NCBI RefSeq assembly: GCF_964355755.1 | Contig: NC_092670.1 | Span: forward strand, 33,654,388-33,718,387 | Direction of reading: 5' to 3' | Length of the DNA: 64,000 nt | From: Antedon mediterranea | Taxonomy: Eukaryota > Animalia > Echinodermata | Shown here: piece by piece, positions 1 to 64,000 of the stretch | Layout of the letters: each line of letters starts with the position of its first letter | Numbering within the stretch: the first letter of the stretch is position 1 | Notes under the pieces: model-generated | Told to the model about the DNA's origin: nothing | Database searches by the model: none | Seen by the model: only the letters and a program-made list of their open reading frames with translations | Position numbers and translations under genes: made by a program

Positions 1-1082
1 AATATCTACCTCCTTAATAATACGTTTCCATTGAATTGGTATTGCCTTAATAATGCACAAATACTCATTTGACCAGTTTGTTTTACATTGTAGTTTCACC
101 AGTATTTCGTTCGATGTTAAAAAAGTGTTCTTATTAACAATGTCTTTAATACTGATAATGCCACTGTCAATCCAATGCTTGTAGAAAAGCGTTTTTTTTT
201 TAGTTTAACGTAGTGGTTTCCCCACAGTTGCTCATTCATTATATCGTTATAAGTTTCAGGTTTTTTTTTTGAGATTCTGTTATAATTTATGTAGGCTTTT
301 ATCATATTTTTGTAAAACAGTGGAATTTTATCAGAATTAACATCAATAATGTTATAACATGACATATTAAGTAAAACATTAACATCACATATTTTTTTAA
401 TATAATACATTGGAATATTTTTCCATTTAGCACCATCATCATTCATAATTCTTTTTAACCAGCCACACATGAGTGCGTTAACATGAAGAGTAAAATCAGG
501 CATTTTAATGCCTCCCATCTTAACATCACCAATTAGAGTTTTTCTTTTTATCTTTTCCCTTTTATTGTTCCAAATAAAATTATATATTAGATTTGTAACT
601 TGTGTATATACATATTTTGGAACATCAGTGATATTTGCAGCATATGTTAATTTAGATAGTGCAAGACTTTTCAGGATTATTATTCTACCAAAAATTGAGA
701 GATTTCTAGCATTCCATTGTTTTAAAGTCTTTTCTAGCTCTATTAATTTAACATCCCAGTTTTTTCTGGTACATTCTTCTGTATTATACCCTACATATAT
801 GCCTAAAATTTTGATCGGGTGTTTTACCCAATTTAATTCTAAAGGTCTATCTATTCTGTTCTTCCATTTACCAATCCAAAAAGCATTGGTTTTTTTTTTA
901 TTTAGTGTCATTCCAGATACTTCACAAAAACGTTCAATTACACTGACTGCTGACTTAATACTTTTGTCATTACCAACATACAAAACAGTATCATCGGCTA
1001 ATTGGCTTATTCTAGCTTCTATGTTATTTTCATTATTTGGAAGTTTAATACCCTTATAGTCATCTTTGTTTCTTATTCTAGA
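1..1082 (-). mobile_element. L1/Tx1-clade LINE fragment (RT C-terminal half), 5'-truncated
   Basis: ORF 117-983 with SGMTLNKKK, KILGI, WNARNLSIFGRIIILKSLALSKLTY, FIW and GG motifs; paralog intron homology starts at ~1083. Confidence 0.85.
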
Positions 1083-1206
1083 ACGCTGAAATAGTTATTA
1101 TGTTTAAATACTTCCCATTAAAATAGACTATGGCACACATTACACAGACAAGTAAGCGCTGATTTGTAAGAAAATAGAATAAGTTACCGATTAATTTACT
1201 TTACAG

Positions 1207-1266
1207 AAACCTTTCTAATAATTCACTTACAAGCCTACCAACGTTTCCAAAGATAATCTCTTCAGT
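1207..1266 (+). CDS. Paralog LRR exon (exon-3-like)
   Basis: NLSNNSLTSLPTFPKIISS; CAG/GTAAGT. Confidence 0.8.
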
Positions 1267-4200
1267 GTAAGTACTATAGTATACCATCCAACTACTAATT
1301 GTACATTTATTAAAACCATGATCTTTTTTTAAACATTATTTTGATCACTAGGCACAGTAGTAAAGATTTATTTTATTCCTTACTGAAACAAAAAATGTTA
1401 CAAAAAAAAAAAAATGAATATTTGTCATTGAAACATTTAAAAGATTTATGAAAAAAAATTGTCAATTTAAAACGATAACACATCACTTGAGTAACATAAA
1501 ATGAATATTTTGCTTTTGATTTTAGCTCATCCTGCCTTACTTGATAAATTGTATCCATGAATTATTATCCATGAAACCTTTGAAAATGTGGAATTGCGAT
1601 TTTTAAATAACTGATTATCGGTACTATATCTATGTCCAGTTTTCAAACATCTTTATTTCACAACTATGAATGATCAGAATTTTCAAAATCTGCAAGCAAT
1701 AATAGTATAAACAAATGTATACATCTATAAGCTTAGATTATGCAATATATAAAGGCTACCTAAAGTAAACTAAACTACTTGCGGTTTAGGAGGAGATAGA
1801 GAAACAAATTTTGACTTAGTGCTATTAAAATATAGATAAGTGATGGATGTTAAGTTAATTAAAATAAAACTAGAGATATAAATTAAACTAGAGGTTTGTT
1901 TTTAACATAATTTTTTTTTACAGCAATATAAGCTATAACAACCTGAAGGAAATCGACGACGATGCTTTGTTAGATCTACATTATCTTATATCAATGTAAG
2001 GTTTAGACTTATATTTGTTTCATTATGAATAATAAAGTAGCAGTAATAATAACTATATTTTAACATACATAACCCATTATTTAAGATTTGACTGAAAGTA
2101 CTGAATACTACTGAATACTGAATACTGAAATGCTTTATTTGTCATCATCATCATAAAATAACAACAGAAATTCTTCTTGAAGATTGACAATTATTAGTAA
2201 AATAATAAATAGATAAGGTCATAATATCGCCATCAATGCTGATAACACAACTCACAGAATATATTTACTCGTTGGTGTTCCGTCAAGGAAGTGTGAGAAA
2301 AATAAAACCCTCACTATTTCCTGGTTACGTGTACATCCGGAACTTACAATGTGAAATGCAATGTGGACACACCCGATCTGAGTGTAAGTTAGGTGTTAAC
2401 CCAAAACTAAATTATATTAAGGTGAATCATTACACCAAAATGTATACGCTAGTTTTTGTTTTTATTTTCGTTTTTTTTTTTTATAGAAACCTTTAATTTT
2501 TTAATTTTCTAGATATGCAATGAATAACATGTTGACAGAAATATCGACATGTTTTAATGACCTTCCACATCTCCACACTGTGTAAGTTTATCATCCATTT
2601 ATAAATCGATTTATCAACTGTTTCTAACATATATTTTTATATGCCTGCATTAAAAGAAGATGTGTTTGTATTGTGCCAAAATATATATTGTTGTACATTG
2701 ATTATTGACTAAATAATAAAGGTGTAATTACCACTTTAAAGCTTACAATCCAACGGAACTAGATAAATGAAAAGTTGAAATAGTCTGTAGTAGAATTATA
2801 CAATCATGTGGTCAATACAATTATTTAGGTAGGTATAACCGCATGGTTGCCGTAATACGGAACACTATGAATGAATTACGCAATTTGCTATGCACATACA
2901 TGTTGTAGACGAAGCTGATGTGTATTCAGATGTACATATGTCTTTCCATGTCGTCGAACGTAACAGAACGCATGTTCAGAGCTGTTAAGAGCAGTTGTCT
3001 ATAAATATTGACATTTAGGTGGCCAAGTCATAAAAAATGATTTTCTTTAAAATTTGCAAAATGAAAGAGGTTTGGTTGAAACATGCACAGATAAAATTAT
3101 TTTTTTTAAACTGTATCTAGTTGCCATAGTAACAGCCATTTTAAAAATTACAGTATTTTCTTGTAATTTATTCTATAATTTCACCTTCAAATTAGGTAAA
3201 CATTAATTTCAATAACTCTTACAGCGATTGTTGAAATTTACTTTAATATTTAATACAAGATGATGAAATAATAACTAATAAACAAACTGAAAGCAAAACA
3301 TTGCATGTTGGTCGGGTATGGGAATGGACCGTACCATTTATTTTACCATTTTTGTTTTTACTTGATTTACCTTTCGTACAAACCACGTCAGCCAAAAAAA
3401 TCGACCAGAGTGCCATTGGTCACAACCTACCACCCTAGGTTGCCTCCATTACGGGCTTTTATTGAGAAACATATGCCCATTCTACAGTCCATAGAACGTC
3501 TCAGGACTGTTTTTCCGGAACCACCCATTATTGCATTTCGTAGACCTCCCATCCTTCGTGATATATTAGTCAGATCCAAATTTAAGAGTAAAATTAACTC
3601 TCATGACAGCCAGAATTTGGGCAGTCACCTTTGCGCCAAATCTTGCAAAACTTGCTCATTGGGTGATTCTACTGAAAAATTTGAGAGTAACCAAACTGGC
3701 CGCATTTTTCGGATAAGACAATCAATTAATTGTCTAACCAAAAACGTCATTTATCTCATATACTGTAATATTTGTGACAAACAGTACGTCGGAGAAACAA
3801 AAAAACACTCTCCGTATGAGAATGACACAACATAGATCAGCTATCAAAACATTAAAGCTTGATCAACCTGTAGCCGAACATTTTAATTCAGCTGGTCACT
3901 CGATTGCAAATTTCAAAGTTATTGCAATAGACCACGATATCAAATGGAGCGACAAAACTCGCAAAGACAAAGAAAACCACTGGGAATTACTACTTAAAAC
4001 CACAAAACCTTTTGGACTTAACTTTAGGAACATACTCCCAGATCGGTAAAATTATTCCATTGTTTACCAAAATTTAAGTTTCAATATTAACCACAAATTT
4101 TAGCTGTATTTTTAGTTCCATTCCAAAATTGTTTATATCTCTACCAAGGTACCTTCTTTGTTTTCTACTCTTATTCAGTCTCCACCCACTATTCAACACG

Positions 4201-7200
4201 CTGTTTCTATTGTTATATTTCTTATGTATATATATGAGCATTTTAGATATATTAGTCATATATTAAAAATAATTTTTTAGATACGAAAATGTTTATTTAA
4301 AGCTGTATTGTCCCCCTGAAACAAAATAATTTTATACTTTTTTGTTGTTGTTGATTATGTCATTTTAATATCATATAATAATTTTACCTGAAAAACTGTA
4401 CCGGAAATTTAAAGCAAAAAATAGTCAAATTGGCTGCCAGCCAATAGGTTTTTGGTCGAATTTAATCATTTATTTTGTCATTTTAGTAAAAACATGATTT
4501 TTTCTTCATTTTTTTCTACGCAATTTATTAACTTGATTAAAACTACAAAATACCCTATTCAAAGTCTGATGTAATTAGTCTTCATTTATTATGTTTTTTG
4601 GGACAATACATCTTCAGTAACTTCATATCCTTATGTGACATCATTAATTATCTAATTACAATCAACTTGAATCAAAATAAAGAGACTTTGCTTTATACAT
4701 TGATACCAAAAATTATGAGCAAGGAAAAGATAATTGTGTTCCCTACCCCAACATTTTTGTTAATATAGATTGTTGTGTTCACTGTATATAGGTAGGCATC
4801 ATAAAGATACCAACATGTACGTAGTGTAGACCTCTGATATCCCATGTACTGTATGTTGTTGCTTGTAACCCGTTTTTCCTTCACAACTCAAACTTATGGC
4901 CATGTCAAGAACTTAATCACAAGATGTTGAGGTGTCTCCTGATAATTTATTAATCTTGCCCTGGCCAATAATAGACCATTTTCATTAGTCTAGAGTGCAA
5001 TGTTATCAAACAACTTGATAGCCTTGGACTGTGTCCCTTCTTTGAAGTTGTTTTTTCTATAAATATATTGGGTTGGATGTACCAGTAAGTCATTATTTAA
5101 AAATTGTTCGTTTTCATCATTTTTTTTTTGTCGAAGTGAATAACTATTGTAACATTAAAATTGCGTATTGTCATTCAATTATAAGAAAACATGTGTGGTG
5201 TCATTTAAGTCTTTGACCTTTAACATTGTGTCTCCAGAATAAAGTACAGATTAAATGTTAATGTAAAGCTTTAAGGCCACATTTATATTTGTACCTAATA
5301 CATTCTTATTCAAATACTCAAGTTTAGGATATAAAATAATTGTATATAGAATACTAAATTGACCTTTGACCTCGACTACAAAGGAAAAATTAAATTAGTT
5401 ATTCTGAAGGTTAAGGATAATGTTTGTATGTGTTTAACATTTTTTTTACACAAAACGTAGTGGTTAAAGACAAAATTAGGGAAAAAGTTTTCAAATTTCA
5501 GCCATTTTGAATTTATAGAAAATAAGTAATTACTAATAAACAACCCAGTGTAGATTTTAGATACTAATATCTATATAGGCCCATATTTTAGTATGTTTTA
5601 ACAACAACAAAAATAAAACATTTTTGGACTGAAAAGATTACAAAATTACAAATAATATGAGAAAATGCAAATTTTAACTAGAAACACTACACAGAAATTA
5701 CATGATTCCCCGCGATAACTTTAGCGGAAACAGGAGGAGCAATCTTTTAACCAACCATGCTTACACCATGGTTGTTTTTGAAGCGTTACCATCTCGTTGG
5801 AGTTATAGCTATTTGAAAAAAATACACAAATTCCCATGTATGAAATTTCTGAAAACACCCCTAAGAAAAATAATAGTATCTTCTAAATTCAATATGGATT
5901 TACGTAAATTTTTGTTTTACATTAGAGCAAGATTGCTACAAAAAGAATTCACAAAAACGATTCACATATTCTTTTTCGTTTTTCATTGGTGCCATATCTA
6001 CGCCTAAATAAGGGCAAAATTCACATGCTAAAGTGGTAAAATGTTGACAACCATTAATGTTTTGTTCACAAATATATCAGTTTTGTTATGTTTACCTAAA
6101 GTGTGATTAATTACCAAAGTATGAAGAACATTTTTTTTTTGCCATTCTGCCACCTTTTAATGTAATATGTTTATATTTGTAGTCAACCGCTCTTAAATCT
6201 CTCATAAATATGAATATCAAAATGTTTAAGAGTTACTATTTATTTATTTGGAATTACACCTTTAGATGTAATTCCAAATAAATAGCCAATCACATGTGGC
6301 TGAAACTATTCAACCAGATCGTATGCACCATCATAGTGTCAAGAGTACGCGCATCATGTAGGCGTCTTCATAGACTGTGAATTTAGCTCAAATTGTATAC
6401 GTATAAAACGCCATAAAAATGTGCCAAAAATAATAAACCGAAACACAGTATAGAACCTATAATTGATAGTGAGTTTCAAGGTTGTGAAGATGGGAAATTT
6501 CCTGTTTTAACATAATGCTTTCTGTAAACAAACTACTATGATGGATATTATAGTATGAATGAGAGACAGGAATGTTGGTATTAATGTCATTATTACTATT
6601 TGAACAATATTTATTATTTATAATACTTCATTTTGTGTTGCTTTTGGAATAGAATAATAGATCACAACAGTATATCTATACTAAAAAATACTACATTTAA
6701 AGGCTCCAGTAGAGTAGATCATGTGTAAGTGAATACATTTAAAACAAGGCCAACAGCCATTAAGTCGCGTGCTACAATGCATAGTGATACCGGACCGACA
6801 GACAGACCGACAGACCGACAGACCGACAGACAGACAGACAGAGAGACCGACCGACCGACATAGTGAACTATACTGACCGATATTACTGAACATGTTTAAA
6901 AATTTTGAAATGTTTAAAAACATTTATTTTTTTTTTTATTTACACGTGCGTAGCCTGTCACTTTCGACGTGCTCGTATAACGTAATTTCGAGTTGAAAAG
7001 TAAGTCAAGAAAACAGAAATCGGGCAAAAAGAGTGCGCAATAACATTTAACGCGCAGTGCGCGCGCAAAAATATGCGCACTCATGGCAATTTTGTAAACG
7101 CTTAAAATTGCCTGAAATGTACTCTTATTTCATCGAAAATAAATTTTGAAAATGTTAAGCGCGCGTACGCATGCGGTACATGCGCTACGCACGTAATTGT

Positions 7201-7767
7201 ATTGCCATATGATGATTTATGCCCTGAAATTTATGAGTACCAAATTTTATTTAATTGTGATTCATGGTTGTGAAGATATGATTACAAACGTGATTTCGTT
7301 AAATCGTGCGTAGACCACGTAATTTTTTATTGCGCACCGTGAAAACATAACCACATTGATTCCTGTCCATAAGGAATATACTGTGAAAAATTGACTTAGA
7401 TAGATTAAACTGATATCAAGATAAGGTCAGAAAGCGATAAAACGCATAGTGATACCGGACCGACAGACAGACAGACAGACAGACCGACAGACAGACCGAC
7501 AGACAGACAGACAGACAGACCGACCGACCGACATAGTGAACTATAGAGTCGCTTCCACGCGACTAAAAATGCATATTAACAATAACGAAAATCTGCAAAC
7601 TATTACTGCTACTCATACTACTGCTGCTGCGTTCGGCTACTGCTACGACGACTTCTACTACGACGACGACGACTACGACGACGACGATGACGACTACGAC
7701 AACTACGACGACTACGATGACGACGACTACGACGACTACGACTACTACGACTACTACGACTACTACG

Positions 7768-7816
<49 letters not shown>

Positions 7817-9849
7817 ATCTATATATAAATTTACGTAAGGGCAAAATTCGGTAAATCGCGCCTTACTTTTAGAATTTTTACTCGATGGTATGTAAAGTTG
7901 GTTCGAACTTTCGGTACTGATTTTAACCACCTGATGTAACCCTGTTTACTAATTAAATTAAGTTAGATAATTAGTTATTGACGATTAAAACGAATTTAGG
8001 TTCAAAGATTTGCCCCAAATAGGGGTGTTTTCCGATCGTGGTATACACTGTCTAATGGATGTCCATCTTGAAAAATACCCGCCACAAAAATGCGAGGAGG
8101 CTTCGCATTTTTCTATCTCCTCCTACGATAATTGTTTTTAATAGCTGAAAACCGGTTGAACAGTTCGAGTACAGCATCATAATGTTGAAGACAGGCCGAT
8201 TTTCTTTAAAAAATACTATTTTGATACATTTAATATACGTTTTTACAAATATATTGATTTGTGATGAATGGAACATTCCAAATTATTTGGTTTAACCATA
8301 CAGGTATAGATTTAGATTTATGGGCCTCCTTGGGAATAAACATAAATAGTATTGCAATGCTGTACAATACTGTTAAGGTATTAACCACTTTTGATCGCAA
8401 TTTGAATCGCAAATGTCTTACTGTGAGTGTTGGTACTGTTAGATGTAATATAAAAATATATACAAATAAACTTTATTACTGTGAGTGTGGGTAGGCCCTA
8501 CTGTTAGATTATAAACATATAATATACAAATAAACATTCCAAATTATTTGGTTTAATCATAAAGGTATAGATTTAGATTTATGGGCCCCCTTGGAGAATA
8601 AACATAAATAGTATTGCAATGCTGTACAATACTGTTAAGGTATTAACCACTTTTGATCGCAATTTGAATCGCAAATTTCTTACTGTGAGTGTTGGTACTG
8701 TTAGATGTAATATAAAATATATACAAATAAACTTTATTACTGTGAGTGTGGGTAGGCCCTACTGTTAGATTATAAACATATAATATACAAATAAATAAAC
8801 GTTATTACTGACAGTTGCTTCTCAACGTTTGTATTAATTAATAATTTAAAAATATATAAACGTCGTAGTGGTGTATCGTTACATGTACTTTACTATTTCA
8901 ATCGACTATGACAGTGAGAGTTTTAACAAAGTACCGTATTAAATCGTAAATGTTTTACTGTATTTAGTGGTATATTATTTATAGGCCTATAAAACATTAA
9001 AAACAATATTTCGTTACTGAGTGGATAAGAATATATTTTAAAATGTTTCCTCTTTGTACCTATCTTCTTTCCCCATCCCTCAACCCTTAATGTTACATAC
9101 AAAACACAAATTGGGTTTTTTTAAATGAGTCCAAATAAAAAAATTTGTTTCTCTCTCGGAAGTAATTCCCAGGGTGCTAATTTTGGTTGACTACATAAAT
9201 CATTGTGTATATTTATTCGTTTCTGTAAACGACAATGTATTATAGTCCTGCGGTACGTACATTTGAAATCTCCATTTTTTTCTCGCTGGAAATACTGTGT
9301 ATTCGAGAACCATCTGTGGGCACGACCTAGATGGTACGCGAGCGAAGCGAGCGTGCCATCTAGTACTACTAATACTACTAATATTATTAATATGACTAAT
9401 ACTACTACTACTATTACTACTACTACTACTATTACCACAAATACTACCACTACCACTACCAGTACAAATACCACTACGAATGATGCTACTGCTTTTGTTG
9501 CTGATGCTGCTGCCATTGCTGCTACTTCCACCACTGCCGCTATTGCCGATATCGCTAATACTGGTACCGCTACTACTGCTAATTTACCACTATCACCGCT
9601 ACCACCTCTTCTTATCTCTACTGCCACTATCACTACTATCATTAGCATTACTACCAATACTACCACTATCATTTTCACTACTACCACTATCATTATGACT
9701 ACTACCACTAATAGCACTGCCACTACTGCCAAAATCACCACTACTATTGATAATAATGATATAACTGTTTTTTTTTTCAGATACATGTCGTCAAACCATA
9801 TACTTGGCATTGAACCTTTCACTTTTGTAAATATGCAGTTAAGGTTATT
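1207..9849 (+). CDS. Partial inverted paralog of the LRR gene (five LRR exons; 5' end outside the window, no 3' exons found)
   Basis: Exons 1207-1266, 1924-1995, 2513-2581, 6653-6724 and 9781-9849, all AG/GT, phase 2-2, no stops; homologous to minus-strand exons 3, 2, 4, 5 and 6; introns also align. Confidence 0.75.
1924..1995 (+). CDS. Paralog LRR exon (exon-2-like)
   Basis: NISYNNLKEIDDDALLDLHYLIS; CAG/GTAAG. Confidence 0.8.
2513..2581 (+). CDS. Paralog LRR exon (exon-4-like)
   Basis: YAMNNMLTEISTCFNDLPHLHT; TAG/GTAAG. Confidence 0.8.
2989..6192. mobile_element. Non-autonomous DNA transposon, TTAA TSD and GAG...CTC termini (Sola3- or Kolobok-like)
   Basis: TTAA|GAGCAGTTGTCTATAAATA ... 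TATTTGTAGTCAACCGCTC|TTAA; absent at the homologous site (~44970) of the minus-strand gene. Confidence 0.7.
3372..4200 (+). mobile_element. Penelope-like element 3' fragment (GIY-YIG endonuclease)
   Basis: VPLVTTYHP, AFRRPPILRDILVRS, CKTC, NVIYLIYCNICDKQYVGET, RMTQHRS, PVAEHFN; one frameshift near 3800. Confidence 0.9.
6653..6724 (+). CDS. Paralog LRR exon (exon-5-like)
   Basis: IIDHNSISILKNTTFKGSSRVDH; TAG/GTAAGT. Confidence 0.8.
6743..7569 (-). mobile_element. Helentron/HINE-like non-autonomous element with (GTCY)n tracts
   Basis: Minus strand starts TTTTTAGTCGCGTGGAAGCGACT (hairpin), has GTCT/GTCG repeats and ends GGCCTTGTT; absent from the homologous intron at ~40935. Confidence 0.6.
7605..7816. 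repeat. (GAC)n/(TAC)n microsatellite
   Basis: Trinucleotide run; homologous to part of 40230-40900. Confidence 0.95.
8273..8795. repeat. ~260-bp direct tandem duplication
   Basis: ACATTCCAAATTATTTGG...ATATACAAATAAA occurs at ~8273 and ~8534, near-identical. Confidence 0.9.
9360..9760. repeat. Degenerate (ACT)n low-complexity tract
   Basis: Source of spurious Thr/Val-rich ORFs. Confidence 0.9.
9781..9849 (+). CDS. Paralog LRR exon (exon-6-like)
   Basis: YMSSNHILGIEPFTFVNMQLRL; CAG/GTAAG. Confidence 0.8.
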
Positions 9850-10342
9850 GTAAGTTTGTTGAAATAGAAAATATGTTTTATTGTAATTGAAAAGAAAATA
9901 AAAGAGAAAAAGACAATGAATAAAAATTAAAATAAGGAATCATCATCATATAATTCAGACCTTTATAATTCCTCAATTTTTGCATTTTTTTCATTGCCTA
10001 CATGGTTTAATAGTACTAACGATAATAATTATTATTCTTGTAAACAAGCATAATTACCTCAGCCAAGGAGGTTATATGTTTACCCCTGTATGTTTGTGTT
10101 GTGTGTGCGTCTGTGAACAGCCTGGAGCCCACAGTTTTTATCCGAATCTGGATTTTCCACAATGATCTATGCCCCAAAAGCTCAGACGAGTTCGATTGTG
10201 AGGGGAAAAGGTCATAGGTCTAGTTCACAACTATAACACAAAACTATTTTACTGTTTAGAGATCAAAGTTTTATCCGATTCTCAAACTTAAAGCTACAAT
10301 GATCAATGACTCATCATATAAAGGAATTTATATATATATATA

Positions 10343-11170
10343 TCGAGTCTCGGTTGGGGCGACTTTTTCTCATTCTCACAGATTTCCTCATCTTTATCGT
10401 TTCAAATTAATTAATTAAATTTCAGTATATCACCGGGTGGTTTAGAATTAATGTTCTTTGCCTGATTTGTTTATATATATGAATAAAAATACTGAAAGAT
10501 GAGGGCGTATCAATTTGATCTCTGTTGCGCGTGCGTACAACTGAGGACTAGTGCTGTTCCGCCGTACCACGCCGAGATTGTTAAAGAGTCGTTATCCAAT
10601 CGAGTTCGAACAATACCATGAAAGCCCAGTGGTCTAATGGTTAGGACATCTGCATATCAAGCAGGCGGTCCGAGTTTGAGTCTCAGTTGGGGCGACTTTT
10701 TCTCATTCTCACAGATTTCCTCATCTTTATCGTTTCAAATTAATTAATTAAATTTCAGTATATCACCGGGCGGCTTAGAATTAATGTTCTTTGCCTATTG
10801 TGTTTATGTATATAAAAGTATCTCTTCGGAGATCCCGCCTCGTGAATAAAAATACTGAAAGATGAGGGCGTATCAATTTGATCTCTGTTGCGCGTGCGTA
10901 CAACTGAGGACTAGTGCTGTTCCGCCGTACCACGCCGAGAATGTTAAAGAGTCGTTATCCAATCGAGTTCGAACAATACCATAAAAGCCCCAGTGGTCTA
11001 ATGGTTAGGATATCTGCATATCAAGCAGGCGGTCCAAGTTCGAGTCTCGGTTGGGGCGACTTTTTCTCATTCTCACAGATTTCCTCATCTTTATCGTTTC
11101 AAATTAATTAATTAAATTTCAGTATATCACCGGGCGGTTTAGAATTAATGTTCTTTGCCTATTGTGTTTA
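10343..11170 (+). repeat. Tandem array of ~365-bp family-A units with an internal tRNA-like gene (anticodon ATC)
   Basis: Same unit as 25225-27032; units joined at (TA)n. Confidence 0.9.
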
Positions 11171-11216
11171 TATATATATATATATAAACACATTAGGCAA
11201 TGAACATTAATATTAA

Positions 11217-11289
<73 letters not shown>

Positions 11290-11293
<4 letters not shown>

Positions 11294-11387
11294 AAAATCA
11301 TACTGTAAATTATAGAAACAGTGCTCATATTCGGAACATGATCTCAGTATATCACCGGGTGGTTTAGAATTGTTCTTTGCCTACTGT

Positions 11388-11457
<70 letters not shown>

Positions 11458-11622
11458 AAAATCATACTGTAAATTATAGAAACAGTGCTCATATTCGGAA
11501 CATGATCTCATAATCACGTCGAGCATAGCTCATTGGCGAAAGTTCCGTATTTTTTAGTTGTATGAAAAAATGTCTCTGGCGGGATTCGAACCTGCAACCT
11601 CTCGCTTACAGGGCGAATATCA
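11290..11622. repeat. Fragments of family-B tRNA-containing repeat interleaved with (TA)n and family-A ends
   Basis: AAATCATACTGTAAATTATAGAAACAGTGCTC... matches 32001-34140. Confidence 0.85.
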
Positions 11623-12524
11623 TATATCGTATTTTACTTGGCTGCGGTCCGGCCAATCATATCTCTATAACTTGTCATAAAATATCAATGAAAATCACTA
11701 TAAGTAACCTTCGGGTGAAGGGTAAACATATTAAAAAATAAAAACGCACGTGAAATTGCGTGTTAAAAAATTAAAAAGCTCAAAATTAAGTGTTGATCAA
11801 TTAGAGCATGAATTAGGACATTTGCGTGTTTAAAAAATTACTGTGCAAAAACACGTTTTTGTGCGCGCGATTCTTAGAAAGCATAAACAATAAAATTTAT
11901 TGTAGAAATCACATTCTACTCACAATCTTTAGTACATTCACTAAATGTGAGTACATTCAGTCCATCCAGTTGTACGCACGTGCACCAAATATCAAATTGA
12001 TACGCCTCGTGCTGAGGGACTAGTGCCGTACCACTCCGAGAATGTTTCGCGATGATAGCTGATCTGCTGAACGGCGACACATTAATACTGATTACACAAT
12101 AATTATGCCTGACGAATAGTTTCTTAGCTATGGTTTATTGAAGCAAATAATATGACACCAATTAATTTATGTTTAACAGTTTTTTTTTAATATATTTCCT
12201 CGCACGTAACCAGTAACATGATCTATACGATATATAGATATAATCTGAAGGGTTAGATTAATGTATTATTATCTTAGCTTAAGGGTATCAAATATTATGA
12301 GATTTTGGTATGTGATAAACTAGAAGCTAGTAAATTATGCATTATGTCATTAGTCCCGAAACGTCCACTAACATTCGCGACGACAGTGCTACCAAGCAAG
12401 GTTTACATGCGTATGTGATACAGAATCTAAAGTCGTCAACTGGACCTATAATTGACGAAATTGAGTTCAACGACTTTACCAAATATGCCCAACCAAACAC
12501 AAATGCATGCGCACAATAAATGGC

Positions 12525-12756
12525 GTATTGGTCAACTACCACTCGGACAACTACCACCCAGGCAATTAGTATAACTATTCCCCTATGGCAACTACCCTCT
12601 AGGAGAACTACCATCTAGGATAACTACCCTCTAGGACAACTATCCATAGGATTATCAATTCTAGGACTACTACCCTCTATGCACCCTATGAAAACTACCC
12701 CTCTGCCTAGAACAACTACCCTCTAGGACATCTATAAACCCTAGGACAACTACCAA
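12525..12756. repeat. Degenerate ~18-bp repeat GGACAACTACCCTCTA
   Basis: About ten imperfect copies; probably the subterminal repeats of a DNA transposon. Confidence 0.6.
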
Positions 12757-13702
12757 ATACAAACGATAAAATAATTAGCCAGAAGAGAGAAGTTCAAAAC
12801 GTTAAAAAAAATGGTGAAACCGTATTGGCGTTTTTATTACCAAAACCCTGGCTAAAACGTCAATCTACAATATTGTAAAGAAAAACCATAACATAATAAA
12901 TAGTATAATTTCACTGAAGTCACGCAAAATAGTAATAATAACCGCTATAATTAATAAAAATATTTACATATTTTTAAGTTAAGGATTAAATAATTGCTTT
13001 AAAATATGTGTTGACGTTATTACTAGCAATGACTAAATATATTTAATACACCATAACATTTTAATGAAAATAATGAGAATAATCAGAACAGGTTTGTAAA
13101 TAAACTTAAAAAAACGTTTCCTTTTAAAATAAATGTTAAATTATACTATTTTTTAAATATGCTAACAAAAAGTATATATAGGCCTTTGTTTAAAATAAAT
13201 CGATATATTATAGATTTTTTGTCAAAGTTTTGTTGTTGTTTTGTTGTTGGTATTTTTAGTTAACTGTAATACACAAAATACAGTATGAAACATACACAGC
13301 ATTTTAAAAAACTCCTTTCCACTAACAAACATTATAAAGTAGGTTTTTTTTTAGAAAATTACAGCTATGGCTAATACAAACACATATATAAATGTTTCAA
13401 GAATTACCGTTTAATTATAGAATGGTACAACTCTTATTAATGTGTATTACTCTTGAAAATAGTATAATTTACATGATGATGTTTCGTAAGTACAAGAATG
13501 ATATCAATTTCTTTCTATAATCTGATTAATTGCCTGTGTTATAAGAAGGCATATATTTAGGTATACAATCAAAAAATAATGAAACATAATCACCATCATA
13601 CAGTGTTATTACCTCATTGATACATATTAATATGTCTATACATGTACATACATACAAATACAAAATGCAATGGTATACAACAACGTTGTTTACCAAACGT
13701 AT

Positions 13703-13990
13703 GGAGTGAGTGAGTGGCTGAGCGGTTAAGACAGTGGAACCGTAATTAAGTAGCCATAACATCGGCAGGGGTTCGAGGCTTACTCGCTCCATGGTTCATG
13801 TGGTAGAACGAGTCTTCTCGGATAAGGACTATAAACCGTAGGTCCAGTGTACACATAGCTCATGCGCACTTTAAAGAACCTAGTACATCTTTCGAAACGA
13901 GTAGGGGGTTACCCCGGTGTACTAGTCCACATAATCACAGCCACTGTGCAAATTGGGACTGGACCGTTTTGGGCCTGTTCGTAGGGGTTG
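13703..13990 (+). mobile_element. tRNA-derived SINE with Deu/Nin-type central domain
   Basis: A-box TGGCTGAGCGG and B-box GGTTCGAGGC, then GATAAGGACTATAAACCGTAGGTCC...TTAAAGAACC...GAGTAGGGGGTTACCCCGGTGT, resembling the Deu/Nin core (recognised from memory). Confidence 0.7.
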
Positions 13991-15031
13991 AAAATACCAG
14001 CTTATTCCCGATTTCCGTTCGCGTGATCCATTTAACTTTTGCCTCAGGCTACAAAAAATTCGAGGCAAAATGTTCACCAAATTTGCAGGTTATTTAAGCG
14101 ATAATCCAATTATACTCGGCCTTCGAGGATAATAAATCTCCGATAGAGGCAATGTGTCAAATTTTGCTGCCTAGGCCCGTCATTTCTCCTACGAAGCTCT
14201 TCCATACACGCTTCGAGAGCGATCGTCAGCTGGTGCTGTCCTTGTTGGTGTAGACCGCTTAGTAGGCCTAGCTGGTCGGTGGTGTTTCCGTCGTGTAACA
14301 TTGGGCTCAAATTCTTCGTCAAGGAGTAAAATAATGGTCGTCAGTTGAAGGCATATTTCGGCAGGATTATCGGCGTTAAGAGGCATAAGGTTTGTCGCAA
14401 GGATAAAAGGTAGCAAGTAATTGTTATTGTAAAGAAAGATCGCGAGTAAAAAATATACAACACGAAACTAGAGTGCGAAAATGGGGTCGTAGGTTGTAAA
14501 GACAACTGACCTTAAAACGTAATTTCTGGTTTGTGATTCGTCGATTAAGCATTTAAGCGGTTAAATATTCCAAGTACGAACAACGCTTAACTGAGTTAGT
14601 AAGAAGTCGAATAAATAAAAAATTAAAAATTAAAAAAAAAGGTATCAACGTTTTGTTTTTATTGACATTCTTGTTTACACTAACATTTATTATTCCAACT
14701 GTGATTAACTATTTGCTAGCTACATTTGTTACCAAATACCATAATACCAGGTGAAACTTTCTACACTAGATTAATTGATCCGATGCGTACTGTCCAATAT
14801 TTTAACTTAAAAACAAAATTTAAATTTATCAATATCACAAAAAAAAAACTGTCCAAAAATGGAATATATTTAATTCCTTATTCATCACTATCTTTAAAAA
14901 ATATTGAAAATCCAAAGTTTGTTTTTTTTTATTTTTTATTTATTTCTAAATCAAACCAACAACAAAACCAAAACAAGAAATATAAGAACTAGAGTGATAA
15001 TATAAATATTACCTTAATATAAAAACCAAAG

Positions 15032-15156
15032 CTATATTATAACATTATTTTCCTCAGTGTGTGATTCCTCATGGTCATCATCATCGATCTGAAGAAGCAG
15101 TGCCCCACTAATCTGACGTCGACAAAAGTCTGTTTTAAGTTTCTTCAAAAAATCAA
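15032..15156 (-). CDS. Exon 19: short acidic cytoplasmic tail and stop
   Basis: VDFLKKLKTDFCRRQISGALLLQIDDDDHEESHTEENNVII*; TTTTCAG acceptor, phase 1 matches exon 18. Confidence 0.85.
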
Positions 15157-18100
15157 CTGAAAACGAGAGCAAACAAATAATTTAATAAAAAGTACCCAGA
15201 AACTATTTGTTTTATAAGCAATTGGCTAAATCTGGTGGTTTGATAGGCCTATATATTCATTATATACATTCGCTTAATTCCTTACCAATTACGATCAGCA
15301 TGATAGAAACATTCAGCATAATTAGAATAACGGGAGTTATCTTGTGTAGCAAACCAATGACGTCATCTCCATTGACATTTTGATCCACGTTTACAATCGC
15401 CCCAATGGATAGATTGACAACGATAAAGACAAGAGTCAACAATTGAAATCTTTGCTCGGATTTCTCTTTCATTGGCTGAAGGTACAAATGCAATACAATA
15501 AAGATGACAGTAAAAAACAATGAGTATGACAAACTTGATGACACGTCATCTTTTAAGTTGGAAATGAGTGCCAACAGAGCCTTGTTGTACAGCTCAAATG
15601 ATTCCCAAAACCAAAATGTGTGCTTGTATTGTCCACAAAAGAACCTCACACCAATCATCCGTCCTTGATCTTGGTTTTCTTCATGTTGATCACAATGTAC
15701 ATGTAGACAGTATAGCATAAGAACTATTACCAATGGGAAGCCAATGATGTATGTTAAAGAAACGTAAACAAGTGTTTTGTTGACTTCATATGTAGATCCA
15801 TTATTTTGGTCAAGATCAATCGAGTAGTCTGACGTTAGTACTGTTTTATTGACATTACCATCTTCTGTAACGTTATATAAACGAATTGACCATGGTCCAA
15901 CCGCCATGATGTCTGCACATGTATTTGCATATGTAAGGTAAAGAAGTAGCATTGACACAACGATACATTTGTCACGTGTGCGGCTCTTAGTTATTACCCC
16001 ATGACACGTATGCCACGTATAAAACATAAGGTAAATAGCGGACATAGTTATTACTATGAAAACAGGTGTGCAAATAGCAACTTGAAGTGACGAATATGCA
16101 TTCCAAGATTTAAGTAAACATCTTGGGCTTAGCATACTAATATATCTTATGACGTCAAAATACTCAAGTATTCTACCAGCAAATTCATAGCTTTTAGGCC
16201 AGTGAATTTCAGTTACTTCTGACAGTATACCTAAAACCTGATAGAAGTTTATAGAAATTTTTAAATATGTCACAAATGAATCTAGTTTTGTTTGTCGCTG
16301 GTGGTCGGTGTTCCTTTGTTGTAATCTCCAAATGAGACATATAACTCCAATCGTTACAAAAATAACACACATAAATATGACAACAGTTAGGAGAGGGCCT
16401 TGGCATTTGTGACATTCGTTAAATAACTGATAATATCCTTTTGAACATGCTGCACAAAGCCAACCAGTGTATCCTTTAGCACAAGTGTCATTTAATTCCA
16501 ATCCAATGCTACAACTATTATTTCCTAGAGGACACAGGTGAATTTGTGGTAATGGACCTTTGTATACAGCATATTTTAGTTGGTTTGGATCGTCAATGGG
16601 AAAATTGTAGTTTTTTAAATTATTTATAAATGTGTTGTACGCCGACAAACAAGAACTTTTGTTTTGTTCTTCATCTACAATACAATCACCAGGAAAATCC
16701 CAGGACCACCAGTATCCACGTGTTAGATTCATATATCCTTCATTACACGTGACGCCCTCCGGACAAGGCATACATGGACCAAACCGATCAGTTCTATGGA
16801 ACTTGTCGAGGCAATAACAAGCATTTAGATTAGCAAATGCACTTGTATTGGTTCCAGATGGACACGTCTGGCAATCCGCGATAGAAGCTGCTCCTGCATT
16901 TTCTGAAAAACTTCCAATAGGACATTGTTGACAGGTCTCTCTATAATCAATCTTTCCCATAACTCCGCGTTTTTCTTGATAGAAGCCACCTGCAACGACG
17001 AGATAATAATGTTTGCTAAATTTAAATAAATATGTCAAATGTAAATATTATTTGCTATTTAACTGAAAACAATTTGATGTCATTTAAAATGTTGGACATA
17101 AATTAATTAATAAATGCCATAAATTACCTGGAGGGCATTTTTTACATGATGTTTCACGTTTCGACATTATTTTGTATGTTCCCTTTTGGCATGGACTGCA
17201 TATTCTCGTTTCTGAATTACACGTCATACCAGTACCCAGATAAATATACCTTAATATCTCTTCAGAAATGTCTACATTGATGTCTGTATCTTCAGTAACA
17301 CAAATACTAGTAAACAATAAATTATAATAACAATAAGTTTTGCAAAAATTGTTGTCTTAGTATAAACATAGGTACTATAACTGATAAATTGCAAAAGTCC
17401 GCAGTGACTTGTCTAAATTTATATCTCATCAGGAGGAACTCAACGCACTTGGAGCATTTAAACTAAGAGATAGTTCACGTACATGTACGGCATACATTTG
17501 GCGTATATATTGCGTAGCATACGCCTTTATGTGAACTAAGCAGTATCGTTATTAACGCAATTACGCCACGGCGTTATTAATGACAGCTATATACCTATCT
17601 TAACGTACGCCAATAACTACAGCGAATCTTGAATAATTTTACCTTATTTCAAGATATTCATAATCAATTCATGTTTTACTGTTGTATTGTAAATGTTATT
17701 GCTGATATAAAAACAACTGAGCTATTTAGCTGCTCTCTGCTCTTCGATCTGAAAGCGCATGAAATGTTTAGGGTGAAATAAAACATTCACTTTTTTTCAC
17801 AATGTATCCCACTTTATAATTTATTACAGATTAATTCAAAGTATTAAATAAAAGATTAATTAAACCCTGGTGGATAAAAAAAGATATTATGGAGTGGAGT
17901 ACCATCAAGGTCATGCCCACAGATGGTTCTCGAATAACAGTAATTTCAGCGTAAAAAAAAAATGGCGATTTTCAAATTTACGCAATGCTTAGTTTGTCCT
18001 TCATATGAACGAATAAATGAACACGGTGATTTATGTAGTCAACCAAAATAAGCTCTTCATCAGTGCAAGTGAAGGAATTTGTATAACGTCATAGTATAAG

Positions 18101-21100
18101 AGCAGGCAAGTGCTCCCTGTGTCGACAGGAATCAAAGAAATAAAACAAAAGAAGACAGGATGGAGTCTGAATAAGAGTAGAAAACAAAGAAGGTAGCTTT
18201 GTAGAGATATAAACAATTTTTGAATGAAACTAAAAAACAGCTTAAATGGTGGTTAATATTGAAACTTAAATTTTGGTAGTCAATGGAATAATTTTACAGA
18301 TCTGGGAGTATGTTCCTAATGTTAAGTCCAAAAGGTTTTGTGGTTTTAAGTTGTAATTCCCAGTGGTTATCTTTGTCTTTGTGAGTTTTGTCGCTCCATT
18401 CGACATCGTGGTCTATTGCAATAACTCTGAAATTTGCTATCGAGTGACCAGCTGAATTAAAATGTTCGGCTACAGGTTGATCAAGATTTAATGTTTTGAT
18501 AGCTGATCTATGTTGTGTCATTCTCATGCGAAGAGTATTTTTTGTTTCTCCGACGTACTGTTTGCCACAAATATTACAGTATATGAGATAAATTACGTTT
18601 TTGGTTAGACTATTCGTCGTCGACACCACGAAGTGACACTAACCTCGTAATTGATAAAAACAGCGTTTCGGAAAAAACGCGATTGAAGAAACGAGATTCA
18701 CAAAACACACGATTTCGTCCTCAAAAAAATGTCACTAAGAATTTTAATTTACATACATACAAAGCTAGACAATCCAGCTACCCATTACTTTTATTTAATT
18801 TTAATCACATTAATTAATTACCAAGTAAATTAAAGTTAAACTTTAGTGTCACTTCGTGAAACCGAAAAATTCATTTCCCTACGTAGTTTACGCTTACGAA
18901 GTGACACTAACGCAGTTAGAAATACGCGGTGAAATCGAATTTGCGTTTCACGAAGTGACACTAACGCAGTTAGTGTCACTTCGTGAAACGCAAATTCGAT
19001 TTCACCGCGTATTTCTAGTGCGTTGGAAGTGACACTACTGTGTAATTCATAGCTTTCCAATGCAATGATCTTACATCATAACATTTATGCATGGTCCTTG
19101 ATAAGTGAACACTATTATATATACATTACAAACATGCATGTCTCTTTTAAGCCATGCCTGCACTATCCGACTTGCTTCATCTTCCATTTCCATCAAATTT
19201 TTGCTCAAGAACCATAAGTCTTCCTTGTTTATTACATGGCCATCTCATAAGAGATGGCCATTTAATGTATTGTTTTCATTGATTTCCCTTTTGATTCTAT
19301 TCATTTTTCCATTATTTTAGTTTGTTAGTTTTCATAAATTCTATTTATTTTCATTAAATTTTTAATTGTTGTATGTTATTGTCTTTTTAAATTCCATTTT
19401 TGTGAGGTTCTCTCTATTTAATGATCACCTTCGACTGGAAGAACCACCCTAGTAAAATATTGTTGAAATAAATAAAATCAACAATTTGATGTGCATATAT
19501 GGACACTTTGGCATAATATCACTCCATATTTGGGCACATCAAATTTTTTTGTCAAACTAGTTTGATAGTGTAGAAAGGGATAGGTTATTTATAAATAAAA
19601 CAACCACATCAAATAAATCTAAAAACATAGTTTGACCTACTTTAACACTTTTAATAAAAACATCAAATTACATAGACATATAAATAGGCCTATCTGGAAT
19701 GTACAGTAAGCATAATGTACATCTTCATATTTTTTTCCATATTATTAAATATTATTTATTTTTTCAACATTGAACGATTAATAATTCAGTAATACAATTG
19801 GTACTTCAGCCAGTATTAATTTATATAAAAAATTATTCTCTATTGTTATAAATTATTTTAATGATTTATAACAATAGAGAATAATTTTTGTAAAAATATT
19901 GTATAAAGTATTTAAAAATACTTTATACAATATTTTTACAATACATTAGTTTTTTCTATTACCAGTATGTTTTTTAATTTATTCAATCCATTGTTCTGTG
20001 ATGTAAACATCATCTAAAATGCTCATATAACATAAACACTTGCTACAGGCTGCCTACATACACCTCCCCCATTTGTAAACCTTGAACTTGATACCTTCTC
20101 CCTTAAATTGATGTAGATAGATTGCTTGTTGATCGAACAACAGCAACGTACATCAACAATGGTGTAACCTCCAATAGTAACGTACACCAACAATGACGTA
20201 ACCTCCAACAGCTACGTACACCTACAATGGTGTAACCTCCAACAGCAACGTACACCAACAATGGTGTAACCTCCAATAGTAACGTACACCAACAATGGCG
20301 TAACCTCCAACAACAACGTACACCAACAATGGTGTAACCTCCAATAGCAACGTAACCACCAACAGTGGTGTAACCTCCGGCTCAACTATCCCTCCAATAG
20401 TAACACGACTAGTAGGCTGTACCCTCTGGCTCAACTATAACTCCAATAGCAACACAACCAGTAGGCTGTACCCTCTGGCTCAACTATAACTCCAATATTA
20501 ACACAACCAGTAGGCTGTACCCTCTTGCTCAACTATAACTCCAATATTAACACTACCAGTCGGCTGTACCCTCTTGCTCAACTATAACTCCAATAGTAAC
20601 ACAACCAGTAGGCTGTACCTTCTGGCTCAACTATAACTCCAATAGTAACACAACCAGTAGGCTGTACCCTCTGGCTCCACTATAACTCTAATAGTAAAAC
20701 AACCAGTAGGCTGTACCTTCTGGCTAAACTATAACTACAATAGTAACACAACCAGTAGGCTGTACCCTCTGGCTCAACTATAACTCCAAAAGTAACACAA
20801 AACGACGAAAAAAATCGCACTTACTCTTAACTGTTTTTATAATTCTCCTTTTTATTAGCCAAGTCTAGTTTTTCCCTTTAACAGTTTTGGTTTTGATCTC
20901 TCTAACTTTTCTACTTCTATTTCCACATCTGCTCTCCGCTATTCCTTTATTTCAACTCCCTGTATATCCGCCGCCCCCTATATTATTATCACCCCCTCCT
21001 AAAATGATCGGTCCCCAAAATAATCACACACAAAAAAACAAAGCAACATTATGTAAAACATAAACGGCGAGACTACCTAGCTACTTATTGTTCGTAACGT

Positions 21101-24100
21101 AAGGTTTGTGGAGGTACAGGCGTACTTCCCTGATCACCGGGCTCCTCTGGGGCAGTAAGCAACGGGCCTTCCTTAGGCATCTCGGGCCGTTGGATTTCTC
21201 CGTCCACTTCTTCTGGGACTCGACTGTTGGTGTCTCGGTACCTTCGGCGACGGCTTCCTGTGTCACCCGAACCAACGAACTCTCTTCTCCTGGGGGAATA
21301 TCCCAGAGGGCAATCTCCTCACCCTCATATGGCTTCATTTGGTCCACATGTACGAACTTTGATTTCTTTCTCGGTCCTTCTTGAATCCGGTACACCACCT
21401 CAGATAGCTTCTTGATAATTAGGTATGTCCCATGCCACTTACATTGAAGTTTCGGTGATCTCCCTACAGTTTTTGCTCCAGACCCATGCTCCCATTTTCG
21501 GCCAGAAATAACGCTGGAACAATTTTCCTGTCGTTTTAACCACTCATAAGTGTCCACCAGTCTTTTCCCCATGGAGCTCTTCGAGAACAGGAGACCGCAT
21601 TGATTCAGGAAGCACCAGTCGCCAGGTTATTCCTTTACCATCGTCGGATTCCCACCGGCGATATAACACATCATCTCTTACTTCCAACAAGTTCCAGTTC
21701 TGCCAGTAACTCTTCTTGTAATCAGCTTGTAACCCGGCGATCTCTTCGAACTTTGGTCGGGGCTCTCTTCTCTCTAGGAATCACATGACCCATCGAATGA
21801 CATCATCTGTCATCTGGGACTGTTGGATGTCTGCGTTCTTCCACGTCGGCTGAAATTGGACTAGCCGTAATGAAGACCTTCCTCTGGCTTCTTCCATCTC
21901 CACTTCTACCGCCTTCCAGGCCAACTCTTTCTTACTCGCCATCGTCTCGTCAATTCCACACGACACACACGGTTTTCTGGACAGCCCATCTGCATTGCCA
22001 TGTTTTTAACATGGGACGGTGGACGATCTTTATCTTTCGCATCGTTATCCAACTCCACTTGCCAGTATCCTAAAGCCAAGTCCAGTGTCGAAAACCATTT
22101 GGCACCCGAAAGCGCATCTAAGGAGTTGTTGATTCTAGGGATTGGGTAAGCGTCCTTGATCGTAACTGAGTTCAGCCACCGGGGAGACGTCTTGGAAGCT
22201 AGCTAATAAAGACGCCACCTGCATGTGGTATTGCGGCTCTAAAGCGGTCACGCTTTGGCCTAAAAAGTCCTCCAGGTGTTCTGGGAAAGATCGCTGTCGG
22301 GGCTCAGCATCCTCCGGATGAGGGGTACGAGTTTCAACCTGGTCTGAAGATACCGGATACAGCTTTCCGAATGTCGTCCCAGCGCGTAGTATCCTCTTTT
22401 TGACACCTGGAATAAAGATTCGTAGTGGTAGTGCCTCCTGCTTTGCATTCACTACCGTTCTCGCCATAATGAATCCTTGTCCAGCTAGCTCTTCTTCACG
22501 ATATGGCTCTATCAGGCCTGTCTCCGTGTTGGTAGGTTGTGTCTGGATTCGTCTCAGGTTTATGTGTTCGTGCCCTGGCAAGATAACCGTAGTGTCTCGT
22601 ACGATTATGTTAGGTGAGAATCGTGTCTCATCAGATCCTAGCAGTTCGATCACACCTCTCCACCCACCTTCAGTTGTAGCCTACAAAGGTCTAGTGCCGC
22701 TTCTGTGCCTAGTAGGTAATTCATCCCTAGTACTCCCGAGACTTTTAAATCTGCGAACACTACTTCCGTCACCCTAAAAGTGTGGCCAACTTGTAACCCT
22801 ACCCAGGTACGTCCTATAGTGTTTAAACGAATGCCGTCCGCTTGTTGGCATTCTCGTAAATCTCGTCTGAACTCCGGTCGGCATTCCGTCGATATTTCGT
22901 AGTACGATCGGGATGATAGTACTGTATCCGATGCTCCAGCATCAACTAGTAGTGTTGTTCTCGTCCCGTTGACAGTGGCTCCTACGTATAGAACTTCGCT
23001 AGGGTGGTATTTGGAGTATTCTGGTTTTTTTTTTCAAGTTGGTTTACTGTTTGGGTGGAGGTGTGGTTTGTGGTTTGTGCGAAGGAGTAGCTCCTCTTTT
23101 TCTTTGGTTCACTGGGCCTTCGATCTCTTCCAGTCTCTTCTCGACCCCTTGAGTCGGCTGCTCTTCATTTCCCGAATCCGTCACTCTGTTTCGGCACTGT
23201 CTGGCGAGATGGCCCTTCTGTTGGCAATTATAACAGACACTCTTACGCACTCTCTCCTGTCTTTCATCTCTTGTTTCCCATGGTTTACCCCGCCTCCTCG
23301 TCGTCTGTTGTTCTGTCGAGTGGGGCAGCATGCGTACCTCTACCTGTGACATCCATCTCTCCATTCTTTCTTCAAAATCTTCCTGCCTTTGGTGAGGTTC
23401 GTTTGTGATCGGCCGTAGGTATTTCGGGGTGCTCGTGGGTGCCGTTGCTCTTCCAGCTTGAGGAAACTGTCCATGGATAGCGCTGCTCCAAGGGCATCAT
23501 CCAGTGTGGCCGGAGACGCTTTGAAAATTCCTTCTCTAATCTCTGCTCTTCCCACGGTGTCACCAAGGTGTCTTTTTGCCAACCGTTCTACTCCTGCTTT
23601 CGGAAATTCCGGGTATGCCAGGTTGGATAACTCTCGGATGGCCTGCCCGAGCTCATGTAATGTCTCGTTGGGTTTCTGTCTCCTGAGTCTCAGTTCCATT
23701 ATGAAGTTTTCTGTTTTCTTTTCTGGACCAAATCTGTGTTCCAAGGCCGCTATCAGTTAAACATAGGTTAACTCTCGCTCTGGGGCCACAGCCAGTACCT
23801 TCAAGGCAGGTCCTTTTAGGCTGGCTTTGAGGAATGCTCCGGCTTGTTCCGATCCTCAATCCATCCGTTCGCCTCCACGCAGTCGCAAAAGTGTTGGAGA
23901 TAATCACTGCAAGGCGCCTTTCCTTCAAACCTATCTGGGTGTATGACTGGTTTCTGGCATCAGAGTTTCTTTCCAACCCTCTTCTGCATCGCTTCCGCTC
24001 CGTGTCAACGGCCAGGGTGGGGTAAAGGTGTCAACTTCGGTCGGCTGCGACCTTCTTTTTCCTGTCGACTTTCCAACAGGGGACCCTAATATCTCCAAAC

Positions 24101-24732
24101 TATCGGCCTCCTCTGTCCTCTGTTCCAAACTATCTCTCGCTAAAGGTGCACGTCCGCTACCACCAGTATTTCTCCTCCAATACTGGAGCTTAACGGCTGC
24201 GCCAGGTCCATGTCCGTCACCTCGTTCTACAGTCGGTTTATCTCCTCTGAATAGCATCTAATGACTCTTGTAATTGTTCGATCGTGTGAGTAATTCCTTC
24301 CGCAACACGACCAATCCCACTGCTGCCACAAATGTAACGGAAATCTGTTCTTGGGTTTTTTCCCTTTGGGGAGGATCTGTGGATACCACGGTCCACTCGA
24401 ATAAAACAAACAATCAATTACAATTTCTGGAGTGACCTCCTTTATTCTTTTATGATTCAAAATTATTGGTAACAACCGATTAAAATAATTAATTAGATTA
24501 GTTTTGCTATTACGCCGGACTTGAAACAACAGCGTAACCACCAGTAATGACGTAACCTCCAATAGCAACGTAACCACAAACAATGGCGTAACCTCCAACA
24601 GCAACGTACACCAACAATGGCGTAACCTCCTAGAAATTGCATTTTATTTGCCAGGAATTTGTATGATTTATTTCTTTTTTATTTTTAAATGCGCCTTGAG
24701 CACTCTGGAGTGGTATGTGCGCTATAAAAATC

Positions 24733-24785
<53 letters not shown>

Positions 24786-27700
24786 ATAGCAACGTACACC
24801 AACAATGGCGTAACTTCCAACAGCAACGTACACCAACAATTGCGTAACCTCCAACAGCAACGTACACCAACAATGGCGTAACCTCCAACAGCAACGTACA
24901 CCAACAATTGCATAACCTCCAACAGCAACGTACACCACCAACAATGGCACAACCTCCAACAGCAACGTACACCATCAATCACGTAACCTCTAACAGCAAC
25001 GTACACCAACAATGGCGTGATATCCAACAGCAACGTACACCAACAATGGTGTAACATCCAATAATAACGTACCCCAACAATGGCGTAACCTCAAACAGCA
25101 ACGTACACCAACAATGGTGTAACCTCCAACAGCAAATACACCACCAACAATGGCGCAACCTCCAACCGCAACGTACACCAACAATGGCGTAATCTCCATC
25201 AGCAACGTACACCAACAATGGTGATTAAATTAATTAATTAAATTTCAGTATATCACCGGGCGGTTTAGAATTAATGTTCATTGCCTGATGTGTTTATATT
25301 ATATAAAGTATCTCTTCGGAGATCCCGCCTCGTGAATAAAAATACTGAAAGATGAGGGCGTATCAATTTGATCTCTGGTGCGCGTGCGTACAACTGAGGA
25401 CTAGTGCTGTTCCACCGTACCACGCCGAGAATGTTAAAGAGTCGCTATCCAATCGAGTTTGAACAATACCATGAAAGCCCCAGTGGTCTAATGGTTAGGA
25501 CATCTGCATATCAAGCAGGCGGTCCGAGTTCGAGTCTCAGTTGGGGCGACTTTTTCTTATTCTCACAGATTTCCTCATCTTTATCGTTTCAAATTAATTA
25601 ATTAAATTTCAGTATATCACCGGGTGGTTTAGAATTAATGTTCATTGCCTGATGTGTTTATATATATATATAAGTATCTCTTCTGAGATCCCGCCTCGTG
25701 AATAAAAATACTGAAAGATGAGGGCGTATCAATTTAATCTCTGGTGCGCGTGCGTACAACTGAGGACTAGTGCTGTTCCACCGTACCACGCCGAAAATGT
25801 TAAAGAGTCGCTATCCAATCGAGTTAGAACAATACCATGAAAGCCCCAGTGGTCTAATGGTTAGGACATCTGCATATCAAGCAGGCGGTCCAAGTTCGAG
25901 TCTCGGTTGGGGCGACTTTTTCTCATTCTCACAGATTTCCTCATCTTTATCGTTTCAAATTAATTAATTAAATTTCAGTATATCACTGGGCGGTTTAGAA
26001 TTAATGTTCATTGCCTGATATTTTTATATATATAAAACTATCTCTTCGGAGATCCCGCCTCTTGAATAAAAATACTGAAAGATGAGGGCGTATCAATTTG
26101 ATCTCTGGTGCGCGTGCGTACAACTGAGGACTAGTGCTGTTCCACCGTACCACGCCGAGAATGTTAAAGAGTCGCTATCCAATCGAGTTTGAACAATACC
26201 ATGAAAGCCCCAGTGGTCTAATGGTTAGGACATCTGCATATCAAGCAGGCGGTCCGAGTTCGAGTCTCGGTTGGGGCGACTTTTTCTCATTCTCACAGAT
26301 TTCCTCATCTTTATCGTTTCAAATTAATTAATTAAATTTCAGTATATCACCGGGCGGTTTAGAATTAATGTTCATTGCCTGATGTGTTTATATATACATA
26401 TCATTAATTCTAAACCTCCCGGTGATATACTGAAATTTAATTAATTAATTTGAAACGATAAAGATGAGGAAATCTGTGAGAATGAGAAAAAGCTCCAACC
26501 GAGACTCGAACTCGGACCGCCTGTTTGATATGCAGATGTCCTAACCATTAGACCACTGGGGCTTTCATGGTATTGTTCGAACTCGATTGGATAGCGACTC
26601 TTTAACATTCTCGGCGTGGTACGGCGGAACAGCACTAGTCCTCAGTTGTACGCACGCGCACCTGAGATCAAATTGATACGCCCTCATCTTACAGTATTTT
26701 TATTCACGAGGCGGGATCTCTGAAGAGATACTTTTATATATATAAACAAATCAGGCAAAGAACATTAATTCTAAACCGCCCGGTGATATACTGAAATGTA
26801 ATTAATTAATTTGAAACGATAAAGATGAGGAAATCTGTGAGAATGAGAAAAAGTCGCCCCAACCGAGACTCGAACTCGGAACGCCTGCTTGATATGCAGA
26901 TGTCCTAACCATTAGTCCACTGGGGGCTTTCATGGTATTGTTTGAACTCGATTGGATAGCGACTCTTTAACATTCTCGGCGTGGTACGGCGGAACAGCAC
27001 TAGTCCTCAGTTGTACGCACACGCACCAGAGAATATATATATATATATATAGATTCGTTGAGTCAGCAAATGTGCTCAATTGAAATCAAGAGCGAATATA
27101 TATTTATGAATTAGATAGAACACGGGCGTCTATTTCACGGTGTTTCACGTTAAACGATCTTATATATATATATATATTATATATAACTCATGATTTGCAA
27201 AATATGATTTACGTTAGTACCTACCTACATTATAATTAACAAAAAATAAATAAGTACTTTACGTTTTTATATTTTTTTCAATACCATTCGGGAGTGATTG
27301 TAGTCCACCGCAGTTCAGATATCTAAATAAAGATAAGGTTGTATTAAGTACATGCGAGTTCAGTGACATAATGGAAAATGATGATACTAATAGTTTTAGA
27401 TAATGAACAAGATAGTTACGAAATAATGTGTTTTTTTTTCCTTACATTGTTCCATTTTCTTTCATATTTGACAAAGCATTTTCCCCGATCTTGTCTAATT
27501 TATTGTCAAATAGATATCTGAAAAAAAAATGTCATTAGTTTGAAATATCTTTGTTTTGGTTAGGTTTCTAATTAATTAAAACGTCTATAACACAGATCAA
27601 AAATGTATTATTTTACTTATTTTAAAATAGTAACAAATCTCACATGTATTTCAGCGTTTTACCATTGGTTGTTAATGTTTGATAGGTAATGTTAGCAATT

Positions 27701-30700
27701 TCATTCCCATAAAGGAAGCTGGAGAAAAAAATAATGAACACATGAATGACTTTATCATTTAAGTTCAACGGCGTCATCGTCATAATCGTCGTCATCATCA
27801 TCATAATCATCGTCATCGTCATCAGCATCGTCTGATATGTAAATAGCAGCTCTAAAAATTAAAAAAAATGTTTGCTCGCTTTACGTCAAAATAGCATTTA
27901 CTATTCTTAAAATGTTCCAGTGCTTTTCTTTAAAACATACAAATGCTGCATGCAACTTTCAGGTAATCTATAAAAAAAAACACGGATAACTTTTTTCTAT
28001 TGAATAGTGTAGAAAGTTATTTAACGTGCACTATTATGTACACGGGACCAATATTGTAATTAACTTACAGAAACTGAAGATTAGTTCCACTAAATGCCCC
28101 TTCTTCTATAGAGGTAATGCTGTTTCCCATTAGCATTCTAACAAAAAATTATTATAGATTAAGCATTGTTTTAGATAGGTTTGAAGACTAAAACATTATG
28201 TTTTAAATGAAGCTTTTAAAGGAATTATAACTTGTTTAGATTATTTTTCATGAGCAAGACATGTACACGTTTTAAATCCATATCTGAGAAGACGTTTTCC
28301 ACCACCAGTATTTTGGTGAAGGAGAGTCTTGTCTTTCTTAAACATTCGTCAATCGAAATGATGATTATACTTACAGCCTCTCAAGGGATTCCATATCAGA
28401 AAAGATATTTTTGGAAATGTGCTGAATTTTATTTTTGTGTAATAGTATGTTCTGAACTGGAGGTATCCGGCCGTCTTCTAATGATGTCAGATTGTTCCAG
28501 CTTAAATCTCTAAAAGATACACAGTGCGTAAGAAGGCATCAAAATAATGTATTGCCGATTGTTTGACTGAACAAAATACGTAACTACTGTGGTATCATAA
28601 TACTAACAAAAGGTCACTCATTAGATTATTAGACTTAAGTGGACTAGGTACAGGAGTTGACACTTAAGAATGACGGATCTTCAATTAGACTCTAAAAAGA
28701 AACATTTTTGCATTTGTTTTACATGTGTACTCATTATGTTAATTAATTCTAGGTGGGACATATATTGACTTTTGACCCTTTCTTAAGGGGTCATGGTACA
28801 GGATTTGGCACTTAAGAATGACGTTTTCTCAGTTAGGTAAATGTACTTATTGTATTGTCAAAAGTTTCATCGATGTACTCGACCATGCTAATTAAAATGC
28901 TAATTAGCCTCAGACCTTTTGTACTCGCAATGCTAAACAAATCTTCATAGGCTGCCGGATTAATATTAAAACAGTAAGACCTAAAGAGACAACATTTAAT
29001 ATTGGTAGAGCATTTCATAAATTTGCGATTAAGTGAGTTGCTTCTAATACACAAAGATATGAACTGACTATAAATGCATTCGCCTTTATCTTTCAGTATA
29101 TTAAACTCTCTAAATTGTCCGGTGATAAATCAAGATATCAGGTTTGTAATTTTGTTTTAGTTATTATCCTTCCAAATTGAATATTATATAATTTGATTTT
29201 ACGACTGTGGGTCACATGGCGTGCAATAGTACGAACTATTAAACGATCGTTTAATAGTACTTTTTCGTGTACAAAAAAAAACCTTTTTGCGTTTGGGAAA
29301 ATATTTTGTTTATATTATTGATTTTGATGCCACCTAGTTCGTACTTTCGCCGCGATTTGAATGTTATGACTGGTTTTCCGCAAAGGAAGTACTTTTCTAG
29401 ACAGATATATGTACTAATTTAGATCAAAAATGCACTTATTAGTTTTATATCATTTGTAGGATTTTGATTAATTAATAGGAACATCCCTACAAGACGTGGA
29501 ATCGTCGGAAAAACATAATTAGCCTAGATGAGTAACAGTTGTCTGTCAAAGTTGCCTTCCAGCCTAGGCCTAGCTAGTACTAGCCTTGGCCTAGGCCTGT
29601 TGGTATTATGCTAAGCCTAGTCTAGGCGTTTTAGCCTTGCTAGGCCAAGGATTGTTCCGTCGTTTGTTGACAAAGTTAACACTAACGTAGGTGTGTTTAT
29701 AAAATCCATATAAATATAAAATTTAATATAATATTATTAAAATCAAAATGTTACTGTTTTAATCAATGTGACTCAAATGTAGCCCTTAGCTTGGGCTATA
29801 TTTTATTTGATTAACATGACATGAATCTATTTAGATGTTACATGAAACAAATAGTAAATGTTTTATATTTGTGTAATGAAATAATGGCATTTTGTGAATG
29901 ATGAAGGGTTAAAAATTACCTTTCATCATTCACCTTAAGCTATTATTTGTACCATTACACTCATAAACATTCATTATTTGTTTACCATTTATTATGTATT
30001 GAATGTACTACCACCAGTTCAAAAGATTGTAAGTTACCAACAAAAGAAAAAGAACATAAACACTTACAGTAAAAATTCTATTCGTGAGTTAACAATGTTT
30101 GGTAGTTCCGTAAGTTGGTTGTTCGTAAATTGTCTACGTAAAGAATCATTTAATGCACTGTATTAATAATGACTTTTCCTTCTTTTACGATATCATAATC
30201 ATTATAACGAATACGTTTAATTAATAAGATTATAATAATATCTAAAACAAATTCTGGTTTTACAGGTGTATACTAAAATGTGTTACTGTGGAGAAGTGAG
30301 ACAATTTATAACTACAAAACTGTATATAAATCTTTTATTTTTGCATTACTGTTTATTTATTATAAAAAAAATGCTTATATAAGATTATTTTAAAATTGGT
30401 TTACGCATGCACCAAACTCACAGTAGACGGATAGTGTCCACAGCAACGAAGGCATCCTTATCTATAAATCGAATTTTGTTTTCTGCGAGTGAGCTATAAA
30501 AAAATACATAAATAACTTGTAAGAATACTTTGCATAGAATAATATACATTGGTTGTAAAACATTTGCTCCATCATCTTTCCAAATAACTATCGATAGTAA
30601 AATTAATTATGCCTAAATTGATTTCATTTTTTTTTTACATTTAGAAAAAAGCAAAATTAACCAAAAGTTAATTGATATTCGACGATGGTTAGCTTAGCAG

Positions 30701-31961
30701 TGAGGAAATACTTACATCTCTTTAAAATATTTTCCTTGAAAAGCTCTTGCTGGTATGCTCTGCAGACTGTTTCCAAATAAAAATCTAGGACAACATTATT
30801 CCAAAATTATAAACACATTTGAAGTGAAACTGCAAGCAAATCTTTGAAAGACCATGGCGATTGACTTAGGTTTCTTAGTAAAGTAAACACTATTATGAAA
30901 TTTGTCAAAACGTCATAATTATGCATATATCTCGATTGCCTTTTATAGAACAAGATTTACTATTTTGTTTACCATACGAGCCATTACGATAAAATAAATA
31001 AAATTTAAATTAAATTAAATGCAAATACAAGTATATAGTCCAGGAGCTTATGTCGAAAAAAAGGCACTTGTAGAATGTTGATGTTAATTGTCGGCACCAA
31101 CGTTTTTCTGACTCAGAAAAACTTTGGTGCCATTTTTTTCGACCATGGCAAGTGGCCACCATTTTGAAACCTACGTTTTTTTTTTACCTAATTTAAGGTA
31201 AAAAACTACATTTTATGTAAAAATTAATATAAATACTCATGTTGTATGTTTACGAAACAAATATAAAAGTATTCATTTTTAGTTAAATCCCCAAGACCTG
31301 AAAATGTTGTCGTTTTGTAAAAATAATGTAGATATACATATAATTTTAAAAACATTAAACCAAGTCTTGTCTTAAATGTACGTTCTAAGGTTAATTATGT
31401 TCAAAAGATAACGGTAACGTACGAACATCGTACGCTTGCTATAATGCTTAGCCCGACGTTGTCTCATTGCTGAAATAATTTTCTTTCCTTTTTTTGGCAG
31501 AATCCGTTAATACAAAATGGAAGAAGACCTGGTATTTTCGCAGAAAAGTTATGGTTCTCTTATTTGTTTTCACGATCGCTGACCGAAACTGATCGCATCC
31601 ATATCAACATGAAAATATCAATGCCTTGTGGGATTTAGCGGGCCGATTAAATTATTAGAATCAACTTATTTTTCACATTTTTAACAGTTTAAAGACGAAA
31701 AAAGTTATAAAAATAGGATCATATAGTATTTATTTTTACATAAAATGTAGTTTGTGACCTTAAATTAGGTCGAAAAAAAGGTAGGTCATAGGGCTTTAAC
31801 ACATTGTTACAGTAATAAACTCACTTATTTTAAACTTGAAATAATGTGTATAGCTATATTATCTATAGACAAAATTTAAACTTTCTAGAAAATGGTGTGA
31901 TGAATGTAGAAACTATATGTACAGCTGTACTAAGTATAAAATATATATATATAAATAAAAA

Positions 31962-32004
<43 letters not shown>

Positions 32005-32850
32005 CATACTGTAAATTATAGAAACAGTGCTCATATTCGGAACATGATCTCATAATCGCGTCGAGCATAGCTCATTGGCGAAAGTTCCATATTTTTTTTT
32101 TTAGTTGTATGACAAAATGTCTCTGGCTGGATTCGAACCTGCAACCTCTCGCTTACAGGGCGAGTATCATACCACTAGACCACAGAGCCATGTATGGTAT
32201 TATCACAGATTTTCACCCACCAGATACATTCTCTCATACAACAAACGCCCTCACAATCAGTGGAGGCTTAACAAGTCAGAATAAATTCCAACTTTTAATT
32301 CGCAACGGTTTTTTTAAATAATATTGTGTATATGTAAATCAATGATGTTGCGTAGCACTGTGTAAATTATATATAAATCATACTGTAAATTATAGAAACA
32401 GTGCTCATATTCGGAACATGATCTCATAATCGCGTCGAGCATAGCTAGCTCATTGGCGAAAGTTCCATATTTTTTTTTTTTAGTTGTATGAAAAAATGTC
32501 TCTGGCTGGATTCGAACCTGCAACCTCTCACTTACAGGGCGAGTATCATACCACTAGACCACAGAGCCTCCACTGATTGTTAGGGCATTTGTTGTATTAG
32601 AGAATGTATCTGGTGGGTGAAAATCTGTGATAATACCATACATGGCTCTGTGGCCTAGTGGTATGATACTCGCCCTGTAAGCGAGAGGTTGCAGGTTCGA
32701 ATCCCGCCAGAGACAAATACGGAACTTTCGCCAATGAGCTATGCTCGACGCGATTATGAGATCATGTTCCGAAAATGAGTACTGTTTCTATAATTTACAG
32801 TATGATTTATATATATATATATATATATTGACTTTTTCTCATTCTCACAG

Positions 32851-32895
<45 letters not shown>

Positions 32896-33503
32896 CAATG
32901 ATGTTGCGTAGCACTGTGTAAATTATATATAAATCATACTGTAAATTATAGAAACAGTGCTCATATTCGGAACATAATCTCATAATCGCGTCGAGCATAG
33001 CTCATTGGCGAAAGTTCCATATTTTTTTTTTATTTTTTTTTTAGTTGTATGAAAATATGTCTCTGGCTGGATTCGAACCTGCAACCTCTCGCTTACAGGG
33101 CTAGTATCATACCACTAGACCACAGAGCCATGTATGGTATTATCATAGATTTTCACCCACCAGATACATTCTCTCATACAACAAACGCCCTCACAATCAG
33201 TGGAGGCTTAACAAGTCAGAATAAATTCCAACTTTTAATTCGCAACGGTTTTTTAAATCTGTGATAATACCATACATGGCTCTGTGGTCTAGTGGTATGA
33301 TACTCGCCCTGTAAGCGAGAGGTTGCAGGTTTGAATCCAGCCAGAGACATTTTTTCATACAACTAAAAAAAAAAAAATATGGAACTTTCGCCAATGAGCT
33401 ATGCTTGACGCGATTATGAGATCATGTTCCGAATATGAGCACTGTTTCTATAATTTACAGTATGATTTATATATAATTTACACAGTGCTACGCAACATCA
33501 TTG

Positions 33504-33590
<87 letters not shown>

Positions 33591-34134
33591 CTGTGAGAAT
33601 GAGAAAAAGTCAATATATATATATATAAATCATACTGTAAATTATAGAAACAGTACTCATTTTCGGAACATGATCTCATAATCGCGTCGAGCATAGCTCA
33701 TTGGCGAAAGTTCCGTATTTTTCTCTGGCGGGATTCGAACCTGCAACCTCTCGCTTACAGGGCGAGTATCATACCACTAGGCCACAGAGCCATGTATGGT
33801 ATTATCACAGATTTTCACCCACCAGATACATTCTCTCATACAACAAATGCCCTCACAATCAGTGGAGGCTTAACAAGTCAGAATAAATTCCAACTTTAAT
33901 TCGCAACGGTTTTTTACATAATATTGTGTATAATATGTAAATCAATGATATGTTGCGTAGCACTGTGTAAATTATATATAAATCATACTGTTCGAATCGA
34001 ATCGAATCCCGCCAGAGACATTTTTTCATACAACTAAAAAATAAGGAACTTTCGCCAATCATGTTCCAAATATGAGCACTGATTTATGAGATATGATTTA
34101 TATATAATTTACACAGTGCTACCCAACATCATTG

Positions 34135-34208
<74 letters not shown>

Positions 34209-37200
34209 CCAAATGCAAATTACTGAAAAAAATGACAATGCTGTGGGTATCAGTGGCTGGATCTCAATGGAGATACAAAAATAAAAAGCGAAAAGCTAAA
34301 TCAAAACGATAAAGTAAACAGCCAGAAAAGTTAGCAGAGCATATATATATATATTCATATTGGATGTTTGTGTAAATTTTGCTAGGTTTTTGGTATATAT
34401 CTTATGTTAATGTTATTGGGCGCACTTGAGTTTTGTATGGCCATGTCTTTGTTTTAATAAACCAGAATAAATACATTAAAAAAAATTGTAATCATGGGTT
34501 GTATCAAAATTTGTGAACATCAAGCATAGAAGCAGAGAGTTGGTTTTGATAATACTTAAACATAAATATTGCTATTTGGACCTTTGGAGCTTGTAACTTT
34601 ACTATTTTAAGTTGTTTAAAGCATATATAAGATGGGGCTCGGAATGGAGTGTATTTATTCTATATCCTATACTTATTAAGTTTGACTAGTAGTTGATTGC
34701 CTAAATAATGTTGCAGTATTGTGAATATGAATTATAAAGGGTAAGCAACGTAGGGCCTACATTTAGGAAAAAATGCTTATTAACCTTATCCATTATTCTA
34801 ATTGTGTTTGATATGTTTTAAAAATATAATTATTTTTCAATTCTCTTCTCTTCTCAATTTATTAGAAGTCAATATGACTCTTTCCTAACTGTAAAAAACA
34901 TTCCACTTGTTTATGCCACTACAAAATACATAAAGAAGGCAGAAAACATAGGCCCATAGTAGACTACAAGGATCCATAGCATATTGAAACATCCAAGACT
35001 GTTTGCTTACATCCTTTCCCCATTAGTAGGAAGCACACAATATCACATTAAAAATTCGAAACTTTTAACACAACAATTAGCAGAAGTCATAATAGAAGAA
35101 GATGAAATCTTCAATTCACATGATGTAGTATCCTTGTTCACCAACATCCCAGTTGAAGATTCACTATCTGTCATAAGATCTAGACTTTAAGAAAATAGTG
35201 ATTAAAAAATAGAACTCAATTAAACATCGATGACACAGTGTATTTAGAATATATAGCCTACCACACAGCTCTATTACAGCAATATAATATGGGGAAATGA
35301 ATATAAAACAATGTATTAAAGAATTCTATTCTTTAATCCATGATACAACAAACTTAGAAAAAATAAATAAATTACAAAAACGTATAGCTAGAATGATTAC
35401 AAACTCACCGATGAGAACAGCCTCCAAACCACGATTAACAAGTTTAAAGATGTTAAATATATACGATAAAAATATAATTCAAATTGCAAGCTTTATGTTC
35501 AAATATCATCTCCAAGAACTTCCCATTCCTATAAACAACCTGATTGATTTTTAAATCAATTTAAAAATCCTAAAAATGATCGCTTAAAGACATTAAGAAA
35601 CGCAAATAAGATATATATTCAACACAGTAGACTAGAAATAAATAAAAGATCAATTTTCATTGAAAGACCATCTTACTGGAATAAACTCCAGTCTACTCTA
35701 GAACAAAATCACATGACCTCGCTCCCTATGCTAAATTACAATATTAAAAAGATGATATTTGAAACATATTGCTATACGGTAGCTATTAATGCTACTGCAC
35801 AATATTTTGGTTAATCTCACTTTGTTTGTTTTTCTCTTTCTGTCTTAAAACGTCATTTTTTGTTAATGTAATGCGTCTGTCTATGTTTTATGTTTATGCT
35901 TGGGAATACAAAGACAAGCCATTTTGACTTCTGTGTATCTTAACCCATAAACTATGTAAACTGTTGAAAATTGAATAAATGTATGGATATTTTGTTTAAT
36001 TTAGAATTCCTAGAACAAAAGCTATTGCCACTGGCAGCACCAATTGGATGTAAACCTCGTCTTTGGAAAAGGTATGTTGATGACATCCTAAAAATAATCT
36101 AACAATATTAAGTGGATACTTTAACGAAACACATAAATTTATCTGACCCAGCTGTAAACATCAAGTTCACTTATGATAACCAAATACCGTTGCTTGATTC
36201 TCTTATTGTCCGGCAACCTAATCAATCTGTAAAACTACTCGTATATAGAAAACCCACTCATACGGACCAATACCTTCATTTTGAGTCTCACCATCCAATA
36301 CATCAACATAATAGGGATTGCAAAACACTTTTTGACCGTATGAACGCCATCGTTACATAAAAATGAGGATAGATAAACAGAAGAGGGTAACATTAAATAA
36401 GCACTTGCCAGATGCGGATATCTTAGTTGGTCATGCAAAATAACAAATAGAATTTAAACAAAAGGAAACATCACAGATACAAAAAAAAGTTTATTTGTCA
36501 TATCTTATGATGCAGGTCTATCTGAACGAGTTAGTAGAGTGTTTAAAGAGTGTGGCATTAACAACGCCATAAAACTTCATTCTTCACCTCTGCCAAATAC
36601 ATGTCCACTCCAAAGCTCGGATTGATAAGACTAAAGTAGTTAACTGCGTATACGAAATTCCTTGTACAAATTGCGAACACACTTACATAGGTGAAACGAG
36701 TCGATGCGTCGGTATAAGATTAAAAGAACACAAAAAAAGAAACGGAAAAGGTAACACAACGGAGAACAAATTACGCTCGCCAAAACTACAGAGAATCGAA
36801 AAGAGAATTAGTAAATCAGTCTTAGCAGATCATGCAGCCCACTCCATTCATGTAATAAATTGGATACCTACAGTAGACGCATAAAAGAGGCAATTTGGAG
36901 AGAAAGAAGACAAGACACCATCAATTAGAATGACCTGGCCCTATAGGTCTAATTACAGGTAATCATCCTTCTAAAGAATTGTTCGTGAAAGGAACATCGA
37001 AAAACCGTCAAGAATATATCGTATCGTATGATAACATAAATTATTTACACTATATTGAGTACATACATTTTTCTATGATTTTAAATAATACTGGAAGCAG
37101 AAAAATTGGTCTATAATTAGCGAGTTGGTCTTGCTATAATTTTTGATATTTTAATAACATTTAAAGTTTATTATAAATTAGAGATATTAACTTTAACTGG

Positions 37201-40200
37201 TGTAACGGAATCATGGCCACTATCCTTCTTAAAATCTACATTTAAAATAATTGTACAAACTTCGGTTACAGGATTTAAAAAGAACGAAATTGGAGATGGA
37301 GCAGACATAATTTTAAACTAGATTTGAACTCGTCACTACGAACGAGTTAGGTTATCCGCAGCGCAAACGCCACGTGCACGTCATACGTTAGAATATTGCG
37401 CGCAAAAAAACGATTATGCTATTGAAAAAATGTTATTGCGCTCTCTATTTTGCGTCACGTCAAAGTATATACGGTATACACTGTATTCTGTATACGTACT
37501 ACATACAGTGCAGAATAGGTGAAAATAAAGGACCCAAGTTATTGACGCTTTTGGACATGATGACGTCATCACAATTTAAAAAATGGTAAATTATGCGAAA
37601 GATAATTGATTGGCCTAGACAATATAACAAAATGGGGGGAAATGGAATACGGATAAGTGGAGATGCGCTCTATTAAATGTGATGAGCTATGCGAAAGAGA
37701 CAAAAATCCTATATCTTATATTTGGGTGGCCATACGATGACGTCACAATGTCCGGTTAGCAATATCAATGCATGATTCGAGAAACACAACTCATCTACTT
37801 CCAGAATATGTAATTTTAAAAAAGTTCACCACATAGTTTAGAATTTATGACTGGTTAAAAAAAGGTCTAATTTTGACGATTTTTTGAAGTTTTTCATCAA
37901 AAACACGCGCAAATTATCCAATTCTACGTGCTCGTGTGACGTGATTTTAAGTCCAAATTGATTGAAAATTTATAAATTTACTAGAAAAGGCTGAAAAAAC
38001 AAAAATCAAGCAAAAAAAAGATGTTTTTGCGCTACGTGCGCACGCGCGCGTAAAAAAATTGCGCACGCTTGGGAATTTTTGAAATGCGTGCGCGCGTAAC
38101 TTTTTGTAAAACAAGCTATTTTTAATCCATAGAAAGTTTGCGCATGATATGACTTAAATTTTCACCAAGTTTCAATACAAAATGACTTTTAGTTTTTATT
38201 CTATGATCAATCATTGAAATTCACAAAATCGCGCGTAACTTACGCTGCGCGACTCGAAATTTGAAAATAAAAGTTTCTTGCACATCTACAGCTACATATC
38301 AATCTTATGAAAAAGTTATACAATCATATGTTGCCCAAAATTAGAGATATGCGACCAACAAAATTCATGGAAAGAAAGAAGAAAATAGAAAAAAAAAGAG
38401 AAAAAAAAAAAGATCCTGACAATAACAAGAGGTTATCCGCCAAGTGCGGATAACCAAAAAAATATTTAGAATAGGAAGAAATTGAGTTAGAAATTTGTAT
38501 ACCAATAAAGAAAAATATTTATAGAACCATTCTCGTTCATCGGTAATAACTGCATTATCACATAATACAGTATGGATTTGATCTGAATTTATATTGAAAC
38601 GACATGCTTTCAATTGTTTTGGATTGTTCAAGTTTAGATGTGTAATGTTTTTTTTGTAGTTCGACAAACTTGTTAAAATAATAATTATTATTATTATATT
38701 GATTGTATTCACGCTTATGTTGTGGGCTTCGGGATTGGATATTTTTTTTTGTATAGTTGATGATTGCGTTTACTGCATTTTAAGAAGCTGTATGACATAA
38801 ATTACTGTTTGATTTTGCCGTTTTTCCAATTATTAGTTGGCTTAGAATGCTTAGAATGAATACTATAATATTTGTTTAAGAACATTTGAAAAACAAATTC
38901 ATGATTAGAATCATAGATATCAGATATTTTAGTTGGTTAGATTAATATAAAATGAACTGATATCATTGATTTTCAATGACTGACTTGCAGTGAGCTTTTG
39001 AAGATGAACAATTGTATCTCTCTGCTGAGAGAATATCTTTTATTTTCATTACAACAGTACAAAAATATAATATGCCGATACATAATATACAAATATACCT
39101 ACATGCTTCCGGTTGTTATGTTTTTGAAAGTTCCAGTAGATATTTTTTCCAGATTAGGATTGTTTGAGACAAACCTATTAAAAAATATATAAGATATAAT
39201 TGTTATTTACATTATACAAGCCTATAACACATTTGTTTAGATGTTCCTTGCCCTATTTTTACAACGTTCGAAACGTTTTATAATTTACAAGTGCATCGTT
39301 TTAACATTGACGGTGCAATTATTTGGCATTTCCCTGTGTTATTATTTTTACATTTATGGGTATAAAGTGTTGGAGTCTGCATGTACAATGTATTGATGTT
39401 TCTTGGCATGTTTATTGTAGTTTCAATTTTCGCGATTGTAACAAGGGCCTTCAAAACAATTGTTTCTTAAATTAAATTACAGTAAAAAGTTAATAATTCA
39501 CAAATGTTACTTACACTTCAACAGTATAATCTGTAGCCAGTGCAAATGCATTTTCACAGAGCACTTGGATTTCGATGTCAAACTGAATCCGCCTACAACG
39601 TTAATATATCTAATTAATATATATATAATTATTCATGGTGTTGTTCAAACTCGATTGGATAGCGACTCTTTAACATTCTCGGCGTGATACGGTGGATCAG
39701 CACTAGTCCCTCAATTGTACGCACGCACACCAGAGATAAAATCGATACGCCCTCACAGATTTTTTCATCTTTATCGTTTCAAATTAATCTAATTTTAGTT
39801 TATCACCGGACGGTTTATAATTAATGTTCTACAGTATACCTGGTGTGTTTATATACCCTACCACCGCGTATATATGGTAGGAAAGTACAGTAAAGGTATA
39901 ACACCATCTCTTCTTGGCCATTTGGGATCAGTATAAAGTAACGTGAAATATTTTCAATTATTATCGTTAGTACTAATAAACCATGTAGGCAATGACAAAA
40001 ACTACAAAATTGATAAACTCAATTTTTAGGAATTATACAGGCCTTAATTGTATGATGTTCCTAACTTAAATTTGTCTCTTTTTTTCCATGCAAACCTTTC
40101 AATTACATTGGAACACATTTTTTATTTCAACAAACTTACAATAAATTTAACTGCACATTTACAAAAGTGAAAGGTTCAATGCCAAGTATATGGTTTTCCG

Positions 40201-40506
40201 ATATGTGTCTGAAAAAAAAAAGTTATATCATTTTTATAAGTAGTAGTGGTGGTGTTGGTAGTAGTGGCAGTGGTAGTGGTGGTAGTGGTGATAATGATAG
40301 TGGTAGTAGTATTGGTAGTAATGCTAATGGTAGTAGTAATAGTGACAGTAGAGATAAGTGGTGGTAGCAGTGATAGTGGTATGAGCGGTAGTAGCGGTAC
40401 CAGTATTAGCGGTATAGGCAGTAGCGGCAATGGAAGCAGCAATGGCGGCAGCATTAGCAACAAAAGCAGTAGCATTATCATCAGCAGTATTAGTAGCAGT
40501 AGCAGC

Positions 40507-40552
<46 letters not shown>

Positions 40553-40574
40553 ATAGTAGTAGTGTAGTAGTAGC

Positions 40575-40605
<31 letters not shown>

Positions 40606-40614
40606 ATAATAGTA

Positions 40615-40680
<66 letters not shown>

Positions 40681-40690
40681 CAGTAGCAGC

Positions 40691-40724
<34 letters not shown>

Positions 40725-42887
40725 GTAGTAATAGTAGTAGTAGTATTAGTAGTAGTAGTAGTAGGAGTAGCAGTAGTAGTAGTACTAGTAGTAGCAGCAG
40801 TAGTAGTGTTGGTGGTGTTGGTGGCGGCAGCAGCAGAAGCAACATCATTAGCAGTAGAAAAAACAGCATTAGCAGTAGCAGTATTAGCTATAGTAGTAGT
40901 TTGCAGATTTTCGTTATTGTTAAAATACGTTAAAAAAAATGTATTCACTTACAAATGATTTACCAAATTGGAGCCTTTAAATGTAGTATTTTTTAGTATA
41001 GATATACTGTTGCGATCTATATTTCTATTCCAACAGCAATACAAAATGAATTATTATAAATAATAATATTGTTCAAATAGCATTGTTATATTCGATATGT
41101 GTCAATTTCAATTTTTCCAAATACTTTTTGTCAAAAACCAAAACATTCTCATTTAGTTTCGAGAACGAATGGGTCAACTGCAATAACTATCGAGTAAGAA
41201 CAATTCTCAAAACCATTATGTTTTATAAAAGCACAAACATGACAGCCAGTTTTGCCTGACATTAATACCAACATTCTTGTCTCTCATTCCTACTATAATA
41301 TCTATCACAGTAGTTTGTTTATAGAAAACATTATTAACTGACAAATTCCCATCTTCACAACCTTGAAACCCACTATAAAGTATAGGTTCTATACTTTGTT
41401 TCGGTTTATTATTTTTGGCACATTTTTATGGCATTTCATACGTATAAACTTGAGCTAACTTCACAGTCTATGAAGACGCCTACTAGTACGGGTTATTATG
41501 TCTTCCAGCTCGATATTTGTGCCAAAATAAATTTTTTTAGCTAAAATTGTTATTCTTGAGATGCTGAATCCAAAAAAGTTAGGTGCCATATTTTTCGACC
41601 ACTCCTTCAGCCGCCATTTTGTATTTCAAAATGGCCGACGTTCCACACTAAACTTGGTCATCCATGGTATCATTGGAAAGGGAAAGTAATACTGATTATT
41701 TTATTCCATTACATCCATATGAATAAACGTATAGTTACATAGTTATTGCGAAATAAACAAATCACGTGACCAATAAAGGTCAAAAGGTCAAATTTTTTAT
41801 TCTGAATACCGTTTACTAATATCTATTCTATTTTACTTTGTTTATTGTCATAATTTTCCAATTATGTAAATAAATTGTTTTTAAATGTTCCTTGTTGTTT
41901 TTTCATGCTAATTACTTTCTTATTTACATACAATCTGTCCTATTGGTATATAAGTACTTTAGGCGTTGTTTTCTGTTCTTCTTCTGATGAAAATAGTTTA
42001 TCGAAACATGTCACATTTTAAGGCAGTTTGCCTATTCATTAAATCGCTATACTCATTTTAACAATGACAAAAGTAGTCTCCTTCGTATTAAGATAAATAC
42101 GGTTTTTCTTATTGGTTTTACAATTCAATCAAATGTTTGTTTGATTTTCATTCTACTTTGTTATTGTCCATTTATATGTTTTATAGTATATTATATATTA
42201 TCTTAGTACTAAATAAGTACCGTACGGTACTGGATTACACTTAACTTCAATGTCAAGTTTCCGAGTTATTTAATTTAAATCAAAATAAGTCCGTGAACAA
42301 AGGTGAAGTAAACTGTTGTCAAGTCACATCTTTGTTTTGTTTCGTTGGATAGAAATTCTGAATATATTTTATTTTTAGTAGTTTACATTTCTGTTGTTCG
42401 TAAAAAGAAAAAAATGCTACGGGTCATGGTATCATTTGCGTAGCGTTCAAAATCATTTGTATTTTTGTCAAAGCGGGTACCACACAATATAAAGCCATCT
42501 GTGCACAATGCCAATGTTAATCGGCATGCCTTTACCTTTGAACCTCAGATGAAGTGCAGCAGCAAACAGAATGTTTTCATTTGATATTATTTTATACAGT
42601 GAAAAAATCTTAAGAATTAAAAAAAAAAAGTTAAGATCAATTAGTTTTCCTCAAATAAAGTTTACACGAAATAAAGAAAAGTCAGTGTCCTACTGCTGCC
42701 TTCACTACCTTTACAAACTACCAATCGATATTGTAAAGAAACGAATTCGGTGTTTTTAACGTCTATAGGTTCCCTTTGATTTTTACGTATGGTTTGTGAT
42801 TATCGCAATATAAATCCTAACTATACGTTGTTATTATTAAAAGTCACATAGAATAATTAATCAAACTATACTTGTTTGTGGTAACTT

Positions 42888-42920
<33 letters not shown>

Positions 42921-45900
42921 TTCGATTTATATAGCGCCATTCCAACATTCATTGCTCATGGCGCTGTAAAAAAATCAGAAAAGGTGACTTTTGAGTAGTG
43001 ACAAAGTGACTCAATAATGATGTGTGTTTAATGTTCAAGGGTAACTTTAAGAACTTATCGGAAATAAGTGAAACAAAATCCGCTTTCCAGCAATAATATT
43101 CAAATTAGTTTGAGAAAAACGAAATCTTTTAACTACAGACACTTTATAAATATGTACCGTATGTAACGATTTCAGTTATTGAATTCCCTTTTATAAATTT
43201 GTATTTTAATTTTTTTACTTTTACTGCATTTCTCAGTTATATTTATCAAAAATGCAGTGGGGTTTTTTTAAAGAGTGAAGTACGACCACACACCGGTAGG
43301 AGATGGAATCGGCCTTTCAGTCATCGGTGCGTTTTGAATTATTATTATTATTTTATTGTTCTTGGGCATGATCCTATTATATCCATTGTTGTTAGTATTT
43401 GTATTCTTATGAGTATTAGAATATGCCACCGATTTAATTTATATTCAATAAAATTATGTTATCATCTGAAACGGTGGAAGATTATTCGACTACTTATACA
43501 CAGTATAGATAAGCTGTTTTCTATGCTTCCTTTATGGTCACACAAATATCCAATATATATAATATAAGAATGTGTACATAAATTAATTTAAATAAGCAAC
43601 AACTTTTTTATCGATTTACTTTATATATATAGGCCTTACAACATGTAACCATGCTATTGGCAGAAAACCATGTTTGAAAAAAACATAGACGCCATGCTGC
43701 ACTGGATATAGTTATAAATAAAACTACATTAACTAGCAGAATTAAGACAAATCTAAATTACTTTCCAAAGTTACGTTTCTGTTTCTGCTGTAGTAGTTGT
43801 ATGAACTTGCTCAAATAAAAGGTACTAAAATTAATTACTTTACCTCCAAATCATGTTTGCGTCGCAACTAATTTACCTGCAAAGCAATGGTTGTTTGATC
43901 TTGTTTTTCAGATATATTTCAGATAATATTTCAGATAATATTTATTTAGATAATAATGAATGAATATATACAAAATAGAAAAAAGATATTAAAGTGAACA
44001 TAGATAAAGCAGTAATTGGTAGTCATTATTATCATGGATCCCTTCTAGAAGTTAAAAACTTGTCTCGTAGGGACCCATAACAAAACACATTACTAAAAAA
44101 ATAAAAATAACCTAGAATATATAATTATATAATTTAGGATAAACAATTACAGTATAATAACATAACTAACATCTTCTTTATAAAAATTATTTAAATTATA
44201 TTTCAATAGTTTCATGATAATAGTTTTTTACGTGCAATGCGAAAACCGGGCATATCAAGGATCTTGATAGTAAAACTTATCTTATACTAAAGTAGTTTCA
44301 CACACTGAGATTGTTATTATAACCAGATAAATTTTACCAACATTTGAATGAATAAAAAAAAACGTATTTATCTTTAATACGGAGGAGACCTTTTTTATTG
44401 TACATTAAAAAATGTATTTACATAATTGGAAAATTATGACAATAAATAAAAGAAAATCGAATAGATATTATTTAAACTGTATTCAGAATTAAAAAAAAGC
44501 TATCCTACGATACCAAACAGTAAATTATTTGAGAAAATTAAAATGTTGACCTTTTGACCTTTTTGGTCACGTGACTTGTTTTATTGTTAAATAACTATGT
44601 AACTATGCATTTTTTTATATGGATGTAATGGGATAAAATGATCAGTATTATATTCCCTTTCCGATGATACCATGGATGACAAAGTTCAGTGTGGAGTGTT
44701 GGCCATTTTGAAATACAAAATGGCGGCTGAAGGAGTGGTCGAGAAAAGTGGCACCTAACTTTTTTGAATTCAGCAACTCAAGAATAACAAAGTTAGCCAA
44801 TAAAATCTATTTTGGCACTAATATCGAGCTGGAGCTAGTTTTCCTTACATATGTGACTGTACTATACGTGATGCGCGTACACTTGAGATGATGCATACGA
44901 TCTGGTAGAATAGTTTCATTCACATGTGTTTGGCTAGTCACTCAAAACCTTTTGATATTCATATTTTATATAGATGCGTTCTGTTACGTTCGCCGACATG
45001 GAAAGACATGCGTACGTCTGAATACACATCAGCTTTGTCTACAACATGTATGTACATAGCGAATTGCACAATTCAGTCATAGTGTACCGTATTACGGCAA
45101 TCATACGCTTACACCCAACTAGATCGGGTTACCCAGAAAGTGTATTTATGTGAAAAGCCACAAAGGTTTGATGGGCTGATTTTGTAGATATATTATAGCT
45201 AAGATTCAATAATCAATAATGCTGCCGGGTCCTATCCTGTAAATTTTCCCTGGGGACACCAAATAGGAGGGGTAAAAATGGATTCAATCATGTAAAAAGC
45301 GACACGAATAAAAGTTGTTGGACATCGTCCCATATATATATATATACATACAATGTTAAAACAGCAATGACAACAACTTTCACCTAAGTTGCCCCAGACA
45401 GTAGCCCAACAATTCCCGTTGGGCCATACAACATTTAATCATGCGAAGAGCCACACGACAAAATCCCTTTTACATTGTAACTATTACCCTTTGGGATAAA
45501 CGGAAAAACCATTGACATCAACATTATAATGTAAGTTGACCCAGAAAGTATCCCAACAAATTCCGATTCGCCCCTACAAAATGTACTAACTCGAAGAGTC
45601 ACGTGGCTATTTCATTTTACATTGTAACTATTACCCTAGGCTTTGGGATATACGAACAAACTCACGACAGCAACTTTATCTTGTAAGTTGCTCAAGACAG
45701 CAGCCCAAAAATGCTGTTGAAGTATAATGTACTGTATGGCGTTACAATGTTCTACCATATTATTATCATTATGTGCAATTTATTGTAGATAAACATTTGA
45801 ACAGACGAAGAAATAAAAGTGGGTCGAACCCATAACACACAAGACAACAACAAACATAGGATTGCCATCCAAAAAAATGCCTCGTGCCATGCATACACTG

Positions 45901-48900
45901 AGTGCCTTTTCACCGAGACTCTGAATTGTTCAATATATAATATATTTGATATATTAAAATGTATGGTTACCTTCCTTTTTGTATCGTCGATATACGTGTA
46001 GCCCTACACCAAAATATGGTCTCTGCAGCTAGGTCTATAATGTTCACATATTTTTTGTAAATTGATTCCTTGGCCGGAATCCTTTTTGGTTTTTCATGAT
46101 TCATCGACAGATTCCATTTCACTTGAAAACGAAATGTTTTGTTAAAATAATTGTCCTTCCTTTTTAGCTTGTTGTGTTATGGAATTTTGTTTGTGTTGTC
46201 TTTTTGTTGTCTATAAATGATTGACCTTGAAAGGCCGTTGCGTGTAACAAACTTAACTAACTATAATCTAGATATATAATATTTTTACTCGGGGTACCCG
46301 AGTCTAGTACTTACTCATTTTCTCCTCCACCATCTGGACACTATTGAGTAAAAAGTGCGATGTAGTATTGAGCTGGGATTTGGCATGAACATACTACAGG
46401 GACATGTCCTCAAAGCTATAGAGCCGGATTTTTAATTTTTTGTTAATTAATTTGTTTAATTAAGAATCCACAATGTGTGACACACACCACAGCGTTATGT
46501 AGTTATATGGTTATATGCGGCTTCTTGGCGTAGTGGTTATCACGTTTGCTCAATACGCAGAAGGTACCTGGTTCAAGCCCGGGCTAAACCTTTTTTTTAA
46601 ACTTTATGGTGAAAAGTACTGTATACGCAATATGATAATTATACACAGTATATCTTATTATTATTTTTTAAAATACTTATTTTGTGTAATCGGTAATTAT
46701 CACTTTTACACATGTTTATTTTGCTTTGTGCTTATTACCATTTATTTGTAATTTAAATGGATTAAAAAACTTTCTGTAACCCACAATTTCAATGTAAGAG
46801 GTTTCGTAGTGTAGTGGTTGTCAAGTCTGCTTAACACGCAGAAGGTCCCGGTTCGAGCCCTGGCGAAACCTATTTTTCTTTAACTTTCTAACTGTATACG
46901 TCTGTATACAGCTTCTTTCGCTGTACCCCGAGTATTGCACATTCGTGCTTGTTAGGATTGGTATTATTGCATTGATCCCGTAATAAAGCATCCTTTCATT
47001 GGATATAATTAATCAATACCGGCAAATCCCTTCATAATTCGAAGCTTGATGTAATTTGCCCAAGATAAAATGACTAAGCTGTCCGCGTAGTTTATTTACG
47101 GCTAAAGTACTAATAAATACAACAAGTTTTGCATGCTCTAACGGGGCCAAAGGATTTGAAAGTAGACCAAATGACCCACCGGTGATCTAAAAGTAAAACC
47201 ATTTCTAGAACATGATTAGTATTTTAATTTGAAATACGTTTAAGATTAATAACGCATACTATTATATTTAAACTTATTTAATTTACCTTTACAATAAATT
47301 GTGTTTATAAAACGCTATTATACGTCTTCCATAGAAAAGATATTTTGCATGGTAAACAATCGAGCAAGAATAGATATCATCTAACTGAAGACCGACGTAG
47401 TTGGCGATCCATCATTGCATTTCGAGGAGCCGTCAGACATGTCTAACATGATTATATCGGTATATTTTGTCAAGAAAAGATGTTTACCGTGCCTCATTTA
47501 TGTGATGTAATGTTCCAAATCCTTAAATCTGGTAAACAATTATTTTAAAATATCCTTTTAATTGGATTCTTATATACTGTATAGGTATAGATGAAATCAC
47601 CAGAACGTATGTTAAAACGAGAGCTTTCGTTATACTGGATACTCGGCCGTACCCTATATAACTAGTTGAGTTGTTGGTGGGACAATGTTAACTTGTATGA
47701 CTTAATTCTAATACCTTGTTTGGAAGTACGTACAGAAATTAGTCAACCTTTCGACTAATCGCATTGAGAAACTATTTCATTTTAAGATAGTTTTTTTAAA
47801 ACGCACCAGTTTACAGCTGTAATTATAGACATGTCAAGGAGAATCCGTATTGATAAAATCATGAATACTGTAAGGTTAATATAATTATAAAGTGTAACTA
47901 ATTAGATCATTTGGAAGAAAATTGAGAACCAACTAAATACGACCACAATCGTTTATATACGCAGGCATATGGTATTTTTTTTTTTAAGAGAATGTTACCT
48001 TCGCTACAGGTTTCAAGAGTGAAAGAATATGGTATAAATGAAATGGAGTTTTTTTGTTATCATGATCAAAATACTATCTCGAAAAGAAGCCATATTATCT
48101 TGAAAAGTGTGCATCTTTTCGAGATTTTTAAAACGTCCATGGTTTCAAAAATACAGAATACCTTTTAAAAACAAAAATAAACTAGAGTTTAATTGTCACT
48201 TTGACGAAGTATAAGTATATTGCTGTCAATGATATTCGTATATCCCAAAAGATAATAGTTAGGCTACAATGTAAAAGGAATTATGCCATGAGGCTCTTCG
48301 CCTGGATTGCCAACGGGCAACGAGCTACTTTTGGGGAAACTTACAGGATAAAGTTGCTGTCAATGGTATTTGTGTGCATCCCAATGTGTAGCAGTTACAA
48401 TGCAAAAAGAATTAGCCGCGTGGCTCTTGACATAAATAACACCATTTTTGAGTGGTCACTTAGGGCTAATGTCTCGTGCAACTTACAGGATAAAGTTGCT
48501 GTCATTGCTGTTTTAACATTGTATACATATGGGAACGATGTCCAACCAATTTTATCCGTATGGCTTTTCATGTGATTAAATCCATTTTTTACCCCTCCTA
48601 TTTGAGAAAATTTACAGGATAAGACCTGGCAGCAATATTGATTATTGAATCTTAGCTATATATCTACACAATCAGTAATAATTGTATAATTCTACTGCAG
48701 ACTCTTTCAACTTTACATTTATCTAGTTCCGTTGGATTGTAAATGCTATTAGGTAGTAATAACACCTTTATCATTAGGTTAATAATGGCACAATACCAAC
48801 ATTTTTTTTTTAATGTAGGCATATAAAAATATATTTTCGAAAAACTTGAAAAATCGATTCTTAAATCGATGCTAAACTTACACAGTACTAAGATGTGGAA

Positions 48901-51900
48901 GGTCATTAAAACATGTCGATACTTCTGTCAACATGTTATTCATTGCATATCTAGGAAATTAAAAAAATAAACATAAATTCCAACAAAATTTCCGATTCTG
49001 TCTTTAATTATAGCACAATTTAAGATTTTTTTAAACAATAATTTTTGTTTCAGTAAGGAATAATTAAATGTTTACTAGGCTTACTCTGACTAGTAATCAA
49101 AATAATTTTTTAAAAAAGATGATGGTTTTAATACATTACAGTTAGTAGTTGGATGGTATACTATAGTACTTACACTGAAGCAATTGTCTTTGGAAACTTT
49201 GGCAGACTTGTTAGTGAGTTATTAGCAAGGTTTCTGTAAACATTAAGTAAATTAAGTGGTAAATTATTCTATTTTCTTTGAAATAAGCGCATACATGTTT
49301 GTGTAATGTATGCCACAGTCTATTTTAATAGGAAGTATTTAAATATAATTACTATTACAGCGTGATGGTAATTATGTGAAAGATGTTGCTAACCACTCTA
49401 AAATCTTGAACGTAAAATCAGACAAGGTATCATTGTAGGACATTATTCTTTTCCCTATGGATGATGAATGTGTAAGGATGAGCAACAGAAAAACGATGTC
49501 AATCAGGGAATTTCACTCTTCAATCCAGTTTGTGAGAGTGTCGTTTTTAGCATTGTTAACAATAATTATGATCTTTCTGTAAATCATATCCTGAGTAATG
49601 GACACAGATAACATTGATAAAATAATGTATCATTAATAAATTAGACATATTTAAAGGAGCAAAACAAGATAAAAAAAAACCAAAAAAATGATAATTCATT
49701 TTGAAATCTTACATTGAAATAAGATCCTGTAGCTCTAACAAGGCATTGGTGTCGATTTTCTTCAGGTTGTTATCGCTTAAGTAACTAAAAAACAAGTAGT
49801 TATGTTATGTTAAAACTACTAGTTTATTTTAAAAAGTGGAGTTGTTGGTGGGGGTTATGATTCTTTGCTACCACCCCAAGGGTCCTGGGTTCAAGTCCCG
49901 TTACATGTCAGGATTTTTTCTAAGGACCAAATTACAACTCCACTCCCAAAGACTTGTAATAAGACTTTGTTTATGTAGAGCATCTTGTGTATATGTTTGT
50001 CTTGTGACCCTCTGATGGTTCCTAATGATCAGCATTTGCTGGATGGATCACCCTCATTAAATATGGTTAAAAAAAAATTAATTAACAATAAAGTAAAAGC
50101 ACCAAACATTAGAGAAATACATACCCGTACCCTCTTTTTCCCCAAAGATATGTATGCAATTCTCTCTATACGTTTTTAATTTTGGCTTATATTAAGAAAA
50201 CAATAAATATAGGCCTAATGTGTTCTATAAGTGTAAGTTCTTGACGGAAGGATGCGCATGCGCAATATTGTATATGGAATTGGGACTACCGTATCCGGGC
50301 AATTTCTACCTGAATTATAACCTACACTAACTACATATTGCATCTCACATAACACGTACATAGTTAGGAGGCCAGTGCAAACTTTGTTACCAAATTACAT
50401 ATTTAATATATTACAAAGTTTATATTATTATTACTTTTTATATGTTATTGGTGAATAAGCTGCAGGGGCGGTCGCAAGACTATTTTAAGAGGATTTCCCA
50501 AACAGGGCTGTAGACAGGTTGCTGATAATGAAAGTAAACTAGCAAACAAGATTCGAAGACTTTCCGATAACAGATATTCGTCCAACCACAAACCCAGGCC
50601 TAGCAAAGACAATCTCAAAAAATCTCTCCAATCGAAAGATAAATCGAATAATACAAGGGCTTAAGCTACATTTGTAGCAATAAGAAGAGTAATGGAGACT
50701 TTATGTAAGTAAAAATCGTGAATAAACTATACAAAACCAGCAAACAAGATTCAAAACTTTTACAACTTCAGAAACGCGTCCAACCACCATGAAGCGCCCT
50801 CTATCTGTCTTACTGTATTCTAAGGAATGGTGAGATTTTTCTTTTTTAGATTGTCTTTCGCTAGGCCTAGGGTTGTATAAGCAGGTTAGGGCATGGCTTC
50901 CAAAAGCAAAGATCAAGGTGCCAGGCCAAAGCCTAGATCACGTAATGCAGGAGGCACAGTTGATAAAACGGTAGTTGATATCGAGGGTGAAGACGAATGT
51001 GGTTCATGTGGTGGCCATTTTATGTCTGGTGGCAAATCGGTTTTATGTGGACTTTGTAAGCTATGGTTCCACATAGATTGTCAGAAAATTAATGAAGCCA
51101 AATATAAGTGGCTATCCAAAGATGACTCATCCATTTTTTGGTACTGTAGGAGCTGCTCAGTCTCAGTAGGCAATTTCATGGGTCTTATTAATAATGTTAA
51201 TGAGACACAAAAAACCATGATTAAAACAATTGAAGCAATTAAATCTGAGGTAGAGATCAATAAAGAGGATATTAAAAAGTTATCCCAGTCATCTAGTGTT
51301 GTTAATAATGAGGAGGTTAAGACAATAATTGAAAATAGACTTAAGGATGAAAATGAGAGATTGAAAAGAAAATCTAATTTGATGCTATATAGAATAGATG
51401 AGTCCAAGAGTAATTACTCAGATAGAAGAAAAAATGATGACCTCAGTAAATTGACAGGTATTTTCGAGGATATTGACCTAGAGGTCGAAATGAGAACATT
51501 TTTCCGGGTGGGTAAACACAGAGAAGATGGGTGCCACCCTATAAAGGTAGTTTTCAAGGAGGAATGTATCAAAAGAGATGCCTTTGAAATTGCTATACAA
51601 AAAAAGTGCGCAGTCTAGTAAGTAATGATAGACCAATAAAGGAACGTGATGAGTATAATAAACTTAGGGACATATTGAGGGATAGGCAAAGCAAAGGGGA
51701 AAAAGACTTGGTAATTAGAAGGGGGAAAATAACTCGGTTTTGTTCCCAAAGCACTACCCAATCGGAAGAGAACACTGCCTAACAATGTAAGTTCTACGCA
51801 GTCAGAAGATGTTAATGATTTTTTAATGTGTTTTATACAAATTGTGATTCCCTTCTAAATAAGAAGAATGAGCTTCTGTTGCGTTTATCTTCAGAGAAAG

Positions 51901-54900
51901 TTGATATCATTGCTTTGACTGAGATTCTACCAAAGAAGTACTTTTTTGAATTGTCTATAGAAGAGTTTCATATCTCTGGTTTTCAGATGTTTTTGCCAAA
52001 TGAAAAGCTTTCATCTGGTAGAGGAGTTGTTATTTATGTTCGAAATGGGATGTCTGCCACTCCGGTTTTGTTTAAAGATATTTTGTTTGAGGAATCCATG
52101 TTTGTAGAGATTAAAGTCAAGGATCGCACTTTTTTAATTGGATGTGTGTATAGAAGTGACGCCGGATCTAGTGTCAATAATTCTGCTTTGTGTTCTCTGT
52201 TTAGAAAAGTGGCATCCTTTTCTTGTTCTGATTTTATTATAGTTGGAGATTTCAATTATAGGAGTATTAATTGGGAGCTAGGATATGTGACTGGTGAAGA
52301 TGGTAAAAATAGTCAGAATTTTTTCGACACCATTATTGACTTATTTTTAACTCAGCATGTACGAGACCCAACCCGTTACAGAATAGGAGAACAGGCCAAT
52401 GTTCTGGACCTGGTACTTACATCTAATGAGGATTCTATTAGTGAGGTCCTTCAAGCTCCACCATTAGGTAAGAGTGATCATATGGTACTTCAATTTAAAA
52501 TTCCAGTTAATTTAATCAAAGAAGAGGTGGTAGAGGTCAGAAATTATTTCCATGCTGATTATGATAGGTTTCGTGGTTTTCTTGATGGTGTCGATTGGGA
52601 CACTGAGTTATTGGATAAGGACGGGTTACACTCGCACGGTTCTTTTGATGAGATCTTATCTAGAGGTATGGAACAGTTTGTTCCAAAGTGTAAGAAACAC
52701 TTGTCTGGAAATGTTAAGAGACCTTTGTGGTATACTAAGGAGGTTGATAAGTCTATTAAACAGAAGAATAAATGCTGGAAACAGTATATCAAAGCAAAAC
52801 GGAAAGGGCATGACTGTGCTAGTGTCAAATGGAACACGTTTATTAGAGTAAGGAATGATACTGTCAATTTGATTAGGAGTTCTAAAAGCATCTTCGAAAA
52901 TAAGATTGCAAATGAGGTTAAAGTCAATGAAAAGTCTTTTTGGCGCTATGTAAATTCTCAGTTAAACACCAGATCTGGTATTCCTACTCTTAGAAATGTT
53001 GAAGGTAAACTTGTTGTAGATGACCAAGATAAAGCCGAGTCTTTTAATTCTTTTTTTAGCAGTGTCTTTTGTAAGGAGAACTTATCGAATGTTCCGAATC
53101 TTGATAAAAAGATTGAGGCTTCTTTGTCAGATATTGAGTTTAATGTAGAAGATATTCATAAACTGTTGTCTAACTTAGTTATAGATAAGTCAGCTGGCCC
53201 TGATGGCTTTCACCCACGGGTTTTGATTGAATTAAAGGATCAAATTGCTTACCCTCTCAGTCTAATATTCACTAGATTATTCATTGATCATAAGGTCCCT
53301 CTATCGTGGAAGGAGGCAATTGTAATACCTATATTTAAGAAAGGCAAAAAGGAAGACCCGGCTAACTACAGACCGGCTAGTTTAACGTCGGTCATAGGGA
53401 AAATGATGGAAAGGATTATTAGGGATAAACTTGTAATGTATCTTGAGAGTAATGGTCTTTTGTGCAATGAGCAATTTGGATTCAGACAAGGTAGATCATG
53501 TGCATTACAACTACTTGAGGTCCTGGAGAGTTGGACTACTAACCTGGATAACCATGATAGCTTTGATTGTGTCTATTTAGACTATAAAAAGGCCTTTGAT
53601 AGTGTGCCACACCAAAGGCTTCTAGTCAAATTGAAAGGTTTTGGTATTACGGGAAATCTACTAGGATGGTTCTCTAATTATTTGTCAAATAGAACACAAC
53701 GAGTTAGTGTCAATGGTCAATTGTCATCACAGGCTCCAGTATTAAGTGGAATTCCACAGGGTAGCGTTGTGGGCCCAATCTTATTTTCAATCTTCATTAA
53801 CGATTTACCTGATGTTGTCGAATCTAGTATACGTTTATTTGCAGACGACACCAAGTTGTATAGAGTGGTCAATAACATTGATGATGCGGATTTATTTCAA
53901 AGAGACATTGACAGTGCTTCCCATTGGTCTAATGTTTGGCAATTGCCTTTTAATGACACTAAGTGTAAGGTATTTCATTATGGTCGTGATAATCCCAATT
54001 TCTTGTATTCAATGGCTGGTAATTTACTACATGAGGTAAAGCAGGAGAAAGATCTAGGTGTTACCTTTGATCCTAGTTTAATCTTTAATTTGCATGTAGC
54101 GGATATTTGTAAAAGAGCTAATAAGAAACTAGGAATGATTTAAAGATCTTTTAAATTCTTGAATAAAGATGGATTTTTGAAGCTGTATAAGTCTATTGTC
54201 AGGCCAACGCTTGAATATTGTAACACTGTTTATAGTCCTATTAGAAAACGAGATCAGGATGAAATAGAGAAAGTCCAGCAAAGAGCAACAAGATTGATTC
54301 CTAGGTACCGTAATATTCCTTATGAACAACGTTTGAGAATTCTTGGTCTTCCTACCATGAGATATCGAAGGCAGAGAGCAGATATTATCCAAGTTTTTAG
54401 GATTGTTAAAGGTTTCGATCGTATTTCGATCAACACATTTTTTGAATTTGATCTAGAATCTCGGACCCGTGGACACCCATATAAACTCAAGTTTAAAAGC
54501 TCTCGTCTTAATATTAGGAGGGACACGTTCTCCAGGAGAGTTATTCTCTTATGGAATGCTCTGCCTACGGATGTAGTTTCATGTGCTACGGTGAACTTGT
54601 TCAAAGCAAAACTTAACGTCGCATGGTCTAACCACCCGCTGAAGTTTTCACCCTATATAGAATATGATTTTATTGCTAAGAGGGGCTTTTAAGCACTGAG
54701 TGCTTCGCCTCGATCCCGTAGACGAAAGTGTACGGGAAACAAGTAAACAAGTAAACACTGAGTTTTTGAGCAACACAGGACCCCTATTGTTGGCATATGG
54801 CGAATTGTAAAATGACACCGCTTGGTGACCGCAAATGGCACTCTCGCACGTAAAATTCATGATAAATGTCACATCTAGTTCGCCGAAAATGTCATTCTAT

Positions 54901-57389
54901 AGTGCGCTAGCAAACAAAGGATTGTAGACTATATTATTCCGCTGGTAATAAAACATACGTACGCGATATTTTGTGCGTTCAATGCGAACGTCAAGTCATT
55001 GATGAAGGTACTTATGGTACAGTCATACATTCTAATAACTGTAATCGACTAATGCAAATTAATTATTAATTTGTTTAAAAAAAATATGAAGCTGCTGCTA
55101 TAAATATATTGAGCAAAACATTAACTTGCATTATTTTGAATTAAATGCTATATATATATATATATATAACCAATATTTTCAAATTTCATTTTCAATTATC
55201 CACTATAAACTGTACAAGTGTTGCTTAGACCACCCTTCAAAATAAAACGAAGAACATTTGCAGACAGAAGCAAAATTTGCTCTGCTACCGGATAACGTGT
55301 TTCAAAGTTCAGGATGTCGATAAATTACTATTTCACCTAATATTTACGGACGTGCGGAAATGAAGATAAATAGGGTACTACACGCGTCGGAAATACAAAC
55401 TATACGTACAATGATTTGGCCTTAAAATATGGAAAACCCAGACAAAACACAATAATCGATTGGCAATATGCCTAGGGAAACGATATGAATATATTTCATT
55501 TGTCGATTTTATTTTACGCAAAGTTCATGTGTGAATGCTTGATCCATTAGAGGGTAATCTGATGGCGCTAGTAACACTAGGAGGGTGAAGTCTGGTAATG
55601 TGTAATGATAATTTAACAAGCCAGAGATGAAATAAAATCACGAAAACATTTAGCTGATTGTTGTTGTGTTAGTCGGCGTCAGAAGTTTATCGACCGACAT
55701 CACATATCTATTTCTCATGTGTAGTAGAGCGTTTTTATTGAATAATTTTGTTCGTAAGTTCATTTTAAGTAAATTGAAAACCAATGGTTTATTCAAATTC
55801 AACACTGTAACTAATCCCTCACTATTCAATAATTATATTAATATACTATACTATTATATTGTTGAAAAATGGATTGCGTGATATGAAAATTGATTGACAG
55901 TAAAACGTAACAAAGATACGTTTTAGTCTGATTATTAGGTATCCATACAGTGATGAAGCTGAAGTATTTTGTAGCGTTCATTGTAAAGGTAGTTAAAATC
56001 GTTGCCATTACTTTTTTTTTACCAATTTTAACAATTAACCTAACAACAAAACATTCAACAATGATAAAATGCCCTGCAACTCTGTAACTACTTTACGATT
56101 AAGCATATCAAGGTCCGGGTCCCTCCACACCCCCAACCCTAAATTTTAAAAGAACCCTTTTTTTATTATTTTAATCTTTTTTTAATTATGTGACATATTT
56201 GTGTGTATGTTTGGATACACAACGGCAAAAACGCAAGCAAACAGCAATACGATCGTAGCAGAAACACACGCGATGAAAAATAGGATAACATAACATGCTT
56301 CAATTCCCGATGAAGTAACTTCCGTTACGGTAATAAATTATGTACATTAATTATTATTATCAATTATTAATGATTTTAAAAAGTTAGAAAAAAAAATATG
56401 AAGCTGCTGCTATAAATATTGAGAAAAACGTTTAATTGCATTATTTTTAATTAAATGCTAAATAAGTAAAACAACAATTTAACTGTATATAAAATAATAA
56501 ATATAACTTTGAAATAATGATGGAAATTTTGCAGAAAGAAGACAATTTTTCTCAACTACCAGTATAAAACTGTTACTACAGGAATGTACGGACGTATACG
56601 GAAATGTAGATAAATAGGGTACTACAGTACACGGAAAAACCAAAATTATGATTGGGCCTTAAATTATGGAAAACCTCCGGCAAAACGCAATAATTATGAA
56701 CAAATTGACTAACCCTATGATTAGTGTTTGTAAGCCTCTTTTTGTACCTTTTATGATAAGGAGAGATACATTTCCCTGCTCTCATGACGCCGCACCACAA
56801 GCAACAAGTCAGAAAAAAAATTCATTTTGCGCATGCATTTACAAAAAAATACGTCGACCGCCGTTGTATATTGTGCTAGGTATAGTAGGTCTTTAGTGAC
56901 TGCTGGTTAAATATTACGGTGCATTCTGAAAATTTACAAATATTCTCTTCCAGACTGGACTTATATAACGTTATATGAATATTGTATACGATGAAATGGG
57001 ACGTAAATTTTTATTTAGTGGCAGAAACAAAATTTAGTATGAAATTAAGGATGTTGCCCTGGTCACTAGAGCAACAACCCTGGGTCCGCCCCTGAGCTGA
57101 AATACATGGAATTAAGTTTTATTTACTTACTTTTTGTTTACTAGATTTATGAAATTCAATCATAATTTAAAATCTAAACTTACAGCACCAGTGTATTTAC
57201 AGGAATTCCAACTGGCCATTCATTGAGTCTACGGTTCGTACAATTCACTATTCGTGTTCTTTCTGTGCATTCACAAACTGCATTCACTTTAGTATCATTA
57301 CTACATGCAACCTCAAAACATATAGATGATTCCACCAACAAACAAAACGATAAAAAAGTCAATAAATTATGAGACATCATCTTAAACAT
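15032..57389 (-). CDS. 19-exon gene for an LRR / Cys-rich repeat / multi-pass membrane protein (~1107 aa)
   Basis: Exons with canonical AG/GT and matching phases: 57389-57184, 49784-49713, 49233-49174, 48950-48882, 41024-40953, 40208-40140, 39592-39515, 39174-39103, 30784-30716, 30493-30422, 30133-30068, 28509-28375, 28137-28069, 27718-27644, 27517-27446, 27322-27263, 17306-17128, 16989-15286, 15156-15032. They splice into one open frame of 3324 nt. Additional missed LRR exons cannot be excluded. Confidence 0.85.
15286..16989 (-). CDS. Exon 18: ephrin-receptor-like/TNFR-like Cys repeats plus ~9 TM helices
   Basis: Lies within the 592-aa ORF; CQQCPIGSFS, CQTCPSGT, CMPCPEGVTC, GYW, CAKGYTGWLCAACSKGYY, then KISINFYQV, WP, YKHTFWFWESFEL, QPMK and hydrophobic segments; GCAG acceptor, GTAAG donor. 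Confidence 0.93.
17128..17306 (-). CDS. Exon 17: linker plus first Cys-rich repeat
   Basis: ICVTED...CSPCQKGTYK...SCKKCPPG; phase 2 in, phase 1 out. Confidence 0.9.
18048..18612 (-). mobile_element. Penelope-like GIY-YIG 3' fragment, same family as 3372-4200
   Basis: NVIYLIYCNICGKQYVGETKNTLRMRMTQHRS near-identical to the first copy; 3' region ends in CTGATGAAGAGC. Confidence 0.9.
18626..19040. repeat. Foldback segment with repeated CGAAGTGACACTAAC motifs and a perfect hairpin
   Basis: 49-bp perfect arms 18917-18965 / 18969-19017 with a GCA loop. Confidence 0.85.
20137..20378. repeat. 34-bp minisatellite (AACAGCAACGTACACCAACAATGGCGTAACCTCC)
   Basis: About 7 tandem units; continues at 24525-25222. 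Confidence 0.9.
20383..20800. repeat. 49-bp minisatellite
   Basis: AACTATAACTCCAATAGTAACACAACCAGTAGGCTGTACCCTCTGGCTC, about 8 copies. Confidence 0.92.
20800..24520 (-). mobile_element. Degenerate Gypsy LTR retrotransposon with internal deletions
   Basis: PBS TGGCAGCAGTGGGAT (24328-24314, tRNA-Leu-like) after an LTR end ...CGTTACA; gag (RRQKPNETL), CCHC knuckle CYNCQQKGHLARQC, protease LVDAGASDTV, integrase C-terminus PKLQCKWHGTY...VHVDQMKPY; RT missing. Confidence 0.88.
24525..25222. repeat. 34-bp minisatellite interrupted by a short (ATT)n-containing insert
   Basis: About 16 units; insert ~24630-24785. Confidence 0.9.
25225..27032. repeat. Family-A tRNA-like array: three direct units then two inverted units
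   Basis: Period ~365 bp on + up to 26390; reverse-complement units 26402-27032. Confidence 0.92.
26207..26278 (+). tRNA. tRNA-like gene, anticodon ATC (Asp-like), best-preserved family-A copy; probably repeat-derived
   Basis: GCCCCAG/TTGGGGC acceptor stem, TCTGC/GCAGG anticodon stem with loop ATATCAA, CCGAG/CTCGG T-stem, intact A and B boxes, T5 tract 2 nt downstream. Confidence 0.5.
27263..27322 (-). CDS. Exon 16 (60 bp), last LRR / cap
   Basis: IYLNCGGLQSLPNGIEKNIK; TAG/GTAAAG. Confidence 0.85.
27446..27517 (-). CDS. LRR exon 15 (72 bp)
   Basis: IYLFDNKLDKIGENALSNMKENGT; CAG/GTAAG. Confidence 0.9.
27644..27718 (-). CDS. LRR exon 14 (75 bp)
   Basis: LFLYGNEIANITYQTLTTNGKTLKY; CAG/GTGAG. 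Confidence 0.9.
28069..28137 (-). CDS. LRR exon 13 (69 bp)
   Basis: LMLMGNSITSIEEGAFSGTNLQF; AG/GTAAG. Confidence 0.9.
28375..28509 (-). CDS. LRR exon 12 (135 bp, two repeats)
   Basis: LDLSWNNLTSLEDGRIPPVQNILLHKNKIQHISKNIFSDMESLER; AG/GTAAG. Confidence 0.9.
28880..29130 (-). mobile_element. Degenerate LINE RT C-terminal fragment
   Basis: CIRSNSLNRKFMKCSTNIKCCLFRSYC resembles the post-RT region of CR1/L2-group LINEs. Confidence 0.4.
30068..30133 (-). CDS. LRR exon 11 (66 bp)
   Basis: LQFTNNQLTELPNIVNSRIEFL; AG/GTAAG. Confidence 0.88.
30422..30493 (-). CDS. LRR exon 10 (72 bp)
   Basis: ISLAENKIRFIDKDAFVAVDTIRL; AG/GTGAG. Confidence 0.9.
30716..30784 (-). CDS. LRR exon 9 (69 bp)
   Basis: IFLFGNSLQSIPARAFQGKYFKE; AG/GTAAG. 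Confidence 0.9.
32001..34140. repeat. Family-B tRNA-containing repeat cluster in direct and inverted orientation with (TA)n spacers
   Basis: At least six copies of GGCTCTGTGGTCTAGTGGTATGATACTCGCCCTGTAAGCGAGAGGTTGCAGGTTCGAATCC in both orientations. Confidence 0.9.
34880..37015 (+). mobile_element. Degenerate Penelope-like element (RT plus GIY-YIG) with a nested LINE fragment
   Basis: KIHK..RPIV, SHDVVSLFTNIPV, WKRYVDDIL, YRKPTHTDQYLHFESHHP, VYEIPC..C..TYIGET; many stops. Confidence 0.85.
35240..35985 (+). mobile_element. L2/CR1-group LINE 3' fragment nested in the Penelope element
   Basis: KINKLQKRIARMITNS...LKMLNIYD...FMFK, followed by an AT-rich 3' UTR with AATAAA. Confidence 0.7.
37316..38460 (+). 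mobile_element. Helentron/HINE-like element
   Basis: Starts AACTAG; subterminal GGTTATCCGC near the 5' end and hairpin GGTTATCCGC-CAAGT-GCGGATAACC before an A-tract at the 3' end; internal GCGCGC motifs similar to 6950-7400. Confidence 0.55.
39103..39174 (-). CDS. LRR exon 8 (72 bp)
   Basis: VFVSNNPNLEKISTGTFKNITTGS; AG/GTAGG. Confidence 0.88.
39515..39592 (-). CDS. LRR exon 7 (78 bp, atypical repeat)
   Basis: LRIQFDIEIQVLCENAFALATDYTVE; TAG/GTAAGT, phase 2-2; lacks the conserved Asn. Confidence 0.7.
39630..39850. repeat. Degraded, rearranged family-A repeat
   Basis: CTCGATTGGATAGCGACTCTTTAACATTCTCGG (inverted) fused to CACAGAT...TTATCGTTTCAAATTAAT (direct). Confidence 0.8.
40140..40208 (-). 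CDS. LRR exon 6 (69 bp)
   Basis: LHISENHILGIEPFTFVNVQLNL; polypyrimidine CAG / GTAAG. Confidence 0.9.
40230..40900. repeat. (AGT)n microsatellite / low complexity in intron 5
   Basis: Long AGT run. Confidence 0.95.
40953..41024 (-). CDS. LRR exon 5 (72 bp)
   Basis: VNIDRNSISILKNTTFKGSNLVNH; AG/GTAAG. Confidence 0.9.
41484..44864. mobile_element. Non-autonomous DNA transposon with ~400-bp TIRs and 3-bp TSD (Academ-like)
   Basis: TAC|TAGTAC...GTACTA|TAC; TIRs ~41484-41880 and ~44410-44864; the paralog has a single TAC at ~6358. Confidence 0.75.
46519..46590 (+). pseudogene. Degenerate tRNA-Val pseudogene
   Basis: GGCTTCTTGGCGTAGTGGTTATCACG...GCAGAAGGTACCTGGTTCAAGCCCGGGCTAAACC followed by T8; stems broken. 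Confidence 0.65.
46800..46870 (+). tRNA. tRNA-Val(AAC), likely pseudogene
   Basis: GGTTTCG/CGAAACC acceptor stem, TCTGC-TTAACAC-GCAGA anticodon arm; D-stem and T-stem mismatches; T5 downstream. Confidence 0.7.
48882..48950 (-). CDS. LRR exon 4 (69 bp)
   Basis: VYAMNNMLTEVSTCFNDLPHLST; AG/GTAAG, phase 2-2. Confidence 0.9.
49174..49233 (-). CDS. LRR exon 3 (60 bp)
   Basis: INLANNSLTSLPKFPKTIAS; AG/GTAAG, phase 2-2. Confidence 0.9.
49713..49784 (-). CDS. LRR exon 2 (72 bp)
   Basis: LYLSDNNLKKIDTNALLELQDLIS; AG/GTAAG, phase 2-2. Confidence 0.9.
49838..50065 (+). mobile_element. Degenerate tRNA-derived SINE
   Basis: B-box GGGTTCAAGTCCC after a tRNA-like 5' end; not seen in the paralog. Confidence 0.4.
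50893..51781 (+). pseudogene. CR1 ORF1 (PHD finger, coiled coil), frameshift near 51600
   Basis: C-x2-C...C-x2-C-x4-H-x2-C...WYC-x2-C; RKSNLMLY, FRVGK. Confidence 0.85.
51828..54692 (+). pseudogene. CR1 ORF2 (APE plus reverse transcriptase), frameshift near 54140
   Basis: TE, YRS, GDFN, LDLVL, SDH; GPDG, NYRP, QFGFR, KAFD, GIPQGS, FADD; EKDLGV, RPTLEY, EKVQQRATR. Confidence 0.92.
55040..56700. repeat. Diverged ~400-bp direct duplication in intron 1
   Basis: AAAATATGAAGCTGCTGCTATAAATAT at ~55082 and ~56393; GATAAATAGGGTACTACA at ~55365 and ~56609. Confidence 0.7.
57184..57389 (-). CDS. Exon 1: signal peptide plus LRRNT cap
   Basis: MFKMMSHNLLTFLSFCLLVESSICFEVAC...CECTERTRIVNCTNRRLNEWPVGIPVNTLVL; typical LRRNT (C-x-C...V-x-C...L...P..IP); GTAAGT donor, phase 2. 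Start could be ATG 57389 or 57380. Confidence 0.85.
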
Positions 57390-57484
57390 TTTTGCAGATA
57401 AATGCAAATGTAGACTGCCTCTACGGCAGTTATAGATTGTGAGAAACTTTACAAAGGACAATGCTGTATTATATGACGCAATAC

Positions 57485-57610
57485 AATTCAACCGTTTAAG
57501 GTTTTATTTGTGTTTCTTTATATAAAAGTATGTTTTGAAACAATTCATTCACCAATACGAACAATTTCCGGGTTCAATGCATTGGTTGTGTTCTAGTATT
57601 ATTGGCTGCT
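57485..57610 (-). promoter_or_regulatory. Putative core promoter of the LRR gene
   Basis: TATATAAA on the minus strand near 57524-57517, CCAAT motifs near 57585 and 57605, and CCGGAAAT near 57570, about 130-220 bp upstream of the ATG; motif inspection only. Confidence 0.4.
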
Positions 57611-58029
57611 CTTTCAATACAAATACAAACAGACGTTAAGACAACAACACAATGTGTGTAACCTCGTGATGTTTTGTCATCTTAACGATCCTAACCATTG
57701 ATTGTGCCATTATATAATACAATGTAGGACTTGATTTTAGAAAATGAAATGCAAAATAAAAAGAAAGTAAAACAAAATTATTGGTTGGTTTCAAATTCAT
57801 GGGTTGATTAAATAAGGAAACATAAACAACAAAAGCAAAAGCATGCTATGATTTGTTTGTTTAGCAGAGATGTTAATATTTTAAAGGAATGGATTATGAA
57901 TTCTGATGACGATCAGTGCTGTCTAAAATAAACAATTAAAAAGAATATATAACTTATTTTAAAAACATGCTTTACCTAAGTATATTGTTTAAAGTGGTAT
58001 TGTAACAAACTACCCATAACACAAACCAT

Positions 58030-59977
58030 TGTAGTGTCGTACAGTTTATAAATGGGTTATTTAGTAAACACATCCTGGCAACGCCAGACTCATGTAGAAT
58101 ACGCATGCGTGCAGGACACGCTGTTGTACCCAAAAGCAATGGTAAAACGCGAATGGTTGTGGACATGCGTGAGGCAAACAAAGCGATAGGACGCGAGAGG
58201 TACTTAACGCCAACGCTAGATGATATAATTTGCAAGCTAACAGGCGCTACCGTGTTTAGCAAAATCGACATGAACAGCGGGTACCAACAACTACTTCTGC
58301 ATCCTGATTCACGCAACATAAGTACATTCTCTACGCACAAAGGACTGTATCGTTACAAGCGATTATTTTACGGTGTCAACGCTGCGCACGAGATCTTCAA
58401 TGAAAAAGTAAAAAACATGCTGAGCGGAGTACAGAACCAACTCAACATAAGTGATGACATTATAATTTTTGGTAAAGACACTAAGGAACATGATGAAGCT
58501 TTAAATGCTGTATTTGAATGTTTGCGTGATTCTAATGTTACAGTAAACAAAGATAAATATTATTAAGAGGCAAAAATATCATTATCCCCCTTAGCTTAAG
58601 ACGTAAAGTTGTTGACCTCGCTCACGAAGGGCACCAGGGGATAGTTAAGACAAAGAATTTATTGCGTTCTAAGGTCTGGTTCCCCAAGTTAGACAAACTT
58701 AGTGAAATAGTTGTAAAGGAGTGTATGTTGTGCCAGGCTGCAACTCCTCAGTCAGTACGAGCCCCACTCAAAATGTCTGGTTTACCACAAAACAGATGGG
58801 AGCAGGTTAGCATAGATTTTGGTCATGTTAACAATGAATATAATTATAATGGTTGTAATCGATGATTACTCACGGTTCCCTGTTGTCGAGCTCCTAACTT
58901 CAACTTCAGCAAATGCTGTGATTCCGAAAATTGACATGCTAGGGGTTCCCAAGGTTGTCCGGTCAGATAATGGCCCACCCTTCAACAGTGATGCATTTGA
59001 TAAATTTTCAAAATATCTTGGTTTCCATCACAGGAAAGTAACTCCATTGTGGCCCGAGGCCAATGGTGAAGTCGACCGCTTTATGCGCACGTTCAAGAAA
59101 GTATTATATACCTCTGAACACTGGAAACAAGACATGTACGTCTTTTTAAGAAATTATAGGGCGACCCCACATTGTACAACGGGTGTTTCGCCAGCAATGG
59201 CCCTCTTGGGTATGGACCTTAATATTCGATTTCCATCTCTTAAAAGGGAGGAGAGTAGTAACGATGAGTCACTACGACAAACTGACAATCGAAACAAAAT
59301 TAAAATGAAGTATGATGCTGAAAAAAGGAGATGCATATCAGAATGTAATCTCAACGTAGGTGACACTGTGTTAGTAAAGCAAGAAAGAAAGAACAAATTT
59401 ACCACACCTTTCTGTAAAACACCTTTAATCATTGTACATAGAAATCATGATCTAATTACAGCTAAACACCCAGATGGTAATAAGATAACCAGAAACTGGT
59501 CACATTTTAAAAAGGTGAATCTGCCAAATAGGGCACATGTAAATCCAAAACCGGTTTATAATGATGATACTGTTGTAGTGGGACAAGATCCGATCCCACA
59601 ACAGACACGCAGATCTTGTAGACAAGCAAGACGGCCTCAAAGGCTAGTTGAGGAATAATGCTATGCATTAGTCCAGAAAGTGAAAGCGTTAAGTTGTTTG
59701 TATATAGTAGTTAGCAGTTTGTAAAAAAAAATGTTTAAACAATAACTCTTATTTCAATATCACAGTGTGCATTTTAAATCTAGTAGAAGGGAGATGTAGT
59801 GTCGTACAGTTTATAAATGGGTTATTTAGTAAACACATCCTGGCAACGCCAGACTCATGTAGAATACGCATGCGTGCAGGACACGCTGTAGTACCAAACA
59901 GCATGTAATAAAAAGATAGAACTGCAATTTATAGTGTCTACCGAATCGTCATTAAAGTCATCGTAAACAATATTACA
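58030..59977 (+). mobile_element. Internally deleted Gypsy LTR element with 5-bp TSD ACCAT
   Basis: Partial 5' LTR 58030-58130; RT (VVPK, VDMR, FSKID, ISDDI); integrase (HHCC, IDF, SDNGPPF, ANGEVDR); PPT AGAAGGGAGA; 3' LTR 59795-59977 (TG...CA). Confidence 0.93.
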
Positions 59978-62900
59978 ACCATCTAAAGAATATTAAGCCC
60001 AGGCAGCAATAAATGAATTAATATAACGTTAATATATTAGCCGACTCATTCATCAACATTTCATGTAGTTCATGAACATTTGAATCAAAGCACCATTGTC
60101 TTTTTTTATGCACCGTTCGCCTGTTAATCAGTTGAAACAACTGGTTTGCACACGATACGCTCGTTTGAGTTCAAACAATAATTATTTCAACCATCCACTT
60201 TCCAAACAGCAGTTTTTCGTACCGAAAGTCTTTTCCTGATACGTGTTAAAGGCCAGGTGCGGGCAAAAAAATTCTATTGAGCATACATTCCAATAATTAT
60301 CGATCTATAGTTTCCCCTATGTTTCATAATTTTTGGGATTGTATTTGTGTTACACGAGCTTGTTGAAAATAAGCACTTTCTTATCAGTGGGGGGATAGTT
60401 CAAATTACACAGTAAAATCTCTATTCTTTTGTACACACATTTTGTAAATAGAGAGGCATTTTAAAAAGCTATGAAAAATAAACGGTGTGGTAAAAAATGT
60501 TATCAGATGACTAAATATAGGTAATATAACTTGAATTTTACATTTCTGGTATTTTTATTCAACTTCAAATTTTTATTTTCATGCTATAGCAAAAATTATC
60601 CACCGTATATCCACCATCTTTTTTCACTTGCTAGGGAGTCACCAGACATGTTATTACATTAGGTTAACAACCTAACTACTGAAAAAAAGTCTTCCTGGTT
60701 TTTATGGAAGAATTTTGCCAAATTTTGTTTTTGACCATATTAAGGGAAATTCATGTTTTTTTGTCTTGATTTCTGTTACAAATATTTGATTTATGTACAA
60801 TTAACCAAATATTATATGTAAAATTCATTCCTGTACCTGAGCTTTAAAGTGGTTCCATATTAATAACCTACTTTTTATTGGCCAGTTTTACACACTGTTC
60901 GTTTGTTCATGATTTCATGTCAATAAAATCCATCATGATGATATACTACAGTTGTTGTAATGTATTCGAGGATATAAAACTTGTCCATGATTAAAACAAT
61001 GGATATAAATTAGAAAAATATTCCTTGCCAATTGCGATAAAAAAGAGACAATAACTTACAAATCGTATGGGTTCAGTATCTTAACAACAAATAACAAGTT
61101 CGATTAAAGTATGACGAATGAGGGCGTACTTTATTTTATGGAAGGCCATTTTTATTTGGACATTTTTAAACACATATCTGTATATTATATACTAGTTTAA
61201 ATTTGGATTTCTTTTTATGTAATGTATTTAATTATATATTTTATTGCAAACTAAACTTAAATTATGCTATAAACAGTTAATTACCATTGGTTTCATAGCT
61301 TTTTTAATATATTATATTTGTTTACGGGTGCTAACGGCGTATCGTAATTTCGGCCACGTTCCTTCTTCGAATTCGCGGTAAAAAAATCACGACATGATGT
61401 GGTAAAAAATTGCGTACAGACGTTAAATCCCAGATTTTGCACGAAGCAACATCAAGAAATGATCTTTCCAATATATTCTGAACTAGCGTGAATTGAATTA
61501 GGGTAAGAGGTTATGCCACGGTGTGGGTGATTTTTGACTGGACTAAATACAATGAATACAAATATTAATTAATTCATTAAAATAACCAATGAAAATAGTA
61601 TGTTCGTTACAATATTATAGAGAAATGATGAGATGAGAAATATAAATGTATTTAAACAGCAATTGGAAGTTCGTGTTTCTAGTTTTAGTGTTTATATAAT
61701 TATGATTATCCACGTCAGGATATGTAGGCCTACGGAAGCTAGCTATAGCCATTTTCTCTTATCTTCTTCAATCATCTCTTTCATTCAAATGAATATGTTA
61801 TATCTTATTCCTAGCCATCTTTTGTTTCAAGTTTATTATAATTTATAATATCGAATTTAAATCTTACCTTTGCCTATTATTTACATACGGCTTTTAAATT
61901 ATTCTCAAAAGATATCAACATACTGGTAGTTTAGGACACCCTGTTGAACCGTGAAATGTGCAAACAACCACATTTGTGCAAACGTGACACATCTTCAAAT
62001 GTGCAAATTCATAAAAATTCATAGTCACTAATGTGCAAACATCACGCCGTTAAATGTAAATGTCTTTGTTGACCGATTAGAGGTACCCTATTGAAGATTG
62101 AAACCATGCCTTTATTATAGAATTGCATGATATTTATATATATTTTGTCAAATTCGTAAGGATACTGATAATGTACATTAAGGTTTTTATGAGAGAGTTA
62201 TATTTAGGCCTAATGTTTTTGTTATATTTCATAGAATAGGTAGGGCCTACTTATCTACATTATTTTATTTTATTTACGTAAAATGTGGTTTTTCTTCTCG
62301 GGCTGATTTTCAATATGTTTCTTTTTCGTCAGAGCGGAATAATAAACATTGTAAACATTTGGCCTGCAAAGTTGTCATGTTCAAAATGAGATCAGTTCAA
62401 GTGTAATTAAAAGATATATATTTCAAAACAAACAGACAAGTTAGTATATTATGCAATTAAATCCTTTATTCTGTGTATAAGGTTACAAAGTAATTAAACT
62501 AGTATTATTCAATCAAGTCAGTGCTTTTTTTTCATTGAAAACATGTGTCTGTTACATATTTTTATTTTACGTTGTTTTATCCATTAAAATGTGTAAGGAA
62601 TTCATTTTAAAATGTGCCTGTCTGCGTAATATTCAAAATAATTTTACATTTAAAAAAAGATAATCTGTTCAATGAAAAGCTTAAGGTATTAACTTTAAAG
62701 ACATTTTGCATTTTGATTGAAATCTCCATTCTGTGTAATACATTTTTATAATATTATGGAAAGCTCATTTTACAAAGAAGACACTATACTACACATGTAC
62801 ATAAAACACCAACAAATCAATGCTATTCTTCCCGGCCCGGGGGAATAAAGAGATCACAAGCAAACTTATTATATACGTACACTATGTAATAATCTGGGTA

Positions 62901-63511
62901 TTAGATTTGGCCATCGTGAAGGGATAAGTAATACGTAACGTGAGAGTTGTATTTTTTAAAATCTTTATTTAAGATGTATTGTGCCCCAAAAACATGAAAA
63001 TGAAAATTAATTAAATCAGACTTTGAATAGGTTTTTGTAGTTTTAATAAAGTTAATCCCTTCCATAAAAATAACAAACAACAAAATAATGTTTTCTCATA
63101 TAAAATGACAAAATAAATTGTTACATTCTACCAAAAATCCATTGACTGCCAGCCAATTCGACCAATTTTGTATATAAAATATTTTTTTTCAGGTAAAAAT
63201 ACATTATTTTTTTTCGATTCAATTTTTGTTCAAAGTGGATAATTATCATGTGAAATTAAAATGGCACATTCAACAACAACAAATTGAAACATTATTTTTT
63301 TGGAGGAAAACACAATCAAGGTCAGTTAAAATACTGTACATACATATCAAAATAATACTTAAATAGAAAACATTTGAGCAAAAGAACAGAACTTGATCAC
63401 AATGATAGCCAAGAAAAGTTTCCTTACTTCCACTATTATAATAAGTAATTATGAAAATGTCGTTTTTAAATACGACAATTCAATACAAACTATATTGGAA
63501 CGTGTTGGTTA

Positions 63512-63634
63512 TTACTTCTTACTACCATTGCTAGGATGATTCATTGCGACGGCGTTACTTTTACTCACTACAGACGGTTCACTCATGGCAGTACCATCCG
63601 TGTTGATGTACTCGGCTGCTAAAGTACATGTTAT
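63512..63634 (-). CDS. Possible terminal exon of a neighbouring gene
   Basis: GTTTTGTTTCAG acceptor, then ITCTLAAEYINTDGTAMSEPSVVSKSNAVAMNHPSNGSKK*; GC higher than flanks; identity unknown. Confidence 0.4.
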   Translation of the reverse strand: MTCTLAAEYINTDGTAMSEPSVVSKSNAVAMNHPSNGSKK

Positions 63635-63799
63635 CTGAAACAAAACAAATCATTATAAAAGAACCTCTAAACGAATCCTAGTTTTATTATTAGAGGCTGT
63701 GCTGCGGGGTAGTTGTCCTTAGAAAGGAAGTTGTTCCTGATAAAAAAAAATCTCAAAAAACATCGAGCAGATCTCTTCTTTAAATTTAATTTGAATATA

Positions 63800-63915
63800 T
63801 TTTAGCCGCGTGCAACGCGACTCTACAGCTCACTGTGTCGGTCGGTTGGTCGATCGGTAATCGCTAACTCAAATTTGAGCACGCGAATGCGCTACAGGAT
63901 GTATATGGCCTTGTT
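63800..63915 (+). mobile_element. Short HINE-like element related to 6743-7569
   Basis: TTTAGCCGCGTGCAACGCGACT...GTCGGTCGG...GGCCTTGTT. Confidence 0.55.
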
Positions 63916-64000
63916 AATATTGATTTAATAAATATGCATTTTTGTATGTATTTAAGTTATATGTATGATTGATTATTATGTCAATGATGTTTATGAATTT

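What the first reader, a model, noticed from the sequence alone, without database searches (positions are those of the whole stretch)
2513..9849. Paralog differences are mostly nonsynonymous and cluster on the LRR concave face
Seen, by codon comparison with the minus-strand exons: exon 5 has 6 changed codons, all nonsynonymous (N/I, R/H, N/S, L/R, N/D, L/V), around 14 identical central codons. Exon 6 has 5, all nonsynonymous (H/Y, I/M, E/S, V/M, N/R). Exon 4 has V/I, S/H (3 nt) and one synonymous change. Most changes fall in or next to the xxLxLxxN beta-strand. Known: this is the signature of diversifying selection in VLRs, TLRs and plant NLRs. Exon 3 differs in the opposite way (5 synonymous, 4 nonsynonymous), suggesting a mosaic history.
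Basis: partly seen in the sequence, partly recalled or inferred. Interest (0 to 1): 0.7.

Follow-up and report, generated by a model that had tools for sequence, protein, structure and literature searches.

The report
LRR receptor with parasite-type membrane core
These exons are a truncated duplicate of a feather-star gene whose protein joins a leucine-rich-repeat arm to a membrane core related to the CRMP invasion proteins of malaria-type parasites, and copies of the family differ mostly on the arm's predicted binding face, which likely reflects selection to recognise changing foreign molecules.

Summary
The plus-strand exons (1207-9849) are an LRR-only inverted duplicate of an intact 19-exon, 1107-aa gene on the minus strand, from a crinoid. 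That gene encodes a signal peptide, about 16 LRRs (nearly one per exon), Cys-rich ephrin-receptor-like and DUF7630 modules, and a roughly nine-helix membrane core. The core is homologous to Plasmodium CRMP1 and matched no solved structure. Clustering on the concave strand is real: 9 of 20 concave codons versus 8 of 68 others, p=0.002. It recurs in other crinoid paralogs (23/80 versus 5/177 convex) and sea-cucumber paralogs (15/60 versus 1/81), but not in a sea-star cluster. 'Mostly nonsynonymous' is not beyond neutral (17 of 23; neutral expectation 81%). dN/dS above 1 is not shown for this pair (codon-level p=0.064). The firm signal is conservation of the convex face (p=0.008). The intact gene's own changes are concave-biased (4 of 5); the truncated copy's are not (2 of 7). 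Verdict: a known evolutionary signature on a receptor family I found no paper on. Positive selection is likely, not proven.

The parts
1207..1266 (+).
1924..1995 (+). Plus copy, LRR exon A' (72 nt); present in paralog P0001, absent from the minus gene
2485..2493 (+). Likely remnant of a deleted exon B': an acceptor AG after a T run plus the first 7 nt shared with exon B, 19 nt before the exon C start
   Evidence: sequence shown; the deletion is inferred from the A-B-A'-B'-C order of P0001. The local alignment did not extend to it
2513..2581 (+).
6653..6724 (+).
9781..9849 (+).
9850..10030 (+). Last stretch of unique intron homology to the minus gene; a tRNA-like repeat cluster follows at about 10343-11185
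57184..57389 (-). Intact gene, exon 1: signal peptide and LRRNT cap
48882..49784 (-). Intact gene, LRR exons A (49784-49713), B (49233-49174), C (48950-48882)
39103..41024 (-). Intact gene, LRR exons D (41024-40953), E (40208-40140), F (39592-39515), G (39174-39103)
27263..30784 (-). Intact gene, eight further LRR exons (30784-30716, 30493-30422, 30133-30068, 28509-28375 with two LRRs, 28137-28069, 27718-27644, 27517-27446, 27322-27263)
17128..17306 (-). Intact gene, cap and first ephrin-receptor-like Cys module
15286..16989 (-). Intact gene, large exon: Cys-rich modules, DUF7630 and the multipass CRMP-like membrane core
15031..15156 (-). Intact gene, last exon: short acidic tail and stop codon

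Best explanation
The plus-strand exons are a truncated, likely decaying inverted duplicate of an intact minus-strand gene for a predicted cell-surface receptor (LRR arm, Cys-rich stalk, CRMP-type multipass core), and the family's concave LRR face likely diversifies under positive selection to bind changing non-self ligands while the convex face and membrane core stay conserved. Shown: gene structure, domain order, homology of the core to CRMP1, concave clustering in several paralog sets, purifying selection on the convex face, LRR exon gain and loss, and a spliced exon D-E junction of the minus type. Inferred: surface location, ligand binding on the concave face, dN/dS above 1, pseudogene status of the plus copy, and a microbial or parasite ligand. 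By analogy with CRMPs, binding would be relayed through the membrane core without a TIR or kinase domain, possibly to trigger secretion; that step is speculative.
For: Intact 1107-aa ORF, all introns GT-AG, tail identical to P0013. Window pair: concave 9/20 vs 8/68; convex 4/42 is below neutral, p=0.008; joint pattern p=0.0005 under neutrality. With P0001 as outgroup, 4 of 5 minus-lineage changes are concave (p=0.009) against 2 of 7 in the plus lineage, which also carries two framework changes. Crinoid paralogs P0002/P0037: concave 23/80, convex 5/177, membrane region 13/369; minus/P0001: 23/82, 20/178, 37/370. Sea-cucumber paralogs P0205/P0208: 15/60 vs 1/81, with 8 of 653 differences in the Cys+membrane part. 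All 8 exonic variant sites listed for exon D across 4 runs change the residue; they fall in 6 codons, 4 of them x5, x7, x8, x10. A contig of run X5 joins exon D to a minus-type exon E and differs from the minus gene at three codons (x8, x2, L4), all nonsynonymous. The AlphaFold model of P0001 puts strands at the exon junctions. The same pattern was tied to positive selection by PAML in sea-urchin TLRs (PMC3367398, passages).
Against: No test gives dN/dS above 1 at codon level: p=0.064 against introns, p=0.13 against pS. Overall pN is below pS. Intron blocks were chosen by local alignment, which biases the neutral rate downward. Two pairs have concave/convex ratios of only 2.1-2.5, which relaxed constraint can give. 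The Patiria cluster shows 0-2 concave differences of 30-35 in all 6 pairs. Pairs that cover only the C-terminal LRRs show none (minus/P0034 0/20, minus/P0035 1/22), and P0037/P0039 shows 1/51. One synonymous exon-D variant is visible in a loose end, and the variant table omits sites near contig ends. The minus vs plus lineage contrast is itself not significant (p=0.24) and rests on one outgroup. No ligand, tissue or infection data. The plus copy keeps open frames and splice sites in all 5 exons.
Confidence: 0.62

Rival explanations
1. Relaxed constraint only: exposed strand residues drift at about the neutral rate while framework, convex face and membrane core are under purifying selection, so the clustering needs no positive selection.
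For: Concave changes 9 of 20 against a neutral mean of 5.4, p=0.064. Concave pN vs pS p=0.13. The strongest single signal is the convex deficit (p=0.008). Pairs minus/P0001 and P0063/P0215 imply concave omega near 0.8-0.9 if convex omega is as in the window pair.
Against: Concave/convex ratios of 10-20 in the closest paralog pairs would need convex omega of 0.05-0.1, whereas the window pair gives about 0.37. Convex positions are also largely exposed, yet are conserved. Variation is confined to N-terminal and middle LRRs, while concave residues of the last LRRs are conserved.
Confidence: 0.22
2. The plus copy is functional, either as a secreted LRR-only decoy or binding protein, or as a donor of LRR cassettes to intact genes by gene conversion, and the differences in this pair reflect selection on both copies.
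For: All 5 plus exons have open frames and AG/GT ends in phase, with no indel in the four orthologous exons while aligned introns carry many gaps. Other copies mix plus-type and minus-type residues within exon D.
Against: No downstream exon on the plus strand. None of the fetched proteins carries any of six plus-specific peptides. Plus-derived changes are not concave-biased and hit framework positions. A LINE fragment abuts the 5' end of the homology. Exons 1-2 would lie before the window and could not be checked.
Confidence: 0.12
3. The pattern comes from gene conversion that homogenises exon centres, or from pseudogene decay with clustered multi-base mutation, and lines up with the strand only because introns interrupt it.
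For: Introns fall in the middle of the strand motif, so exon ends equal the strand. Five changed codons carry 2-3 substitutions. Central codons of exons D and E lack even synonymous changes.
Against: Intron sequence next to the exons is no more diverged than average. Framework codons interleaved with the variable ones are conserved (3/81 in P0002/P0037; 1/60 in P0205/P0208). The pattern holds between full-length annotated proteins.
Confidence: 0.04

Closest known systems
Apicomplexan cysteine repeat modular proteins (Plasmodium CRMP1-4, Toxoplasma CRMPa/b; PMC9815656 and PMC9670195, passages read)
   Same: Ephrin_rec_like, then DUF7630, then a multipass core, in the same order. A profile of the membrane region alone hits P. 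gallinaceum CRMP1 at 56 bits over about 210 columns; no reversed control was reported at E<=10. About nine helices are predicted; the papers give nine for CRMPs.
   Different: The N-terminal sensor is an LRR solenoid rather than Kringle and other adhesive modules; 1.1 versus 3.0 thousand residues; no DUF7631 hit; a multi-copy, fast-diversifying animal family. Direct pairwise identity is only 24% over 136 residues, and the first third of the core did not align significantly.
Sea-urchin TLR multigene family (Buckley and Rast 2012, PMC3367398, passages read)
   Same: Expanded echinoderm LRR receptors with variation concentrated on the concave strands of part of the ectodomain, a conserved signalling end, and many pseudogenes.
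   Different: No TIR domain among Pfam hits; multipass instead of single-pass; one LRR per exon instead of mostly single-exon genes. Positive selection was shown there by PAML and is not shown here.
Brown-algal ROCO LRR genes (Zambounis et al., PMC3341825, passages read)
   Same: One LRR per roughly 72-nt exon, exon gain and loss, variable concave residues, many broken copies.
   Different: ROCO proteins carry a GTPase domain. Here the LRR exons of one gene are mostly unlike each other and differ in length (60-78 nt); only the A/B pair is tandemly duplicated.
LRR-containing GPCRs (LGR4/5, RXFP, GRL101)
   Same: LRR ectodomain on a multipass membrane protein; LGR4/5 ectodomains are among the top fold matches of the whole model.
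   Different: Those matches are carried by the LRR part. The membrane core had no 7tm Pfam hit and no significant fold match, and about nine helices are predicted.
Lamprey and hagfish VLRs
   Same: Variable concave face on an LRRNT-capped solenoid.
   Different: VLRs are assembled somatically from cassettes into an incomplete germline gene. Here the germline gene is complete and carries a multipass core.

Membership tests
CRMP-like multipass proteins | Cys-rich ephrin-receptor-like modules before the membrane core | tested here: met
   PF07699 and PF24633 in the window's exons and in CRMP1
CRMP-like multipass proteins | Homologous membrane core of about nine helices | tested here: met
   Membrane-only profile hits CRMP1 at 56 bits; AlphaFold model pLDDT 87.6 with nine to ten long helices; hydropathy finds seven strong segments besides the signal peptide, so the exact count is not fixed
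Apicomplexan CRMPs proper | Kringle or other adhesive N-terminal modules and DUF7631 | tested here: not met
   Pfam scans give LRRs instead
Apicomplexan CRMPs proper | Role in triggering regulated exocytosis as part of a heterodimer | not testable with these tools
   needs cell biology
Toll-like receptors | Single membrane helix and cytoplasmic TIR domain | tested here: not met
   Multipass core, short tail, no TIR hit
LGR / rhodopsin-class GPCRs | 7tm_1 domain by sequence | tested here: not met
   No 7tm family among Pfam hits at E<=0.1 for the large exon or E<=0.01 for 7 relatives
LGR / rhodopsin-class GPCRs | Seven-helix GPCR fold | tested here: inconclusive
   No Foldseek match at E<=0.001, best VIA Z 6.4; an unlisted family is not excluded
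VLRs | Incomplete germline gene with flanking cassettes assembled somatically | tested here: not met
   The germline minus gene is a complete 19-exon ORF; somatic rearrangement itself was not tested
Positively selected LRR recognition receptors | Variation enriched at concave x positions | tested here: met
Positively selected LRR recognition receptors | dN/dS above 1 at those sites | tested here: inconclusive
   p=0.003-0.01 per site, 0.064 per codon, 0.13 against pS; no paralog coding DNA available
Positively selected LRR recognition receptors | Immune-cell expression or non-self ligand | not testable with these tools
   only one spliced contig from a run guessed to be RNA

The most novel reading that the evidence does not exclude
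Echinoderms and cnidarians have an overlooked class of germline pattern-recognition receptors in which a positively selected, exon-modular LRR arm is wired to the CRMP-type membrane core that apicomplexan parasites use to fire their secretory organelles on host contact. It would signal without TIR, kinase or GPCR domains, possibly triggering exocytosis in immune or defensive cells, and it has diversified independently in crinoids and sea cucumbers.
Probability: 0.25. Interest if true: 0.85.

Novelty: new variant of a known kind. Interest (0 to 1): 0.5.

Why it matters
A variable concave face on an LRR receptor is textbook, and five exons of a truncated duplicate add little alone. The carrier is what matters. 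It is an LRR plus CRMP-core protein found in crinoids, sea stars, a brittle star, sea cucumbers, jellyfish and corals, and the public names I saw are 'uncharacterized' or borrowed from unrelated LRR proteins. If the selection signal holds, invertebrate immunology gains a further class of diversifying receptor besides TLRs and NLRs. It would also give an animal handle on how the CRMP membrane core signals, which is unsolved in malaria and Toxoplasma biology.

Tried and rejected
No whole genome is held, so paralog DNA and the region before position 1 could not be read; PAML and GENECONV on the family could not be run. The run search listed no holder on record as RNA. Laying reads on 1-12500 was swamped by repeats and gave only a rough hint of several copies. 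Fold searches of the membrane model found nothing significant (Foldseek no E<=0.001; VIA best Z 6.4). The profile search of PDB sequences returned LRR and Cys-module proteins in the 60 rows shown of 285. The homodimer prediction of the membrane core gave no answer (score 0.00, alignment not used), which is no evidence either way. Treating +1924-1995 and -49784-49713 as orthologous was rejected. An uncollapsed haplotype was rejected: inverted orientation, 11% intron divergence, different exon content, and an exact single-copy-depth contig for the plus copy. Early gene models had off-by-one exon ends and were corrected; this shortened the minus protein to 1067 aa without touching LRR counts. The automatic membrane-region count failed for the sea-cucumber cluster and was redone. 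Ten literature searches found no description of an LRR plus CRMP-core family; the library lacks most subscription papers, and I read no supplements, where domain tables could list it. Earlier-findings look-ups by place, sequence and family words were empty.
Full report
What is there. The window is AT-rich animal DNA. A protein search with the large minus-strand exon found a 100% identical annotated protein of the feather star Antedon mediterranea (P0013, 767 aa). That annotation starts in mid-gene. Using paralog P0001 as a guide I built a 19-exon model from 57389 to 15031 with all introns GT-AG. It reads as one 1107-aa frame whose tail equals P0013. It encodes a signal peptide, an LRRNT cap, about 16 LRRs with phase-2 introns in the middle of each strand motif, ephrin-receptor-like Cys modules, DUF7630, a multipass core and a short acidic tail.

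The plus copy. No later exon was found on the plus strand by tblastn or splice scans. Exon order differs between copies: P0001 has A-B-A'-B'-C, the minus gene A-B-C, the plus copy B-A'-C with a likely 7-nt remnant of B' at 2487-2493, and P0003 lacks B. Whole LRR exons are therefore gained and lost. The start of the plus copy would lie before the window, beyond a LINE fragment, and could not be checked.

Checking the observation. Over 88 codons there are 17 nonsynonymous and 6 synonymous changed codons; pN 0.105, pS 0.144, introns 0.114. A neutral simulation with the intron substitution spectrum expects 81% of changed codons to be nonsynonymous, so 'mostly nonsynonymous' carries no signal; 11 of 11 in exons D and E has p about 0.10. 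The clustering does carry signal: 9 of 20 exposed strand codons versus 8 of 68 others (p=0.002). Against neutrality the convex face is depleted (4 of 42, p=0.008) and the concave face is only marginally enriched (9 of 20, mean 5.4, p=0.064). The per-site test gives p=0.003-0.01 but counts multi-base codon changes as independent, and the test against pS gives p=0.13. The AlphaFold model of P0001 places beta-strands at these junction motifs; that their x residues face the concave surface follows from established LRR geometry and was not measured here.

Which lineage changed. With P0001 as a single outgroup, 5 changes in exons C-E are minus-derived, 7 plus-derived and 1 unresolved. Four of the 5 minus changes are concave (p=0.009); 2 of the 7 plus changes are (p=0.47), and the plus copy also changes two framework residues. 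The contrast between lineages is not itself significant (p=0.24). The reading is that the intact gene diversified its face while the truncated copy drifted.

Independent replication. The crinoid has about 17 annotated entries of the family after merging named isoforms, on six contigs. Of 14 pairs compared, 10 show concave above convex at p<0.01. Examples are P0002/P0037 (23/80 vs 5/177; membrane region 13/369) and minus/P0001 (23/82 vs 20/178). The four exceptions are two pairs covering only the last LRRs (0/20, 1/22 with the minus gene), P0001/P0035 (1/22) and P0037/P0039 (1/51); minus/P0003 is also non-significant (p=0.064), so the exact tally is 9 significant of 14. The pairs share members and are not independent. 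In a sea cucumber, three tandem paralogs differ at 14-29 of 459 LRR-part residues and 8-12 of about 655 residues behind it, with concave 15/60 vs convex 1/81 for P0205/P0208. A Patiria cluster shows no such pattern in 6 of 6 pairs, and one sea-cucumber pair (P0190/P0195) is identical apart from two LRRs. Without coding DNA these are amino-acid contrasts, not dN/dS. If convex omega were 0.37 throughout, implied concave omega would range from 0.8 to 7.5 over six chosen pairs.

Reads. On exon D, run X1 holds six contigs over the 5' half at depths 141-318, one identical to the plus copy. The 8 exonic variant sites listed all change the residue; one synonymous change shows in a loose end; sites near contig ends are not listed. 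A 137-nt contig of run X5 (RNA only by the tool's guess) runs from exon D straight into a minus-type exon E, as a spliced transcript would. It differs from the minus gene at three codons, all nonsynonymous, in the strand region. Whether it is an allele or a close paralog cannot be told.

The membrane core. A 100-sequence alignment gave a confident model (pLDDT 87.6, pTM 0.87) with nine to ten long helices, which matched no solved structure. A profile search returned Plasmodium gallinaceum CRMP1. A profile cut to the membrane region still hits it at 56 bits, along with 7 more of the 9 proteins tested at E<1e-5, while no reversed control was reported. Both proteins have Ephrin_rec_like and DUF7630 before the core. 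Toxoplasma CRMPs have nine membrane helices and are needed for rhoptry discharge on host contact (PMC9815656, PMC9670195; passages). phmmer found 1178 clusters at E<=0.001. Of the 20 I looked up, the named ones are crinoid, sea star, brittle star, sea cucumber, jellyfish and coral proteins; an Atlas lead under 0.9 points to sponges.

How it most likely works. An extracellular LRR solenoid on a Cys-rich stalk would bind ligand on its concave face, with specificity set mainly by the N-terminal and middle repeats. The family would change specificity by point substitution, LRR exon gain and loss, and gene duplication, leaving fragments like the plus copy. Signal output through the CRMP-type core is inferred by homology only. 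Confidence is 0.62 for positive selection on a recognition surface, 0.22 for relaxed constraint alone, 0.12 for a functional plus copy and 0.04 for conversion or decay alone.

Comparison and novelty. The evolutionary signature is known from sea-urchin TLRs (PMC3367398, passages) and brown-algal ROCO genes (PMC3341825, passages; PMC11378527 seen only as a search listing). PMC6993872 (passages) does not describe this architecture. The protein fails the sequence tests for TLR, VLR and LGR membership and passes those for a CRMP-like core. Ten searches found no paper on the LRR plus CRMP-core family; supplements were not read. Unchecked notes from this scan report similar cassettes in LRR-GPCR genes elsewhere in the same genome; I did not test them, and by their description those are a different family. 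Verdict: observation confirmed, interpretation partly supported, new variant of a known kind, interest 0.5.

Noticed in passing
window 57389-28509 (minus): The public annotation (P0013, 767 aa) misses the first 340 residues of this gene; the full frame is 1107 aa. Several other family entries also start in mid-LRR.
   Followed up: yes
window 10343-11185, 25100-27070, 39630-39840: A 364-bp tandem repeat with a tRNA-like head (ARAGORN: Asp, anticodon ATC, 7 copies) lies just after the end of the plus-copy homology and in two introns of the minus gene; it may have mediated the inversion or truncation.
   Followed up: partly
window 11400-11640 and 31950-34240: A second tRNA-like repeat (Thr, TGT; 6 copies called) in alternating orientation with (TA)n tracts.
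   Followed up: no
window 46799-46872: tRNA-Val(AAC)-like sequence inside an intron of the minus gene.
   Followed up: no
window 20000-25230 (minus): Decayed LTR-retrotransposon-like element (gag, protease and RT-like pieces by eye) flanked on both sides by 34-bp tandem repeats, plus a 49-bp array, in the intron before the Cys-rich exons.
   Followed up: no
window 50890-54690 (plus): LINE with a PHD-like ORF1 and an endonuclease/RT ORF2 of 774+182 codons (by eye) in the first intron of the minus gene.
   Followed up: no
window 3275-4100 (plus) and 18244-18640 (minus): Two 94%-identical fragments of a GIY-YIG (Penelope-like) element, one in each gene copy but in non-equivalent introns.
   Followed up: no
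proteins P0208, P0210, P0060 (sea cucumber): Entries whose accession order and isoform labels suggest one gene differ at concave residues in blocks shared with neighbouring paralogs; this suggests alternative LRR exons, or annotation chimeras across a tandem cluster.
   Followed up: partly
proteins P0013 vs P0001, P0034, P0035, cap region after the last LRR: The short segment between the last LRR and the first Cys module is also unusually variable between close paralogs.
   Followed up: no

Follow-up and report, generated by a model that had tools for sequence, protein, structure and literature searches.

A candidate crinoid receptor that joins leucine-rich repeats to a predicted nine-helix membrane domain of the CRMP/Pkd2 type

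The window analyzed here, a 64,000-nt stretch of the Antedon mediterranea genome, contains a real and intact gene for a protein of 1107 residues that is very probably a receptor with a CRMP-type core and that is likely to be located at the cell surface. In the reading that we prefer, for which the case as a whole seems evenly balanced, the leucine-rich repeat (LRR) arm of this protein would bind a ligand outside the cell, a disulfide-bonded Cys-rich stalk with its DUF7630 cap would relay this binding to a nine-helix unit, and that unit, of the CRMP/Pkd2 type, would be gated or switched to give a calcium or secretory response. If the protein is indeed a receptor with a CRMP-type core, then calcium or secretion is a somewhat favored candidate for its output by analogy, the points counted for it being that CRMPs are needed for discharge and that Pkd2 passes calcium, as the available accounts of those proteins describe.

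The gene consists of 19 exons, all on the minus strand, running from the ATG at 57389 to the end of the TAG at 15032. Its coding sequence of 3324 nt has no internal stops, all of its introns (18/18) are GT-AG, introns 1 to 16 are in phase 2, and introns 17 and 18 are in phase 1, which bears out the 19-exon in-frame gene proposed in the initial annotation. Minus-strand splice-site scans by themselves gave an 18-exon model that was open throughout, with short phase-2 exons encoding one LRR each. Exon 14 (27718-27644) was located by a gap relative to the paralog P0002 and by a tblastn match with P0005.

Exon 1 (57184..57389) carries the ATG, a likely signal peptide, and an LRRNT (residues 1-69) and is 82% identical to residues 1-65 of P0002. 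The splice scan and paralog comparison define the next exons: exon 2 (49713..49784; LRR1, 72 nt, phase 2-2), exon 3 (49174..49233; LRR2, 60 nt), exon 4 (48882..48950; LRR3, 69 nt), exon 5 (40953..41024; LRR4, 72 nt), exon 6 (40140..40208; LRR5, 69 nt), exon 7 (39515..39592; the irregular LRR6, 78 nt), exon 8 (39103..39174; LRR7, 72 nt), exon 9 (30716..30784; LRR8, 69 nt), exon 10 (30422..30493; LRR9, 72 nt), and exon 11 (30068..30133; LRR10, 66 nt). Exon 12 (28375..28509, 135 nt) encodes LRR11 and LRR12 (LRR_8, E 5.4e-05) and contains Met341, at which the NCBI protein P0244 starts. The same junctions as in P0244 are found for exon 13 (28069..28137; LRR13, 69 nt); P0244 also supports exon 14 (27644..27718; LRR14, 75 nt) and, along with the splice scan, exon 15 (27446..27517; LRR15, 72 nt) and exon 16 (27263..27322, 60 nt), which encodes the last repeat, the irregular LRR16. 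Exon 17 (17128..17306; also in P0244) encodes a cap and the first Ephrin_rec_like Cys repeat (PF07699, 24.6 bits versus a cut-off of 23.1). Exon 18 (15286..16989, 1704 nt) encodes the Cys-rich stalk, DUF7630, and the whole membrane domain, as indicated by Pfam, AlphaFold, and P0244; within it, DUF7630 is a juxtamembrane Cys domain with the motif LCxxCxxGY (16403..16516; PF24633, 28.8 bits versus a cut-off of 27). Exon 19 (15032..15156; gene model and P0244) encodes the stop and 41 residues including an acidic run, a likely cytoplasmic tail that agrees in length and character with the one claimed earlier.

P0244 is identical to residues 341 to 1107 of the 1107-residue model (767/767). It spans exons 12 to 19, so that an independent annotation ties LRR exons to the membrane exon. 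Since it begins at Met341 and is without exons 1 to 11, the support for the junctions of exons 1 to 12 consists of splice signals, reading frame, and the paralog. That paralog, the NCBI-annotated P0002, is colinear with the model at 82% identity over the full 1107 residues, which rules out chance as the origin of the model; further full-length NCBI paralogs are 66% (P0003) and 64% (P0004) identical. P0002 was also considered as an ortholog of the gene and rejected, as P0244 is the protein of this locus and P0002 is a paralog on another contig. Repeat number varies among these proteins, with two extra LRRs in P0002 and fewer in P0004; the phase-2 LRR exons are symmetric, so repeats can be gained or lost in frame. 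In Apostichopus japonicus, the clusters P0040 and P0041 have many NCBI isoforms per locus that differ in length, which may reflect skipping of LRR exons.

Four Logan relatives of 1136 residues sit whole on contigs of 3656 to 3861 nt, which leave no room for long introns, so that the LRRs and the membrane domain are contiguous in them. Reads of four runs over 14800-31200 cover the introns, and no GT-AG exon joints are among the 15 joints listed of 358; these reads thus behave as DNA and are uninformative on splicing. Their summed depth is higher over exon 18 than in neighboring bins, which is not a measure of copy number.

It is highly improbable that the locus yields a shorter product starting in exon 12, or is decaying, with exons 1 to 11 outside any working receptor. 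Such a product would match the start of P0244 at Met341, and P0245 and P0016 are similarly short; decay would suit the LINE and the gypsy-like element in the introns and the truncated inverted copy that adjoins the gene. However, exons 1 to 12 are in frame, have consensus splice sites, and are colinear with the full-length P0002, P0003, and P0004. In addition, a start at Met341 would put no signal peptide before a disulfide-rich ectodomain, which suggests that P0244 is an incomplete annotation.

The inverted copy, on the plus strand at 1207-9849 of the window, comprises five intact in-frame LRR exons of the same family (1207-1266, 1924-1995, 2513-2581, 6653-6724, and 9781-9849) with 81 to 93% nucleotide identity to the exons compared. 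Neither the stretch before the 3′ end of the gene nor 57400-64000 yielded later exons of this copy, which must therefore be truncated, rearranged, or misassembled. Synonymous and nonsynonymous counts between the two copies (8 and 25 over 109 codons) are too few to interpret, and one exon pair is probably mismatched.

Intron 1 contains a LINE retrotransposon (50890-54692, plus strand) with a PHD-finger ORF1 followed by an endonuclease and a reverse transcriptase with frame breaks, and a reverse-transcriptase fragment is located upstream of the gene (58006-58566, plus strand). A broken gag-protease-RT retroelement, likely gypsy-like, is found in intron 16 (about 20800-24600, minus strand), where a zinc knuckle, an aspartyl protease, and a weak RT match are flanked by short tandem repeats. 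Fragments of GIY-YIG endonucleases, likely from Penelope-type elements, are present at 18294-18638 (minus strand), 36573-36884 (plus strand), and 3728-4187, the first being 94% identical to the last. At 25477-26927 and 10623-11058, repeated units of roughly 365 bp contain seven tRNA-Asp-like genes, whose anticodon, ATC, is unusual; they are likely tRNA-derived repeats. Intron 8 (32117-33792) contains six tRNA-Thr(TGT)-like copies that do not all face the same way, and one tRNA-Val(AAC) occurs in intron 4 (46799-46872).

In the ectodomain, 16 LRR beta-strand motifs are in register. Together with Ephrin_rec_like (PF07699) in exon 17 and DUF7630 (PF24633) in exon 18, both above their Pfam cut-offs, they confirm the LRRs and Cys-rich stalk of the initial annotation, and a motif scan recovered each of the motifs that it had singled out (CAKGYTGWLCAACSKGYY, KISINFYQ, and WFWE). 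Its signal peptide and LRRNT stand in part: hydropathy makes a signal peptide in exon 1 likely, whereas the LRRNT is a weak Pfam match (E 0.03) that falls below the cut-off. Foldseek matches of a full-length P0002 model are LRR proteins, e.g., LRIG1 and the ectodomains of LGR4 and LGR5.

In comparison with P0002, 90% of the membrane domain is identical, as is 80% of the stalk; within the LRRs, the figure is 71% for concave positions and 86% for the others. The excess of change at concave positions over other LRR positions has P values of 0.006 for P0002, 0.001 for P0003, and 0.09 for P0004; in comparison with polar positions only, the values for five paralogs are 0.052, 0.055, 0.35, 0.22, and 0.19. 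The faster change of the concave face is a weak sign of ligand diversification. VLR-like hypervariable cassettes were considered and rejected, as the exons are not near-identical copies and the concave-face excess is weak.

The AlphaFold model of exon 18 (92 sequences; mean pLDDT 88.7, pTM 0.85) has nine long helices; two short ones follow helix 2, and a beta-hairpin separates helices 4 and 5. The nine predicted membrane helices (15290..16396, minus strand), to which family hydropathy and sequons in the TM4-TM5 loop also point, correspond to residues 697-724, 728-757, 796-828, 833-861, 893-934, 960-976, 981-1002, 1008-1034, and 1041-1065. The same membrane layout appears in the model of full-length P0002 (60 sequences; pLDDT 84.8, pTM 0.64), in which residues 84-124 are poorly predicted. 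The approximately nine hydrophobic segments of the initial annotation are thus matched by the modeled helices, whereas a Kyte-Doolittle plot has only about seven clear hydrophobic peaks C-terminal of the stalk. The likely signal peptide, the odd number of helices, and the positions of the sequons suggest an N-out, C-in topology; with the N terminus outside, nine helices would leave the hairpin, which bears the N-glycosylation sequons, on the outer face and the acidic tail in the cytoplasm. Polar residues conserved across the family are found inside the predicted helices (K, Q, E, E, K, H, Q, N, and N). A homodimer prediction for residues 145-567 of exon 18 scored 0.00, which is evidence neither for nor against a dimer.

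Pfam returned no GPCR, TIR, or ion-channel family for exon 18 at an E value of ≤1. Foldseek with the exon-18 model returned nothing at an E value of ≤0.001, and a fold search gave only partial helix-bundle matches, the best to Orai (Z 9.5, rmsd 8.0, 113 aligned); the model, at 567 residues, is above the size at which such searches are reliable, and these outcomes speak neither for a new fold nor against any family, the 7TM fold included. Sequence searches of solved structures with exon 18 or its profile gave no significant match (best E value, 0.16).

The closest studied relatives of the predicted membrane domain, as judged by eye from shared motifs, are apicomplexan and ciliate CRMPs. The family consensus and the CRMP cores displayed in supplement 5 of PMC9815656 share motifs in the same order and at near-equal spacing, in an unscored comparison by eye in which the three spacings counted agree within about four residues. 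In order, the common motifs are C-P-x-C, LCxxCxxGY, CxxCP, the K-I of helix 2, (W/F)P, one lone Cys, L-R-x-x-x-x-x-x-C, G-x-P, and W-Y-W-E-x5-R-K; two cysteines around the hairpin also match. The W-Y-W-E-x5-R-K pattern is present in 93 of the 164 proteins tested. The InterPro label of DUF7630 is, we take it, “CRMPA-like,” and PANTHER PTHR11319 presumably covers such proteins.

In the available text on the CRMPs of Toxoplasma and Plasmodium, these proteins have Cys repeats and nine membrane helices (PMC9815656, PMC9670195) and exposed N termini (PMC9670195); the C terminus of TgCRMPa was shown to be cytosolic, and rhoptry or mucocyst discharge requires CRMPs (PMC9670195, PMC9815656, PMC3083381). 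As far as those accounts describe them, TgCRMPa/b, Plasmodium CRMP1-4, and Tetrahymena CRMP1/2 are like the Antedon protein in their Cys-repeat ectodomain, juxtamembrane Cys domain, and nine helices (although five are predicted for the Tetrahymena CRMPs), in a C terminus that is probably cytosolic in the Antedon protein as well, and, by eye, in the ordered motifs from LCxxCxxGY to W-E-x5-R-K. Unlike the CRMPs, the protein is an animal protein of 1107 residues with 16 LRRs where they have Kringle/MAR modules, it belongs to a multicopy, lineage-expanded family and not to a fixed set of two to four genes, and its crinoid clade is without the Arg and two loop cysteines considered below. Pfam searches of four of its exons and of full-length P0002 gave only LRR, Ephrin_rec_like, and DUF7630, with no Kringle/MAR-type modules as in the CRMPA clade. 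For this reason, we do not file the protein as a CRMP proper, only as sharing the core.

By profile and motif, the predicted membrane domain is not that of a GPCR, a Toll-like receptor (TLR), or a classical TRP channel. Neither Ion_trans nor PKD_channel was found by Pfam in exon 18 at an E value of ≤1 or in 49 members at an E value of ≤0.01. TLR genes are expanded in echinoderms, and TLRs and single-pass LRR proteins resemble the protein in their LRR ectodomain; unlike theirs, its membrane domain is multipass, and its tail of only 41 residues cannot hold a TIR domain, nor did Pfam find TIR in full-length P0002. The LGRs (LGR4/5, GRL101, and kin) likewise have an LRRNT and an LRR solenoid on a multipass membrane domain. 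In contrast to them, the protein has no rhodopsin 7TM profile match, lacks DRY and NPxxY in a motif scan, is predicted to have nine helices, and has a stalk of the Ephrin_rec_like/DUF7630 kind. The absence of TLR and LGR hallmarks that the initial annotation had stated therefore held at the level of Pfam and motif searches.

These differences, along with the fact that the family profile matches LGR4 in the LRR part only, make it quite unlikely that the protein is a divergent GPCR-like receptor signaling through G proteins or arrestin, for which the LGR-like database names would be roughly right. Some relatives are named “Leucine-rich repeat-containing G-protein coupled receptor 4” at NCBI, and 1 of the 49 members has a weak 7TM_GPCR_Srw match (E 0.0012). 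PANTHER also labels TgCRMPa and PfCRMP1 GPCR-like, although the same paper, in the text available, holds that CRMPs are not bona fide GPCRs (PMC9670195).

The membrane domain had also been likened in the initial annotation to the fungal Flc/Pkd2 domain (PF06011), and this link exists through relatives. P0031 passes PF06011 (36.3 bits versus a cut-off of 28.5), 7 of 49 aligned members match it at an E value of ≤0.01 (DUF7630 is found in 43 of the 49), and 11 to 15% of the members of Atlas neighbors carry it, but exon 18 itself has no PF06011 match at an E value of ≤1. Fission-yeast Pkd2 is described as having nine predicted helices (10.1101/2022.08.11.503631). To the extent that the sources describe them, Flc/Pkd2 proteins are like the Antedon protein in carrying nine predicted helices beneath an extracellular domain, which in their case is an Ig-like lipid-binding domain and in this case consists of LRRs and the Cys stalk; no Ig/ML-like lipid-binding domain was found in the ectodomain by Pfam or in the structure models. 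Reconstituted Pkd2 is reported to pass calcium under stretch (PMC9727806); it is opened, in the portions available, by stretch and not by ligand.

Flc1 is described, in the text available, as regulating calcium homeostasis and flavin transport (PMC9600462). With the PF06011 matches of relatives, this would fit a membrane domain that transports small molecules or lipids, a role suggested for yeast Flc1, with an LRR arm that regulates or places it. We consider such a transporter very unlikely, since a role in recognition accords better with the large variable ectodomain and the repeated lineage-specific expansion than does housekeeping transport.

CRMPA forms a complex with CRMPB, and both have been suggested as escorts of MIC15 and TSP1 (PMC9815656, including the reviewer response), and the available text of that paper reports no channel activity for CRMPs and discusses an escort role. 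On this model, the Antedon protein would be a nonconducting adhesion or recognition subunit, its LRR arm binding a partner and its membrane domain pairing with a family member or escorting or scaffolding membrane proteins. The family clusters of Antedon mediterranea (at least 10) could supply partners, and the loss of a conserved Arg in crinoids could mean lost conduction. Even so, we think that such a subunit is rather doubtful: many polar residues in the predicted helices are conserved, the crinoid clade included, and the fungal relative Pkd2, as reported, passes calcium when reconstituted alone (PMC9727806).

The Arg in question, that of W-E-x5-R-K, is conserved almost throughout the alignment once its nine crinoid rows are set aside (104 of 106 rows), as are the two cysteines of the hairpin (110/112 and 113/114 rows); all three residues are also visible in the CRMP cores of PMC9815656 supplement 5. 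At these sites the Antedon protein has Asn967 (15584..15586, minus strand, by the family alignment), Ile867, and Leu891. The Arg is absent from 23 of 24 crinoid-labeled proteins (19 Asn, 2 Ser, and 2 Thr) and is kept only in P0021. Crinoid copies have lost this Arg and a likely disulfide, both almost invariant elsewhere in the family. Crinoids have thus expanded a derived subtype, which may be gated differently or have other partners and may not work like its relatives.

A phmmer search with exon 18 returned 1361 clusters at an E value of ≤0.001, 301 at 1e-10, and 109 at 1e-30, the best 150 of the 1361 being itemized. At least four LRR motifs are present in 58 of the 71 retrieved proteins of at least 900 residues. 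Thirty clusters were looked up, and all those carrying organism names are from echinoderms (Antedon, Asterias, Patiria, Amphiura, Holothuria, and Apostichopus) or cnidarians (Nematostella and Montipora). Crinoids, sea stars, brittle stars, sea cucumbers, and cnidarians all have expanded sets of LRR-bearing relatives. The paralog count proposed in the initial annotation was obtained for NCBI-labeled proteins only, with at least 10 family clusters on five contigs in Antedon mediterranea and at least 14 clusters in Anneissia japonica; four Patiria family genes have consecutive locus numbers. In a FastTree phylogeny of the 138 proteins (out of 171) that reach 70% profile cover, with four distant sequences as the root and 37 identifiers labeled, crinoid, asteroid, ophiuroid, holothuroid, and cnidarian copies cluster largely by lineage, which suggests independent expansions. 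Thus, what was first called an uncharacterized receptor/channel architecture is undescribed in the literature searched but does not stand alone, being one member of a large echinoderm-cnidarian family.

Outside this core, some distant relatives have a different ectodomain (He_PIG, BspA-type LRR_5, or EGF) on the stalk and membrane domain, and some cnidarian members carry extra CUB, MAM, or SRCR domains. In the Atlas, as a single source, the commonest known phylum of one LRR cluster is Porifera (known for 9/57), and LRR-free clusters come from chlorophytes, haptophytes, and ciliates. An Atlas Ephrin_rec_like/TRP cluster has Nucleocytoviricota as its commonest recorded phylum (known for 4/61 members) and is possibly a giant-virus branch of the superfamily. 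P0093, P0116, P0123, and P0141, from Logan contigs, have other ectodomains on the same stalk and membrane domain and branch outside the labeled animal clades; as a guess, they may come from unicellular relatives of animals.

In the full-text literature, outside which most subscription journals fall, we found no description of this membrane domain in an animal LRR protein and no paper linking CRMPs to Flc/Pkd2; DUF7630, PF24633, IPR056047, and PTHR11319 do not occur among the literature matches listed. The available text of a paper on the “superdark GPCR” TM184C does not mention Pkd2, Flc, or CRMP (PMC13581589), and that of a paper on the actiniarian immunome describes other novel architectures and not an LRR ectodomain with a CRMP-type domain (PMC5094078). 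The parts were known already in Pfam and the proteins in NCBI, where they are without a name or misnamed (“uncharacterized,” LGR4, IGFALS, or carboxypeptidase N subunit 2); what is new is the LRR variant of the CRMP/Flc-Pkd2 kind. Surveys of the immune and sensory receptors of invertebrates tally TLRs, NLRs, LGRs, and scavenger receptors by signaling domain, and in such a tally LRR receptors with a CRMP/Pkd2-type core would go uncounted.

A broader proposal, which we put forward as speculation that will probably not hold, is that echinoderms and cnidarians possess an overlooked fourth class of LRR receptors, namely, ligand-gated channels of a single CRMP/Pkd2 superfamily, expanded independently in each lineage. 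On recognizing microbes, prey, or partner cells, such channels would directly bring about calcium entry and the discharge of granules, and crinoids would have a retuned subtype. An animal member of 1100 residues with one defined binding arm would be far easier than the larger CRMPs for structural work and electrophysiology, which would make the role of the CRMP membrane domain directly testable. If these proteins are gated channels or triggers of exocytosis, animals would have retained a device linking recognition to secretion that has to date been examined in malaria and Toxoplasma parasites, ciliates, and fungi.
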